This document shows positions 1 through 64,000 of a stretch of 64,000 nucleotides of DNA, piece after piece. The notes beneath the pieces were generated by a model. The model saw only the letters and a list, made by a program, of their open reading frames with translations, had not been told where the DNA came from and made no database searches. The stretch comes from Heptranchias perlo (lineage: Eukaryota). The translations under genes and the position numbers were made by a program. Within the stretch, counting starts at the first letter, position 1, and every line of letters starts with the position of its first letter. The DNA is taken from NCBI RefSeq assembly GCF_035084215.1, contig NC_090351.1, positions 33,790,001 through 33,854,000 of the forward strand, read 5' to 3'.

Positions 1-831
1 CGTGCAAATACAGCAACTTCATGCCGTTCAATGTATTTCAATGGTGCGGCAGACAGCAAGATGCCCTTTTTGTGAAGCTAAGGGCAGAATGGTGCAACTT
101 GGACAGCAACTTTTGGATTTCTGTGTTTAACCAGGCATCTGCCCCTCGCCTGAATTTGCTGCACCATTTGCGTGTAAATAATGGCGATCGCCATTAGTCT
201 CACCGCTATTTTGACAGCAAAATCTGGCCCAACGTGACAACATGAATAAAGAGGCTTCTTTTACCATCAAGAGAGTGATCGAGCTTTTCAATTTTAAGTT
301 TAGCTCGCTTGTAAAGTTGAACTGTATTGTGCTGACCTAAGTATCTGGTTGATTCTGTATGCCTCCCATCAGATCAGGAAACCTACAAAAATCTGTTACG
401 CTCTTGTGGATTGATTCCATTTTTAGTGTTTTCTAGGTATTTATCCCATTAAAGACTACTTGCTTCTTACTGCTTTTGTTATTGTCTTTCTATTAGTTTT
501 TGGCCTGAATGTAAACATCTGACAGTGTGAAACTTGATACAGTTCAGAGACAGGAAGATGTGTTGAGCATCCATGTGAGGTCTGGTGTAATACACTGCAG
601 TTAAAGTAACTGTTGGTCCCATAATACGTGAAATTTTTGGTTGGATAGTTGGACAGGCCACGAATTGCGTGTGAGCAACACGAGTCGTATTTCCAGACCT
701 CTGCCCACTTCCTGGAAGACTCTGCACTGCTGCGGAGCCTCGGAAAATCAGTGCTGTATTTTTCTTCCCAGATGAAACATTGAACAGACATTTTAGTCGT
801 GTATAATAAAGTATATCACTGAGAAAAGTAC

Positions 832-1155
832 CGTAAGATATTTGTAGTCGTAAGTTAAACCTTGGATCGATGCCAGATTGTTCAATACCACAGCTGTACC
901 ATCCTGTATCTCCCGAGCGAAGAGCCTTCATAGTAACAACGAATATTCCTTCTCTCTTGTTATCTGTGATTGACATTCTTCCTCGCTGTCCATCTTGCTC
1001 ACTTGTTTTTACTAAAACTGAACAACTACTAGTCCAGCCATGACACCAGTATTTCACATATGACCAGTACGTATGTTTGTCATAGTGACAGTCTATTGTG
1101 ATCGCTCTTCCCACAACTCCATTTACATTTTTTTTTGCCCACAATGCACCTGAAA
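832..1155 (-). CDS. Receptor copy 0, exon 2: CD300/pIgR/TREM-type Ig V domain (remaining exons lie left of the window)
   Basis: Acceptor tcttctcag|; VSGALWAKK..ITIDCHY..VKYWCHGWTSSCSVLV..DTGWYSCG; donor G|GTACTT; phase 1/1, 324 bp. Confidence 0.92.
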
Positions 1156-1299
1156 CTGAGAAGACAGCACTTCAGAAATTGAACAGGAAGTAACTGCTAA
1201 ATACAAACAGATACATTTTTATAAGAACTTCCACTGTGTACAGAAGAATCTCTCCACTACGTCCATTAATACAGTTGAATTCCTTGTAGTTTGTGATGA

Positions 1300-1392
1300 A
1301 AGAAAGAACATTAATTTCGTGCCTTATCACATCCTCACGATGTCCTAAAGCACTTCCCAGCCAGTGAATTACTTTTGAAGTGTCGTCACTAT
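1300..1392 (-). mobile_element. DeuSINE 3' tail fragment (in each unit)
   Basis: Reverse complement of cacttcaaaagtaattcactggctgggaagtgctttaggacatcgtgagg, homologous to the SINE tail at 12240-12326. Confidence 0.65.
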
Positions 1393-1400
1393 CTTTGAAC

Positions 1401-2005
1401 AAGAACAGCAACAACAGCTTGCATTTATATAGCACCGATAACATAGAAACTCAAGCTAAGACATAATCAAAATTAAATGGATACTGAGATAAGGCAGGAG
1501 ATATTAGGAGAGGTGTGTAACAGCCTGGTCAAAGAGGTGGGTTTTAAGGAGGGTCTTAAAGGAGGAGAGGTGGAGGATTTCATACAGGGAATTTCACAAT
1601 GTGGTGCCAAGTTGGTTGAAGGCAAACCCATTCCCACTAATGGTGGGGCAAAGGTAGGGATCGATGCACAAAAGATCACAGTCAGCGGAAGGGAGATTTC
1701 GTGAGGGAGTTGGTGAGTAGGGCTGAAGGAGGTTACTCAAATAGTGAGGGGCCATTTCATGAAGGAATTTAAACACAAGGATGAAAGTTTGAAGTTTTGA
1801 GAGACCGAAAGCCAATGTAGGTCAGCAAGGACAGGGGTGATAGATGAGCGGGACCTGATAGCAGAATTTTGGATGCGTTGATGTTTATGGTGGGTGCAAG
1901 AGGGGAGGCAGGCCAGGAGAACATTGGAATAGTTCAATCTGGAGGCAACAAAGACATGGATGTGGGTTTCAGCAGCAGACGGGTGGAAGTAGGCAGACTT
2001 TGTAA
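1401..2005 (-). mobile_element. L2-clade LINE 3' fragment in receptor intron 1 (in each unit)
   Basis: Translation AETHIHVFVASRLNYSN..LACLP..IQNSA..SITPVLADLHWL..LVFKFLH..APHYLSNLL is the L2 ORF2 C-terminus; (TTG)n-type tail. Confidence 0.85.
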
Positions 2006-2054
2006 TGAACTTGATATCTGCAGGAAAAGTGCTCCAGATTGTCTGTAAGATCAA

Positions 2055-2785
2055 TGAGCAAGACCTCGAGGGTATTAATCACAGGATTATTCCCAGTGCC
2101 ACATGGTAATCAGTATAAGAATAGTAAGATAAGAGAAGTAATTTTGTGACTGGAGAGATGGTTCAGAAGAAAAGGGTTCATATTCCTGGCACCTTGGGAC
2201 CAGGTGTGGAAGAGGAGCATCCTGTAGAGGACGGGAGGAGTTTACTTGAACAGCACCAAGACCAATGGCCTTGCTGGGAGAGGAACTCATGCTGTGGGCA
2301 AAGAGTTTACTCCCAAATGGCAGGAGGGTGGTTAAAAATAAGCTGAAGAGGCACGAGGAAGAGGACGGAGGGCTGAGGATATAGGATAGATAAAAGAGGG
2401 AAATGGGGAGGGGAAAGAGATCAGATCAGAAAGAGGAAGGTTTGAAAAGAGAAAGATTGCCATAACAGAGGCGTGCTTCAGTTGAATGTTCAAAAAGTAT
2501 TCTGCATAAAATTGGCAAGTTGAGGCACAAATATTTATGGGGAGGTTTGATATAATAGAATTAACAGACTCATGGCTTAGAGTAGGGTGAGACTGGGAGT
2601 TTAACATTGCTGGTTACAAAATAGATTAGTCCAAAATGGTGGCGGGGAGGCAGTATTAATCAGAAATTCCATTACAGCATTAAATCATAAAGATGATATG
2701 GGGCTGAATCTACTTGGTTAGAGTTAAAGAAGAAGAAGAAAACGGTTCCTTATTAGGAGAGTAATATCGACCAAACAGTGGGCGT
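2055..2785 (+). mobile_element. Degenerate CR1 LINE fragment (ORF1 esterase end + APE endonuclease start; in each unit)
   Basis: Broken frames resembling TSRVLITGLFPVP, DSWL..DWEFNIAGY, GGGEAVLIR, ESTWLELK, LLGExYRPNSG. Confidence 0.7.
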
Positions 2786-3243
2786 CCTCTCCCAGTGAGG
2801 AACAGTTTCACTGACAGAGCCTCGTTAAACAATATTTCATCGGCTGTACTTTAAATAACGAAAACAGTTGCAAATTTGTGACATTTTCTATTTGAGGGAT
2901 TATTACCACTGCAGTCTTCAGTGTATATTGGCCTTCAGACTACATTATAAAAGTCACTTTTTTACGGATTAAAACTGGTTGCCTTTGCATTTTGATTGTT
3001 GCTTTTGCAGCTTTTAAAAAAATGAAATGGAACCTTTATTTTCCACTCACAATTAAGAATGCATTTTCGTCTGGCAAATAATACAGTGAAAAAGAGATAC
3101 AAGACTATATGCAAATGTACTTCTGCTGAGTATTTTGTGCCTTTACATTTCTCCAAATATTTAAACATCTCTGCTGTTTAAACCATACACGAGACTTAAA
3201 CTAACACTGATTATCTGAATATCCAGCTCTGGCGGTCACTCAC

Positions 3244-3280
3244 CGGGCAGGGAACAAATGAGAAGAATCAGAATCCGCAT
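3244..3280 (-). CDS. Receptor copy 0 (partial gene), exon 1: signal peptide MRILILLICSLP
   Basis: ATG at 3280, hydrophobic leader, phase-1 donor G|GTGAGT at 3243. Confidence 0.85.
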
Positions 3281-3364
3281 TGTTTTATTCACAAAGAAGA
3301 GATCAGCACTTGTCGTCAGTCACCCAGCTCTTCGTTCTCATATCTAAATAAATATCTTCATGAT

Positions 3365-3430
3365 GCGAGGAATTTAAATGAGGAAGAAAGTAGCAGGAAG
3401 CCAGATCGTGAAACCGCAGGAAGCCAGCCG
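3365..3430 (-). promoter_or_regulatory. Putative leukocyte-type proximal promoter with ETS (GGAA) and RUNX motifs; repeated in each unit
   Basis: 90-145 bp upstream of the ATG: gaggaa twice, caggaag twice, aaccgca (RUNX consensus TGYGGT on the other strand) at 3412-3418. Confidence 0.45.
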
Positions 3431-3805
3431 ATGAAATGTTACCCCTGAGAACTTGAAATATTGTCAGTTATATTTAACAAACAAAACTAAACTAATTTTC
3501 ATCAATGAATAGAAAATTGTGAAAACAGGAATGTGAAAATGTTAACAGGAATGGAGAATGGCGACCCAAGCAAAGTATTTATGCTGAATTGTGAGGTGAC
3601 ATCCAGAACACAAGTGAGAAAAAAACCTCAGACAAGTGTTGAGATTGGCAGGAAGATTCAATCCCCTCTCCTTCCCACAGTGTACTGTGTATGGAAACTA
3701 GTTTCACAGATAAAACAGTTAATGCTGTGCTTATTAACAGCATGAAGAATGTCTGGCCACATAGTCGGAAATCCCTTAAAGTCACATGTTAAGTGTCAGA
3801 ATCAT

Positions 3806-4270
3806 ACCAACAACAACAACAACTTGCATTTATATAGCACCTTTAACACAATAAAATGTTTCACGGTGCTTCACAGGAGCGATTGTCATGCAAAATTTGG
3901 CACCAAGACACATAAGTCGATATTAGGACATGTGACTAAAAGCTTGGTCAAAGAGGTAGGTTTTAAGGAGCATCTTAAAGGAGGAGAGAGAGATAGAGAG
4001 GGGGAGAGGTTTAGGGAGGGAATTCCAGAGCTTAGGGCCAATGCAGCTGAGGGTACGGCCAGCAATGGTGGAGCGATTAAAATGGGGGATGCGCTAGAGT
4101 CAAGAATTGGAGGAGCGCAGAGATGGTGGTGGTGAGGTAGAGCTGGGTGTGATCAGCGTACATGTGGAATCTGACGATGTGTTTTCAGATGATGTCACCG
4201 AGGGGCAGCATGTAGATGAGAAATAGGTGGGTCCAAGGATAGATCCTTGTGGGACTCCAGAGGTAACATC
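3806..4270 (-). mobile_element. L2-clade LINE fragment with internal deletion (RT core joined to 3' UTR; in each unit)
   Basis: VTSGVPQGSILGP and FHMYADHTQLYL (YADD motif) next to the same 3' UTR and (TTG)n tail as 1401-1600. Confidence 0.85.
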
Positions 4271-4435
4271 GGGCACACTACCCATGATTTCCTGTTTGTT
4301 AACGTTAATGGATGGTGACATGGACTCTGGGACATTTCCAGCCACCATGTTCTTTCACATGGGTGTCGGGTTGTGGTACATTGTCCTAGTGTGCAGCACC
4401 ACACAGTAATGCACACAGTTCCACATCCACTGTTC

Positions 4436-5299
4436 GGGGTGAATTTTAACCTCAGGAACGGGTGGTTTGGGCGTGGTTGGGAAGGTAACAATTGTAAAAA
4501 TGTAAAGCCCGACCCCAACCTGCCCACTTCCGGTTATAACGGAGGCGGTTCGAGGGGTGGGCGACCAACCCGTTCTCAGGAGACGGGTCGGTCAGTGAAA
4601 GCTTTTAAGGAGGCTGCGGGCGTCCATTTTGAAAGATTTTTTATTTTCAACTCCTGGGGGCCGGGATTACCGGGCCTTCTGCTTCAGGCCACGTGAGAGG
4701 AGGCAAGAAGGCCTGGATCAGCAGTGAAGTGCTTTTATTGCATTGCTTGTGGGCCAGGAGGAGCAGGACTGCTTCCCCCAACAAGCTCACCTGCCGCGAT
4801 CGCACACATGCGGTCTCTGACACCCCCCCCAACTATCACCGAACCCCTCCCCCATGATCTCCGACACCCACCCCCCGAATGCCGCCCCCACCACGATTTC
4901 GAACCCCCCAATATCTGACCACCCATGCCTGAGCCCCTGATGAACCTCCCAATGATCACAGACTCTAATGAGCCCCCCTGATGACCGACCCCCACCAATG
5001 GCCGAGCCTCTGATGACCCTGACCCCGAACCCCCTGATGACATCGATGAGCAACTACCCCCGCCGGCCCCCATTTAATACTTTTGTGCTGGCATCTGCTA
5101 CCCCGCTGCTCCCCTGTCCGACTGATAGCCAGCTTGTCAATCCAGCTGGACTGTCGGGCAGAAAACCTGCAGAAAAAGAATGAAATACTTCCTTTCGTCA
5201 AAATCGTAAGGACGTCTGGGAAACCCGGACTTCTAGGTTTCCAGTCAGGATTTCTGACCCCCCTCCCATGACCTGGCTCCCTGGTAAAATTTTACTCCC
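4436..5299. mobile_element. Non-autonomous TIR element (MITE-like) with internal C-rich degenerate minisatellite (in each unit)
   Basis: Ends ggggtgaattttaacc / ggtaaaattttactccc are imperfect inverted repeats; ccccc(t/g)atga(t/c)c-like repeats at ~4810-5070. Confidence 0.55.
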
Positions 5300-5659
5300 T
5301 CGTCTCCAAAAGATAAGACTCTTCCCCATTGGCAGGGAAAGAAAATTAAAAGCAATTGTATCCTTGAACATTTTTAAGTCGCTCTTTGGATACAAAGGGC
5401 CCGAATTTAGCAGGCCTGCGGGTTCCCAGCGGGTGGTCCTCCGGGAGCGTGGTCAACACGCTCGGTGAAATTAGTGGGTTGCCCGCGCGATCGTAGCAGG
5501 CAACCCACTAATAGGAATCAATTACCTGCTCCTCCGGGGTCCACGGCGCTGGCCTGCGCGTCGGTCGGGCTGCGCATGCGCAGTACGATCTGTCAGCTGG
5601 AGGCTCTCTAGTTAAAGGGGCAGTCCTCCACTGACAGATGCTGCAACCAATGGGACAAA

Positions 5660-5911
5660 TTGCAGCATGGAGCAGCCCAGGGGGAAGGCTGCTCCCAGTT
5701 TAATGATGCCTCACCCCAGCTATCATCAGATGGGGTGAGGAGGAGGGGGAGGACACAGATCTTCCCCCCGGCGGGCGGGAGGAAGCGGCCTGCCTCTGCC
5801 ACCAAGAAGGCCTGGCTCGAGGTGGCAGAGGGGGTCACCTGCGCCACCAACATATCGCCCACCTGCATACAGTGCAGGAGGCGCTGCAATGACCGCAGTA
5901 GGTCAGCCGCA
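5660..5911 (+). pseudogene. Degenerate Myb/SANT DNA-binding exon of the Harbinger element
   Basis: Trihelix-like W-x-x-V-A and QC-R-R-R-x-x-D motifs; probable donor GTGAGA at 5912; start codon degraded (TTG). Confidence 0.7.
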
Positions 5912-6440
5912 GTGAGAACACGAAGTCTTTCCCCAACACTCCGTCTGCCACAACACTGCCCCCACCCCACATCTCCTTCGGCACCGCCAACACTATTCTG
6001 TCACATCACCCTTCATACCCACTCACACCCCATCCTCATCTTACCTCCACCTACTCACCTCGCCAGTACTCACCCTGCCACTAACACGCAACCCACTCCT
6101 CATACAATCTCATTGCTCCATCCCATACTCACCGTCTCGTGCATCTCCCTCACGGCCAGCCTCACTCAACCTGCCACCACCTGTGCTGCAGCCACAGGGC
6201 ATGCATCACATATGTGCAGTCGGCAGCGTAAGGCAAACGTCTCGTCAGCATGTGGGTGCACAAGGGTGTCTGAGGGTTTGTCATGGGTGTTACCCATATT
6301 GAATTTCAGAGCAACAAACAGCACACATTATATTGACACCACCACTGCCATGTCTCCGCGAATCCTGTCCGTTGTGACCAATAATGCCCGCTCCTGGGTA
6401 TCACTATGAGGACCCACCACTGATGCCACCCATCGTGTTA

Positions 6441-6800
6441 CTACAGAGTAGGTGCAGGTGTATTTGCAGGGCTCGTCCGCGCAGACGACTGAGAGACATC
6501 GGCGGTGTAGCCGGCTGCACCCTGGAAGGATGCGGAGGAGAGGTTGTGGAGGGCAGTGGTGACTTTGCCAGCGACAGGTAAGCAGTTGGTGCTGGGGCCA
6601 GCCAGGAGCAGCTCGGCATGAAAGAGGCTGCAGATCTCCACGACTACATGTCGAGCGAATCTGCGCCTCCCTGTGCACTGCTGCTCGGAGAGGTCCGGGG
6701 AGCTGCGCCTCGGTCTGTGGACCCCGTGGCGAGGGTAGTGCCCTCTGCGACGCGTCTCTCTCTGCGGTAGCCCTCCCTCCTGCTGTGCAGGTGGGCGTGC
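6441..6800 (-). pseudogene. Harbinger transposase (HARBI1-like) N-terminal remnant, catalytic DDE region absent
   Basis: C-terminal half of ORF 6441..7121 matches the HTH-containing N-terminus of Harbinger transposases; no IDGTH or DxGY motifs seen. Confidence 0.75.
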
Positions 6801-7447
6801 AACAACACCGTGTTGGGGGGATCCACGTCCCTGCGGCGGACGGCGTGGACTGCGAGGCTGCTGGGGCTGGTCATGCTCTTCGTCCTCCGAGGGTCTCCAC
6901 ACACCACCCAACTGGCAGGTGTTGGTCTGAGGGGTTGTGCAGGGTAGGTGTGTGGTTCCTCGGACTGGGGCTGCGGTTTCGTGTCGGTCTGTCCTCTGGC
7001 TTGGCGGGGGGTGGTGGAGGGCAGGGCTTGCCCTATGTGACGCGGTGGCCTCCTGCGTGGGTGAGGGCTCTCCCCCGTGGAGCGCACCTTGGCACCTGCC
7101 ACAGGCTGCTGGCTGCAACACGCCTGGTTGGAGGGAGACTGTTTCCCCCAGTGTGGGAAACTCACTGCCTTGAACCTAAAATCCCACACTTCCTCTTTTG
7201 ACAGCTGCTTCAGCTCATTAACTGACCACAACGAGCAAGGTAAGTACTCTCAAGTGGAACCCCGCTGGCTTTAATTGCCTGCGGGATTCCCACCAGCGGG
7301 GCTTGCGCGCGCAGCCCCGCACGTCAGCGCGGTACCCGGAAGTGGCCGGGATTTCGTCGCGATCCGGTCACGTGACCGGAGATCGGGATTTTCGGGGCCA
7401 CCCCACTGGGAACCCGCCGGAAACACGCTCCTAAAATCGAGTCCAAA

Positions 7448-8210
7448 GTGTCTTCGGGAGACTGGGATCAGCTGGGTGGCTGCTGTAGATTCCACTGAAG
7501 CTGGCACATGCTCCATTGGTGGCTGAAATGAAGAAAAAGCTTCCCCGATGTTGCTGCAGATGAGAACTGTAAACTCAAGTGTCACAGTTGTCAGTTGATC
7601 CACATCCTTGAACCCTGACCTTAGAGCCTGCATGTCGGTGTGATGTTCCTCAAACATCCTGCTTTTCAGGAAAGCATCCATGAGTTCGGGCTCTCAGGAC
7701 TCCAAAGGCAAAGGCAGCCTTCTCATCGGCCTCCACATGGACGGTGGCACATTGTTACCTACTTCTCACACCTCCAGCCCGCTTGTGCTCTGTGAATCAC
7801 CACACCCTCACAAAACACTATCTAATTTTCCTCGGGTGAATGTACCTGAGCTGGTGCCTGGGATTTAAGAAGAAGGTGACAATGGTGATGAGTTGAAAGG
7901 TGTTGGGACAGAGGAACAAGGGCCATAAGGTGTCTGCAGGAAATCATGGGTTGGCTTCATCATCATCCTGGTCTACTGGTGGGTCAAGGAGACAGAGAAA
8001 GCAGTGGACGCTTGTTGGCGTGTGACACTTCATAGAGATGCCAGGGCAATGGTGTTATGTTGGCAATATGCCCAGACCTCCCCATCTCCCATGGCACGAG
8101 GAGAGTGATTCCCCATGAGTTCCATGGCCTCCTCCTCGTAGGACAAGTGTTCTAAAGTTAAGTATGGCAACCCGCTGGGCATTGTGCACTGCTTTCTCCT
8201 GCAAGAGGAT
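7448..8210 (-). mobile_element. Possible older Harbinger Myb-gene remnant (downstream exons)
   Basis: ttgcag|EKAVHNAQ.. followed by YEEEAMELMG in a shifted frame resembles the second exon of Harbinger Myb/SANT proteins; heavily decayed. Confidence 0.35.
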
Positions 8211-8719
8211 GGAATAAATTAGGGGAAGGCTAGCAGCTGAGAGATGTGTGCCAAGTGTCTGAACCAGTTTGTGGGAGTTAAGAAGTAAGTGGGAGTTAAG
8301 GGAGTTGGGCAGGAGGTCTCTGCAGGAACTCATGGGTGTGCTTAAGTCTGACTTCATCTCCCTTCCCCCGCCAATGGCAGAGTTGAAGTAAGAGCTGGAG
8401 CCTGTTAGTGTTGACAAAGGGGTTTTAGGGTTGTGCATGGAAATAATTGCCTTTCGGGGAGATGGATAACCATAGTGTTGGATGCCAAGCTGGGAGCCCC
8501 TTAACCAGAGTGCATTGTGAAGGGTTAGTTGTGTTGCTGATACTTTTCGATGGTGAAGAGTGTGCTGGTGCCAGGGAAGTAAAGGCAGTGTGGCCAGTGT
8601 ATTACTTGCCAGTCCAGGTCAGGTCAGTAAAGTTCTTTGTATCTGGGGTTGAGAGTTGTTAGTCAGTGCTGGTGCTCCCTCCCTTCGGGTGGCACAGGTG
8701 ACATTTCAGGCACAAATCC

Positions 8720-8938
8720 CCTGCTTTTCTTCAAATTTTACCATGGGTCTCATATCCTCGGCAGACTGCACCTTGGCTTAACAACCAATCCAAGAGGCAG
8801 CACCTCTGACAGTGCAGCACTCGCTCAGTACAGCATTAAAGTGTCAGGCTACATTATGTGCTCAAAGCTCTGGAGTGGGGCCTGAACTCACAACCTTCTG
8901 ACTCAGAGGTGAGAGTGCTGCCACTGAGCCAAGGCTGA
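8720..8938 (-). mobile_element. tRNA-derived DeuSINE 5' half (in each unit)
   Basis: Reverse complement has A box TGGCTCAGTGG and B box GAGTTCAGGCC; homologous to 11911-12100. Confidence 0.8.
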
Positions 8939-9034
8939 AGCTCGTCTCTGGACCGAGATTCCCCTCAGACCCGGCCGTATTTCCAGCACTTGGTTATTTT
9001 ACACATGGGAGGTCGACTCATTGGTCACCATCTG

Positions 9035-9148
9035 TCAGGAAGCACATCTTCACACAAAGACTGGTGGAAATCTAGAACTCTCTTCCCAAAAACGCTGTTG
9101 AGGCTGGGGGTCAACTGAAAATTTCAAAACTGAGATTGATGAATTTTT
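9035..9148 (+). mobile_element. CR1 LINE 3' end fragment (3' tail deleted in units 1-2, complete in units 3-4)
   Basis: RKHIFTQRLVEIWNSLPQNAVEA (CR1 ORF2 C-terminus) visible in ORF 42525..42719; units 3-4 continue to ..actcctgttcctatgttcc. Confidence 0.8.
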
Positions 9149-9448
9149 CCCTCAGATCTAGCCGTGTTTCCTGCACTGGGTTCTTGTACATATGGGAGGC
9201 CAACTCCTTGGTCTCCACCTGATGGTCTGCGATTGATACCTTGCAGGCGTTTGGATCTTGCTGCGCAGGGAAATAGGTGGCCAGCAAGCTGTCTGATTCA
9301 AAAATATTTTCGTTTTCTTTAAAGCCTTCAAATTTTATTCGGGGCGCCTGTGCATGGCGGCACTCTGAGAGTTTTGTTGGCCCAGGGCCCCCTGCGCCGA
9401 TACCTGAACGTGACACACGTTATTTGTCTGTCAGCTGAAGAGATAAGG

Positions 9449-9561
9449 AGGGTAAAATTCGTCATGGGCATTACTGCAAAATGGACACCAGCAAAACAGC
9501 AGCCCATTTTACACTCCGCACAATTTTCTTTTCCATCGTGGCCCAAGACGAATTTCACCTC
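9449..9561. mobile_element. Miniature (~113 bp) fold-back/MITE (in each unit)
   Basis: agggtaaaattcgtcatgggc ... gcccaagacgaatttcacctc inverted repeat, plus inner gcaaaatgg/ccattttac. Confidence 0.65.
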
Positions 9562-9963
9562 GAATTTACACTGGAAATCTGTCTTATTTCCTTTGTGTAC
9601 TTGATGGGTAAAAGTTTCACTGTTGACCCTGTAGCCCTCATCCCAAATTACTTTACCATAAGGTCATGTTTCAGTTCATTGGCAGCGTGTGCCTGAATCA
9701 TAACAGGCATGAAATGCATGGAGGAAGTAGTGAATTTTTTAATCTTCTCCTGATCGATAATAAGTTTTCGGAAACTGAAAAATGATGAGAGAATTCTGAA
9801 GAAATGCTGTAAATTTATTTTAAGTGTCTGCATTATTTTTGTCAGTGCCCAGCTAAGTAAATGTCTTGTCATGCACACCTGCATTCAGACCTGTTGTTCT
9901 GTTTCTTCTTCTCTCCCCTTAACCCTTCCTTTTCCCAGTTAAAATGCAATCTTGTCCCATTGA

Positions 9964-10672
9964 TGTAATAAGACAGTTAGAGGAGCAGTAAAGGTGAGTG
10001 TTCTCACTTATAATTTACTCCTCAAATCAATAGGGCTCGCAACATTGAATGTCAGATGTCTCAGATTTATTAAGTCTACACCTGCATTTAAACATACTCT
10101 TAACAGCAGTACTTACGACAAGAACCTTACGAGTTAAGTCGGAGGACTCAAACGCGTTACAATTCCAACCTCAGTATGTTGGTTGCAGATCATAATCGAG
10201 TCCCGAGTATCTGTTCCAACACCTACTTTTTACACCTTTTTCTTACCCCCTCTACGAGACAGTCCACACGTTACTGTATTACCAAATACAAGTCCATATA
10301 AGGTGAATATTAATGATCTGCTTCCTTTGTTCCTTATCAATAATTTTAGCTTTTATCCAATTACTTTTCCATAGATCGGTACAATTCCCCAACCTTTTTA
10401 TCTTATCAAAGCTTCACTCTTGTTGCTAATCTATCAAGTGAAACTACTAATTTTAAATCTGGACCATGCCATACCAATCTCTTGCTTCTAAAAAGGATGA
10501 TGTGTTTGCAGATATTTCCTTCTGCAGCAACTGATTAAAGTTCTCTGCAGGAAGCACTGGAATGTTTTTAATTAGGTTTATTGTCTAAACTGACCATTGC
10601 TTTAAGGTCAGTCTTAATTCAACAGTTCAGTGGTTACTGCATCTAAATTGACTTACACTTCCTCACTCAACA
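9964..10672 (-). mobile_element. Possible solo LTR (in each unit)
   Basis: TG..CA termini, AATAAA on minus strand near 10066-10071 downstream of a TATA-like tgtaaaaa; no clear TSD found. Confidence 0.35.
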
Positions 10673-11345
10673 GGCTAAATACAATATAAAGAGAAATCAG
10701 TAACAGTATAACATTGGCAGATTTCAGGACAATCTGATTAACATAAATTAATGAGGCCCCCCGCCTGCTTTAGTGAGGCAACTCATCCACATGCAGAATC
10801 TTGCAGGTTCAAATCTGAAATGGCACGAATAGGTTGGGACCTGAGGGGGAGGTTTCTAACGACCTATCCGCTCGGTTAAAATCAACCCCTCCGTTTTTTA
10901 TAAAACACACTCAATATTAATTTTAACCCAATAAAGCTTTTGAAATTTATCCTCTTCTTCCTCAAAATTATTTGAAGAAAAATGACTGAGCCGAAATGCT
11001 CGATGATTAAGAGAAATATTCCATTTGTACAGCTGACTGAATTGTCCTATTGCATCCTATGAAATTAGCTACACTATAACTACACTGCATCATATGACTA
11101 CACTTCGGCAAATCCTTAACAAATGCAGACATATAATCTGAAAAATTGACACAAAAAGTGTGACAAAAATTTTACAAAAGGAAGCCAGGTTGTGCAGACA
11201 GAAAGTGGCCACAGACATAAATTTTTAATACGATCGAGATAGATCGAAAGATAGCCACCAATTCGAAGCACGCAGCCATCATTTTAGTTTTGATTTTTTT
11301 CTCCACTAATTTAATAGTCAAGTTCATTTAATGACCAATTCCATT

Positions 11346-11351
11346 TTTATT
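11346..11351 (-). terminator. Putative polyadenylation signal AATAAA of the receptor gene (also 28126, 45053, 61979)
   Basis: tttatt on + strand ~90 nt past the predicted stop codon. Confidence 0.5.
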
Positions 11352-11441
11352 GTACATTTGGTAAAACGGGAAAGCTGGATGAACAATGAATATTTGATCA
11401 GGACACAAAATTCCATCAAGGTAGATGCAATCAGGAAATCT

Positions 11442-11489
11442 TCATCTTGCCACGTTGGCCGACCTGTGGTGATCTGATTCGTTGAGTAG
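11442..11489 (-). CDS. Receptor copy A, exon 6: short cytoplasmic tail LLNESDHHRSANVAR*
   Basis: Acceptor attttcactttcag|, phase 0, TGA at 11444-11442, AATAAA ~90 nt downstream. Confidence 0.65.
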   Translation of the reverse strand, partial: LLNESDHHRSANVAR

Positions 11490-11910
11490 CTGAAAGTGAA
11501 AATATTTAATGCATCAGATTCATTGATATTGAGAAGTGTGCGTTATTTTACATGTCAGTTCTGAACAGAATTCTATCTGAAACTGTTAACAAGTTGAGGA
11601 AAGGCCTGCGATAGACTGGAGCTGTGTTGAGATCACACTCCTCCCTCCCCCATCACCATTGCACGTGTGCTGGGAAAAGGTGTCAGTTGTGCCCCTTTTG
11701 CTGGAACACCATTTTCTCACATTCAACATGGGTTTTTCTGCAACCGTGACGGTGGACAGTTGACATCAGAAAACGGTTGACTTTATTAAATATATTTTAG
11801 ATAGTCCAGTTGAGGTTCCCAGCAACAATAGAATTAGGTCTGTGTCTGAGCACCCTGGTGCTCGACTGGATAAACAAATCAGAATGGAATCTTTTCTTGA
11901 CTGTATTAGT

Positions 11911-12326
11911 ACAGCTTGGCTCAGTGGTAGCACTCTCATTTCAGATGTCAAAAGGTTGTGGGTTCAAGTCCCAGTCCAGGGACTTCAGCACATAATCTAG
12001 GCTGGCACTTCAGCACTGTGCTGAGGGAGTGCTCTATTGTCAGATGAAACGTTAATGGAGGGCCCCATCTGTTTGTTCAGGTGGACAGAAAAGATTCCAT
12101 GACACTATTTGAAGAAGAGCAAAGGAGTTCTCCCAATATTCTGGCCAAAACAGATTAACCGGTCATTTATCTCATCTGCTGTGTTTGGGACCTTTCTGTG
12201 TGCAAATTGTCTGCCACTTTTGTCTCCATAACAACAGTAACACTTCAAAAGTAACTCATTGGATGTAAAGAGATTGGGACATCTTGAAGATATAAAAGAG
12301 TCTATATAAACGCAGGTTCTTTCTTT
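11911..12326 (+). mobile_element. Near full-length tRNA-derived DeuSINE (SacSINE1-like) in receptor intron 5 (also +16780, +33707, +50633)
   Basis: A box TGGCTCAGTGG, B box GGTTCAAGTCC, Deu-like core (ctatttgaagaagagc..gctgtgtgcaaatt), tail ..tatataaacgcaggttctttcttt. Confidence 0.85.
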
Positions 12327-12394
12327 ATTATATCTGTGACAAATATTTTTGAAAGAATTTTTGGAGTGTTTCATACAAAGTCCTTAATCCTTAC

Positions 12395-12485
12395 CTTAGT
12401 TTTTTTCGTACACGTTGTGACCGAAACAGTACAAATCACCAGGAGAGCAAAGAGCACCCAGCGTAGCACACTCCACACAATGTAA
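12395..12485 (-). CDS. Receptor copy A, exon 5: transmembrane SYIVWSVLRWVLFALLVICTVSVTTCTKKTK
   Basis: Acceptor tccccttttgctcag|, hydrophobic run followed by basic stop-transfer residues, donor AAG|GTAAGG; phase 2/0. Confidence 0.88.
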
Positions 12486-13343
12486 CTGAGCAAAAGGGGA
12501 GAAATACAAAATCATTCACAAGAAACGGGATTGCTTTGTGTCTGAAACATTTATCTCCTGTTTACACTGTAATCTTAGTATTTTGTATCAATGTAAAGCC
12601 GCAGAACCAAGGGACTTTAGCTGGGAAACTAAACTGTTGTTTGACTTATGGAGGAAAGTCAACTTTGTGATCATTAGATAAAGGCCAAATGAAGCAAAGT
12701 TCATTAACATGTCCACAATGTGCAGCTATAAAGGCACGGCACAATTTTATAATTGAGGACTTTATAAAAGTGACTGACCATCTGCCTGGGGCCATGTAAC
12801 AGTGGTAATATGTCTCCTCAGGGATGATCACAATAACATCAACCTGCAACTGCTCATCTGCACCTTCTTTCAGGCAATTGCTGAGCAGCTGGAAACAGGC
12901 AGCCTTCCCGTTCTCTCAGTTTGGAAACAGTGTATAACATGGGCAAACTGAGAAGGTGAAAATGACGGAGAATGCAAATGCCACTCCAGAATAGTGGAAG
13001 GCAAACCAGCATTGCTGGGGTTTGGCAAGTACAACTCATCTCACGCCATGAGATTAGGTTAGCGGTAAAGTAATGAAGGTGAATAATGCAAACAGCACCA
13101 CCTGAGGGGTGGCAAAATGGAGGTGCTTACTTCTTATTCTGATTCTCCACCAACAAAAATAGCACCTTTGTTCGGAAGCCAACACAACAGCATGATGTAA
13201 ATCCAGCCACCATTTCCATTATGGTGAGTTATAGCCTGGATGAGTAAATGTTTGTGAACCCTTGTGCCAAATTTCTTAAAGAACATTTATTCTCTCAGAT
13301 GGAAACAGTGCCAATCAAAACACCAGCAATGAGAACATTGTAC

Positions 13344-13467
13344 CTTTTGCTGGCAGATGTGGAACCTGAAGATGTGGTTCGATTTTCAGTGGAATTGATA
13401 TTTTTACTTGTGGAACATGGAGTTGTTGGTGACACTTTTGAATAAACTTCACATTCATATACAAGTC
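13344..13467 (-). CDS. Receptor copy A, exon 4: Ser/Thr-rich stalk GLVYECEVYSKVSPTTPCSTSKNINSTENRTTSSGSTSASK
   Basis: Acceptor cccttgcctcaatag|, open frame, donor AG|GTACAA; phase 1 in / phase 2 out fits both neighbours. Confidence 0.8.
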
Positions 13468-14253
13468 CTATTGAGGCAAGGGAATAAAGTTTAGATTCAC
13501 CTGATTTTCACTTGTGGTCAACCTAGAGAACACTATTGTTAAAAGGAACCTCAGTACTTGAGTAAAATCCTGGTTGGTATATTGGATTTGGATGCTTTCA
13601 TTTCTGTGTAATTTCCCCTCTCTGATAGCAAGGAGAGATGCTGCTAACACCTGGCAGCGGCCCATTTTTAGTGATATTTCAGTTATTTCCCCATATCCGA
13701 GTGTTTGCATTACAGAATTACTATTGGGACAGTTAAAGATCTCGGGTTGGTGGGTCTACAAACCAGATATTCCCTTTTTTGCCCCACGCAAACGTAAAGG
13801 AAAGTTAGAGCCAGGGAATGATCTCTGCCACCACCGGAAAGTGTATTCCTGGGCGCCTAGCAACCGCGATGCTGCCCTGGAGCGATGTCCTCAGTGGAAT
13901 AGGAACATCAGCAGTGCATTGAGCTCATCGGGAAATATTAGACCAATAATTACTGTTGTCGATATTAGTAGACAAGCAGTTAAAATTCGTAAGGCATTCC
14001 TCGTTTAAAAGAATGTTTCATTCAGAACAGCAGATAAAGGAATGTCACACGCACACATTAAACAGTCGCCTGCTAATACTGACAACGGTCAATTCTAGCC
14101 TTTTGGGGTCAGTTTCCTGAGCTTGCCAAGTGATGGGAAACCTCAGCCACCGGGAGTGGATATCGCATATCAGGGACAGGCTCGCAAACAGATGCAATAG
14201 ACATTAGTTTTAAAAATTCAGTTCCCATATTGTTTGTTTAAAGTAACACTTAC

Positions 14254-14577
14254 CAATGCTGCTGATTCGAGCCACATAACTGCAGTTTTTCTCTGATCTG
14301 TTCCAGACTGACACATCAACCATTTCACTGGATTTTCCTCCATTATTATTTGAGGCTCTGCAGTAATATTGATGATGAACTTGGGTGAAGGAAGAACATT
14401 GTAGATCCAGTTTATCAGATTCAGAGATCGTTAAATCTTCAGACGTGGCCTTTTTATACCATGTGTACCGAATGGGAAGGGACCCTTGGACAGACTCACA
14501 GGAGACTGACACTGAGCCCCCAAAACATGAGGCACTTGATGGTGATAAAAATCGAAGTACAGGAACAGACACAGATT
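14254..14577 (-). CDS. Receptor copy A, exon 3: Ig C2-type (FcR-like/PECAM-like) domain
   Basis: Acceptor ttctttcccacag|; ESVSVPVLRF..GGSVSVSCESVQGSLPIRYTWYK..YYCRASN; donor G|GTAAGT; phase 1/1, 324 bp. Confidence 0.92.
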
Positions 14578-14829
14578 CTGTGGGAAAGAAACAAACATTC
14601 AGACACTGACTGACTCTGCTTCTTGCACTGGATCCAAACTATCCCTGATCTTTAATGGGATGAGAGAGATTAAATAGCCTTCAAAAGCACCTGAAAGAAG
14701 AGGAACAATTGTGCAAGTTTTTGCTTTTTTTGAAAAACAGCAGCATAATTGATCCAGATGGAAATAATCTTCTCATCATTTTTGCTTTGATGAAACCCAT
14801 CATGAATTTGCCAGGTTGGAGCAGTCTAT

Positions 14830-15413
14830 GGGGTAGAAATTGGGATGTGTTTTGTTCCAATTCCGGGCGTAAAATGGTGCAACGTATACCAATTGCTGGG
14901 CGTGAAGTCCTGTGCCCGATTTGCATTGGGGCATGCCCACTGCCCTATTGGTCGACTCTGTTTTTAGGCGTCCCTAGTGGTCGCCTGAAAGCAGCGTTGC
15001 ATTAATTTAAATATGCAAATAAGGGTCCTGGGCATGTTTTAGGAACCTTCTGCAAAATTTTTGAGAAACTAGGCAGAGCATACACCGTGAATGTTCTGAC
15101 GAGCTTACCCAGCTCTACAGTGGCCTAACCAGAGTTCCTTAAAGAGACCCGTGGAGATCACTGAAGAATCGCGACTGCGCTCGGTCCCCCAGCGTTTTCC
15201 ACCGGTGTCCAAGCAGGACTTTCCTGAGGGCCGCTGGTGAATAGACAGCAGGCTCAAATTTGATCCCCAATGTTGGAAGTAGCCAGCAGCTCGCCTCTAT
15301 TATCAAAATGAGGCCAATTTCAGATGAGCCTCAGGCCTCTGGCTTCTTGGGGCGCGCTTTCAGCCTGTCGCTTATTTTGGGTCCAGAAATGAGCCCAAAA
15401 GAATTTCCAACCC
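14830..15413. mobile_element. Harbinger-type MITE in receptor intron 2 (584 bp; also +16780, +33707)
   Basis: TIRs ggggtagaaatt / aatttccaaccc with a TAT direct repeat on both sides. Confidence 0.65.
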
Positions 15414-16266
15414 TATTGTTTTCAGGTGGGGGTTTGGTCGAATGTTGAATGCATTTCCAGGAATGGCCTGACCCAGGTCCAGTTTGTACCAGAACTCCCT
15501 CATATGGGAATTCTGCAACCAACATCGAAAAATCAAATGCTTTCCAATGTTCATTTTACTTCTGAGACAAAACCAGAATAAGCTTTCCTGTAACTCAGCC
15601 AGGCCCTGCCATTTTGGAACCTCACCAGCACATCTACATCTCCATGTCTCTCCATCCTGCGAGCAGCCTGAACTACCATGTCTAATATCAGAACATAGCA
15701 GGGCTCCAGATCAGGAGAGCAGTAATGATACTGGGGATGTGTCAATTTGAAAATCAGGGCTAACAATTTCTCTCAGTGGTAGGTTACCAGCCTCCAATGC
15801 TGTTTAATTGTTTGACACTCGAACATGAGCTAGTTGGAGAAAGTCCGAGAAACCACAGCAGAATATGAGTGCAAAAAACTGGAGATTTCTACACATGTTC
15901 TGTGGCTTTAGACAGGGAGAGTAATTATGATTGGTTTCAGCGAACTGCAGCTGAAAAGCAACCCTTTATCTCAGTTTTATTGGAGCAGCCAAAGCACAAA
16001 GGTGACCAGCTTGACACTTTCAATGAGAATTGTCAGGTCTTCAGTGCTGTTGCGGCCACACCCTGTTCTCAGAAACTGATTAGGACAAAATTTGCTTTGT
16101 GACTGGACAGTCTCTCTTTGAAATGTTACTGCTTGCCAGCCTGTCCCTCAGCACTTCCCTACTCACCCACCCAGATCCATTGAAAAATCAATAGGAGGTG
16201 TAGAGGATGTAGAAGATTGTATTTAGTATTTGATCCTTCAGGAGGTTTGCTTAGGAGGAAGATAAT

Positions 16267-17010
16267 GGGCCATAATTTGCTGTGGCAGAGCATCCAACGG
16301 TGTTTGCCGTTGGTTAGACTTGCCCTTGCTCGTTTAGGTTTCAAATTGTTTGCGGGTAAGTTACTGAAAGTGCGAGTTGATAACATCGCAGCGAGGGAAA
16401 CAGGGCATCTGGGACCTGAGTGGACAGAGCAAGAAACCATGTATCTCCTTCACCAGTCAGATTCAAGGATTTTGAAATAATCAATGCAAGGATTGAGAAG
16501 GAAGTGTAAATGACAATGGATTGAATGTCCAATCAGGTACAGAAAGAGAAATAAAGAGAGGGAAAGAAGGATTGGATGAAGAGAGAAAGAAAAAGGAAAT
16601 GTACATTTTTAAAATCTCCAACTACAATTAAAACCTGAAGGATTGAAACTCCACACTTGTAAGTTTTCAGTGCCAAAGAGGTTGCTTGGCAGTAAATAAC
16701 ACTTATCACGTTGTTAAAAGGGTACTCAGACTTGAAATGACTTGACTCAACTTACTGTGGAGAGTTTAATTTGTATCTACCGTGCAAATACAGCAACTTC
16801 ATGCCGTTCAATGTATTTCAATGGTGCGGCAGACAGCAAGATGCCCTTTTTGTGAAGCTAAGGGCAGAATGGTGCAACTTGGACAGCAACTTTTGGATTT
16901 CTGTGTTTAACCAGGCATCTGCCCCTCGCCTGAATTTGCTGCACCATTTGCGTGTAAATAATGGCGATCGCCATTAGTCTCACCGCTATTTTGACAGCAA
17001 AATCTGGCCC
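16267..17010. mobile_element. Harbinger-type MITE in receptor intron 2 (744 bp; right end also at 1-230; other copies 33047-33790, 49974-50717)
   Basis: TIRs gggccataatttgctgt / acagcaaaatctggccc (15/17 match); flanks aat/aac. Confidence 0.7.
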
Positions 17011-17611
17011 AACGTGACAACATGAATAAAGAGGCTTCTTTTACCATCAAGAGAGTGATCTAGCTTTTCAATTTTAAGTTTAGCTCGCTTGTAAAGTTGA
17101 ACTGTATTGTGCTGACCTAAGTATCTGGTTGATTCTGTATGCCTCCCATCAGATCAGGAAACCTACAAAAATCTGTTACGCTCTTGTGGATTGATTCCAT
17201 TTTTAGTGTTTTCTAGGTATTTATCCCATTAAAGACTACTTGCTTCTTACTGCTTTTGTTATTGTCTTTCTATTAGTTTTTGGCCTGAATGTAAACATCT
17301 GACAGTGTGAAACTTGATACAGTTCAGAGACAGGAAGATGTGTTGAGCATCCATGTGAGGTCTGGTGTAATACACTGCAGTTAAAGTAACTGTTGGTCCC
17401 ATAATACGTGAAATTTTTGGTTGGATAGTTGGACAGGCCACGAATTGCGTGTGAGCAACACGAGTCGTATTTCCAGACCTCTGCCCACTTCCTGGAAGAC
17501 TCTGCACTGCTGCGGAGCCTCGGAAAATCAGTGCTGTATTTTTCTTCCCAGATGAAACATTGAACAGACATTTTAGTCGTGTATAATAAAGTATATCACT
17601 GAGAAAAGTAC

Positions 17612-17935
17612 CGTAAGATATTTGTAGTCGTAAGTTAAACCTTGGATCGATGCCAGATTGTTCAATACCACAGCTGTACCATCCTGTATCTCCCGAGCGA
17701 AGAGCCTTCATAGTAACAACGAATATTCCTTCTCTCTTGTTATCTGTGATTGACATTCTTCCTCGCTGTCCATCTTGCTCACTTGTTTTTACTAAAACTG
17801 AACAACTACTAGTCCAGCCATGACACCAGTATTTCACATATGACCAGTACGTATGTTTGTCATAGTGACAGTCTATTGTGATCGCTCTTCCCACAACTCC
17901 ATTTACATTTTTTTTTGCCCACAATGCACCTGAAA
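17612..17935 (-). CDS. Receptor copy A, exon 2: CD300/pIgR-like V domain
   Basis: Canonical Cys-Trp-DxGxYxC plus the extra KYWC...C pair typical of CD300/pIgR/TREM V domains; AG/GT boundaries. Confidence 0.92.
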
Positions 17936-20023
17936 CTGAGAAGACAACACTTCAGAAATTGAACAGGAAGTAACTGCTAAATACAAACAGATACATTTTT
18001 ATAAGAACTTCCACTGTGTACAGAAGAATCTCTCCACTACGTCCATTAATACAGTTGAATTCCTTGTAGTTTGTGATGAAAGAAAGAACATTAATTTCGT
18101 GCCTTATCACATCCTCACGATGTCCTAAAGCACTTCCCAGCCAGTGAATTACTTTTGAAGTGTCGTCACTATCTTTGAACAAGAACAGCAACAACAGCTT
18201 GCATTTATATAGCACCGATAACATAGAAACTCAAGCTAAGACATAATCAAAAGTAAATGGATACTGAGATAAGGCAGGAGATATTAGGAGAGGTGTGTAA
18301 CAGCCTGGTCAAAGAGGTGGGTTTTAAGGAGGGTCTTAAAGGAGGAGAGGTGGAGGATTTCATACAGGGAATTTCACAATGTGGTGCCAAGTTGGTTGAA
18401 GGCAAACCCATTCCCACTAATGGTGGGGCAAAGGTAGGGATCGATGCACAAAAGATCACAGTCAGCGGAAGGGAGATTTCGTGAGGGAGTTGGTGAGTAG
18501 GGCTGAAGGAGGTTACTCAAATAGTGAGGGGCCATTTCATGAAGGAATTTAAACACAAGGATGAAAGTTTGAAGTTTTGAGAGACCGAAAGCCAATGTAG
18601 GTCAGCAAGGACAGGGGTGATAGATGAGCGGGACCTGATAGCAGAATTTTGGATGCGTTGATGTTTATGGTGGGTGCAAGAGGGGAGGCAGGCCAGGAGA
18701 ACATTGGAATAGTTCAATCTGGAGGCAACAAAGACATGGATGTGGGTTTCAGCAGCAGACGGGTGGAAGTAGGCAGACTTTGTAATGAACTTGATATCTG
18801 CAGGAAAAGTGCTCCAGATTGTCTGTAAGATCAATGAGCAAGACCTCGAGGGTATTAATCACAGGATTATTCCCAGTGCCACATGGTAATCAGTATAAGA
18901 ATAGTAAGATAAGAGAAGTAATTTTGTGACTGGAGAGATGGTTCAGAAGAAAAGGGTTCATATTCCTGGCACCTTGGGACCAGGTGTGGAAGAGGAGCAT
19001 CCTGTAGAGGACGGGAGGAGTTTACTTGAACAGCGCCAAGACCAATGGCCTTGCTGGGAGAGGAACTCATGCTGTGGGCAAAGAGTTTACTCCCAAATGG
19101 CAGGAGGGTGGTTAAAAATAAGCTGAAGAGGCACGAGGAAGAGGACGGAGGGCTGAGGATATAGGATAGATAAAAGAGGGAAATGGGGAGGGGAAAGAGA
19201 TCAGATCAGAAAGAGGAAGGTTTGAAAAGAGAAAGATTGCCATAACAGAGGCGTGCTTCAGTTGAATGTTCAAAAAGTATTCTGCATAAAATTGGCAAGT
19301 TGAGGCACAAATATTTATGGGGAGGTTTGATATAATAGAATTAACAGACTCATGGCTTAGAGTAGGGTGAGACTGGGAGTTTAACATTGCTGGTTACAAA
19401 ATAGATTAGTCCAAAATGGTGGCGGGGAGGCAGTATTAATCAGAAATTCCATTACAGCATTAAATCATAAAGATGATATGGGGCTGAATCTACTTGGTTA
19501 GAGTTAAAGAAGAAGAAGAAAACGGTTCCTTATTAGGAGAGTAATATCGACCAAACAGTGGGCGTCCTCTCCCAGTGAGGAACAGTTTCACTGACAGAGC
19601 CTCGTTAAACAATATTTCATCGGCTGTACTTTAAATAACGAAAACAGTTGCAAATTTGTGACATTTTCTATTTGAGGGATTATTACCACTGCAGTCTTCA
19701 GTGTATATTGGACTTCAGACTACATTATAAAAGTCACTTTTTTACGGATTAAAACTGGTTGCCTTTGCATTTTGATTGTTGCTTTTGCAGCTTTTAAAAA
19801 AATGAAATGGAACCTTTATTTTCCACTCACAATTAAGAATGCATTTTCGTCTGGCAAATAATACAGTGAAAAAGAGATACAAGACTATATGCAAATGTAC
19901 TTCTGCTGAGTATTTTGTGCCTTTACATTTCTCCAAATATTTAAACATCTCTGCTGTTTAAACCATACACGAGACTTAAACTAACACTGATTATCTGAAT
20001 ATCCAGCTCTGGCGGTCACTCAC

Positions 20024-20060
20024 CGGGCAGGGAACAAATGAGAAGAATCAGAATCCGCAT
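20024..20060 (-). CDS. Receptor copy A (11442-20060), exon 1: signal peptide
   Basis: Same as 3244-3280 at +16780. Confidence 0.85.
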
Positions 20061-22176
20061 TGTTTTATTCACAAAGAAGAGATCAGCACTTGTCGTCAGT
20101 CACCCAGCTCTTCGTTCTCATATCTAAATAAATATCTTCATGATGCGAGGAATTTAAATGAGGAAGAAAGTAGCAGGAAGCCAGATCGTGAAACCGCAGG
20201 AAGCCAGCCGATGAAATGTTACCCCTGAGAACTTGAAATATTGTCAGTTATATTTAACAAACAAAACTAAACTAATTTTCATCAATGAATAGAAAATTGT
20301 GAAAACAGGAATGTGAAAATGTTAACAGGAATGGAGAATGGCGACCCAAGCAAAGTATTTATGCTGAATTGTGAGGTGACATCCAGAACACAAGTGAGAA
20401 AAAAACCTCAGGCAAGTGTTGAGATTGGCAGGAAGATTCAATCCCCTCTCCTTCCCACAGTGTACTGTGTATGGAAACTAGTTTCACAGATAAAACAGTT
20501 AATGCTGTGCTTATTAACAGCATGAAGAATGTCTGGCCACATAGTCGGAAATCCCTTAAAGTCACATGTTAAGTGTCAGAATCATACCAACAACAACAAC
20601 AACTTGCATTTATATAGCACCTTTAACACAATAAAATGTTTCACGGTGCTTCACAGGAGCGATTGTCATGCAAAATTTGGCACCAAGACACATAAGTCGA
20701 TATTAGGACATGTGACTAAAAGCTTGGTCAAAGAGGTAGGTTTTAAGGAGCATCTTAAAGGAGGAGAGAGAGATAGAGAGGGGGAGAGGTTTAGGGAGGG
20801 AATTCCAGAGCTTAGGGCCAATGCAGCTGAGGGTACGGCCAGCAATGGTGGAGCGATTAAAATGGGGGATGCGCTAGAGTCAAGAATTGGAGGAGCGCAG
20901 AGATGGTGGTGGTGAGGTAGAGCTGGGTGTGATCAGCGTACATGTGGAATCTGACGATGTGTTTTCAGATGATGTCACCGAGGGGCAGCATGTAGATGAG
21001 AAATAGGTGGGTCCAAGGATAGATCCTTGTGGGACTCCAGAGGTAACATCGGGCACACTACCCATGATTTCCTGTTTGTTAACGTTAATGGATGGTGACA
21101 TGGACTCTGGGACATTTCCACCCACCATGTTCTTTCACATGGGTGTCGGGTTGTGGTACATTGTCCTAGTGTGCAGCACCACACAGTAATGCACACAGTT
21201 CCACATCCACTGTTCGGGGTGAATTTTAACCTCAGGAACGGGTGGTTTGGGCGTGGTTGGGAAGGTAACAATTGTAAAAATGTAAAGCCCGACCCCAACC
21301 TGCCCACTTCCGGTTATAACGGAGGCGGTTCGAGGGGTGGGCGACCAACCCGTTCTCAGGAGACGGGTCGGTCAGTGAAAGCTTTTAAGGAGGCTGCGGG
21401 CGTCCATTTTGAAAGATTTTTTATTTTCAACTCCTGGGGGCCGGGATTACCGGGCCTTCTGCTTCAGGCCACGTGAGAGGAGGCAAGAAGGCCTGGATCA
21501 GCAGTGAAGTGCTTTTATTGCATTGCTTGTGGGCCAGGAGGAGCAGGACTGCTTCCCCCAACAAGCTCACCTGCCGCGATCGCACACATGCGGTCTCTGA
21601 CACCCCCCCCAACTATCACCGAACCCCTCCCCCATGATCTCCGACACCCACCCCCCGAATGCCGCCCCCACCACGATTTCGAACCCCCCAATATCTGACC
21701 ACCCATGCCTGAGCCCCTGATGAACCTCCCAATGATCACAGACTCTAATGAGCCCCCCTGATGACCGACCCCCACCAATGGCCGAGCCTCTGATGACCCT
21801 GACCCCGAACCCCCTGATGACATCGATGAGCAACTACCCCCGCCGGCCCCCATTTAATACTTTTGTGCTGGCATCTGCTACCCCGCTGCTCCCCTGTCCG
21901 ACTGATAGCCAGCTTGTCAATCCAGCTGGACTGTCGGGCAGAAAACCTGCAGAAAAAGAATGAAATACTTCCTTTCGTCAAAATCGTAAGGACGTCTGGG
22001 AAACCCGGACTTCTAGGTTTCCAGTCAGGATTTCTGACCCCCCTCCCATGACCTGGCTCCCTGGTAAAATTTTACTCCCTCGTCTCCAAAAGATAAGACT
22101 CTTCCCCATTGGCAGGGAAAGAAAATTAAAAGCAATTGTATCCTTGAACATTTTTAAGTCGCTCTTTGGATACAAA

Positions 22177-24224
22177 GGGCCCGAATTTAGCAGGCCTGCG
22201 GGTTCCCAGCGGGTGGTCCTCCGGGAGCGTGGTCAACACGCTCGGTGAAATTAGTGGGTTGCCCGCGCGATCGTAGCAGGCAACCCACTAATAGGAATCA
22301 ATTACCTGCTCCTCCGGGGTCCACGGCGCTGGCCTGCGCGTCGGTCGGGCTGCGCATGCGCAGTACGATCTGTCAGCTGGAGGCTCTCTAGTTAAAGGGG
22401 CAGTCCTCCACTGACAGATGCTGCAACCAATGGGACAAATTGCAGCATGGAGCAGCCCAGGGGGAAGGCTGCTCCCAGTTTAATGATGCCTCACCCCAGC
22501 TATCATCAGATGGGGTGAGGAGGAGGGGGAGGACACAGATCTTCCCCCCGGCGGGCGGGAGGAAGCGGCCTGCCTCTGCCACCAAGAAGGCCTGGCTCGA
22601 GGTGGCAGAGGGGGTCACCTGCGCCACCAACATATCGCCCACCTGCATACAGTGCAGGAGGCGCTGCAATGACCGCAGTAGGTCAGCCGCAGTGAGAACA
22701 CGAAGTCTTTCCCCAACACTCCGTCTGCCACAACACTGCCCCCACCCCACATCTCCTTCGGCACCGCCAACACTATTCTGTCACATCACCCTTCATACCC
22801 ACTCACACCCCATCCTCATCTTACCTCCACCTACTCACCTCGCCAGTACTCACCCTGCCACTAACACGCAACCCACTCCTCATACAATCTCATTGCTCCA
22901 TCCCATACTCACCGTCTCGTGCATCTCCCTCACGGCCAGCCTCACTCAACCTGCCACCACCTGTGCTGCAGCCACAGGGCATGCATCACATATGTGCAGT
23001 CGGCAGCGTAAGGCAAACGTCTCGTCAGCATGTGGGTGCACAAGGGTGTCTGAGGGTTTGTCATGGGTGTTACCCATATTGAATTTCAGAGCAACAAACA
23101 GCACACATTATATTGACACCACCACTGCCATGTCTCCGCGAATCCTGTCCGTTGTGACCAATAATGCCCGCTCCTGGGTATCACTATGAGGACCCACCAC
23201 TGATGCCACCCATCGTGTTACTACAGAGTAGGTGCAGGTGTATTTGCAGGGCTCGTCCGCGCAGACGACTGAGAGACATCGGCGGTGTAGCCGGCTGCAC
23301 CCTGGAAGGATGCGGAGGAGAGGTTGTGGAGGGCAGTGGTGACTTTGCCAGCGACAGGTAAGCAGTTGGTGCTGGGGCCAGCCAGGAGCAGCTCGGCATG
23401 AAAGAGGCTGCAGATCTCCACGACTACATGTCGAGCGAATCTGCGCCTCCCTGTGCACTGCTGCTCGGAGAGGTCCGGGGAGCTGCGCCTCGGTCTGTGG
23501 ACCCCGTGGCGAGGGTAGTGCCCTCTGCGACGCGTCTCTCTCTGCGGTAGCCCTCCCTCCTGCTGTGCAGGTGGGCGTGCAACAACACCGTGTTGGGGGG
23601 ATCCACGTCCCTGCGGCGGACGGCGTGGACTGCGAGGCTGCTGGGGCTGGTCATGCTCTTCGTCCTCCGAGGGTCTCCACACACCACCCAACTGGCAGGT
23701 GTTGGTCTGAGGGGTTGTGCAGGGTAGGTGTGTGGTTCCTCGGACTGGGGCTGCGGTTTCGTGTCGGTCTGTCCTCTGGCTTGGCGGGGGGTGGTGGAGG
23801 GCAGGGCTTGCCCTATGTGACGCGGTGGCCTCCTGCGTGGGTGAGGGCTCTCCCCCGTGGAGCGCACCTTGGCACCTGCCACAGGCTGCTGGCTGCAACA
23901 CGCCTGGTTGGAGGGAGACTGTTTCCCCCAGTGTGGGAAACTCACTGCCTTGAACCTAAAATCCCACACTTCCTCTTTTGACAGCTGCTTCAGCTCATTA
24001 ACTGACCACAACGAGCAAGGTAAGTACTCTCAAGTGGAACCCCGCTGGCTTTAATTGCCTGCGGGATTCCCACCAGCGGGGCTTGCGCGCGCAGCCCCGC
24101 ACGTCAGCGCGGTACCCGGAAGTGGCCGGGATTTCGTCGCGATCCGGTCACGTGACCGGAGATCGGGATTTTCGGGGCCACCCCACTGGGAACCCGCCGG
24201 AAACACGCTCCTAAAATCGAGTCC
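22177..24224. mobile_element. Harbinger element, unit 2 copy
   Basis: Copy at +16780. Confidence 0.88.
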
Positions 24225-27200
24225 AAAGTGTCTTCGGGAGACTGGGATCAGCTGGGTGGCTGCTGTAGATTCCACTGAAGCTGGCACATGCTCCATTGGT
24301 GGCTGAAATGAAGAAAAAGCTTCCCCGATGTTGCTGCAGATGAGAACTGTAAACTCAAGTGTCACAGTTGTCAGTTGATCCACATCCTTGAACCCTGACC
24401 TTAGAGCCTGCATGTCGGTGTGATGTTCCTCAAACATCCTGCTTTTCAGGAAAGTATCCATGAGTTCGGGCTCTCAGGACTCCAAAGGCAAAGGCAGCCT
24501 TCTCATCGGCCTCCACATGGACGGTGGCACATTGTTACCTACTTCTCACACCTCCAGCCCGCTTGTGCTCTGTGAATCACCACACCCTCACAAAACACTA
24601 TCTAATTTTCCTCGGGTGAATGTACCTGAGCTGGTGCCTGGGATTTAAGAAGAAGGTGACAATGGTGATGAGTTGAAAGGTGTTGGGACAGAGGAACAAG
24701 GGCCATAAGGTGTCTGCAGGAAATCATGGGTTGGCTTCATCATCATCCTGGTCTACTGGTGGGTCAAGGAGACAGAGAAAGCAGTGGACGCTTGTTGGCG
24801 TGTGACACTTCATAGAGATGCCAGGGCAATGGTGTTATGTTGGCAATATGCCCAGACCTCCCCATCTCCCATGGCACGAGGAGAGTGATTCCCCATGAGT
24901 TCCATGGCCTCCTCCTCGTAGGACAAGTGTTCTAAAGTTAAGTATGGCAACCCGCTGGGCATTGTGCACTGCTTTCTCCTGCAAGAGGATGGAATAAATT
25001 AGGGGAAGGCTAGCAGCTGAGAGATGTGTGCCAAGTGTCTGAACCAGTTTGTGGGAGTTAAGAAGTAAGTGGGAGTTAAGGGAGTTGGGCAGGAGGTCTC
25101 TGCAGGAACTCATGGGTGTGCTTAAGTCTGACTTCATCTCCCTTCCCCCGCCAATGGCAGAGTTGAAGTAAGAGCTGGAGCCTGTTAGTGTTGACAAAGG
25201 GGTTTTAGGGTTGTGCATGGAAATAATTGCCTTTCGGGGAGATGGATAACCATAGTGTTGGATGCCAAGCTGGGAGCCCCTTAACCAGAGTGCATTGTGA
25301 AGGGTTAGTTGTGTTGCTGATACTTTTCGATGGTGAAGAGTGTGCTGGTGCCAGGGAAGTAAAGGCAGTGTGGCCAGTGTATTACTTGCCAGTCCAGGTC
25401 AGGTCAGTAAAGTTCTTTGTATCTGGGGTTGAGAGTTGTTAGTCAGTGCTGGTGCTCCCTCCCTTCGGGTGGCACAGGTGACATTTCAGGCACAAATCCC
25501 CTGCTTTTCTTCAAATTTTACCATGGGTCTCATATCCTCGGCAGACTGCACCTTGGCTTAACAACCAATCCAAGAGGCAGCACCTCTGACAGTGCAGCAC
25601 TCGCTCAGTACAGCATTAAAGTGTCAGGCTACATTATGTGCTCAAAGCTCTGGAGTGGGGCCTGAACTCACAACCTTCTGACTCAGAGGTGAGAGTGCTG
25701 CCACTGAGCCAAGGCTGAAGCTCGTCTCTGGACCGAGATTCCCCTCAGACCCGGCCGTATTTCCAGCACTTGGTTATTTTACACATGGGAGGTCGACTCA
25801 TTGGTCACCATCTGTCAGGAAGCACATCTTCACACAAAGACTGGTGGAAATCTAGAACTCTCTTCCCAAAAACGCTGTTGAGGCTGGGGGTCAACTGAAA
25901 ATTTCAAAACTGAGATTGATGAATTTTTCCCTCAGATCTAGCCGTGTTTCCTGCACTGGGTTCTTGTACATATGGGAGGCCAACTCCTTGGTCTCCACCT
26001 GATGGTCTGCGATTGATACCTTGCAGGCGTTTGGATCTTGCTGCGCAGGGAAATAGGTGGCCAGCAAGCTGTCTGATTCAAAAATATTTTCGTTTTCTTT
26101 AAAGCCTTCAAATTTTATTCGGGGCGCCTGTGCATGGCGGCACTCTGAGAGTTTTGTTGGCCCAGGGCCCCCTGCGCCGATACCTGAACGTGACACACGT
26201 TATTTGTCTGTCAGCTGAAGAGATAAGGAGGGTAAAATTCGTCATGGGCATTACTGCAAAATGGACACCAGCAAAACAGCAGCCCATTTTACACTCCGCA
26301 CAATTTTCTTTTCCATCGTGGCCCAAGACGAATTTCACCTCGAATTTACACTGGAAATCTGTCTTATTTCCTTTGTGTACTTGATGGGTAAAAGTTTCAC
26401 TGTTGACCCTGTAGCCCTCATCCCAAATTACTTTACCATAAGGTCATGTTTCAGTTCATTGGCAGCGTGTGCCTGAATCATAACAGGCATGAAATGCATG
26501 GAGGAAGTAGTGAATTTTTTAATCTTCTCCTGATCGATAATAAGTTTTCGGAAACTGAAAAATGATGAGAGAATTCTGAAGAAATGCTGTAAATTTATTT
26601 TAAGTGTCTGCATTATTTTTGTCAGTGCCCAGCTAAGTAAATGTCTTGTCATGCACACCTGCATTCAGACCTGTTGTTCTGTTTCTTCTTCTCTCCCCTT
26701 AACCCTTCCTTTTCCCAGTTAAAATGCAATCTTGTCCCATTGATGTAATAAGACAGTTAGAGGAGCAGTAAAGGTGAGTGTTCTCACTTATAATTTACTC
26801 CTCAAATCAATAGGGCTCGCAACATTGAATGTCAGATGTCTCAGATTTATTAAGTCTACACCTGCATTTAAACATACACTTAACAGCAGTACTTACGACA
26901 AGAACCTTACGAGTTAAGTCGGAGGACTCAAACGCGTTACAATTCCAACCTCAGTATGTTGGTTGCAGATCATAATCGAGTCCCGAGTATCTGTTCCAAC
27001 ACCTACTTTTTACACCTTTTTCTTACCCCCTCTACGAGACAGTCCACACGTTACTGTATTACCAAATACAAGTCCATATAAGGTGAATATTAATGATCTG
27101 CTTCCTTTGTTCCTTATCAATAATTTTAGCTTTTATCCAATTACTTTTCCATAGATCGGTACAATTCCCCAACCTTTTTATCTTATCAAAGCTTCACTCT

Positions 27201-28221
27201 TGTTGCTAATCTATCAAGTGAAACTACTAATTTTAAATCTGGACCATGCCATACCAATCTCTTGCTTCTAAAAAGGATGATGTGTTTGCAGATATTTCCT
27301 TCTGCAGCAACTGATTAAAGTTCTCTGCAGGAAGCACTGGAATGTTTTTAATTAGGTTTATTGTCTAAACTGACCATTGCTTTAAGGTCAGTCTTAATTC
27401 AACAGTTCAGTGGTTACTGCATCTAAATTGACTTACACTTCCTCACTCAACAGGCTAAATACAATATAAAGAGAAATCAGTAACAGTATAACATTGGCAG
27501 ATTTCAGGACAATCTGATTAACATAAATTAATGAGGCCCCCCGCCTGCTTTAGTGAGGCAACTCATCCACATGCAGAATCTTGCAGGTTCAAATCTGAAA
27601 TGGCACGAATAGGTTGGGACCTGAGGGGGAGGTTTCTAACGACCTATCCGCTCGGTTAAAATCAACCCCTCCGTTTTTTATAAAACACACTCAATATTAA
27701 TTTTAACCCAATAAAGCTTTTGAAATTTATCCTCTTCTTCCTCAAAATTATTTGAAGAAAAATGACTGAGCCGAAATGCTCGATGATTAAGAGAAATATT
27801 CCATTTGTACAGCTGACTGAATTGTCCTATTGCATCCTATGAAATTAGCTACACTATAACTACACTGCATCATATGACTACACTTCGGCAAATCCTTAAC
27901 AAATGCAGACATATAATCTGAAAAATTGACACAAAAAGTGTGACAAAAATTTTACAAAAGGAAGCCAGGTTGTGCAGACAGAAAGTGGCCACAGACATAA
28001 ATTTTTAATACGATCGAGATAGATCGAAAGATAGCCACCAATTCGAAGCACGCAGCCATCATTTTAGTTTTGATTTTTTTCTCCACTAATTTAATAGTCA
28101 AGTTCATTTAATGACCAATTCCATTTTTATTGTACATTTGGTAAAACGGGAAAGCTGGATGAACAATGAATATTTGATCAGGACACAAAATTCCATCAAG
28201 GTAGATGCAATCAGGAAATCT

Positions 28222-28269
28222 TCATCTTGCCACGTTGGCCGACCTGTGGTGATCTGATTCGTTGAGTAG
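28222..28269 (-). CDS. Receptor copy B, exon 6: cytoplasmic tail
   Basis: Copy of 11442-11489. Confidence 0.65.
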   Translation of the reverse strand, partial: LLNESDHHRSANVAR

Positions 28270-29174
28270 CTGAAAGTGAAAATATTTAATGCATCAGATT
28301 CATTGATATTGAGAAGTGTGCGTTATTTTACATGTCAGTTCTGAACAGAATTCTATCTGAAACTGTTAACAAGTTGAGGAAAGGCCTGCGATAGACTGGA
28401 GCTGTGTTGAGATCACACTCCTCCCTCCCCCATCACCATTGCACGTGTGCTGGGAAAAGGTGTCAGTTGTGCCCCTTTTGCTGGAACACCATTTTCTCAC
28501 ATTCAACATGGGTTTTTCTGCAACCGTGACGGTGGACAGTTGACATCAGAAAACGGTTGACTTTATTAAATATATTTTAGATAGTCCAGTTGAGGTTCCC
28601 AGCAACAATAGAATTAGGTCTGTGTCTGAGCACCCTGGTGCTCGACTGGATAAACAAATCAGAATGGAATCTTTTCTTGACTGTATTAGTACAGCTTGGC
28701 TCAGTGGTAGCACTCTCATTTCAGATGTCAAAAGGTTGTGGGTTCAAGTCCCAGTCCAGGGACTTCAGCACATAATCTAGGCTGGCACTTCAGCACTGTG
28801 CTGAGGGAGTGCTCTATTGTCAGATGAAACGTTAATGGAGGGCCCCATCTGTTTGTTCAGGTGGACAGAAAAGATTCCATGACACTATTTGAAGAAGAGC
28901 AAAGGAGTTCTCCCAATATTCTGGCCAAAACAGATTAACCGGTCATTTATCTCATCTGCTGTGTTTGGGACCTTTCTGTGTGCAAATTGTCTGCCACTTT
29001 TGTCTCCATAACAACAGTAACACTTCAAAAGTAACTCATTGGATGTAAAGAGATTGGGACATCTTGAAGATATAAAAGAGTCTATATAAACGCAGGTTCT
29101 TTCTTTATTATATCTGTGACAAATATTTTTGAAAGAATTTTTGGAGTGTTTCATACAAAGTCCTTAATCCTTAC

Positions 29175-29265
29175 CTTAGTTTTTCTCGTACACGTTGTGA
29201 CCGAAACAGTACAAATCACCAGGAGAGCAAAGAGCACCCAGCGTAGCACACTCCACACAATGTAA
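29175..29265 (-). CDS. Receptor copy B, exon 5: transmembrane (..TCTRKTK allele)
   Basis: Copy of 12395-12485 with one K/R substitution. Confidence 0.88.
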
Positions 29266-30123
29266 CTGAGCAAAAGGGGAGAAATACAAAATCATTCACA
29301 AGAAACGGGATTGCTTTGTGTCTGAAACATTTATCTCCTGTTTACACTGTAATCTTAGTATTTTGTATCAATGTAAAGCCGCAGAACCAAGGGACTTTAG
29401 CTGGGAAACTAAACTGTTGTTTGACTTATGGAGGAAAGTCAACTTTGTGATCATTAGATAAAGGCCAAATGAAGCAAAGTTCATTAACATGTCCACAATG
29501 TGCAGCTATAAAGGCACGGCACAATTTTATAATTGAGGACTTTATAAAAGTGACTGACCATCTGCCTGGGGCCATGTAACAGTGGTAATATGTCTCCTCA
29601 GGGATGATCACAATAACATCAACCTGCAACTGCTCATCTGCACCTTCTTTCAGGCAATTGCTGAGCAGCTGGAAACAGGCAGCCTTCCCGTTCTCTCAGT
29701 TTGGAAACAGTGTATAACATGGGCAAACTGAGAAGGTGAAAATGACGGAGAATGCAAATGCCACTCCAGAATAGTGGAAGGCAAACCAGCATTGCTGGGG
29801 TTTGGCAAGTACAACTCATCTCACGCCATGAGATTAGGTTAGCGGTAAAGTAATGAAGGTGAATAATGCAAACAGCACCACCTGAGGGGTGGCAAAATGG
29901 AGGTGCTTACTTCTTATTCTGATTCTCCACCAACAAAAATAGCACCTTTGTTCGGAAGCCAACACAACAGCATGATGTAAATCCAGCCACCATTTCCATT
30001 ATGGTGAGTTATAGCCTGGATGAGTAAATGTTTGTGAACCCTTGTGCCAAATTTCTTAAAGAACATTTATTCTCTCAGATGGAAACAGTGCCAATCAAAA
30101 CACCAGCAATGAGAACATTGTAC

Positions 30124-30247
30124 CTTTTGCTGGCAGATGTGGAACCTGAAGATGTGGTTCGATTTTCAGTGGAATTGATATTTTTACTTGTGGAACATGG
30201 AGTTGTTGGTGACACTTTTGAATAAACTTCACATTCATATACAAGTC
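30124..30247 (-). CDS. Receptor copy B, exon 4: stalk
   Basis: Copy of 13344-13467 at +16780. Confidence 0.8.
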
Positions 30248-31033
30248 CTATTGAGGCAAGGGAATAAAGTTTAGATTCACCTGATTTTCACTTGTGGTCA
30301 ACCTAGAGAACACTATTGTTAAAAGGAACCTCAGTACTTGAGTAAAATCCTGGTTGGTATATTGGATTTGGATGCTTTCATTTCTGTGTAATTTCCCCTC
30401 TCTGATAGCAAGGAGAGATGCTGCTAACACCTGGCAGCGGCCCATTTTTAGTGATATTTCAGTTATTTCCCCATATCCGAGTGTTTGCATTACAGAATTA
30501 CTATTGGGACAGTTAAAGATCTCGGGTTGGTGGGTCTACAAACCAGATATTCCCTTTTTTGCCCCACGCAAACGTAAAGGAAAGTTAGAGCCAGGGAATG
30601 ATCTCTGCCACCACCGGAAAGTGTATTCCTGGGCGCCTAGCAACCGCGATGCTGCCCTGGAGCGATGTCCTCAGTGGAATAGGAACATCAGCAGTGCATT
30701 GAGCTCATCGGGAAATATTAGACCAATAATTACTGTTGTCGATATTAGTAGACAAGCAGTTAAAATTCGTAAGGCATTCCTCGTTTAAAAGAATGTTTCA
30801 TTCAGAACAGCAGATAAAGGAATGTCACACGCACACATTAAACAGTCGCCTGCTAATACTGACAACGGTCAATTCTAGCCTTTTGGGGTCAGTTTCCTGA
30901 GCTTGCCAAGTGATGGGAAACCTCAGCCACCGGGAGTGGATATCGCATATCAGGGACAGGCTCGCAAACAGATGCAATAGACATTAGTTTTAAAAATTCA
31001 GTTCCCATATTGTTTGTTTAAAGTAACACTTAC

Positions 31034-31357
31034 CAATGCTGCTGATTCGAGCCACATAACTGCAGTTTTTCTCTGATCTGTTCCAGACTGACACATCAAC
31101 CATTTCACTGGATTTTCCTCCATTATTATTTGAGGCTCTGCAGTAATATTGATGATGAACTTGGGTGAAGGAAGAACATTGTAGATCCAGTTTATCAGAT
31201 TCAGAGATCGTTAAATCTTCAGACGTGGCCTTTTTATACCATGTGTACTGAATGGGAAGGGACCCTTGGACAGACTCACAGGAGACTGACACTGAGCCCC
31301 CAAAACATGAGGCACTTGATGGTGATAAAAATCGAAGTACAGGAACAGACACAGATT
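31034..31357 (-). CDS. Receptor copy B, exon 3: C2 domain (GSLPIQY allele)
   Basis: ORF 30990..31352; same splice sites as copy A. Confidence 0.92.
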
Positions 31358-34300
31358 CTGTGGGAAAGAAACAAACATTCAGACACTGACTGACTCTGCT
31401 TCTTGCACTGGATCCAAACTATCCCTGATCTTTAATGGGATGAGAGAGATTAAATAGCCTTCAAAAGCACCTGAAAGAAGAGGAACAATTGTGCAAGTTT
31501 TTGCTTTTTTTGAAAAACAGCAGCATAATTGATCCAGATGGAAATAATCTTCTCATCATTTTTGCTTTGATGAAACCCATCATGAATTTGCCAGGTTGGA
31601 GCAGTCTATGGGGTAGAAATTGGGATGTGTTTTGTTCCAATTCCGGGCGTAAAATGGTGCAACGTATACCAATTGCTGGGCGTGAAGTCCTGTGCCCGAT
31701 TTGCATTGGGGCATGCCCACTGCCCTATTGGTCGACTCTGTTTTTAGGCGTCCCTAGTGGTCGCCTGAAAGCAGCGTTGCATTAATTTAAATATGCAAAT
31801 AAGGGTCCTGGGCATGTTTTAGGAACCTTCTGCAAAATTTTTGAGAAACTAGGCAGAGCATACACCGTGAATGTTCTGACGAGCTTACCCAGCTCTACAG
31901 TGGCCTAACCAGAGTTCCTTAAAGAGACCTGTGGAGATCACTGAAGAATCGCGACTGCGCTCGGTCCCCCAGCGTTTTCCACCGGTGTCCAAGCAGGACT
32001 TTCCTGAGGGCCGCTGGTGAATAGACAGCAGGCTCAAATTTGATCCCCAATGTTGGAAGTAGCCAGCAGCTCGCCTCTATTATCAAAATGAGGCCAATTT
32101 CAGATGAGCCTCAGGCCTCTGGCTTCTTGGGGCGCGCTTTCAGCCTGTCGCTTATTTTGGGTCCAGAAATGAGCCCAAAAGAATTTCCAACCCTATTGTT
32201 TTCAGGTGGGGGTTTGGTCGAATGTTGAATGCATTTCCAGGAATGGCCTGACCCAGGTCCAGTTTGTACCAGAACTCCCTCATATGGGAATTCTGCAACC
32301 AACATCGAAAAATCAAATGCTTTCCAATGTTCATTTTACTTCTGAGACAAAACCAGAATAAGCTTTCCTGTAACTCAGCCAGGCCCTGCCATTTTGGAAC
32401 CTCACCAGCACATCTACATCTCCATGTCTCTCCATCCTGCGAGCAGCCTGAACTACCATGTCTAATATCAGAACATAGCAGGGCTCCAGATCAGGAGAGC
32501 AGTAATGATACTGGGGATGTGTCAATTTGAAAATCAGGGCTAACAATTTCTCTCAGTGGTAGGTTACCAGCCTCCAATGCTGTTTAATTGTTTGACACTC
32601 GAACATGAGCTAGTTGGAGAAAGTCCGAGAAACCACAGCAGAATATGAGTGCAAAAAACTGGAGATTTCTACACATGTTCTGTGGCTTTAGACAGGGAGA
32701 GTAATTATGATTGGTTTCAGCGAACTGCAGCTGAAAAGCAACCCTTTATCTCAGTTTTATTGGAGCAGCCAAAGCACAAAGGTGACCAGCTTGACACTTT
32801 CAATGAGAATTGTCAGGTCTTCAGTGCTGTTGCGGCCACACCCTGTTCTCAGAAACTGATTAGGACAAAATTTGCTTTGTGACTGGACAGTCTCTCTTTG
32901 AAATGTTACTGCTTGCCAGCCTGTCCCTCAGCACTTCCCTACTCACCCACCCAGATCCATTGAAAAATCAATAGGAGGTGTAGAGGATGTAGAAGATTGT
33001 ATTTAGTATTTGATCCTTCAGGAGGTTTGCTTAGGAGGAAGATAATGGGCCATAATTTGCTGTGGCAGAGCATCCAACGGTGTTTGCCGTTGGTTAGACT
33101 TGCCCTTGCTCGTTTAGGTTTCAAATTGTTTGCGGGTAAGTTACTGAAAGTGCGAGTTGATAACATCGCAGCGAGGGAAACAGGGCATCTGGGACCTGAG
33201 TGGACAGAGCAAGAAACCATGTATCTCCTTCACCAGTCAGATTCAAGGATTTTGAAATAATCAATGCAAGGATTGAGAAGGAAGTGTAAATGACAATGGA
33301 TTGAATGTCCAATCAGGTACAGAAAGAGAAATAAAGAGAGGGAAAGAAGGATTGGATGAAGAGAGAAAGAAAAAGGAAATGTACATTTTTAAAATCTCCA
33401 ACTACAATTAAAACCTGAAGGATTGAAACTCCACACTTGTAAGTTTTCAGTGCCAAAGAGGTTGCTTGGCAGTAAATAACACTTATCACGTTGTTAAAAG
33501 GGTACTCAGACTTGAAATGACTTGACTCAACTTACTGTGGAGAGTTTAATTTGTATCTACCGTGCAAATACAGCAACTTCATGCCGTTCAATGTATTTCA
33601 ATGGTGCGGCAGACAGCAAGATGCCCTTTTTGTGAAGCTAAGGGCAGAATGGTGCAACTTGGACAGCAACTTTTGGATTTCTGTGTTTAACCAGGCATCT
33701 GCCCCTCGCCTGAATTTGCTGCACCATTTGCGTGTAAATAATGGCGATCGCCATTAGTCTCACCGCTATTTTGACAGCAAAATCTGGCCCAACGTGACAA
33801 CATGAATAAAGAGGCTTCTTTTACCATCAAGAGAGTGATCTAGCTTTTCAATTTTAAGTTTAGCTTGCTTGTAAAGTTGAACTGTATTGTGCTGACCTAA
33901 GTATCTGGTTGATTCTGTATGCCTCCCATCAGATCAGGAAACCTACAAAAATCTGTTACGCTCTTGTGGATTGATTCCATTTTTAGTGTTTTCTAGGTAT
34001 TTATCCCATTAAAGACTACTTGCTTCTTACTGCTTTTGTTATTGTCTTTCTATTAGTTTTTGGCCTGAATGTAAACATCTGACAGTGTGAAACTTGATAC
34101 AGTTCAGAGACAGGAAGATGTGTTGAGCATCCATGTGAGGTCTGGTGTAATACACTGCAGTTAAAGTAACTGTTGGTCCCATAATACGTGAAATTTTTGG
34201 TTGGATAGTTGGACAGGCCACGAATTGCGTGTGAGCAACACGAGTCGTATTTCCAGACCTCTGCCCACTTCCTGGAAGACTCTGCACTGCTGCGGAGCCT

Positions 34301-34391
34301 CGGAAAATCAGTGCTGTATTTTTCTTCCCAGATGAAACATTGAACAGACATTTTAGTCGTGTATAATAAAGTATATCACTGAGAAAAGTAC

Positions 34392-34715
34392 CGTAAGATA
34401 TTTGTAGTCGTAAGTTAAACCTTGGATCGATGCCAGATTGTTCAATACCACAGCTGTACCATCCTGTATCTCCCGAGCGAAGAGCCTTCATAGTAACAAC
34501 GAATATTCCTTCTCTCTTGTTATCTGTGATTGACATTCTTCCTCGCTGTCCATCTTGCTCACTTGTTTTTACTAAAACTGAACAACTACTAGTCCAGCCA
34601 TGACACCAGTATTTCACATATGACCAGTACGTATGTTTGTCATAGTGACAGTCTATTGTGATCGCTCTTCCCACAACTCCATTTACATTTTTTTTTGCCC
34701 ACAATGCACCTGAAA
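34392..34715 (-). CDS. Receptor copy B, exon 2: V domain
   Basis: Translation identical to other copies (ORF 34039..34704). Confidence 0.92.
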
Positions 34716-36803
34716 CTGAGAAGACAGCACTTCAGAAATTGAACAGGAAGTAACTGCTAAATACAAACAGATACATTTTAATAAGAACTTCCACTGTGTA
34801 CAGAAGAATCTCTCCACTACGTCCATTAATACAGTTGAATTCCTTGTAGTTTGTGATGAAAGAAAGAACATTAATTTCGTGCCTTATCACATCCTCACGA
34901 TGTCCTAAAGCACTTCCCAGCCAGTGAATTACTTTTGAAGTGTCGTCACTATCTTTGAACAAGAACAGCAACAACAGCTTGCATTTATATAGCACCGATA
35001 ACATAGAAACTCAAGCTAAGACATAATCAAAATTAAATGGATACTGAGATAAGGCAGGAGATATTAGGAGAGGTGTGTAACAGCCTGGTCAAAGAGGTGG
35101 GTTTTAAGGAGGGTCTTAAAGGAGGAGAGGTGGAGGATTTCATACAGGGAATTTCACAATGTGGTGCCAAGTTGGTTGAAGGCAAACCCATTCCCACTAA
35201 TGGTGGGGCAAAGGTAGGGATCGATGCACAAAAGATCACAGTCAGCGGAAGGGAGATTTCGTGAGGGAGTTGGTGAGTCGGGCTGAAGGAGGTTACTCAA
35301 ATAGTGAGGGGCCATTTCATGAAGGAATTTAAACACAAGGATGAAAGTTTGAAGTTTTGAGAGACCGAAAGCCAATGTAGGTCAGCAAGGACAGGGGTGA
35401 TAGATGAGCGGGACCTGATAGCAGAATTTTGGATGCGTTGATGTTTATGGTGGGTGCAAGAGGGGAGGCAGGCCAGGAGAACATTGGAATAGTTCAATCT
35501 GGAGGCAACAAAGACATGGATGTGGGTTTCAGCAGCAGACGGGTGGAAGTAGGCAGACTTTGTAATGAACTTGATATCTGCAGGAAAAGTGCTCCAGATT
35601 GTCTGTAAGATCAATGAGCAAGACCTCGAGGGTATTAATCACAGGATTATTCCCAGTGCCACATGGTAATCAGTATAAGAATAGTAAGATAAGAGAAGTA
35701 ATTTTGTGACTGGAGAGATGGTTCAGAAGAAAAGGGTTCATATTCCTGGCACCTTGGGACCAGGTGTGGAAGAGGAGCATCCTGTAGAGGACGGGAGGAG
35801 TTTACTTGAACAGCGCCAAGACCAATGGCCTTGCTGGGAGAGGAACTCATGCTGTGGGCAAAGAGTTTACTCCCAAATGGCAGGAGGGTGGTTAAAAATA
35901 AGCTGAAGAGGCACGAGGAAGAGGACGGAGGGCTGAGGATATAGGATAGATAAAAGAGGGAAATGGGGAGGGGAAAGAGATCAGATCAGAAAGAGGAAGG
36001 TTTGAAAAGAGAAAGATTGCCATAACAGAGGCGTGCTTCAGTTGAATGTTCAAAAAGTATTCTGCATAAAATTGGCAAGTTGAGGCACAAATATTTATGG
36101 GGAGGTTTGATATAATAGAATTAACAGACTCATGGCTTAGAGTAGGGTGAGACTGGGAGTTTAACATTGCTGGTTACAAAATAGATTAGTCCAAAATGGT
36201 GGCGGGGAGGCAGTATTAATCAGAAATTCCATTACAGCATTAAATCATAAAGATGATATGGGGCTGAATCTACTTGGTTAGAGTTAAAGAAGAAGAAGAA
36301 AACGGTTCCTTATTAGGAGAGTAATATCGACCAAACAGTGGGCGTCCTCTCCCAGTGAGGAACAGTTTCACTGACAGAGCCTCGTTAAACAATATTTCAT
36401 CGGCTGTACTTTAAATAACGAAAACAGTTGCAAATTTGTGACATTTTCTATTTGAGGGATTATTACCACTGCAGTCTTCAGTGTATATTGGCCTTCAGAC
36501 TACATTATAAAAGTCACTTTTTTACGGATTAAAACTGGTTGCCTTTGCATTTTGATTGTTGCTTTTGCAGCTTTTAAAAAAATGAAATGGAACCTTTATT
36601 TTCCACTCACAATTAAGAATGCATTTTCGTCTGGCAAATAATACAGTGAAAAAGAGATACAAGACTATATGCAAATGTACTTCTGCTGAGTATTTTGTGC
36701 CTTTACATTTCTCCAAATATTTAAACATCTCTGCTGTTTAAACCATACACGAGACTTAAACTAACACTGATTATCTGAATATCCAGCTCTGGCGGTCACT
36801 CAC

Positions 36804-36840
36804 CGGGCAGGGAACAAATGAGAAGAATCAGAATCCGCAT
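36804..36840 (-). CDS. Receptor copy B (28222-36840), exon 1: signal peptide
   Basis: Same as 3244-3280 at +33560. Confidence 0.85.
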
Positions 36841-38956
36841 TGTTTTATTCACAAAGAAGAGATCAGCACTTGTCGTCAGTCACCCAGCTCTTCGTTCTCA
36901 TATCTAAATAAATATCTTCATGATGCGAGGAATTTAAATGAGGAAGAAAGTAGCAGGAAGCCAGATCGTGAAACCGCAGGAAGCCAGCCGATGAAATGTT
37001 ACCCCTGAGAACTTGAAATATTGTCAGTTATATTTAACAAACAAAACTAAACTAATTTTCATCAATGAATAGAAAATTGTGAAAACAGGAATGTGAAAAT
37101 GTTAACAGGAATGGAGAATGGCGACCCAAGCAAAGTATTTATGCTGAATTGTGAGGTGACATCCAGAACACAAGTGAGAAAAAAACCTCAGACAAGTGTT
37201 GAGATTGGCAGGAAGATTCAATCCCCTCTCCTTCCCACAGTGTACTGTGTATGGAAACTAGTTTCACAGATAAAACAGTTAATGCTGTGCTTATTAACAG
37301 CATGAAGAATGTCTGGCCACATAGTCGGAAATCCCTTAAAGTCACATGTTAAGTGTCAGAATCATACCAACAACAACAACAACTTGCATTTATATAGCAC
37401 CTTTAACACAATAAAATGTTTCACGGTGCTTCACAGGAGCGATTGTCATGCAAAATTTGGCACCAAGACACATAAGTCGATATTAGGACATGTGACTAAA
37501 AGCTTGGTCAAAGAGGTAGGTTTTAAGGAGCATCTTAAAGGAGGAGAGAGAGATAGAGAGGGGGAGAGGTTTAGGGAGGGAATTCCAGAGCTTAGGGCCA
37601 ATGCAGCTGAGGGTACGGCCGGCAATGGTGGAGCGATTAAAATGGGGGATGCGCTAGAGTCAATAATTGGAGGAGCGCAGAGATGGTGGTGGTGAGGTAG
37701 AGCTGGGTGTGGTCAGCGTACATGTGGAATCTGACGATGTGTTTTCAGATGATGTCACCGAGGGGCAGCATGTAGATGAGAAATAGGTGGGTCCAAGGAT
37801 AGATCCTTGTGGGACTCCAGAGGTAACACAGGGCACACTACCCATGATTTCCTGTTTGTTAACGTTAATGGATGGTGACATGGACTCTGGGACATTTCCA
37901 GCCACCATGTTCTTTTACATGGGTGTCGGGTTGTGGTACATTGTCCTAGTGTGCAGCACCACACAGTAATGCACACAGTTCCACATCCACTGTTCGGGGT
38001 GAATTTTAACCTCAGGAACGGGTGGTTTGGGCGTGGTTGGGAAGGTAACAATTGTAAAAATGTAAAGCCCGACCCCAACCTGCCCACTTCCGGTTATAAC
38101 GGAGGCGGTTCGAGGGGTGGGCGACCAACCCGTTCTCAGGAGACGGGTCGGTCAGTGAAAGCTTTTAAGGAGGCTGCGGGCGTCCATTTTGAAAGATTTT
38201 TTATTTTCAACTCCTGGGGGCCGGGATTACCGGGCCTTCTGCTTCAGGCCACGTGAGAGGAGGCAAGAAGGCCTGGATCAGCAGTGAAGTGCTTTTATTG
38301 CATTACTTGTGGGCCAGGAGGAGCAGGACTGCTTCCCCCAACAATCTCACCTGCCGCGATCGCACACATGCGGTCTCCGACACCCCCCCCAACTATCACC
38401 GAACCCCTCCCCCATGATCTCCGACACCCACCCCCCGAATGCCGCCCCCACCACGATTTCGAACCCCCCAATATCTGACCACCCATGCCTGAGCCCCTGA
38501 TGAACCTCCCAATGATCACAGACTCTAATGAGCCCCCCTGATGACCGACCCCCACCGATGGCCGAGCCTCTGATGACCCTGACCCCGAACCCCCTGATGA
38601 CATCGATGAGCAACTACCCCCGCCGGCCCCCATTTAATACTTTTGTGCTGGCATCTGCTACCCCGCTGCTCCCCTGTCCGACTGATAGCCAGCTTGTCAA
38701 TCCAGCTGGACTGTCGGGCAGAAAACCTGCAGAAAAAGAATGAAATACTTCCTTTCGTCAAAATCGTAAGGACGTCTGGGAAACCCGGACTTCTAGGTTT
38801 CCAGTCAGGATTTCTGACCCCCCTCCCATGACCTGGCTCCCTGGTAAAATTTTACTCCCTCGTCTCCAAAAGATAAGACTCTTCCCCATTGGCAGGGAAA
38901 GAAAATTAAAAGCAATTGTATCCTTGAACATTTTTAAGTCGCTCTTTGGATACAAA

Positions 38957-41007
38957 GGGCCCGAATTTAGCAGGCCTGCGGGTTCCCAGCGCGTGGTCCT
39001 CCGGGAGCGTGGTCAACACGCTCGGCGAAATTAGTGGGTTGCCCACGCGATCGTAGCAGGCAACCCACTAATAGGAATCAATTACCTGCTCCTCCGGGAT
39101 CCACGGCGCTGGCCTGTGCGTCGGTCGGGCTGCGCATGCGCAGTACGATCTGTCAGCTGGAGGCTCTCTCGTTAAAGGGGCAGTCCTCCACTGACAGATG
39201 CTGCAACCAATGGGACAAATTGCAGCATGGAGCAGCCCAGGGGGAAGGCTGCTCCCAGTTTAATGATGCCTCACCCCAGCTATCGTCAGATGGGGTGAGG
39301 AGGAGGGGGAGGACACAGATCTTCCCCCCGGCGGGCGGGAGGAAGCGGCCTGCCTCTGCCACCAAGAAGGCCTGGCTCGAGGTGGCAGAGGGGGTCACCT
39401 GCGCCACCAACATATCGCCCACCTGCATACAGTGCAGGAGGCGCTGCAATGACCGCAGTAGGTCAGCCGCAGTGAGAACACGAAGTCTTTCCCCAACACT
39501 CCGTCTGCCACAACACTGCCCCCACCCCACATCTCCTTCGGCACCGCCAACACTATTCTGTCACATCACCCTTCATACCCACTCACACCCCATCCTCATC
39601 TTACCTCCACCTACTCACCTCGCCAGTACTCACCCTGCCACTAACACGCAACCCACTCCTCATACAATCTCATTGCTCCATCCCATACTCACCGTCTCGT
39701 GCATCTCCCTCACGGCCAGCCTCACTCAACCTGCCACCACCTGTGCTGCAGCCACAGGGCATGCATCACATATGTGCAGTCGGCAGCGTAAGGCAAACGT
39801 CTCGTCAGCATGAAGGGGGTGCACAAGGGTGTCTGAGGGTTTGTCATGGGTGTTACCCATATTGAATTTCAGAGCAACAAACAGCACACATTATATTGAC
39901 ACCACCACTGCCATGTCTCCGCGAATCCTGTCCGTTGTGACCAATAATGCCCGCTCCTGGGTATCACTATGAGGACCCACCACTGATGCCACCCATCGTG
40001 TTACTACAGAGTAGGTGCAGGTGTATTTGCAGGGCTCGTCCGCGCAGACGACTGAGAGACATCGGCGGTGTAGCCGGCTGCACCCTGGAAGGATGAGGAG
40101 GAGAAGGTGTGGAGGGCAGTGGTGACTTTGCCAGCGACAGGTAAGCAGTTGGTGCTGGGGCCAGCCAGGAGCAGCTCGGCATGAAAGAGGCTGCAGATCT
40201 CCACGACTACATGTCGAGCGAGTCTGCGCCTCCCTGTGCACTGCTGCTCGGAGAGGTCCGGGGAGCTGCGCCTCGGTCTGTGGACCCTGTGGCGAGGGTA
40301 GTGCCCTCTGCGACGCGTCTCTCTCTGCGGTAGCCCTCCCTCCTGCTGTGCAGGTGGGCGTGCAACAACACCGTGTTGGGGGGATCCACGTCCCTGCGGC
40401 GGACGGCGTGGACTGCGAGGCTGCTGGGGCTGGTCATGCTCTTCGTCCTCCGAGGGTCTCCACACACCACCCAACTGGCAGGTGTTGGTCTGAGGGGTTG
40501 TGCAGGGTAGGTGTGTGGTTCCTCGGACTGGGGCTGCGGTTTCGTGTCGGTCTGTCCTCTGGCTTGGCGGGGGGTGGTGGAGGGCAGGGCTTGCCCTATG
40601 TGACGCGGTGGCCTCCTGCGTGGGTGAGGGCTCTCCCCCGTGGAGCACACCTTGGCACCTGCCACAGGCTGCTGGCTGCAACACGCCTGGTTGGAGGGAG
40701 ACTGTTTCCCCCAGTGTGGGAAACTCACTGCCTTGAACCTAAAATCCCACACTTCCTCTTTTGACAGCTGCTTCAGCTCATTAACTGACCACAACGAGCA
40801 AGGTAAGTACTCTCAAGTGGAACCCCGCTGGCTTTAATTGCCTGCGGGATTCCCACCAGCGGGGCTTGCGCGCGCAGCCCCGCACGTCAGCGCGGTACCC
40901 GGAAGTGGCCGGGATTTCGTCGCGATCCGGTCACGTGACCGGAGATCGGGATTTTCGGGGCCACCCCGCTGGGAACCCGCCGGAAACACGCTCCTAAAAT
41001 CGAGCCC
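38957..41007. mobile_element. Harbinger element, unit 3 copy
   Basis: Same TIRs/TSD; right TIR reads ctaaaatcgagccc. Confidence 0.88.
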
Positions 41008-44000
41008 AAAGTGTCTTCGGGAGACTGGGATCAGCTGGGTGGCTGCTGTAGATTCCACTGAAGCTGGCACATGCTCCATTGGTGGCTGAAATGAAGAAAA
41101 AGCTTCCCCGATGTTGCTGCAGATGAGAACTGTAAACTCAAGTGTCACAGTTGTCAGTTGATACACATCCTCGGACCCTGACCTCAGAGCCTGCATGTCG
41201 GTGTGATGTTCCTCAAACATCCTGCTTTTCAGGAAAGTATCCATGAGTTCGGGCTCTCAGGACTCCAAAGGCAAAGGCAGCCTTCTCATCGGCCTCCACA
41301 TGGACGGTGGCACATTGTTACCTACTTCTCACACCTCCAGCCCCCTTGTGCTCTGTGAATCACCACACCCTCACAAAACACTATCTAATTTTCCTCGGGT
41401 GAATGTACCTGAGCTGGTGCCTGGGATTTAAGAAGAAGGTGACAATGGTGATGAGTTGAAAGGTGTTGGGACAGAGGAACAAGGGCCATAAGGTGTCTGC
41501 AGGAAATCATGGGTTGGCTTCATCACCATCCTGGTCTACTGGTGGGCCAAGGAGACAGAGAAAGCAGTGGACGCTTGTTGGCGTGTGACACATCATAGAG
41601 ATGCCAGGGCAATGGTGTTATGTTGGCAATGTGCCCAGACCTCCACATCTCCCATGGCACGAGGAGAGTGATTCCCCATGAGTTCCATGGCCTCCTCCTC
41701 GTAGGACAAGTGTTCTAAAGTTAAGGATGGCACCCCCGCTGGGCATTGTGCACTGCTTTCTCCTGCAAGAGGATGGAATAAATTAGGGGAAGGCCAGCAG
41801 CAGAGAGATGTGTGCCAAGTGTCTGAACCAGTTTGTGGGAGTTAAGAAGCAAGTGGGAGTTAAGGGAGTTGGGCAGGAGGTCTCTGCAGGGACTCATGGG
41901 TGTGCTTGAGTCTGGCTTCATCTCCTTTCCGCCCCCTGCCATGGCAGAGTTGAAGTAAGAGCTGGAGCCTGTTAGTGTTGACAAAGGGTTTTTAGGATTG
42001 TGCATGCAAGTAATTCCCTTTCGGGGAGATGGGTCGCCATAATGTTAGATCCCAAGCTGGGAGCCCCTTAACCAGAGTGCATTGTGAAGGGTTAGTTGTG
42101 TTGCTGCTACTTTTAGATGGTGAAGAGTGTGCTGATGCCAGGGATATAAAGGGAGTGTGGCCAGTGTATTACTTGCTGGCCCTGGTCAGGTCATTAAAGT
42201 TCTTTGGCTCTTGGGTGAGAGTTTTTAGTCACTGCGAGTGCCATTTCCCTTCGGCTGGCACAGGTGATATTTCTGGCACAACTCCCCTGCTTTTCTTCAA
42301 ATAATACCATGGGTCTCATATCCTCGGCAGACTGGACCATGGCTTAAAAACCAATCCGAGAGGCAGCACCTCTGACAGTGCAGCACTCGCTCAGTACAGC
42401 ATTAAAGTGTCAGGCTACATTATGTGCTCAAATCTCTGGAGTGGAGCCTGAGCTCACAACCTTCTGACTCAGAGGTGAGAGTGCTGCCACTGAGCCAAGG
42501 CTGAAGCTCGTCTCTGGACTGAGATTGCCCTCAGACCCGGCCGTATTTCCAGCACTTGGTTATTTTACACAGGGGAGGTCGACTCATTGGTCACCATCTG
42601 TCAGGAAGCACATCTTCACACAAAGACTGGTGGAAATCTGGAACTCTCTCCCCCAAAACGCTGTTGAGGCTGGGGGTCAGTTGAAAATTTCAAAACTGAG
42701 ATTGATGAATTTTTGTTAGGTTCGGGCATTAAGGGATATGGAACCAAGGTGGGTAAATGGAGTTAAGATCAGCCCATGATCTAATTGAATGGCAGGGCAG
42801 GACGACTCCTGTTCCTATGTTCCGATGACTGACATTTCCCTCAGATCTAGCCGTATTTTCTGCACTGGGTTCTTATACATATGGGAGGCCAACTCCTTGG
42901 TCTCCACCTGATGGTCTGCGATTGATACCTTGCAGGCGTTTGGATCTTGCTGCGCAGGGAAATAGGTGGCCAGCAAGCTGTCTGATTCAAAAATATTTTC
43001 GTTTTCTTTAAAGCCTTCAAATTTTATTCGGGGCGCCTGTGCATGGCGGCACTCTGAGAGTTTTGTTGGCCCAGGGCCCCCTCCGCCGATACCTGAACGT
43101 GACACACGTTATTTGTCTGTCAGCTGAAGAGATAAGGAGGGTAAAATTCGTCATGGGCATTCGTGCAAAATGGACACCAGCAAAACAGCAGCCCATTTTA
43201 CACTCCGCACGATTTTCGTTTCCATCGTGGCCCAAGACGAATTTCACCTCGAATTTACACTGGAAATCTGTCTTATTTATTTGTGTACCTGATGGGTAAA
43301 AGTTTCACTGTTGACCCTGCAGCCCTCATCCCAGATTACTTTACCATAAGGTCATGTTTCAGTTCATTGGCAGCGTGTGCCTGAATCATAACAGGCATGA
43401 AATGCATGGAGGAAGTAGTGAATTTTTGAATCTTCTCCTGATCGATAATAAGTTTTCGGAAACTGAAAAATGATGAGAGAATTCTGAAGAAATGCTGTAA
43501 ATTTATTTTAAGTCTCTGCATTATTTTTGTCAGTGCCCAGCTAAGTAAATGTCTTGTCATGTACACCTGCATTCAGACCTGTTGTTCTGTTTCTTCTTCT
43601 CTCCCCTTAACCCTTCCTTTTCCCAGTTAAAATGCAAACTTGTCCCATTGATGTAATGAGACAGTTAGAGGAGCGGTAAAGGTGAGTTTTCTCACTTATA
43701 ATTTACTCCTCATATCAATAGTTTTCATAACATTGAATGTCAGATGTCACAGATTTATTAAGTCTACACCTGCATTTAAACATACACTTAACAGCAGTAC
43801 TTACGACAAGAACCTTACGAGTTAAGTCGGAGGACTCAAACGCGTTACAATTCCAACCTCAGTATGTTGGTTGCAGATCATAATCGAGTCCCGAGTATCT
43901 GTTCCAACACCTACTTTTTACACCTTTTTCTTACCCCCTCTACGAGACAGTCCACACGTTACTGTATTACCAAATACAAGTCCATATAAGGTGAATATTA

Positions 44001-45148
44001 ATGATCTGCTTCCTTTGTTCCTTATCAATAATTTTAGCTTTTATCCAGTTATTTTTCCATAGATTGGTACAATTCCCCAACCTTTTTATCTTATCAAAGC
44101 TTCACTCTTGTTGCTAATCCATCAAGTGAAACTACTAATTTTAAATCTGGACCATGCCATACCAATCTCTTGCTTCTAAAAAGGATGATGTGTTTGCAGA
44201 TATTTCCTTCTGCAGCAACTGATTAAAGTTCTCTGGAGTAAGCACTGGAATGTTTTTAATTAGGTTTATTCTCGAAACTGACCATTGCTTTAAGGTCAGT
44301 CTTAATTCAACAGTTCATTGGTCACTGCATCTAAATTGACTTACACTTCCTCACTCAACAGGCAAGAGCTAAAGGTTACTATTACTACAATATAAAGAGA
44401 AATCAGTAACAGCATAACATTGGCAGATTTCAGGACAATCTGATTAACATAAATTAATGAGGCCCCCCCGCCTGCTTTAGTGAGGCAACTCATCCACATG
44501 CAGAATCTTGCAGGTTCAAATCTGAAATGGCACGAATAGGTCGGGACCTGAGGGGGAGGTTTCTAACGACCTATCCGCTCGGTTAAAGTCAACCCCTCCG
44601 TTTTTTATAAAACACACTCAATATTAATTTTAACCCAATAAAGCTTTTGAAATTTATCCTCTTCTTCCTCAAAATTATTTGAAGAAAAATGACTGAGCCG
44701 AAATGCTCGATGATTAAGAGAAATATTCCATTTGTACAGCTGACTGAATTGTCCTATTGCATCCTATGAAATTAGCTACACTATAACTACACTGCATCAT
44801 ATGACTACACTTCGGCAAATCCTTTACAAATGCAGACATATAATATGAAAAATTGACACAAAAAGTGTGACAAAAATTTTACAAAAGGAAGCCAGGTTGT
44901 GCAGACAGAAAGTGGCCACAGACATAAATTTTTAATACGATCGAGATAGATCGAAAGATAGCCACCAATTCGAAGCACGCAGCCATCATTTTAGTTTTGA
45001 TTTTTTTCTCCACTAATTTAATAGTCAAGTTCATTTAATGACCAATTCCATTTTTATTGTACATTTGGTAAAACGGGAAAGCTGGATGAACAATGAATAT
45101 TTGATCAGGACACAAAATTCCATCAAGGTAGATGCAATCAGGAAATCT

Positions 45149-45196
45149 TCATCTTGCCACGTTGGCCGACCTGTGGTGATCTGATTCGTTGAGTAG
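45149..45196 (-). CDS. Receptor copy C, exon 6: cytoplasmic tail
   Basis: Copy of 11442-11489 at +33707. Confidence 0.65.
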   Translation of the reverse strand, partial: LLNESDHHRSANVAR

Positions 45197-46101
45197 CTGA
45201 AAGTGAAAATATTTAATGCATCAGATTCATTGATATTGAGAAGTGTGCGTTATTTTACATGTCAGTTCTGAACAGAATTCTATCTGAAACTGTTAACAAG
45301 TTGAGGAAAGGCCTGCGATAGACTGGAGCTGTGTTGAGATCACACTCCTCCCTCCCCCATCACCATTGCACGTGTGCTGGGAAAAGGTGTCAGTTGTGCC
45401 CCTTTTGCTGTGACACCATTTTCTCACATTCAACATGGGTTTTTCTGCAACCGTGACGGTGGACAGTTGACATCAGAAAACGGTTGACTTTATTAAATAT
45501 ATTTTAGATAGTCCAGTTGAGGTTCCCAGCAACAATAGAATTAGGTCTGTGTCTGAGCACCCTGGTGCTCGACTGGATAAACAAATCAGAATGGAATCTT
45601 TTCTTGACTGTATTAGTACAGCTTGGCTCAGTGGTAGCACTCTCATTTCAGATGTCAAAAGGTTGTGGGTTCAAGTCCCAGTCCAGGGACTTCAGCACAT
45701 AATCTAGGCTGGCACTTCAGCACTGTGCTGAGGGAGTGCTCTATTGTCAGATGAAACGTTAATGGAGGGCCCCATCTGTTTGTTCAGGTGGACAGAAAAG
45801 ATTCCATGACACTATTTGAAGAAGAGCAAAGGAGTTCTCCCAATATTCTGGCCAAAACAGATTAACCGGTCATTTATCTCATCTGCTGTGTTTGGGACCT
45901 TTCTGTGTGCAAATTGTCTGCCACTTTTGTCTCCATAACAACAGTAACACTTCAAAAGTAACTCATTGGATGTAAAGAGATTGGGACATCTTGAAGATAT
46001 AAAAGAGTCTATATAAACGCAGGTTCTTTCTTTATTATATCTGTGACAAATATTTTTGAAAGAATTTTTGGAGTGTTTCATACAAAGTCCTTAATCCTTA
46101 C

Positions 46102-46192
46102 CTTAGTTTTTCTCGTACACGTTGTGACCGAAACAGTACAAATCACCAGGAGAGCAAAGAGCACCCAGCGTAGCACACTCCACACAATGTAA
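46102..46192 (-). CDS. Receptor copy C, exon 5: transmembrane
   Basis: Copy of 12395-12485 at +33707 (R allele). Confidence 0.88.
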
Positions 46193-47050
46193 CTGAGCAA
46201 AAGGGGAGAAATACAAAATCATTCACAAGAAACGGGATTGCTTTGTGTCTGAAACATTTATCTCCTGTTTACACTGTAATCTTAGTATTTTGTATCAATG
46301 TAAAGCCGCAGAACCAAGGGACTTTAGCTGGGAAACTAAACTGTTGTTTGACTTATGGAGGAAAGTCAACTTTGTGATCATTAGATAAAGGCCAAATGAA
46401 GCAAAGTTCATTAACATGTCCACAATGTGCAGCTATAAAGGCACGGCACAATTTTATAATTGAGGACTTTATAAAAGTGACTGACCATCTGCCTGGGGCC
46501 ATGTAACAGTGGTAATATGTCTCCTCAGGGATGATCACAATAACATCAACCTGCAACTGCTCATCTGCACCTTCTTTCAGGCAATTGCTGAGCAGCTGGA
46601 AACAGGCAGCCTTCCCGTTCTCTCAGTTTGGAAACAGTGTATAACATGGGCAAACTGAGAAGGTGAAAATGACGGAGAATGCAAATGCCACTCCAGAATA
46701 GTGGAAGGCAAACCAGCATTGCTGGGGTTTGGCAAGTACAACTCATCTCACGCCATGAGATTAGGTTAGCGGTAAAGTAATGAAGGTGAATAATGCAAAC
46801 AGCACCACCTGAGGGGTGGCAAAATGGAGGTGCTTACTTCTTATTCTGATTCTCCACCAACAAAAATAGCACCTTTGTTCGGAAGCCAACACAACAGCAT
46901 GATGTAAATCCAGCCACCATTTCCATTATGGTGAGTTATAGCCTGGATGAGTAAATGTTTGTGAACCCTTGTGCCAAATTTCTTAAAGAACATTTATTCT
47001 CTCAGATGGAAACAGTGCCAATCAAAACACCAGCAATGAGAACATTGTAC

Positions 47051-47174
47051 CTTTTGCTGGCAGATGTGGAACCTGAAGATGTGGTTCGATTTTCAGTGGA
47101 ATTGATATTTTTACTTGTGGAACATGGAGTTGTTGGTGACACTTTTGAATAAACTTCACATTCATATACAAGTC
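47051..47174 (-). CDS. Receptor copy C, exon 4: stalk
   Basis: Copy of 13344-13467 at +33707. Confidence 0.8.
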
Positions 47175-47960
47175 CTATTGAGGCAAGGGAATAAAGTTTA
47201 GATTCACCTGATTTTCACTTGTGGTCAACCTAGAGAACACTATTGTTAAAAGGAACCTCAGTACTTGAGTAAAATCCTGGTTGGTATATTGGATTTGGAT
47301 GCTTTCATTTCTGTGTAATTTCCCCTCTCTGATAGCAAGGAGAGATGCTGCTAACACCTGGCAGCGGCCCATTTTTAGTGATATTTCAGTTATTTCCCCA
47401 TATCCGAGTGTTTGCATTACAGAATTACTATTGGGACAGTTAAAGATCTCGGGTTGGTGGGTCTACAAACCAGATATTCCCTTTTTTGCCCCACGCAAAC
47501 GTAAAGGAAAGTTAGAGCCAGGGAATGATCTCTGCCACCACCGGAAAGTGTATTCCTGGGCGCCTAGCAACCGCGATGCTGCCCTGGAGCGATGTCCTCA
47601 GTGGAATAGGAACATCAGCAGTGCATTGAGCTCATCGGGAAATATTAGACCAATAATTACTGTTGTCGATATTAGTAGACAAGCAGTTAAAATTCGTAAG
47701 GCATTCCTCGTTTAAAAGAATGTTTCATTCAGAACAGCAGATAAAGGAATGTCACACGCACACATTAAACAGTCGCCTGCTAATACTGACAACGGTCAAT
47801 TCTAGCCTTTTGGGGTCAGTTTCCTGAGCTTGCCAAGTGATGGGAAACCTCAGCCACCGGGAGTGGATATCGCATATCAGGGACAGGCTCGCAAACAGAT
47901 GCAATAGACATTAGTTTTAAAAATTCAGTTCCCATATTGTTTGTTTAAAGTAACACTTAC

Positions 47961-48284
47961 CAATGCTGCTGATTCGAGCCACATAACTGCAGTTTTTCTC
48001 TGATCTGTTCCAGACTGACACATCAACCATTTCACTGGATTTTCCTCCATTATTATTTGAGGCTCTGCAGTAATATTGATGATGAACTTGGGTGAAGGAA
48101 GAACATTGTAGATCCAGTTTATCAGATTCAGAGATCGTTAAATCTTCAGACGTGGCCTTTTTATACCATGTGTACTGAATGGGAAGGGACCCTTGGACAG
48201 ACTCACAGGAGACTGACACTGAGCCCCCAAAACATGAGGCACTTGATGGTGATAAAAATCGAAGTACAGGAACAGACACAGATT
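47961..48284 (-). CDS. Receptor copy C, exon 3: C2 domain (Q allele)
   Basis: ORF 47917..48279. Confidence 0.92.
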
Positions 48285-51200
48285 CTGTGGGAAAGAAACA
48301 AACATTCAGACACTGACTGACTCTGCTTCTTGCACTGGATCCAAACTATCCCTGATCTTTAATGGGATGAGAGAGATCAAATAGCCTTCAAAAGCACCTG
48401 AAAGAAGAGGAACAATTGTGCAAGTTTTTGCTTTTTTTGAAAAACAGCAGCATAATTGATCCAGATGGAAATAATCTTCTCATCATTTTTGCTTTGATGA
48501 AAACCATCATGAATTTGCCAGGTTGGAGCAGTCTATGGGGTAGAAATTGGGATGTGTTTTGTTCCAATTCCGGGCGTAAAATGGTGCAACGTATACCAAT
48601 TGCTGGGCGTGAAGTCCTGTGCCTGATTTGCATTGGGGCATGCCCACTGCCCTATTGGTTGACACTATTTTTAGGCGTCCCTAGTGGTCGCCTGAAAGCA
48701 GCGTTGCATTAATTTAAATATGCAAATAAGGGTCCTGGGCATGTTTTAGGAACCTTCTGCAAAATTTTTGAGAAACTAGGCGGAGCATACACCGTGAATG
48801 TTCTGACGAGCTTACCCAGCTCTACAGCGGCCTAACCAGAGTTCCTTAAAGAGACCCGTGGAGATCACTGAAGAATCGCGACTGCGCTCGGTCCCCCATC
48901 GTTTTCCACCGGTGTCCAAGCAGGACGTTCCTGAGGGCCGCTGGTGAATAGACAGCAGGCTCAAATTTGATCCCCAATGTTGGAAGTAGCCAGCAGCTCG
49001 CCTCTATTATCAAAATGAGGCCAATTTCAGATGAGCCTCAGGCCTCTGGCTTCTTGGGGCGCGCTTTCAGCCTGTCGCTTATTTTGGGTCCAGAAATGAG
49101 CCCAAAAGAATTTCCAACCCTATTGTTTTCAGGTGGGGGTTTGGTCGAATGTTGAATGCATTTCCAGGAATGGCCTGGCCCAGGTCCACTTTGTACCAGA
49201 ACTCCCTAATATGGGAATTCTGCAACCAACATCGAAAAATCAAATGCTTTCCAATTTTCATTTTACTTCTGAGACAAAACCAGAATAAGCTTTCCTGTAA
49301 CTCAGCCAGGCCCTGCCATTTTGGAACCTCACCAGCACATCTACATCTCCATGTCTCTCCATCCTGCGAGCAGCCTGAACTAACATGTCTAATATCAGAA
49401 CAGAGCAGGGCTCCAGATCAGGAGAGCAGCAATGATACTGGGGATGTGTCAATTTGAAAATCAGGGCTAACAATTTCTCTCAGTGGTAGGTTACCAGCCT
49501 CCAATGCTGTTTAATTGTTTGACACTCGAACATGAGCTAGTTGGAGAAAGTCTGAGAAACCACAGCAGAATATGAATGCAAAAAACTGGAGATTTCTACA
49601 CATGTTCTGTGGCTTTAGACAGGGAGAGTAATTGTGATTGGTTTCAGCGAACTGCAGCTGAAAAGGAACCCTTTATCTCAGTTTTATGGGAGTAGCCAAA
49701 GCACAAAGGTGACCAGCTTGACACTTTCAATGAGAATTGTCAGGTCTTCAGTGCTGTTGCGGCCACACCCTGTTTTCAGAAACTGATTAGGACAAAATTT
49801 GCTTTGTGACTGAACAGTCTCTCTTTGAAATGTTACTGCTTGCCGACCTGTCCCTCAGCACTTCCCGACTCACCCACCCAGATCCATTGAAAAATCAATA
49901 GGAGGTGTAGAGGAGGTAGAAGATTGTATTTAGTATTTGATCCTTCAGGAGGTTTGCTTGGGAGGAAGATAATGGGCCATAATTTGCTGTGGCAGAGCAT
50001 CCAACGGTGTCTGCCGTTAGTTAGACTTGCCCTTGCTCGTTTAGGTTTCAAATTGTTTGCGGGTAAGTTACTGAAAGTGCGAGTTGATAACATCGCAGCG
50101 AGGGAAACAGGGCATCTGGGACCTGAGTGGACAGAGCAAGAAACCATGTATCTCCTTCACCAGTCAGATTCAAGGATTTTGAAATAATCAATGCAAGGAT
50201 TGAGAAGGAAGTGTAAATGAGAATGGATTGAATGTCCAATCAGGTACAGAAAGAGAAACAAAGAGAGGGAAAGAAGGATTGGATGAAGAGAGAGAGAAAA
50301 AGGAAATGTACATTTTTAAAATCTCCAAATACAATTAAAACCTGAAGGATTGAAACTCCACACTTGTACGTTTTCAGTGCCAAAGAGGTTGCTTGGCAGT
50401 AAATAACACTTATCACGTTGTTAAAAGGGTACTCAGACTTGAAATGACTTGACTCAACTTACTGTGGAGAGTTTAATTTGCATCTACCGTGCAAATACAG
50501 CAACTTCATGCCGTTCAATGTATTTCAATGGTGCGGCAGACAGCAAGATGCCCTTTTTGTGAAGCTAAGGGCAGAATGGTGCAACTTGGACAGCAACTTT
50601 TGGATTTCTGTGTTTAACCAGGCATCTGCCCCTCGCCTGAATTTGCTGCACCATTTGCGTGTAAATAATGGCGATCGCCATTAGTCTCACCGCTATTTTG
50701 ACAGCAAAATCTGGCCCAACGTGACAACATGAATAAAGAGGCTTCTTTTACCATCAAGAGAGTGATCGAGCTTTTCAATTTTAAGTTTAGCTCGCTTGTA
50801 AAGTTGAACTGTATTGTGCTGACCTAAGTATCTGGTTGATTCTGTATGCCTCCCATCAGATCAGGAAACCTACAAAAATCTGTTACGCTCTTGTGGATTG
50901 ATTCCATTTTTAGTGTTTTCTAGGTATTTATCCCATTAAAGACTACTTGCTTCTTACTGCTTTTGTTATTGTCTTTCTATTAGTTTTTGGCCTGAATGTA
51001 AACATCTGACAGTGTGAAACTTGATACAGTTCAGAGACAGGAAGATGTGTTGAGCATCCATGTGAGGTCTGGTGTAATACACTGCAGTTAAAGTAACTGT
51101 TGGTCCCATAATACGTGAAATTTTTGGTTGGATAGTTGGACAGGCCACGAATTGCGTGTGAGCAACACGAGTCGTATTTCCAGACCTCTGCCCACTTCCT

Positions 51201-51318
51201 GGAAGACTCTGCACTGCTGCGGAGCCTCGGAAAATCAGTGCTGTATTTTTCTTCCCAGATGAAACATTGAACAGACATTTTAGTCGTGTATAATAAAGTA
51301 TATCACTGAGAAAAGTAC

Positions 51319-51642
51319 CGTAAGATATTTGTAGTCGTAAGTTAAACCTTGGATCGATGCCAGATTGTTCAATACCACAGCTGTACCATCCTGTATCTCC
51401 CGAGCGAAGAGCCTTCATAGTAACAACGAATATTCCTTCTCTCTTGTTATCTGTGATTGACATTCTTCCTCGCTGTCCATCTTGCTCACTTGTTTTTACT
51501 AAAACTGAACAACTACTAGTCCAGCCATGACACCAGTATTTCACATATGACCAGTACGTATGTTTGTCATAGTGACAGTCTATTGTGATCGCTCTTCCCA
51601 CAACTCCATTTACATTTTTTTTTGCCCACAATGCACCTGAAA
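51319..51642 (-). CDS. Receptor copy C, exon 2: V domain
   Basis: ORF 50966..51631, identical translation. Confidence 0.92.
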
Positions 51643-53730
51643 CTGAGAAGACAGCACTTCAGAAATTGAACAGGAAGTAACTGCTAAATACAAACAGATA
51701 CATTTTTATAAGAACTTCCACTGTGTACAGAAGAATCTCTCCACTACGTCCATTAATACAGTTGAATTCCTTGTAGTTTGTGATGAAAGAAAGAACATTA
51801 ATTTCGTGCCTTATCACATCCTCACGATGTCCTAAAGCACTTCCCAGCCAGTGAATTACTTTTGAAGTGTCGTCACTATCTTTGAACAAGAACAGCAACA
51901 ACAGCTTGCATTTATATAGCACCGATAACATAGAAACTCAAGCTAAGACATAATCAAAATTAAATGGATACTGAGATAAGGCAGGAGATATTAGGAGAGG
52001 TGTGTAACAGCCTGGTCAAAGAGGTGGGTTTTAAGGAGGGTCTTAAAGGAGGAGAGGTGGAGGATTTCATACAGGGAATTTCACAATGTGGTGCCAAGTT
52101 GGTTGAAGGCAAACCCATTCCCACTAATGGTGGGGCAAAGGTAGGGATCGATGCACAAAAGATCACAGTCAGCGGAAGGGAGATTTCGTGAGGGAGTTGG
52201 TGAGTAGGGCTGAAGGAGGTTACTCAAATAGTGAGGGGCCATTTCATGAAGGAATTTAAACACAAGGATGAAAGTTTGAAGTTTTGAGAGACCGAAAGCC
52301 AATGTAGGTCAGCAAGGACAGGGGTGATAGATGAGCGGGACCTGATAGCAGAATTTTGGATGCGTTGATGTTTATGGTGGGTGCAAGAGGGGAGGCAGGC
52401 CAGGAGAACATTGGAATAGTTCAATCTGGAGGCAACAAAGACATGGATGTGGGTTTCAGCAGCAGACGGGTGGAAGTAGGCAGACTTTGTAATGAACTTG
52501 ATATCTGCAGGAAAAGTGCTCCAGATTGTCTGTAAGATCAATGAGCAAGACCTCGAGGGTATTAATCACAGGATTATTCCCAGTGCCACATGGTAATCAG
52601 TATAAGAATAGTAAGATAAGAGAAGTAATTTTGTGACTGGAGAGATGGTTCAGAAGAAAAGGGTTCATATTCCTGGCACCTTGGGACCAGGTGTGGAAGA
52701 GGAGCATCCTGTAGAGGACGGGAGGAGTTTACTTGAACAGCACCAAGACCAATGGCCTTGCTGGGAGAGGAACTCATGCTGTGGGCAAAGAGTTTACTCC
52801 CAAATGGCAGGAGGGTGGTTAAAAATAAGCTGAAGAGGCACGAGGAAGAGGACGGAGGGCTGAGGATATAGGATAGATAAAAGAGGGAAATGGGGAGGGG
52901 AAAGAGATCAGATCAGAAAGAGGAAGGTTTGAAAAGAGAAAGATTGCCATAACAGAGGCGTGCTTCAGTTGAATGTTCAAAAAGTATTCTGCATAAAATT
53001 GGCAAGTTGAGGCACAAATATTTATGGGGAGGTTTGATATAATAGAATTAACAGACTCATGGCTTAGAGTAGGGTGAGACTGGGAGTTTAACATTGCTGG
53101 TTACAAAATAGATTAGTCCAAAATGGTGGCGGGGAGGCAGTATTAATCAGAAATTCCATTACAGCATTAAATCATAAAGATGATATGGGGCTGAATCTAC
53201 TTGGTTAGAGTTAAAGAAGAAGAAGAAAACGGTTCCTTATTAGGAGAGTAATATCGACCAAACAGTGGGCGTCCTCTCCCAGTGAGGAACAGTTTCACTG
53301 ACAGAGCCTCGTTAAACAATATTTCATCGGCTGTACTTTAAATAACGAAAACAGTTGCAAATTTGTGACATTTTCTATTTGAGGGATTATTACCACTGCA
53401 GTCTTCAGTGTATATTGGCCTTCAGACTACATTATAAAAGTCACTTTTTTACGGATTAAAACTGGTTGCCTTTGCATTTTGATTGTTGCTTTTGCAGCTT
53501 TTAAAAAAATGAAATGGAACCTTTATTTTCCACTCACAATTAAGAATGCATTTTCGTCTGGCAAATAATACAGTGAAAAAGAGATACAAGACTATATGCA
53601 AATGTACTTCTGCTGAGTATTTTGTGCCTTTACATTTCTCCAAATATTTAAACATCTCTGCTGTTTAAACCATACACGAGACTTAAACTAACACTGATTA
53701 TCTGAATATCCAGCTCTGGCGGTCACTCAC

Positions 53731-53767
53731 CGGGCAGGGAACAAATGAGAAGAATCAGAATCCGCAT
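53731..53767 (-). CDS. Receptor copy C (45149-53767), exon 1: signal peptide
   Basis: Same as 3244-3280 at +50487. Confidence 0.85.
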
Positions 53768-55883
53768 TGTTTTATTCACAAAGAAGAGATCAGCACTTGT
53801 CGTCAGTCACCCAGCTCTTCGTTCTCATATCTAAATAAATATCTTCATGATGCGAGGAATTTAAATGAGGAAGAAAGTAGCAGGAAGCCAGATCGTGAAA
53901 CCGCAGGAAGCCAGCCGATGAAATGTTACCCCTGAGAACTTGAAATATTGTCAGTTATATTTAACAAACAAAACTAAACTAATTTTCATCAATGAATAGA
54001 AAATTGTGAAAACAGGAATGTGAAAATGTTAACAGGAATGGAGAATGGCGACCCAAGCAAAGTATTTATGCTGAATTGTGAGGTGACATCCAGAACACAA
54101 GTGAGAAAAAAACCTCAGACAAGTGTTGAGATTGGCAGGAAGATTCAATCCCCTCTCCTTCCCACAGTGTACTGTGTATGGAAACTAGTTTCACAGATAA
54201 AACAGTTAATGCTGTGCTTATTAACAGCATGAAGAATGTCTGGCCACATAGTCGGAAATCCCTTAAAGTCACATGTTAAGTGTCAGAATCATACCAACAA
54301 CAACAACAACTTGCATTTATATAGCACCTTTAACACAATAAAATGTTTCACGGTGCTTCACAGGAGCGATTGTCATGCAAAATTTGGCACCAAGACACAT
54401 AAGTCGATATTAGGACATGTGACTAAAAGCTTGGTCAAAGAGGTAGGTTTTAAGGAGCATCTTAAAGGAGGAGAGAGAGATAGAGAGGGGGAGAGGTTTA
54501 GGGAGGGAATTCCAGAGCTTAGGGCCAATGCAGCTGAGGGTACGGCCAGCAATGGTGGAGCGATTAAAATGGGGGATGCGCTAGAGTCAAGAATTGGAGG
54601 AGCGCAGAGATGGTGGTGGTGAGGTAGAGCTGGGTGTGATCAGCGTACATGTGGAATCTGACGATGTGTTTTCAGATGATGTCACCGAGGGGCAGCATGT
54701 AGATGAGAAATAGGTGGGTCCAAGGATAGATCCTTGTGGGACTCCAGAGGTAACATCGGGCACACTACCCATGATTTCCTGTTTGTTAACGTTAATGGAT
54801 GGTGACATGGACTCTGGGACATTTCCAGCCACCATGTTCTTTCACATGGGTGTCGGGTTGTGGTACATTGTCCTAGTGTGCAGCACCACACAGTAATGCA
54901 CACAGTTCCACATCCACTGTTCGGGGTGAATTTTAACCTCAGGAACGGGTGGTTTGGGCGTGGTTGGGAAGGTAACAATTGTAAAAATGTAAAGCCCGAC
55001 CCCAACCTGCCCACTTCCGGTTATAACGGAGGCGGTTCGAGGGGTGGGCGACCAACCCGTTCTCAGGAGACGGGTCGGTCAGTGAAAGCTTTTAAGGAGG
55101 CTGCGGGCGTCCATTTTGAAAGATTTTTTATTTTCAACTCCTGGGGGCCGGGATTACCGGGCCTTCTGCTTCAGGCCACGTGAGAGGAGGCAAGAAGGCC
55201 TGGATCAGCAGTGAAGTGCTTTTATTGCATTGCTTGTGGGCCAGGAGGAGCAGGACTGCTTCCCCCAACAAGCTCACCTGCCGCGATCGCACACATGCGG
55301 TCTCTGACACCCCCCCCAACTATCACCGAACCCCTCCCCCATGATCTCCGACACCCACCCCCCGAATGCCGCCCCCACCACGATTTCGAACCCCCCAATA
55401 TCTGACCACCCATGCCTGAGCCCCTGATGAACCTCCCAATGATCACAGACTCTAATGAGCCCCCCTGATGACCGACCCCCACCAATGGCCGAGCCTCTGA
55501 TGACCCTGACCCCGAACCCCCTGATGACATCGATGAGCAACTACCCCCGCCGGCCCCCATTTAATACTTTTGTGCTGGCATCTGCTACCCCGCTGCTCCC
55601 CTGTCCGACTGATAGCCAGCTTGTCAATCCAGCTGGACTGTCGGGCAGAAAACCTGCAGAAAAAGAATGAAATACTTCCTTTCGTCAAAATCGTAAGGAC
55701 GTCTGGGAAACCCGGACTTCTAGGTTTCCAGTCAGGATTTCTGACCCCCCTCCCATGACCTGGCTCCCTGGTAAAATTTTACTCCCTCGTCTCCAAAAGA
55801 TAAGACTCTTCCCCATTGGCAGGGAAAGAAAATTAAAAGCAATTGTATCCTTGAACATTTTTAAGTCGCTCTTTGGATACAAA

Positions 55884-57934
55884 GGGCCCGAATTTAGCAG
55901 GCCTGCGGGTTCCCAGCGGGTGGTCCTCCGGGAGCGTGGTCAACACGCTCGGTGAAATTAGTGGGTTGCCCGCGCGATCGTAGCAGGCAACCCACTAATA
56001 GGAATCAATTACCTGCTCCTCCGGGGTCCACGGCGCTGGCCTGCGCGTCGGTCGGGCTGCGCATGCGCAGTACGATCTGTCAGCTGGAGGCTCTCTAGTT
56101 AAAGGGGCAGTCCTCCACTGACAGATGCTGCAACCAATGGGACAAATTGCAGCATGGAGCAGCCCAGGGGGAAGGCTGCTCCCAGTTTAATGATGCCTCA
56201 CCCCAGCTATCATCAGATGGGGTGAGGAGGAGGGGGAGGACACAGATCTTCCCCCCGGCGGGCGGGAGGAAGCGGCCTGCCTCTGCCACCAAGAAGGCCT
56301 GGCTCGAGGTGGCAGAGGGGGTCACCTGCGCCACCAACATATCGCCCACCTGCATACAGTGCAGGAGGCGCTGCAATGACCGCAGTAGGTCAGCCGCAGT
56401 GAGAACACGAAGTCTTTCCCCAACACTCCGTCTGCCACAACACTGCCCCCACCCCACATCTCCTTCGGCACCGCCAACACTATTCTGTCACATCACCCTT
56501 CATACCCACTCACACCCCATCCTCATCTTACCTCCACCTACTCACCTCGCCAGTACTCACCCTGCCACTAACACGCAACCCACTCCTCATACAATCTCAT
56601 TGCTCCATCCCATACTCACCGTCTCGTGCATCTCCCTCACGGCCAGCCTCACTCAACCTGCCACCACCTGTGCTGCAGCCACAGGGCATGCATCACATAT
56701 GTGCAGTCGGCAGCGTAAGGCAAACGTCTCGTCAGCATGAAGGGGGTGCACAAGGGTGTCTGAGGGTTTGTCATGGGTGTTACCCATATTGAATTTCAGA
56801 GCAACAAACAGCACACATTATATTGACACCACCACTGCCATGTCTCCGCGAATCCTGTCCGTTGTGACCAATAATGCCCGCTCCTGGGTATCACTATGAG
56901 GACCCACCACTGATGCCACCCATCGTGTTACTACAGAGTAGGTGCAGGTGTATTTGCAGGGCTCGTCCGCGCAGACGACTGAGAGACATCGGCGGTGTAG
57001 CCGGCTGCACCCTGGAAGGATGAGGAGGAGAAGGTGTGGAGGGCAGTGGTGACTTTGCCAGCGACAGGTAAGCAGTTGGTGCTGGGGCCAGCCAGGAGCA
57101 GCTCGGCATGAAAGAGGCTGCAGATCTCCACGACTACATGTCGAGCGAGTCTGCGCCTCCCTGTGCACTGCTGCTCGGAGAGGTCCGGGGAGCTGCGCCT
57201 CGGTCTGTGGACCCTGTGGCGAGGGTAGTGCCCTCTGCGACGCGTCTCTCTCTGCGGTAGCCCTCCCTCCTGCTGTGCAGGTGGGCGTGCAACAACACCG
57301 TGTTGGGGGGATCCACGTCCCTGCGGCGGACGGCGTGGACTGCGAGGCTGCTGGGGCTGGTCATGCTCTTCGTCCTCCGAGGGTCTCCACACACCACCCA
57401 ACTGGCAGGTGTTGGTCTGAGGGGTTGTGCAGGGTAGGTGTGTGGTTCCTCGGACTGGGGCTGCGGTTTCGTGTCGGTCTGTCCTCTGGCTTGGCGGGGG
57501 GTGGTGGAGGGCAGGGCTTGCCCTATGTGACGCGGTGGCCTCCTGCGTGGGTGAGGGCTCTCCCCCGTGGAGCGCACCTTGGCACCTGCCACAGGCTGCT
57601 GGCTGCAACACGCCTGGTTGGAGGGAGACTGTTTCCCCCAGTGTGGGAAACTCACTGCCTTGAACCTAAAATCCCACACTTCCTCTTTTGACAGCTGCTT
57701 CAGCTCATTAACTGACCACAACGAGCAAGGTAAGTACTCTCAAGTGGAACCCCGCTGGCTTTAATTGCCTGCGGGATTCCCACCAGCGGGGCTTGCGCGC
57801 GCAGCCCCGCACGTCAGCGCGGTACCCGGAAGTGGCCGGGATTTCGTCGCGATCCGGTCACGTGACCGGAGATCGGGATTTTCGGGGCCACCCCGCTGTG
57901 AACCCGCCGGAAACACGCTCCTAAAATCGAGCCC
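55884..57934. mobile_element. Harbinger element, unit 4 copy (recombinant)
   Basis: Same TIRs/TSD; left half unit-1 alleles, right half unit-3 alleles. Confidence 0.88.
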
Positions 57935-60900
57935 AAAGTGTCTTCGGGAGACTGGGATCAGCTGGGTGGCTGCTGTAGATTCCACTGAAGCTGGCACATG
58001 CTCCATTGGTGGCTGAAATGAAGAAAAAGCTTCCCCGATGTTGCTGCAGATGAGAACTGTAAACTCAAGTGTCACAGTTGTCAGTTGATCCACATCCTCG
58101 GACCCTGACCTCAGAGCCTGCATGTCGGTGTGATGTTCCTCAAACATCCTGCTTTTCAGGAAAGTATCCATGAGTTCGGGCTCTCAGGACTCCAAAGGCA
58201 AAGGCAGCCTTCTCATCGGCCTCCACATGGACGGTGGCACATTGTTACCTACTTCTCACACCTCCAGCCCCCTTGTGCTCTGTGAATCACCACACCCTCA
58301 CAAAACACTATCTAATTTTCCTCGGGTGAATGTACCTGAGCTGGTGCCTGGGATTTAAGAAGAAGGTGACAATGGTGATGAGTTGAAAGGTGTTGGGACA
58401 GAGGAACAAGGGCCATAAGGTGTCTGCAGGAAATCATGGGTTGGCTTCATCACCATCCTGGTCTACTGGTGGGCCAAGGAGACAGAGAAAGCAGTGGACG
58501 CTTGTTGGCGTGTGACACATCATAGAGATGCCAGGGCAATGGTGTTATGTTGGCAATGTGCCCAGACCTCCACATCTCCCATGGCACGAGGAGAGTGATT
58601 CCCCATGAGTTCCATGGCCTCCTCCTCGTAGGACAAGTGTTCTAAAGTTAAGGATGGCACCCCCGCTGGGCATTGTGCACTGCTTTCTCCTGCAAGAGGA
58701 TGGAATAAATTAGGGGAAGGCCAGCAGCAGAGAGATGTGTGCCAAGTGTCTGAACCAGTTTGTGGGAGTTAAGAAGCAAGTGGGAGTTAAGGGAGTTGGG
58801 CAGGAGGTCTCTGCAGGGACTCATGGGTGTGCTTGAGTCTGGCTTCATCTCCTTTCCGCCCCCTGCCATGGCAGAGTTGAAGTAAGAGCTGGAGCCTGTT
58901 AGTGTTGACAAAGGGTTTTTAGGATTGTGCATGCAAGTAATTCCCTTTCGGGGAGATGGGTCGCCATAATGTTAGATCCCAAGCTGGGAGCCCCTTAACC
59001 AGAGTGCATTGTGAAGGGTTAGTTGTGTTGCTGCTACTTTTAGATGGTGAAGAGTGTGCTGATGCCAGGGATATAAAGGGAGTGTGGCCAGTGTATTACT
59101 TGCTGGCCCTGGTCAGGTCATTAAAGTTCTTTGGCTCTTGGGTGAGAGTTTTTAGTCACTGCGAGTGCCATTTCCCTTCGGCTGGCACAGGTGATATTTC
59201 TGGCACAACTCCCCTGCTTTTCTTCAAATAATACCATGGGTCTCATATCCTCGGCAGACTGGACCATGGCTTAAAAACCAATCCGAGAGGCAGCACCTCT
59301 GACAGTGCAGCACTCGCTCAGTACAGCATTAAAGTGTCAGGCTACATTATGTGCTCAAATCTCTGGAGTGGAGCCTGAGCTCACAACCTTCTGACTCAGA
59401 GGTGAGAGTGCTGCCACTGAGCCAAGGCTGAAGCTCGTCTCTGGACTGAGATTCCCCTCAGACCCGGCCGTATTTCCAGCACTTGGTTATTTTACACAGG
59501 GGAGGTCGACTCATTGGTCACCATCTGTCAGGAAGCACATCTTCACACAAAGACTGGTGGAAATCTGGAACTCTCTCCCCCAAAACGCTGTTGAGGCTGG
59601 GGGTCAGTTGAAAATTTCAAAACTGAGATTGATGAATTTTTGTTAGGTTCGGGCATTAAGGGATATGGAACCAAGGTGGGTAAATGGAGTTAAGATCAGC
59701 CCATGATCTAATTGAATGGCAGGGCAGGACGACTCCTGTTCCTATGTTCCGATGACTGACATTTCCCTCAGATCTAGCCGTATTTTCTGCACTGGGTTCT
59801 TATACATATGGGAGGCCAACTCCTTGGTCTCCACCTGATGGTCTGCGATTGATACCTTGCAGGCGTTTGGATCTTGCTGCGCAGGGAAATAGGTGGCCAG
59901 CAAGCTGTCTGATTCAAAAATATTTTCGTTTTCTTTAAAGCCTTCAAATTTTATTCGGGGCGCCTGTGCATGGCGGCACTCTGAGAGTTTTGTTGGCCCA
60001 GGGCCCCCTCCGCCGATACCTGAACGTGACACACGTTATTTGTCTGTCAGCTGAAGAGATAAGGAGGGTAAAATTCGTCATGGGCATTAGTGCAAAATGG
60101 ACACCAGCAAAACAGCAGCCCATTTTACACTCTGCACGATTTTCGTTTCCATCGTGGCCCAAGACGAATTTCACCTCGAATTTACACTGGAAATCTGTCT
60201 TATTTATTTGTGTACCTGATGGGTAAAAGTTTCATTGTTGACCCTGTAGCCCTCATCCCAAATTACTTTACCATAAGGTCATGTTTCAGTTCATTGGCAG
60301 CGTGTGCCTGAATCATAACAGGCATGAAATGCATGGAGGAAGTAGTGAATTTTTGAATCTTCTCCTGATCGATAATAAGTTTTTGGAAACTGAAAAATGA
60401 TGAGAGAATTCTGAAGAAATGCTGTAAATTTATTTTAAGTCTCTGCATTATTTTTGTCAGTGCCCAGCTAAGTAAATGTCTTGTCATGTACACCTGCATT
60501 CAGACCTGTTGTTCTGTTTCTTCTTCTCTCCCCTTAACCCTTCCTTTTCCCAGTTAAAATGCAAACTTGTCCCATTGATGTAATGAGACAGTTAGAGGAG
60601 CGGTAAAGGTGAGTTTTCTCACTTATAATTTACTCCTCATATCAATAGTTTTCATAACATTGAATGTCAGATGTCACAGATTTATTAAGTCTACACCTGC
60701 ATTTAAACATACACTTAACAGCAGTACTTACGACAAGAACCTTAAGAGTTAAGTCGGAGGACTCAAACGCGTTACAATTCCAACCTCAGTATGTTGGTTG
60801 CAGATCATAATCGAGTCCCGAGTATCTGTTCCAACACCTACTTTTTACACCTTTTTCTTACCCCCTCTACGAGACAGTCCACACGTTACTGTATTACCAA

Positions 60901-62074
60901 ATACAAGTCCATATAAGGTGAATATTAATGATCTGCTTCCTTTGTTCCTTATCAATAATTTTAGCTTTTATCCAGTTATTTTTCCATAGATTGGTACAAT
61001 TCCCCAACCTTTTTATCTTATCAAAGCTTCACTCTTGTTGCTAATCCATCAAGTGAAACTACTAATTTTAAATCTGGACCATGCCATACCAATCTCTTGC
61101 TTCTAAAAAGGATGATGTGTTTGCAGATATTTCCTTCTGCAGCAACTGATTAAAGTTCTCTGGAGTAAGCACTGGAATGTTTTTAATTAGGTTTATTCTC
61201 GAAACTGACCATTGCTTTAAGGTCAGTCTTAATTCAACAGTTCATTGGTCACTGCATCTAAATTGACTTACACTTCCTCACTCAACAGGCAAGAGCTAAA
61301 GGTTACTATTACTACAATATAAAGAGAAATCAGTAACAGCATAACATTGGCAGATTTCAGGACAATCTGATTAACATAAATTAATGAGGCCCCCCGCCTG
61401 CTTTAGTGAGGCAACTCATCCACATGCAGAATCTTGCAGGTTCAAATCTGAAATGGCACGAATAGGTCGGGACCTGAGGGGGAGGTTTCTAACGACCTAT
61501 CCGCTCGGTTAAAGTCAACCCCTCCGTTTTTTATAAAACACACTCAATATTAATTTTAACCCAATAAAGCTTTTGAAATTTATCCTCTTCTTCCTCAAAA
61601 TTATTTGAAGAAAAATGACTGAGCCGAAATGCTCGATGATTAAGAGAAATATTCCATTTGTACAGCTGACTGAATTGTCCTATTGCATCCTATGAAATTA
61701 GCTACACTATAACTACACTGCATCATATGACTACACTTCGGCAAATCCTTTACAAATGCAGACATATAATATGAAAAATTGACACAAAAAGTGTGACAAA
61801 AATTTTACAAAAGGAAGCCAGGTTGTGCAGACAGAAAGTGGCCACAGACATAAATTTTTAATACGATCGAGATAGATCGAAAGATAGCCACCAATTCGAA
61901 GCACGCAGCCATCATTTTAGTTTTGATTTTTTTCTCCACTAATTTAATAGTCAAGTTCATTTAATGACCAATTCCATTTTTATTGTACATTTGGTAAAAC
62001 GGGAAAGCTGGATGAACAATGAATATTTGATCAGGACACAAAATTCCATCAAGGTAGATGCAATCAGGAAATCT

Positions 62075-62122
62075 TCATCTTGCCACGTTGGCCGACCTGT
62101 GGTGATCTGATTCGTTGAGTAG
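62075..62122 (-). CDS. Receptor copy D, exon 6: cytoplasmic tail
   Basis: Copy of 11442-11489 at +50633. Confidence 0.65.
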   Translation of the reverse strand, partial: LLNESDHHRSANVAR

Positions 62123-63027
62123 CTGAAAGTGAAAATATTTAATGCATCAGATTCATTGATATTGAGAAGTGTGCGTTATTTTACATGTCAGTTCTGAACA
62201 GAATTCTATCTGAAACTGTTAACAAGTTGAGGAAAGGCCTGCGATAGACTGGAGCTGTGTTGAGATCACACTCCTCCCTCCCCCATCACCATTGCACGTG
62301 TGCTGGGAAAAGGTGTCAGTTGTGCCCCTTTTGCTGGAACACCATTTTCTCACATTCAACATGGGTTTTTCTGCAACCGTGACGGTGGACAGTTGACATC
62401 AGAAAACGGTTGACTTTATTAAATATATTTTAGATAGTCCAGTTGAGGTTCCCAGCAACAATAGAATTAGGTCTGTGTCTGAGCACCCTGGTGCTCGACT
62501 GGATAAACAAATCAGAATGGAATCTTTTCTTGACTGTATTAGTACAGCTTGGCTCAGTGGTAGCACTCTCATTTCAGATGTCAAAAGGTTGTGGGTTCAA
62601 GTCCCAGTCCAGGGACTTCAGCACATAATCTAGGCTGGCACTTCAGCACTGTGCTGAGGGAGTGCTCTATTGTCAGATGAAACGTTAATGGAGGGCCCCA
62701 TCTGTTTGTTCAGGTGGACAGAAAAGATTCCATGACACTATTTGAAGAAGAGCAAAGGAGTTCTCCCAATATTCTGGCCAAAACAGATTAACCGGTCATT
62801 TATCTCATCTGCTGTGTTTGGGACCTTTCTGTGTGCAAATTGTCTGCCACTTTTGTCTCCATAACAACAGTAACACTTCAAAAGTAACTCATTGGATGTA
62901 AAGAGATTGGGACATCTTGAAGATATAAAAGAGTCTATATAAACGCAGGTTCTTTCTTTATTATATCTGTGACAAATATTTTTGAAAGAATTTTTGGAGT
63001 GTTTCATACAAAGTCCTTAATCCTTAC

Positions 63028-63118
63028 CTTAGTTTTTCTCGTACACGTTGTGACCGAAACAGTACAAATCACCAGGAGAGCAAAGAGCACCCAGCGTAGC
63101 ACACTCCACACAATGTAA
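63028..63118 (-). CDS. Receptor copy D, exon 5: transmembrane
   Basis: Copy of 12395-12485 at +50633 (R allele). Confidence 0.88.
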
Positions 63119-63976
63119 CTGAGCAAAAGGGGAGAAATACAAAATCATTCACAAGAAACGGGATTGCTTTGTGTCTGAAACATTTATCTCCTGTTTACAC
63201 TGTAATCTTAGTATTTTGTATCAATGTAAAGCCGCAGAACCAAGGGACTTTAGCTGGGAAACTAAACTGTTGTTTGACTTATGGAGGAAAGTCAACTTTG
63301 TGATCATTAGATAAAGGCCAAATGAAGCAAAGTTCATTAACATGTCCACAATGTGCAGCTATAAAGGCACGGCACAATTTTATAATTGAGGACTTTATAA
63401 AAGTGACTGACCATCTGCCTGGGGCCATGTAACAGTGGTAATATGTCTCCTCAGGGATGATCACAATAACATCAACCTGCAACTGCTCATCTGCACCTTC
63501 TTTCAGGCAATTGCTGAGCAGCTGGAAACAGGCAGCCTTCCCGTTCTCTCAGTTTGGAAACAGTGTATAACATGGGCAAACTGAGAAGGTGAAAATGACG
63601 GAGAATGCAAATGCCACTCCAGAATAGTGGAAGGCAAACCAGCATTGCTGGGGTTTGGCAAGTACAACTCATCTCACGCCATGAGATTAGGTTAGCGGTA
63701 AAGTAATGAAGGTGAATAATGCAAACAGCACCACCTGAGGGGTGGCAAAATGGAGGTGCTTACTTCTTATTCTGATTCTCCACCAACAAAAATAGCACCT
63801 TTGTTCGGAAGCCAACACAACAGCATGATGTAAATCCAGCCACCATTTCCATTATGGTGAGTTATAGCCTGGATGAGTAAATGTTTGTGAACCCTTGTGC
63901 CAAATTTCTTAAAGAACATTTATTCTCTCAGATGGAAACAGTGCCAATCAAAACACCAGCAATGAGAACATTGTAC

Positions 63977-64000
63977 CTTTTGCTGGCAGATGTGGAACCT
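63977..64000 (-). CDS. Receptor copy D (partial), 3' part of exon 4, cut by the window edge
   Basis: Copy of the exon 4 end at +50633. Confidence 0.75.

What the first reader, a model, noticed from the sequence alone, without database searches (positions are those of the whole stretch)
832..64000. Very recent tandem amplification of an activating-type Ig-superfamily immune receptor (at least 5 gene copies, ~16.8 kb period)
Seen: every period holds one intact six-exon gene with consistent splice phases (37+324+324+124+91+48 = 948 nt, 315 aa) and no stops or frameshifts, and the V domain translation is identical in all four visible copies. Known: CD300/pIgR-like/MDIR clusters are multigene families whose members are usually well diverged. 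Inference: a near-clonal array of one receptor points to a very young dosage amplification or strong concerted evolution, and probably to copy-number polymorphism like KIR/LILR/CHIR, here in a probable cartilaginous fish.
Basis: partly seen in the sequence, partly recalled or inferred. Interest (0 to 1): 0.85.

Follow-up and report, generated by a model that had tools for sequence, protein, structure and literature searches.

The report
Near-identical shark activating-receptor gene array
A sevengill shark chromosome carries a head-to-tail run of almost identical, transcribed copies of one activating-type immune receptor gene of the shark-and-ray MDIR family, a pattern already familiar from natural-killer-type receptor clusters of other vertebrates.

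Summary
The window is a head-to-tail repeat with a period of 16,780-16,927 bp. It holds three complete and two cut copies of a six-exon minus-strand gene (37+324+324+124+91+48 nt). Every visible copy is intact, and the V exon is identical in 4 of 4 copies. RNA-like contigs from the same animal show all five splice joints; the DNA run shows none of the three joints tabulated.

The gene is an activating-type member of the elasmobranch MDIR family. It has a pIgR/CD300-type V domain, an FCRL-like C2 domain, an arginine in the membrane span and a tyrosine-free tail. The genome is Heptranchias perlo or a very close relative. An ITIM-tailed partner, XP_067863712.1, has a 91-96% identical ectodomain.

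The array is not uniformly young. Unit divergence runs from 0.07% to about 1.2%, and locally from 0 to 6% (index of dispersion 11, p about 1e-55). One unit is a recombinant. This fits repeated unequal crossing-over or gene conversion rather than a single burst.

Not tested: copy number from read depth or spanning reads, variation between individuals, any dosage effect.

First readers of this scan noted the same cluster in both overlapping neighbour windows.

The parts
1..16780 (.). Repeat unit U1 (type alpha)
   Evidence: 12 substitutions against U2 over 16,780 bp.
16781..33560 (.). Repeat unit U2 (type alpha)
33561..50487 (.). Repeat unit U3 (type beta, 16,927 bp, with 3+3+123+18 bp of extra sequence)
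   Evidence: 194 substitutions against U1 or U2; the differences are clustered.
50488..64000 (.). Repeat unit U4 (cut by the window end). A recombinant: identical to U1 over its first 6,251 bp, U3-like from about 6,000 to 11,500.
832..3280 (-). Gene copy A, 5' part only: e1 3280-3244 and e2 (V) 1155-832. Exons 3-6 lie left of the window.
11442..20060 (-). Gene copy B, complete: e1 20060-20024, e2 17935-17612, e3 14577-14254, e4 13467-13344, e5 12485-12395, e6 11489-11442. Carries the R variant in e3 and the K variant in e5.
   Evidence: All five splice joints are seen in RNA-like contigs.
28222..36840 (-). Gene copy C, complete: e1 36840-36804, e2 34715-34392, e3 31357-31034, e4 30247-30124, e5 29265-29175, e6 28269-28222. 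Q in e3, R in e5.
45149..53767 (-). Gene copy D, complete: e1 53767-53731, e2 51642-51319, e3 48284-47961, e4 47174-47051, e5 46192-46102, e6 45196-45149. Q in e3, R in e5.
62075..63118 (-). Gene copy E, 3' part only: e5 63118-63028 and e6 62122-62075. Exons 1-4 lie right of the window.
12395..12485 (-). Transmembrane exon with an Arg at position 8 of a 21-residue hydrophobic span, followed by a basic stop-transfer stretch.
   Evidence: The same W-x-V-x-R-W motif is in 39 of 245 fetched relatives, including skate MDIR5.
11315..11356 (-). Polyadenylation-signal hexamers 90-126 nt after the stop codon of copy B.
4000..8600 (.). G+C-rich block (GC 0.56-0.57) in the intergenic part of each unit, 0.7-5.3 kb upstream of e1. 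Its nature is unknown.
   Evidence: 0 of 8 long open frames tested (7 of them in or beside this block) match Pfam. CpG observed/expected 0.56.

Best explanation
This is a real tandem array of one activating-type MDIR gene in the sevengill shark Heptranchias perlo. Each unit of about 16.8 kb carries one transcribed six-exon gene. The gene encodes a signal peptide, a pIgR/CD300-type V domain, an FCRL-like C2 domain, a stalk, a membrane span with an arginine and a short tail without tyrosine. By analogy with other paired receptors, the arginine would dock a signalling adaptor of the FcR-gamma or DAP12 kind (inferred). The receptor would then send an activating signal on binding the same or a similar ligand as the neighbouring ITIM-tailed partner, whose ectodomain is 91-96% identical. 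The array grew by unequal crossing-over between units. Its gene-bearing segments are kept almost identical by continued unequal exchange or gene conversion, so it is a case of concerted evolution on an older duplication plus very recent duplications. Shown here: the repeat, the intact genes, the splicing, the family, the inhibitory partner and the mosaic divergence. Inferred: adaptor coupling, any dosage benefit, and copy-number variation.
For: Repeat and unit identities. Exons intact in every visible copy, with only 2 variable exon positions. Splicing: the joints 14577>17612 and 13466>14253 appear in 3 of 3 RNA-like runs and 12485>13344 in 2 of 3. All have GT..AG ends on the minus strand, and 0 of 1 DNA run shows them. 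Loose ends equal e1 (window 20025-20052) and e6 (window 11460-11489). Domains: V-set E 6.6e-11 and Ig_2 E 8.2e-07; pIgR and CLM-1 are the best solved relatives of the V exon; FCRL5 is the best for the C2 exon. Family: the paralogue P0020 finds skate MDIR3, MDIR5 and MDIR2. Exon-wise, V is 61% identical to MDIR2, C2 57-58% to MDIR3 and MDIR5, and the TM exon 50% to MDIR5. The Arg-TM module is conserved in 39 of 245 fetched shark and ray proteins. Inhibitory partner: P0020 (XP_067863712.1) has an uncharged membrane span and four ITIM/ITSM-like Tyr motifs. Species: the window's e2 and e3 translations are exact substrings of H. perlo XP_067863714.1, and e5 and e6 of P0154, which names H. perlo 'polymeric immunoglobulin receptor-like'. 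Mosaic divergence: index of dispersion 11.0, chi-square 353 on 32 df, and a recombinant U4. More unit types in the reads than in the window: contigs of DNA run X1 mix alpha and beta letters and carry variants absent from all window copies.
Against: The copy number rests on the assembly alone. The DNA runs come from the same animal, probably the one assembled, and were available only as contigs, so no spanning read or single-copy depth control was seen. The U1-U2 divergence of 0.07% is below the nucleotide diversity reported for another shark (0.002, PMC10587355 passages), so it is no larger than allelic differences. The private letters of U1 (12405 T) and U2 (17947 A) do not appear in the X1 contigs, though such contigs drop rare variants. 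I saw no separate 315-residue model of this gene among the 245 proteins fetched; only a chimeric isoform carries its first three exons. Both coding differences change an amino acid, and the cleanliness of the exons is shared by their introns, so there is no direct sign of purifying selection. No adaptor, ligand or cell type was tested.
Confidence: 0.7

Rival explanations
1. Assembly artefact. The true haplotype has fewer units (for example one alpha and one beta), and the assembler laid allelic or mis-resolved copies in tandem.
For: U1-U2 differ at only 12 of 16,780 sites, and U1-U4 at 0 of the first 6,251. That is at or below the heterozygosity reported for another shark. The private letters of U1 and U2 are not seen in the X1 contigs. 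I could not examine spanning reads or depth against a single-copy control.
Against: The window has no N. The longest identical run between any two units is 6,251 bp, and 3,333 bp for U1-U2, so reads of 10 kb or more could tell the units apart. The X1 contigs need at least a third unit type and hold exon-4 variants (37.8 of 84.9 depth) that are absent from 3 of 3 window copies. RNA contigs show at least two V-exon versions. First readers of both neighbouring windows report further copies (unchecked).
Confidence: 0.12
2. A single, very recent amplification burst, with no homogenisation afterwards.
For: Overall identity is 98.8-99.9%. All genes are intact.
Against: Differences between unit types are far from evenly spread. 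Counts are 5 of 4,000 at positions 1-4000 and 6 of 3,500 at 11001-14500, against 69 of 1,144 at 8001-9145, 42 of 1,854 at 9146-11000 and 38 of 2,280 at 14501-16780. The index of dispersion is 11.0 with p about 9e-56. The 6% tract is not driven by CpG decay. U4 is a mosaic of alpha and beta.
Confidence: 0.08
3. The array is real but selectively neutral: a by-product of an unstable, repeat-rich receptor cluster, with no dosage function. Some copies may be silent.
For: There is no evidence of selection. The 2 coding differences are both non-synonymous, and the introns are as clean as the exons. Contigs cannot assign expression to single copies. Another shark's gene model holds a similar near-identical internal repeat, 516 of 529 residues, which suggests this cluster duplicates readily.
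Against: All visible copies keep promoter-proximal sequence, splice sites and frames. Transcripts identical to the window copies exist: X7 record 25 has 0 differences over e3-e2. The Arg-TM module is conserved between sharks and rays.
Confidence: 0.25

Closest known systems
Modular domain immune-type receptors (MDIR) of the clearnose skate (MDIR2, MDIR3, MDIR5; Cannon et al. 2006, Immunogenetics 58:362; paper not held, seen only as a citation and in passages of PMC3031540)
   Same: Same domain modules and order: a pIgR/CD300-type V domain, then a C2-type domain, a stalk and a membrane span. Both activating (Arg-TM, MDIR5) and inhibitory (ITIM, MDIR2) forms exist. Exon-wise identity is 51-61% for V and C2 and 50% for the TM exon.
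   Different: A different order of elasmobranchs. Here one member is present as a run of near-identical tandem copies. I do not know whether the 2006 paper reports such arrays, because I could not read it.
Mammalian CD300 (CMRF35-like) family and pIgR
   Same: V-domain type: four cysteines and a YWC motif. Best solved relatives are pIgR and CLM-1/CD300f, with CLM-1 at E 1e-19. CD300 also comes as activating and inhibitory pairs (PMC3031540 passages).
   Different: CD300 proteins have a single V domain. pIgR has several V-type domains and a long trafficking tail. This gene has one V domain plus an FCRL-like C2 domain and a 20-odd-residue tail.
Paired NK/myeloid receptor clusters with tandem expansion and copy-number variation (KIR, LILR/PIR, Ly49, chicken CHIR, teleost NITR/LITR); recalled, not tested here
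   Same: Activating members with a basic TM residue and a short tail sit beside ITIM partners with near-identical ectodomains. Tandem arrays are shaped by unequal crossing-over and gene conversion.
   Different: Unrelated or only distantly related Ig domains. Here the copies carry the same ectodomain (V exon 4 of 4 identical) rather than a diversified set.
FCRL5 and other Fc receptor-like proteins
   Same: The C2 exon aligns best to the repeated membrane-proximal domains of FCRL5, including the GSLPI-x-Y-x-W/F-Y stretch.
   Different: FCRL proteins have no CD300-type V domain. The NCBI names 'Fc receptor-like protein 5' given to shark relatives are automatic.

Membership tests
MDIR (modular domain immune-type receptors of elasmobranchs) | Significant sequence similarity to the named skate MDIR proteins over the ectodomain modules | tested here: met
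   V exon against MDIR2 61% (E 3e-47), MDIR5 60%, MDIR3 55-63%. C2 exon against MDIR3 58%, MDIR5 57-58%, MDIR2 51%; the paralogue P0020 finds MDIR3, MDIR5 and MDIR2 at E 4.5e-179 to 6.4e-82.
MDIR (modular domain immune-type receptors of elasmobranchs) | Multigene family with both activating (charged TM, short tail) and inhibitory (ITIM) members | tested here: met
   Window gene: Arg in the TM and no Tyr in the tail. P0020 of H. perlo: uncharged TM and four Tyr motifs of ITIM/ITSM type. Skate MDIR5 has the Arg-TM, and MDIR2 has Tyr motifs of ITIM type.
MDIR (modular domain immune-type receptors of elasmobranchs) | The definition as given in the original paper (domain typing, nomenclature) | not testable with these tools
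   PMC3701310 is not held. Only passages of PMC3031540 that cite it were read.
CD300 / CMRF35-like molecules | V-type domain with two disulfide bonds and a YWC(R) motif | tested here: met
   The V exon translation has four Cys and the stretch KYWCH. CLM-1 E 1e-19. The feature is as described in PMC3031540 passages.
CD300 / CMRF35-like molecules | A single Ig domain in the ectodomain | tested here: not met
   A second, C2-type domain is encoded by e3 and is spliced to the V exon in RNA contigs.
Polymeric immunoglobulin receptor | Several pIgR-type V domains and a long cytoplasmic tail | tested here: not met
   One V domain only. The tail after the TM span is about 20 residues.
Activating paired immune receptor (functional class) | A basic residue within the membrane span and a short tail without ITIM or ITAM | tested here: met
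   The e5 and e6 translations contain no Tyr after the span.
Activating paired immune receptor (functional class) | Association with an ITAM-bearing adaptor (FcR-gamma, DAP12 or CD3-zeta type) | not testable with these tools
   Needs co-expression and co-precipitation. I did not search for the shark adaptors, because I had no tool-given query sequence.
Activating paired immune receptor (functional class) | An inhibitory counterpart with a closely similar ectodomain in the same genome | tested here: met
   P0020 against the window exons: V 90.7%, C2 96.3%, stalk 84.6%. The chimeric model P0152 joins the window-type e1-e3 to the P0020 gene, which implies they are neighbours.
Recent tandem segmental amplification | Three or more head-to-tail units of high identity, each with the gene | tested here: met
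Recent tandem segmental amplification | Independent read support: spanning reads, and depth that is a multiple of single copy | tested here: inconclusive
   One search gave contigs only, from the same animal, without a single-copy control. The contigs do show at least three unit variants.
Recent tandem segmental amplification | Copy-number polymorphism among individuals | not testable with these tools
   All 8 listed runs come from one sample.

The most novel reading that the evidence does not exclude
In one of the oldest living shark lineages, a single activating MDIR has been multiplied into a homogenised array of perhaps ten or so identical genes beside one ITIM partner. Recurrent unequal exchange keeps the array uniform, the youngest duplications are younger than typical allelic coalescence, and copy number therefore still segregates. 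This would be a KIR/Ly49-style arms-race locus, but one that amplifies dosage of one specificity instead of diversifying it.
Probability: 0.25. Interest if true: 0.6.

Novelty: new member of a known kind. Interest (0 to 1): 0.42.

Why it matters
MDIRs are barely studied. In the held library only one paper (PMC3031540) mentions them. The copies in this window seem to lack their own protein model among the sequences I could fetch. A transcribed, near-clonal array of an activating receptor next to its inhibitory partner shows that the dynamics known from mammalian, bird and teleost innate receptor clusters also operate in a basal shark lineage. Those dynamics are paired receptors, unequal crossing-over and gene conversion. 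The locus also gives a concrete place to test copy-number variation and dosage. The kind of system is nonetheless well known, so a specialist would be interested rather than surprised.

Tried and rejected
The G+C-rich 4-8.6 kb block as a second gene: 0 of 8 long open frames tested (7 of them in or beside the block) match Pfam. There are no Rfam matches in 1-17000, only two small tandem repeats, and one 70-nt SINE-like direct repeat. Its nature is left open.

CpG decay as the cause of the 6% tract at 8001-9145: rejected. Only 7 of 69 differences lie in a CpG context.

Purifying selection as the reason for clean exons: exon sites are poorer in differences (2 of 948 against 192 of 15,830; Fisher p 0.0016). 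But the introns in the same tracts are just as clean, so homogenisation explains it.

Copy number from depth: not possible. The one read-laying run returned contigs with no single-copy control.

Reading the original MDIR paper and a review: neither is held. Supplementary files were not consulted. They could hold MDIR gene lists or the shark assembly methods that bear on novelty and on assembly quality.

A species-labelled tree of V domains was considered and dropped. Identities already separate the H. perlo paralogues (87-94%) from the best hit of another species named in these calls (67%, P0199 of Heterodontus francisci). In one search, 70% hits from another species also exist.

All searches used single-exon translations by reference, or natural database proteins (P0020, P0152, P0154). 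No structure prediction was run.

Full report
**What is in the window.** The whole 64-kb window is a head-to-tail repeat with no N. Composition already shows a period of about 17 kb. Self-megablast gives offsets of 16,780 and 16,909 bp.

I cut the window into units U1 (1-16780), U2 (16781-33560), U3 (33561-50487) and U4 (50488-64000, cut by the window end) and aligned them. The substitution counts were:
- U1-U2: 12 of 16,780 (0.072%)
- U3-U4: 35 of 13,513 (0.26%)
- U1 or U2 against U3: 194 of 16,778 (1.16%)
- U1 or U2 against U4: 130-134 of 13,365 (about 1.0%)

U3 and U4 carry four small insertions (3, 3, 123 and 18 bp). So there are two unit types, alpha (U1, U2) and beta (U3, U4).

**The gene.** I read the DNA and scanned for the small exons.

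In copy B the exons are at 20060-20024, 17935-17612, 14577-14254, 13467-13344, 12485-12395 and 11489-11442. The phases are 1, 1, 1, 2, 0. Every intron has GT-AG ends, and polyadenylation hexamers lie 90-126 nt after the stop.

The window holds three complete copies (B, C, D), the 5' part of a fourth (A: e1, e2) and the 3' part of a fifth (E: e5, e6). All visible exons are open and keep their splice sites: e1 4 of 4, e2 4 of 4, e3 3 of 3, e4 3 of 3, e5 4 of 4, e6 4 of 4.

The V exon is identical at the nucleotide level in 4 of 4 copies. Only two exon positions vary, and both change the protein: R/Q in the C2 domain (1 against 2 copies) and K/R just inside the membrane (1 against 3 copies).

**Is it transcribed and spliced as modelled?** The look-up of sequencing runs listed four DNA-like and four RNA-like runs, all from one sample. 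The RNA-like runs hold 9-12% of the sampled words of the 8.7-kb gene, roughly its exon share. I laid three RNA-like runs and one DNA run on window 12000-17990 (all runs are contigs).
- The RNA-like runs cover the exons and almost nothing between them.
- Joint 14577>17612 (e2-e3) appears in 3 of 3 RNA-like runs.
- Joint 13466>14253 (e3-e4, cut +1) appears in 3 of 3.
- Joint 12485>13344 (e4-e5) appears in 2 of 3.
- The skipped parts end CT..AC on the plus strand, which is GT..AG on the minus strand.
- The DNA run shows none of these joints.
- Loose ends at 12395 (X5, X6) equal window 11460-11489, the start of e6. The loose end at 17936 (X6) equals window 20025-20052, the end of e1.

So all five junctions are seen in transcripts. 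One contig (X7 record 25, 864 nt) matches the window over e3-e2 with 0 differences. Others (X5 record 10, X6 record 20) differ at five V-exon places, so at least one further paralogue is expressed. That these runs are RNA is the tool's guess; the joints and the empty introns support it.

- The V exon is a V-set domain (E 6.6e-11). Its best solved relatives are pIgR and CD300f/CLM-1. It has the four cysteines and the YWC motif that PMC3031540 (passages) gives for CD300-type domains.
- The second exon is a C2-type domain (Ig_2, E 8.2e-07). It is closest to the repeated domains of FCRL5.
- Exon 5 encodes a 21-residue hydrophobic span with an arginine at position 8.
- The remaining tail (end of e5 plus e6) has no tyrosine.

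**Relatives of the V exon.** An exhaustive HMMER search with the V exon found 2,318 proteins at E up to 0.001. The closest single-domain hit, P0020 (91% identical), is XP_067863712.1 of Heptranchias perlo. It has the same signal peptide and an almost identical V-C2-stalk, but an uncharged membrane span and a long tail with four ITIM/ITSM-like tyrosine motifs. Exon-wise identity to the window is 90.7% for V, 96.3% for C2 and 84.6% for the stalk.

**Relatives of P0020.** Searching with residues 1-270 of P0020, a natural protein, gave 114 hits. Most were from sharks and rays, with six bony-fish proteins among the weakest. The hits include the clearnose skate proteins named modular domain immune-type receptor 3, 5 and 2. 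Directly, the window's V, C2 and TM exons are 51-61%, 51-58% and 50% identical to those MDIRs. The motif W-x-V-x-R-W in the membrane span occurs in 39 of 245 fetched proteins, among them skate MDIR5.

The gene is therefore an activating-type MDIR, and the V-plus-C2 'hybrid' is the normal MDIR build. It is not a CD300 (which has a single domain), not a pIgR and not an FCRL.

**Which genome.** The translations of e2 and of the Q form of e3 are exact substrings of H. perlo XP_067863714.1 (P0152). Those of e5 (R form) and e6 are exact substrings of P0154, a protein that names H. perlo 'polymeric immunoglobulin receptor-like'. The window thus comes from H. perlo or something nearly identical, which agrees with earlier notes that call the genome a sevengill shark.

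P0152 is a predicted isoform that joins e1-e3 of a window-type gene to the V exon and the rest of the inhibitory gene, so the two genes are neighbours. P0154 is a four-domain V-C2-V-C2 Arg-TM receptor. No fetched protein contains the window's stalk exon (0 of 245). I therefore saw no separate model of the 315-residue gene. That is not proof that none exists.

**How the array evolved.** Differences between alpha and beta units are far from evenly spread:

| Unit positions | Content | Differences |
|---|---|---|
| 1-4000 | V exon, intron 1, e1, promoter-proximal DNA | 5 of 4,000 |
| 4001-6000 | intergenic | 17 of 2,000 |
| 6001-8000 | intergenic | 17 of 2,000 |
| 8001-9145 | intergenic | 69 of 1,144 (6.0%) |
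| 9146-11000 | intergenic | 42 of 1,854 |
| 11001-14500 | e3 to e6 with their introns | 6 of 3,500 |
| 14501-16780 | intron 2 | 38 of 2,280 |

Over 33 bins of 500 bp the index of dispersion is 11.0 (chi-square 353, 32 df, p about 9e-56). The 6% tract is not due to CpG decay, since only 7 of 69 differences lie in a CpG context.

U4 is identical to U1 over its first 6,251 bp but follows U3 from about 6,000 to 11,500. Exons have fewer differences than the rest (2 of 948 against 192 of 15,830, Fisher p 0.0016), but the introns around them are equally clean. So the cause is homogenisation of whole segments, not selection on codons.

The simplest history has three parts: an older alpha/beta duplication, later unequal exchanges or conversions that reset the gene-bearing segments, and very recent duplications (U1-U2, U3-U4).

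With the only direct shark mutation rate I could find, 0.07% corresponds to about 5e5 generations without homogenisation. That rate is 7e-10 per bp per generation in the epaulette shark, 95% CI 1.4-14.1e-10 (PMC10587355, passages). So 'very recent' holds only in units of divergence. It is also below that species' nucleotide diversity (0.002). This makes a still-segregating duplication plausible but does not show it.

**Is the copy number real?** This is the weak point. The runs come from one animal and were served as contigs, and my single reads call had no single-copy stretch to compare with.

Points for a real array:
- The window has no gaps.
- The longest identical run between two units is 6,251 bp, so long accurate reads could resolve it.
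- The DNA contigs carry beta letters at some places and alpha letters at neighbouring places (14917 against 14957 and 14960; ten of the U3 letters between 14917 and 16514, but not the others). This needs at least a third unit type.
- The contigs hold variants found in none of the window's copies. For example, three exon-4 variants account for 37.8 of 84.9 depth.

Points against:
- The letters private to U1 (12405) and U2 (17947) are not in the contigs, although contigs drop rare variants.
- U1-U2 differ no more than alleles might.

I put a real multi-copy array at about 0.85 and an inflated copy number at about 0.12.

**Context.**
- First readers of the two overlapping neighbour windows described more of the same cluster (unchecked): an ITIM gene with Arg-TM genes before the window, and further activating copies plus a V-C2-V-C2 gene after it.
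- A gene model of another shark, Mustelus asterias XP_078098046.1, has an internal repeat of 529 residues with 516 identical. Near-identical tandem duplication may be common in this cluster, or gene models may read through such arrays.
- In the held library only PMC3031540 mentions MDIRs.
- No listed title in the search for H. perlo genome papers concerns immune receptors (20 papers hold the terms, 12 listed).
- The original MDIR paper is not held.

**Verdict.** The array is better described as concerted evolution plus very recent duplications than as one young burst. Dosage, polymorphism and the true copy number remain untested. This is a new, apparently unmodelled member of a known family behaving in a known way, of moderate interest.

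Noticed in passing
window 13344-13290 (minus strand), and the same place in copies C and D: If the donor of the stalk exon is not used, the frame runs on for 16 mostly hydrophobic codons to a stop that is followed at once by AATAAA. This is a possible short hydrophobic-tailed (GPI-signal-like) or secreted isoform. No RNA contig shown tests it.
   Followed up: partly
window 17236-17681: An RNA-like contig (X6 record 18, 446 nt, depth 11.8) runs from the end of the V exon 376 nt into intron 2 with 16 differences from the window. It is an unspliced or alternatively ended transcript of a paralogue outside the window.
   Followed up: no
window 17929-17941 and equivalents: Two acceptor AGs lie 6 nt apart at the start of the V exon. 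The H. perlo isoform P0151 of the inhibitory partner lacks exactly the two residues (V, S) that the upstream acceptor adds.
   Followed up: no
P0152 (XP_067863714.1); its first three exons match window copies C and D: A predicted isoform splices e1-e3 of a window-type activating gene onto the V exon of the downstream inhibitory gene, giving V-C2-V-C2 with an ITIM tail. It could be a real read-through transcript or a gene-model artefact.
   Followed up: partly
window 4000-8600, repeated in each unit: A G+C-rich block (0.56-0.57, CpG observed/expected 0.56) has long open frames in several frames but no Pfam or Rfam match. Its nature is unknown.
   Followed up: partly
window 8001-9145 against 41566-42712: This is the most divergent tract between unit types (6.0%, as many transversions as transitions). 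It includes SINE-like sequence and ends at a 123-bp indel. It may be an old tract or one converted from a distant copy.
   Followed up: partly
window 13349, 13364, 13385 (exon 4) and 12723-12799 (intron 5): DNA contigs of run X1 carry alternative letters at 37-45% of the local depth that no copy in the window has. One of them (13385) is also in an RNA-like contig. Further expressed copies of the gene must lie elsewhere.
   Followed up: partly
window 1500-1569 and 3919-3988; also 8780-8950 and 11940-12060: SINE-like elements are scattered through the unit, with very high depth in all runs at 16400-16600. They were not classified.
   Followed up: no

Follow-up and report, generated by a model that had tools for sequence, protein, structure and literature searches.

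A six-exon receptor gene and its splicing

Within the window, the whole 64,000-nucleotide stretch of Heptranchias perlo DNA analysed here, a gene on the minus strand extends from a start ATG at position 20060 to a stop codon ending at position 11442, exactly the ends given in the preliminary description of this locus. Its six exons join into one open frame of 315 residues encoding a type I receptor, comprised of a leader, a CD300-like V domain, an FCRL-like C2 domain, a stalk, a transmembrane (TM) helix carrying Arg278 and a short, tyrosine-free tail. Exon 1 (20024..20060) supplies the start codon and signal peptide. Exon 2 (17612..17935) encodes the CD300/pIgR-type V domain, with cysteine pairs Cys35-Cys101 and Cys50-Cys57 and with Gly107 and Asp109, which align to the calcium site of CD300lf. 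Exon 3 (14254..14577) encodes the C2 domain. An additional beta-hairpin is predicted, with its first strand in exon 3 and its second in exon 4 (13344..13467), which also encodes a Ser/Thr-rich stalk bearing N-glycosylation sequons. Exon 5 (12395..12485) encodes the TM helix, of MDIR5 type with Arg278 in its outer third, and the coding part of exon 6 (11442..11489) the last 15 residues of the tail and the stop codon. All introns of this gene, hereafter copy g6, are GT-AG.

Each of the five introns is matched by splice joints in public Logan contigs, the intron ends reading CT..AC in plus-strand orientation. The contigs derive from four runs of a single sample whose RNA label is the tool's guess, RNA status being unrecorded. 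Joints for exons 1-2 (17935-20024) were present in two of the four runs, those for exons 4-5 in three, and those for exons 2-3 (14577-17612), 3-4 and 5-6 in all four. Because exons 1, 2, 4 and 6 are identical across the copies in the window, the contigs show the splicing pattern of the array and not which copy was spliced.

Current NCBI models fuse three copies into one protein, P0005 from g5-g6-g7 and P0008 from g2-g3-g4. Read literally, such models would make the real products long (V-C2)3 receptors spliced across tandem copies, with the six-exon unit a module only. Splicing of this kind would preserve the reading frame where exon 3 of a copy meets exon 2 of the following one, both the V and the C2 exon being symmetric in phase 1, and real multi-module MDIRs are known (skate MDIR3 and MDIR5, and gene g1 of the present cluster, a V-C2-V-C2 gene with no TM exon in between). 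However, every copy retains intact leader, stalk, TM and tail exons, the exon 3-4 and exon 1-2 joints occur at the frequencies given above, and no exon 3-to-exon 2 joint was among the best 15 joints listed, 56 weaker ones existing besides. Chaining is accordingly considered very improbable, and the contigs, guessed to be RNA, support separate six-exon genes over the chained models.

The tandem array and its ITIM-type neighbour

The gene belongs to a cluster spanning about 170 kb in which every gene has the same orientation: eight near-identical Arg-TM genes, a ninth Arg-TM gene that is divergent, and a single gene of ITIM type (P0082). Two further complete six-exon copies lie in the window on the minus strand: g5 (28222..36840), which differs from g6 by 9 substitutions in 8.6 kb, and g4 (45149..53767), 47 substitutions from g6. 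Also on the minus strand, g7 is represented by exons 1 and 2 (832..3280), its remainder lying left of the window, and g3 by its 3' exons (62075..64000), its V domain lying to the right. No Pfam match was obtained for any of eleven intergenic open frames.

Part of what is a five-fold identical array could be an assembly artefact, with fewer true copies than assembled. Copies g4 and g7 are only 1 base apart over 8.6 kb and g5 and g8 only 3, and both pairs are spaced three units apart. Against this, 43 to 48 bases separate g4/g7 from g5/g6/g8, the differences for g2 and g3 range from 60 to 228, and no N gaps were found in the 264 kb examined. An artefact is regarded as somewhat unlikely; given the base differences between units, at least five distinct Arg-TM units and the ITIM gene remain. 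The matter alters copy number only.

The ITIM gene P0082, whose ectodomain is 91% identical to that of g6, has three ITIM-like motifs and a TM that is neutral. Its V domain and that of g3 differ at 2 of 107 residues, and the V regions at 2 of 324 bases. Elsewhere g3 is identical to g6, with no difference over the 786 bases of intron 3 or the 124 of exon 4. Because the V region matches the ITIM gene while intron 3 and exon 4 match g6, g3 is a recombinant. As judged from sequence, the Arg-TM copies and their ITIM twin likely resemble paired receptors.

Positive selection on the V exon was considered and set aside. Differences in V exceed those in the pooled introns for g6-g3 (Fisher p 1e-7) and g6-g9 (8e-5), but no such excess is present for g6-g2, g3-g9, g2-g9, g2-g3 or g6-g4. 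The divergent tract also extends some 1.5 kb into both introns flanking V and is read as recombination or conversion rather than selection. With 0-5 synonymous differences per pair, the numbers are too small to support a dN/dS claim.

Domain affinities and membership of the MDIR family

Domain 1 combines the KYWC-x6-C motif (Cys50, Cys57) with the canonical Cys35 and Cys101, matches Pfam V-set (E 6.6e-11) and has mouse CD300lf (E 1e-19), human CD300f, CD300a and pIgR D1 as its top single-domain PDB matches. Structural comparison used an alignment-based model of the paralog P0082 rather than of the window protein, with pLDDT mostly >85 across both domains. The V domain of this model is closest to CD300lf (Z 20.0, rmsd 1.3, 106 aligned, 39% identity), with pIgR D1 trailing by over 3 Z units (Z 16.3, rmsd 1.9). 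Domain 2 contains every motif quoted in the preliminary description, matches Pfam Ig_2 (E 8.2e-07) and has FCRL5 and FCRL4, which share its GSLPI-x-Y motif, as best PDB matches; its features also include a further two cysteines (Cys138, Cys181) and a hairpin predicted at its C-terminal end. The earlier assignment of a CD300/pIgR-type V domain therefore holds by Pfam, PDB match, fold and second disulfide, and that of an FCRL-like C2 domain by motif, Pfam and PDB match.

In overall layout the protein differs from each of these receptor families. CD300s consist of a single V with no C2, whereas here a C2 exon is spliced behind V; FCRLs are all-C2, whereas here an N-terminal V-set precedes a single C2. 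The pIgR, FcalphamuR and FcmuR group has a homologous V with a KxWC motif, but the window gene lacks the pIgR D1 CDR1 motif and the run of V domains, and its tail is short.

The closest likenesses are to the skate MDIRs, compared here as MDIR2, MDIR3 and MDIR5, with MDIR1 and MDIR4 left out. Identity of the window V exon to these three is 61, 58 and 60%, respectively, and that of the C2 domain to the MDIR5 C2 is 58%. Skate MDIR2 (P0105) has the same single V-C2 ectodomain, 49.8% identical over 293 aligned residues, as does chimaera MDIR2 (P0280), 43.5% over 260; MDIR2, however, has a neutral TM and a long tail with tyrosine motifs, of which the local equivalent is the neighbouring P0082. Skate MDIR5 (Raja/Rostroraja eglanteria, ABC86800.1; P0081) is 47% identical to the window gene over 300 residues and has its Arg-Trp TM and short tyrosine-free tail (47%, E 1e-10, for TM and tail alone), but it carries two V-C2 modules instead of one, its Ser/Thr stalk is shorter, and its CDR1-like loop has one residue fewer. 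In a quick tree of few columns and no mammalian rows, the window V and every skate MDIR V domain compared share a clade (SH-aLRT 94).

A hybrid of V and C2 is the defining MDIR trait, described in skate in 2006. Two further family traits are present: V and FcR-homolog-type C2 domains combined in modules, here in the V-C2 order of MDIR2, and a multigene family with charged-TM and ITIM forms, here nine Arg-TM genes and one ITIM-type gene. The gene is almost certainly a shark member of the MDIR family; it adds to that family and is not a new receptor kind. The skate MDIR lead of the preliminary description was thus well founded, and its suggestion of an undescribed subtype is mostly unsupported, because a known receptor architecture is largely matched, MDIR2 sharing the V-C2 ectodomain and MDIR5 the Arg-TM and short tail. 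The one-module V-C2-Arg-TM form is not among skate MDIR2, MDIR3 and MDIR5 but occurs commonly among the gene models of sharks and rays, and the exact layout recurs in at least 7 other sharks and rays.

Transmembrane helix, ligand and proposed function

Arg near the outer end of a TM helix recruits FcR-gamma or zeta in FcalphaRI, GPVI, OSCAR, PIR-A and NKp46. The combination seen in such coupled activating receptors, an outer-third TM Arg and a short tail with no tyrosine motif, is present here, Arg278 lying inside the best hydrophobic window (residues 272-290). Tail classes were counted in 150 related proteins (148 labelled sharks or rays and 2 eel CD22-like). An Arg-Trp TM occurs in 46, of which 44 lack an ITIM-like motif and 2 have one; the TM is neutral in 68, of which 62 carry an ITIM-like motif; and no TM was called in the other 36. 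The Arg-Trp helix was found in sharks, rays, a chimaera and sturgeons. The invariance of Arg and Trp in alignment A2 arises by construction and is uninformative, because its rows were chosen for that motif.

The genome contains a zeta-family adaptor TM exon, its Asp included; no other adaptor exon was found, and this one is closer to CD3-zeta than to FcR-gamma. Complex prediction with the Arg-TM helix (P0021 residues 481-515) and two copies of the zeta-family TM exon scored 0.13 in both runs, against a mark of 0.34. A search of the genome for the ITAM family was silent, as were its controls, and says nothing.

The protein could instead be an MDIR that does not itself signal and serves as a decoy or in adhesion or uptake, its Arg doing no more than snorkel to the membrane surface. 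Consistent with this, tyrosine is absent from the tail, and MDIR5 was reportedly described by Cannon et al. in 2006 as having neither activating nor inhibitory motifs, although Arg is present. In batoid relatives the residues preceding Arg are polar, so the TM Arg may sit at the interface. The position of Arg278 within the hydrophobic window, the spread of the Arg-Trp helix from sharks to sturgeons and its pairing with an ITIM-like tail in so few relatives argue against this alternative, which is judged unlikely. An activating role is reasonably probable by analogy with the coupled receptors above. The CD300s, which have activating and inhibitory forms in one cluster, offer a partial parallel, activating CD300s mostly using a mid-TM Lys or Glu.

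As for the ligand, CD300lf (PDB 1zox, 5ffl, 2nms for CD300lf/CD300f) resembles the window V in fold, as seen through the paralog model, in second disulfide and in the Gly and Asp of the calcium loop. CD300lf binds calcium through Lys94 O, Gly96 O and Asp98 (PMC6166816). Gly96, Asp98, Tyr34 and the Cys36-Cys44 bond of CD300lf align to Gly107, Asp109, Tyr48 and Cys50-Cys57 of the window protein, CD300lf 92-100 being mapped from an ungapped alignment range rather than a printed alignment. The calcium pair is variable, Gly and Asp occurring together in 111 of 290 distinct family V domains, and in copy g3 Asn replaces the Asp. By alignment, the choline pocket of CD300lf is partly lost (Trp89 to Ser100, Met100 to Arg111), and the CC' loop, which lacks the Gln41-Arg42 pair, has one residue fewer than that of CD300lf. 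A lipid or microbial surface is tentatively predicted as ligand by analogy, with somewhat less than even weight.

The alternative is an Ig receptor, for IgM, IgW or IgNAR, with V binding Fc as in pIgR, FcalphamuR or FcmuR, or with a contribution from the FCRL-like C2. The V homology to pIgR domains and FcmuR and the FCRL5 and FCRL4 matches of C2 favour this, and NCBI calls many relatives 'polymeric immunoglobulin receptor-like', albeit by automatic naming. The CDR1 loop of pIgR D1 carries Ig binding; yet its motif is absent from the window V by alignment, and the pattern fits 1 of the 290 family V domains. The lead of CD300lf over pIgR D1 in the paralog fold likewise counts against it, and recent expansion with ectodomain exchange would be more in keeping with a ligand that is variable or microbial than with host Fc. 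In its favour, teleost pIgR binds IgM and IgT, through a site yet to be defined (PMC9321927). An Ig receptor appears quite unlikely, and with V modelled nearer to CD300lf and the CDR1 motif lacking, Ig binding is the weaker of the two ligand ideas in the preliminary description. A literature search, outside of which most subscription journals lay, found no paper on MDIR ligand or signalling; its MDIR match was PMC3031540.

The best explanation overall, held with moderate confidence, is an MDIR with one CD300-like V, one FCRL-like C2 and an MDIR5-type Arg helix, likely the activating partner in a cluster of paired receptors. In such a receptor V would take its ligand into the cleft that separates the CC' loop from the CDR3-like loop, probably helped by a calcium ion as in CD300lf; the ligand itself would probably be a lipid of the membrane or the surface of a microbe. 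C2 and the stalk would hold V off the membrane. Arg278 would pair with an acidic residue of an FcR-gamma/CD3-zeta-type ITAM adaptor, leading to cell activation, a response that the product of the ITIM gene would dampen. The likeness of the paired ectodomains may be kept up by tandem duplication together with exchange of sequence.

As a discovery the locus carries little weight, because the V and C2 hybrid defines MDIRs and many shark and ray species have it in their gene models. The locus does correct the public annotation, in which three tandem genes had been chained into one 747-aa protein, and it provides a well-matched pair for testing: one Arg-TM copy and one ITIM gene whose V domains differ at two residues. 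Whole-gene tandem repeats, symmetric V and C2 exons and an adjoining real V-C2-V-C2 gene are also raw material for MDIR modularity. A wider reading, speculative and on balance doubtful, would join these points: the Arg-Trp helix as an overlooked adaptor-coupling motif from chimaeras to sturgeons, and MDIRs as true paired receptors in which the activating partner has just expanded (up to 8 copies), trades its V region with a single inhibitory gene and binds lipid via a CD300-type calcium site. If true, calcium-dependent, paired CD300-style lipid sensing would date to the root of jawed vertebrates.

Structure and splicing of gene g6

Gene g6 lies on the minus strand of the window, with its ATG at 20060 and its stop ending at 11442, and comprises six exons with GT-AG introns. 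The predicted protein of 315 aa is made up of a leader, a V domain, a C2 domain, a Ser/Thr stalk, a hydrophobic helix and a short tail without tyrosine; its best hydrophobic window, residues 272-290, includes Arg278. The hybrid ectodomain proposed in the preliminary description is borne out: the motifs cited for both domains are found in the translation, Pfam matches are V-set and Ig_2, and the nearest PDB structures are CD300lf, CD300f, CD300a and pIgR for the V domain and FCRL5 and FCRL4 for the C2 domain. The C2 domain has two further cysteines, Cys138 and Cys181; Cys181 is invariant in 45/45 aligned proteins. A paralog model predicts a two-strand hairpin after C2, divided between exons 3 and 4 (window 14254-14290 and 13440-13467) and carrying Cys219 and Cys234.

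Splice data come from four public runs of one sample, the RNA label of which is only guessed; 9-12% of sampled words are present in them, about the exonic share. Run contigs bridge each of the five introns between its predicted ends, and the V-C2 joint, that is, the splicing of exons 2 and 3 to each other, is present in 4/4 runs. Because the exons are nearly identical among copies, these joints establish splicing for the array as a whole rather than for any one copy. One contig is a perfect match to the V exon; three others deviate from it at 5-6 positions, less than any of the divergent assembled copies does (11-21), and are possibly alleles or mosaic contigs. The g6 feature is real, spliced and, in its domains, was accurately described.

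Membership of the MDIR family

For the g6 V exon, NCBI models with a Heptranchias perlo label match at 100% identity, and skate MDIR2, MDIR3 and MDIR5 at 58-61%; for the C2 exon, identity to MDIR5 is 58%. In skate MDIR2 a V-C2 ectodomain is combined with a tail bearing tyrosine motifs. MDIR5 carries two V-C2 modules in a row (V-C2-V-C2) and shares the Arg-Trp helix and short tail of g6. A quick tree built from 70 V domains, with few columns and no mammalian rows, places g6 V in a 21-row clade (SH-aLRT 94) that also holds all six skate MDIR V domains and shark, ray and chimaera receptors. The exact layout of one V, one C2 and an Arg helix recurs in 8 of the first 150 database proteins and 3 of 124 added ones; the taxa represented are Chiloscyllium (two species), Hemiscyllium, Amblyraja, Mobula, Pristis and Scyliorhinus. 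The suggestion of an undescribed subtype is for the most part not supported, as g6 is a member of a family reportedly first described about twenty years ago, by Cannon and colleagues in 2006, and its layout is common among elasmobranch gene models. One account describes the MDIRs of skate and zebrafish as receptors encoded by multigene families, with both activating and inhibitory members, and likens them to CD300, TREM, FCAR and pIgR (PMC3031540).

The tandem array and its annotation

The window consists of repeat units of about 16.8-16.9 kb, 98.5-99.5% alike and arrayed one after another; an indel of about 120 bases near the unit junction (window 9146, 25926, 42714-42835 and 59641-59762) separates units of 16.78 kb from those of 16.93 kb. 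Every unit also contains a GC-rich intergenic block, about 4 kb long (window 4450-9150 in one unit), whose decayed open frames gave no match in a Pfam search and presumably resemble a Harbinger-type transposon. The MDIR cluster occupies 33.91 to 33.74 Mb of contig NC_090351.1, all on one strand, and comprises a divergent V-C2-Arg gene, g1 (V-C2-V-C2-Arg), g2 to g8 (V-C2-Arg each) and g9, whose product P0082 has V-C2, a neutral TM and three ITIM-like motifs. V exons are identical across g4 to g8. Over 8.6 kb, g4 and g7 differ by only 1 base and g5 and g8 by only 3, which could reflect either a very recent duplication of a block or over-assembly. The V domains of g3 and g9 differ at 2 of 107 residues and each differs from g6 at 10. 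Gene g3 is a mosaic, like g9 around V and like g6 from intron 3 onward, and this sequence pattern points to exchange between inhibitory-type and activating-type genes.

By diagnostic residues, NCBI model P0005 is g5, g6 and g7 chained, and P0008 is g2, g3 and g4 chained. Both are probably annotation errors, since leader, TM and tail exons are present in every chained copy and contigs connect exon 3 to exon 4 among the splice joints displayed (56 weak ones apart). Many shark and ray models labelled 'pIgR-like', 'FCRL5-like' or 'titin-like' (P0001-P0015 and similar) have 4 to 9 V-C2 modules and may be tandem genes chained by annotation, seemingly like P0005 and P0008. P0126, a Rhinoraja model labelled TRIM69-like, combines RING/B-box domains with MDIR C2-V-C2-TM exons and probably results from neighbouring genes having been annotated as one.

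Left of the cluster, at contig positions 33570700-33692700, lie a further seven divergent V exons of CD300/pIgR type that lack MDIR C2 exons; after one of them comes an Arg-Trp TM exon, at 33687347. The outermost two (33572747 and 33570995) are the most divergent, with a D strand that is pIgR-like by eye, and form a candidate shark pIgR/FCAMR-like gene.

Signalling and ligand

Among the first 150 proteins, in 36 of which no TM was called, 44 of 46 with an Arg helix lack an ITIM-like motif and 62 of 68 with a neutral helix have one. Because helix type tracks the motif and ectodomains are near-identical, this is a paired-receptor pattern. In FcalphaRI, GPVI, OSCAR, PIR-A and NKp46 an Arg near the outer helix end pairs with an Asp of FcR-gamma or CD3-zeta, and a zeta-family TM exon is present in the genome. 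Together with the paired pattern, this makes an activating role for the g6 receptor fairly likely: Arg278, near the outer helix end, would pair with the Asp of an FcR-gamma/CD3-zeta-type adaptor and so lead to activation. The Arg-Trp helix is also found on V-only receptors (P0188, P0246 (sturgeon), P0271 (chimaera), P0165, P0183 (rays)), and the TM exon therefore either arose before V and C2 were combined or is passed from gene to gene.

A model of P0082, the ITIM paralog, superposes best on CD300lf. In CD300lf, phosphocholine and calcium bind in a site flanked by the CC' and CDR3 loops (PMC6166816). Gly, Asp, Tyr and the second disulfide of that site are kept in the shark V domain, but Trp89, Met100, Gln41 and Arg42 are not, and among 290 V domains of the family only 111 carry the Gly-Asp pair. 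As a tentative best guess from model and sequence, the V domain would bind a lipid or microbial ligand, assisted by calcium, at a CD300lf-type site. Binding of Ig is less likely, and improbable in itself, because the CDR1 motif of pIgR D1 is absent from the shark V domain.

What is new here is local: a corrected gene model, a recent array, and a near-identical pair of activating-type and inhibitory-type receptors.

Follow-up and report, generated by a model that had tools for sequence, protein, structure and literature searches.

The 64-kb window analyzed here, i.e. the whole stretch of Heptranchias perlo DNA under study, forms a tandem array with a period of ~16.8-16.9 kb and a unit-to-unit identity of 98.5-99.9%. 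Three whole copies of a receptor gene (B, C and D) were distinguished within it, together with two partial copies at the window edges (A and E). The gene is located on the minus strand, consists of six exons separated by GT-AG introns and encodes a 315-aa product with the predicted order of leader, CD300/pIgR-like V domain, C2 domain, stalk, transmembrane (TM) segment and Tyr-free tail. Features of the distinguished copies are summarized in Table 1. An initial annotation of this DNA had described the last two exons (TM and tail) of copy B, with exact coordinates and correctly quoted sequences.

Table 1. Features distinguished within the window
Feature	Position	Strand	Remarks
TM exon, copy B	12485-12395	minus	phase 2 at start, phase 0 at end; AG acceptor, GT donor
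Product of TM exon, copy B	12485-12395	minus	(S)YIVWSVLRWVLFALLVICTVSVTTCTKKTK
Last coding exon, copy B	11489-11442	minus	LLNESDHHRSANVAR followed by TGA stop; 15 aa, no Tyr
Arg278 codon, TM exon of copy B	12463-12461	minus	
Stalk exon, copy B	13467-13344	minus	Ser/Thr-rich
C2/I-type Ig exon, copy B	14577-14254	minus	Pfam Ig_2, E 8e-7; R157, versus Q157 in C and D
V-set exon, copy B	17935-17612	minus	CD300/pIgR-like; Pfam V-set, E 7e-11; PDB CD300lf, E 1e-19
Leader exon, copy B	20060-20024	minus	ATG at 20060
First AATAAA past the stop, copy B	11346..11351	minus	
Copy C, whole six-exon gene	28222..36840	minus	Q157, R297
Copy D, whole gene	45149..53767	minus	coding sequence identical to that of copy C
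Copy A, leader and V exons	832..3280	minus	remainder past the left window edge
Copy E, stalk end, TM and tail exons	62075..64000	minus	R297; remainder past the right window edge
Array unit borders	near 9146, 25926, 42714-42834, 59642-59761		

Copies C and D differ from copy B by R157Q and K297R alone. Residue 297 is Lys in copy B and Arg in the remaining three copies that contain a TM exon, so the K/R tail variant reported earlier is real. The units are separated by few substitutions, and an insertion of ~120 bp is present at two of the four unit borders; they therefore look like distinct copies and not like an assembly echo. The tandem array of whole genes is very recent.

Within the V exon, cysteines C35-C101 and C50-C57 are predicted to pair, as judged by their spacing, and Asp109 is placed in the FG loop. 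Cysteines 138, 181, 219, 234 and 246 (14577-13344, C2 and stalk exons) are found beyond the canonical C2 pair, and most of them are kept in the family. These five residues could form added disulfides or dimer links, while Cys288 and Cys295 are possible palmitoylation sites.

A GC-rich (56-60%) intergenic block, at about 4000-9100 of the window, recurs in every unit. By eye it resembles a decayed DNA transposon with a Myb/SANT-like stretch (5612-6409), without clear terminal inverted repeats; neither the block nor the intergenic ORFs of the window gave a convincing Pfam or Atlas match. An Rfam scan of window positions 1-44000 returned no matches.

Affiliation with the MDIR family

Sequence comparison identifies the predicted receptor as a new member of the MDIRs (modular domain immune-type receptors), a known but little-studied family. 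Both Ig domains are 100% identical to H. perlo RefSeq proteins. In the search with the C2 domain, 87 of the 89 matches came from sharks, rays and skates, and the other two were eel CD22-like proteins. The V domain shares 58-61% identity with skate MDIR2, MDIR3 and MDIR5, and the C2 domain is 58% identical to that of MDIR5. An H. perlo paralogue with the same helix and tail as the window protein (P0018) is 54% identical to MDIR5 over 528 columns, the helix included. A search with the TM/tail region returned the three H. perlo proteins and nothing else. In a V-domain tree (64 rows, 106 columns) the sequences group by lineage and not by type; the helix and tail of the window protein are of the MDIR5 type. 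The family, the MDIR5 protein with the same helix and the second (C2) domain are all additional to the initial annotation.

The available part of PMC3031540 describes MDIRs as multigene activating and inhibitory receptors resembling CD300, TREM and pIgR. The multigene trait is present here, as five copies in the window and a paralogue with an immunoreceptor tyrosine-based inhibitory motif (ITIM), XP_067863712. RefSeq labels MDIR-type proteins as pIgR-like, FcRL5 or CMRF35-like. In a weak check, largely confined to journals outside subscription, no published description of this Arg-Trp helix class was found.

Transcripts and gene models

Transcript data came from four runs of one sample, whose contigs were aligned to window positions 9200-20400. 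The RNA type of the runs is a guess, in keeping with their small word share, as exon-only cover would give, and the contigs cannot be assigned to copy B alone. In the RNA-type contigs each of the five predicted introns is missing, with the joints placed where predicted. Among the joints listed, TM-tail (11489/12395), C2-stalk (13466/14253) and V-C2 (14577/17612) were found in all four runs, stalk-TM (12485/13344) in three and leader-V (17935/20024) in two; several coding contig pieces contain no letters other than those of the window. A further 56 joints were recorded, among which minor isoforms may be represented. The receptor gene is real and expressed.

The presence of the TM-tail joint in every run confirms the last exon. 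The initial annotation had allowed for transcripts with other downstream exons carrying ITIMs; the main transcript, in this one sample and among the joints listed, ends in the Tyr-free exon. Alternative last exons of phase 0 were also sought from the TM donor to the next leader. None of the 26 acceptor candidates led to an ITIM, ITAM or YxxM motif, a weak negative, as the threshold was so strict that it could miss the true last exon.

Abundant 3′ UTR contigs (window 10000-11350) diverge by ~3-5% from the window. Of 14 sites checked, nine are unlike all four copies, three match copies D/E and two are undetermined, so part of the RNA derives from a paralogue outside the window or from another allele, whose coding exons are nearly the same. 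Since RNA contigs reach about position 10000, some copy or allele has a longer 3′ UTR. A contig break at 14439/14470 in runs X1 and X3 coincides exactly with codon 157 (window 14469), where copies C/D depart from copy B by R157Q; this suggests that the R157 and Q157 forms are both expressed, or are allelic. Very high contig depth was observed in intronic segments 11800-12330, 16300-17050 and 17950-18900, where SINE/LINE-like repeats abundant in the transcriptome are located.

Several RefSeq models raise the question of whether the units act (only) as separate genes, since read-through from a C2 exon to the next V exon could yield multi-repeat receptors or join an ectodomain to an ITIM tail. 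The C2 donor and the V acceptor are both in phase 1, XP_067863722 and XP_067863880 chain three V-C2 repeats, XP_067863714 sets a V-C2 pair identical to that of the window ahead of the inhibitory gene, and skate MDIR5 itself has the architecture V-C2-V-C2. The repeats of XP_067863722 run Q157-R157-Q157, an order that would agree with copies C, B and A of the window. However, every complete unit owns a leader, stalk, TM segment and tail, the listed joints run C2-stalk-TM-tail with no C2-to-V joint among the 15 listed, and near-identical copies probably mislead gene models commonly. We therefore consider read-through very unlikely; with a whole gene in every complete unit and joints that support single units, the three-repeat and V-C2-plus-inhibitory RefSeq models are more probably mis-joined.

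Many RefSeq/UniRef entries of sharks named 'pIgR-like' or 'FcRL5' (P0008, P0009, P0094, P0010, P0014 and P0019) look like chained neighbouring MDIR genes, some with an internal TM segment or leader. Such chaining of tandem genes into single models makes database domain counts for MDIRs unreliable.

The helix arginine, the inhibitory paralogue and the candidate adaptor

Six hydrophobic 19-mers (KD of at least 2.3) occur in the six frames of one repeat unit. The TM helix is more than such a chance stretch: splice sites lie on both sides of it, it continues the reading frame of two Ig exons, and RNA-type contigs connect it to them. Arg278 is the 7th residue of the best 19-residue hydrophobic window and about the 5th of the ~22 residues between the MDIR aromatic belts; the first Lys on the inner side follows it after 18 uncharged residues (range 14-20, 17 sequences). 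Its initial placement near the extracellular end thus holds for the outer half of the helix, but not for the very edge. An AlphaFold model of the catshark homologue P0147 (not of the window protein) has one helix, 259-286, which contains Arg267 and does not itself define the membrane borders. Comparison of the TM profile with PDB gave chance matches only. No Tyr is found past Y271, so the tail lacks both ITIM and ITAM, as annotated at the outset.

The TM exon, with its Arg masked, was compared with 135 homologues, which were pooled from the V and C2 matches after removal of two eel proteins and two cluster members. The search returned 50 matches in 48 proteins, and Arg occupies the masked position in all of them (50/50; 39/39 distinct helices). 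By this comparison sharks, rays and skates have retained the Arg of the predicted membrane helix. In the 39 distinct helices, Trp+1 and Leu+7 are invariant like Arg, and two residues on the opposite helix face, Ile+9 and Val-2, are nearly so, while positions -3, -5, -6 and +8 are variable (position -3 is Lys in 16, Asp in 7, Ser in 6 and Asn in 5). The extended conserved motif (W-4, V-2, R, W+1, F+4, L+7, I+9) spans two faces, and the conservation of Trp+1, Leu+7, Ile+9 and Val-2 implies that other helix contacts may matter.

Among the short-tailed Arg-type proteins (n=45), Tyr is present in 11 and a Yxx[LIVM] motif in one. Ten stingray and devil-ray tails of the Arg type (P0046, P0047, P0088, P0115, P0121 and others) share a conserved (L/V)VY(K/E) near the end. 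Its Tyr belongs to no canonical ITIM or ITAM, and it is absent from the window protein.

A second MDIR helix type gave 46 matches, of which 43 lack a charged core residue and 44 are followed by an ITIM-like motif. In H. perlo it is represented by XP_067863712, which is 91% identical to the window copy in the V domain (10/107 residues differ) and 96% in the C2 domain (4/107), several of the differences being located in predicted loops. An identical listed longest contig (42,909,300, i.e. 42.9 Mb, as for the proteins that match the window), adjacent accessions and one chimeric model suggest that this gene is linked to the array. It lies outside the window: a tblastn search with eight inhibitory TM/tails gave a best E value of 0.25, in agreement with the initial statement that no inhibitory partner is encoded there. 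Both the Arg type and the ITIM type are present in 18 of 23 elasmobranch species, as judged by pattern match and, for some, only within fused models. Derivation of the Arg helix from the MDIR inhibitory helix was also considered and is unsupported, as hhalign produced no alignment (0.8%), though short helices align poorly.

In the V-domain tree, whose bootstrap is unsettled with many forks open, the two types are mixed: 18 changes were counted against a shuffled mean of 18, with 7/64 rows placed in neither group because the ITIM pattern matched in or near Arg-type helices. A single Arg-type clade is rejected (p-AU 0.0003), and the Arg and ITIM forms of H. perlo cluster together (support 100/91). 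Ectodomains thus track lineage and the two signalling ends are old, which is the classic paired-receptor pattern. The initial description of an activating receptor is borne out, by inference, by the invariant Arg (50/50), the short tails and the ITIM-bearing partner gene. Paired logic, with a charged helix and short tail set against an ITIM, is textbook knowledge, and GenBank already contains the same helix in MDIR5, which makes the finding only modestly surprising.

Could the Arg-Trp helix be kept instead to anchor the protein at the membrane surface, to self-associate or to pair with the inhibitory paralogue, in which case the receptor would be a non-signalling decoy or modulator, or would use an unknown shark adaptor? 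The founding MDIR paper reportedly put MDIR5 among the forms without activating or inhibitory motifs. The conserved motif, moreover, spans two helix faces and so goes beyond the basic residue, besides which mammalian adaptor assembly needs little, according to the sections of PMC1440944 available. Against this, Lys never replaces Arg in the 39 distinct helices, though position -3 is freely K, D, S or N, which speaks against simple anchoring, as this would tolerate Lys; and the strict split between Arg with a short tail and an uncharged helix with an ITIM, across 18 species, is that of paired receptors. We regard a role of this kind as rather unlikely.

We propose that the shark MDIR with the invariant helix Arg is probably the activating half of a receptor pair and docks on a zeta-family ITAM adaptor, with about even chances for CD3-zeta (CD247) and a shark FcR-gamma-like chain. 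By mammalian rules, Arg278 would contact the two aspartates located close to the outer end of the adaptor dimer, ligand clustering would lead to ITAM phosphorylation and Syk/ZAP70 signalling, and the ITIM paralogue would oppose activation via SH2 phosphatases.

The assignment to the zeta family draws on rules given in the accessible sections of PMC1440944. Wherever an FcR-gamma partner has a basic residue, this is an N-terminal Arg, whereas in human type I partners of DAP12 it is a more central Lys; a K-to-R change reduces DAP12 assembly to 15%, and swapping either basic residue sharply lowers adaptor assembly. For a type I protein, an Arg located in the outer helix half hence favours the FcR-gamma/zeta class over DAP12. 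The basic residue lies at depth 3-4 in FcalphaRI/KIR2DL4 and 7-12 in DAP12 partners (portions of PMC1440944 and PMC8102735), and the depth of Arg278 is intermediate between the two.

The available portion of a 2014 survey of shark data records no FcR-gamma, LRC or pIgR homologues (PMC4016189), but that survey also missed MDIR-type receptors, so its FcR-gamma negative is weak. In the accessible part of PMC11372145, bamboo shark T cells express cd247 as a T-cell marker (61% vs 3%), and all 16 listed places of fcer1g in the single-cell marker file are in two bony-fish sheets, none being in the shark sheet. A search of the elephant shark genome supplement, as available (PMC3964593), returned no matches. 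The N-terminal-Arg rule, an Arg that is never Lys and the 18 uncharged residues inward of it favour a zeta-family adaptor. Four points speak against a plain FcR-gamma reading, namely the intermediate depth of the Arg, the absent NxxR motif of LRC helices, the lack of LRC matches to the helix profile and the survey without shark FcR-gamma, and no choice is made here between an FcR-gamma-like chain and CD247.

DAP12 serves the CD300/TREM relatives of mammals, and the receptor might likewise be activating but coupled to DAP10 or DAP12, with their central aspartate, and not to a zeta-family chain. Its Arg is 7th in the best hydrophobic window, within the 7-12 range of DAP12 partners, and NKG2D-DAP10 and rodent Ly49-DAP12 are cases in which Arg is used (excerpts of PMC1440944). 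However, NKG2D and Ly49 are type II proteins, in a type I protein the K-to-R change leaves 15% assembly (same excerpts), and an Arg followed by 18 uncharged residues belongs to the outer part of the helix. Neither tyrobp nor hcst of shark is among the marker rows listed in the available file of PMC11372145, a weak point. Coupling to DAP10 or DAP12 appears unlikely.

A zeta-family partner also admits a broader, tentative idea, to which we give roughly one chance in several: elasmobranchs may possess their own, independently evolved Arg-Trp TM module, which has stayed the same since sharks and rays diverged and has been joined to CD300-like ectodomains by repeated recombination. In a lineage from which FcR-gamma and LRC genes are reportedly missing, this module would wire innate paired receptors to CD3-zeta or to an unrecognised zeta-like chain. 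If so, Arg/zeta coupling of innate receptors would predate FcR-gamma, and an activating role of skate MDIR5 would have gone unnoticed. Of the candidates for the main family of paired activating/inhibitory receptors in cartilaginous fish, MDIRs are the best. Their invariant Arg offers a one-residue test of the ITAM adaptor used by the earliest innate receptors of jawed vertebrates, and bears on whether the Arg/FcR-gamma code has one origin or several.

Comparison with known receptor systems

Receptors of the NxxR type (LILRA, NKp46, GPVI, FcalphaRI and OSCAR; Xenopus XFL TM1, ILR and SLAM-like) have, as the window protein does, an N-terminal Arg in a type I helix. They share with MDIRs a short tail and uncharged, ITIM-bearing partners, with the Arg of the window protein somewhat deeper than position 3-4. 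That one NxxR-type helix can serve several receptor families has precedent in the available parts of PMC2413239, PMC4536121 and PMC6557307, the last of which defines the LRC module by an Asn three residues ahead of Arg (NxxR) and a DYT lead-in. The MDIR helix lacks NxxR, with Ser at -3 in the window protein and Asn in 5/39 helices, and has no DYT lead-in; the tail has a separate exon in the window gene, whereas XFL TM1 and its tail are encoded by one exon, and the ectodomain is not of the LRC type. A helix profile (17 helices, 30 columns, hence of limited reach) searched against 1.84 billion proteins gave no LRC/XFL match, its 15 matches being 14 elasmobranch MDIR-like proteins and one unnamed repetitive protein. 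The initial designation 'LRC-style, FcR-gamma' thus holds only partly: it suits a type I helix with Arg in its outer half, but does not agree with the absent NxxR, the lack of an LRC profile match and the survey without shark FcR-gamma (PMC4016189, as far as available). The MDIR Arg module may work like the LRC helix, but its homology to that helix is unsupported.

pIgR and teleost pIgR-like proteins have a related V domain, and RefSeq calls the H. perlo proteins 'polymeric immunoglobulin receptor-like'. However, pIgR is built of tandem V domains and the window receptor of V-C2, and its V domain scores about 38-40 bits with pIgR as against 74 bits with CD300lf (single domain).

Mouse CD300lf is the best single-domain PDB match to the V domain, and the fold of the catshark homologue (AlphaFold model) aligns to it with a TM-score of 0.84 at 40% identity, which upholds the CD300-like ectodomain of the initial annotation. 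Further points of likeness are the second Cys pair (C35, C50, C57, C101; bonds by spacing), the KYWC motif (KYWCH) and the paired activating/inhibitory layout, the activating side of the mammalian CD300 family being represented by CD300b/c/e. In contrast, CD300 has a single Ig domain and the window receptor a spliced-in extra C2, the helix charge is an outer Arg instead of a central Lys or Glu, and pocket residues Trp89 and Met100 of CD300lf are replaced by Ser and Arg. Window Gly107 and Asp109 fall, in an ungapped match, on CD300lf Gly96 and Asp98, if the chain index equals the numbering of the paper. The latter two residues hold the metal ion of the phosphocholine site (available part of PMC6166816), and the FG-loop Asp is present in 111 of 189 distinct MDIR-family loops. 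As a lead only, this weakly hints that the V domain may bind a lipid head group or microbial surface in a metal-dependent manner.

Among the skate MDIRs, for which we know of no function test, MDIR2 is a single V-C2 receptor and, like MDIR3, combines Tyr motifs with the second helix type. Compared with skate MDIR5 (ABC86800.1, Rostroraja (Raja) eglanteria), the window protein has a single V-C2 pair in place of two, a longer stalk, and Ser instead of Lys at helix position -3, and unlike MDIR5 its genes form a very recent tandem array. The two proteins have in common a CD300/pIgR-like V domain, a C2 domain of one subtype, the same Arg-Trp helix and a Tyr-free end, of 21 residues in MDIR5.
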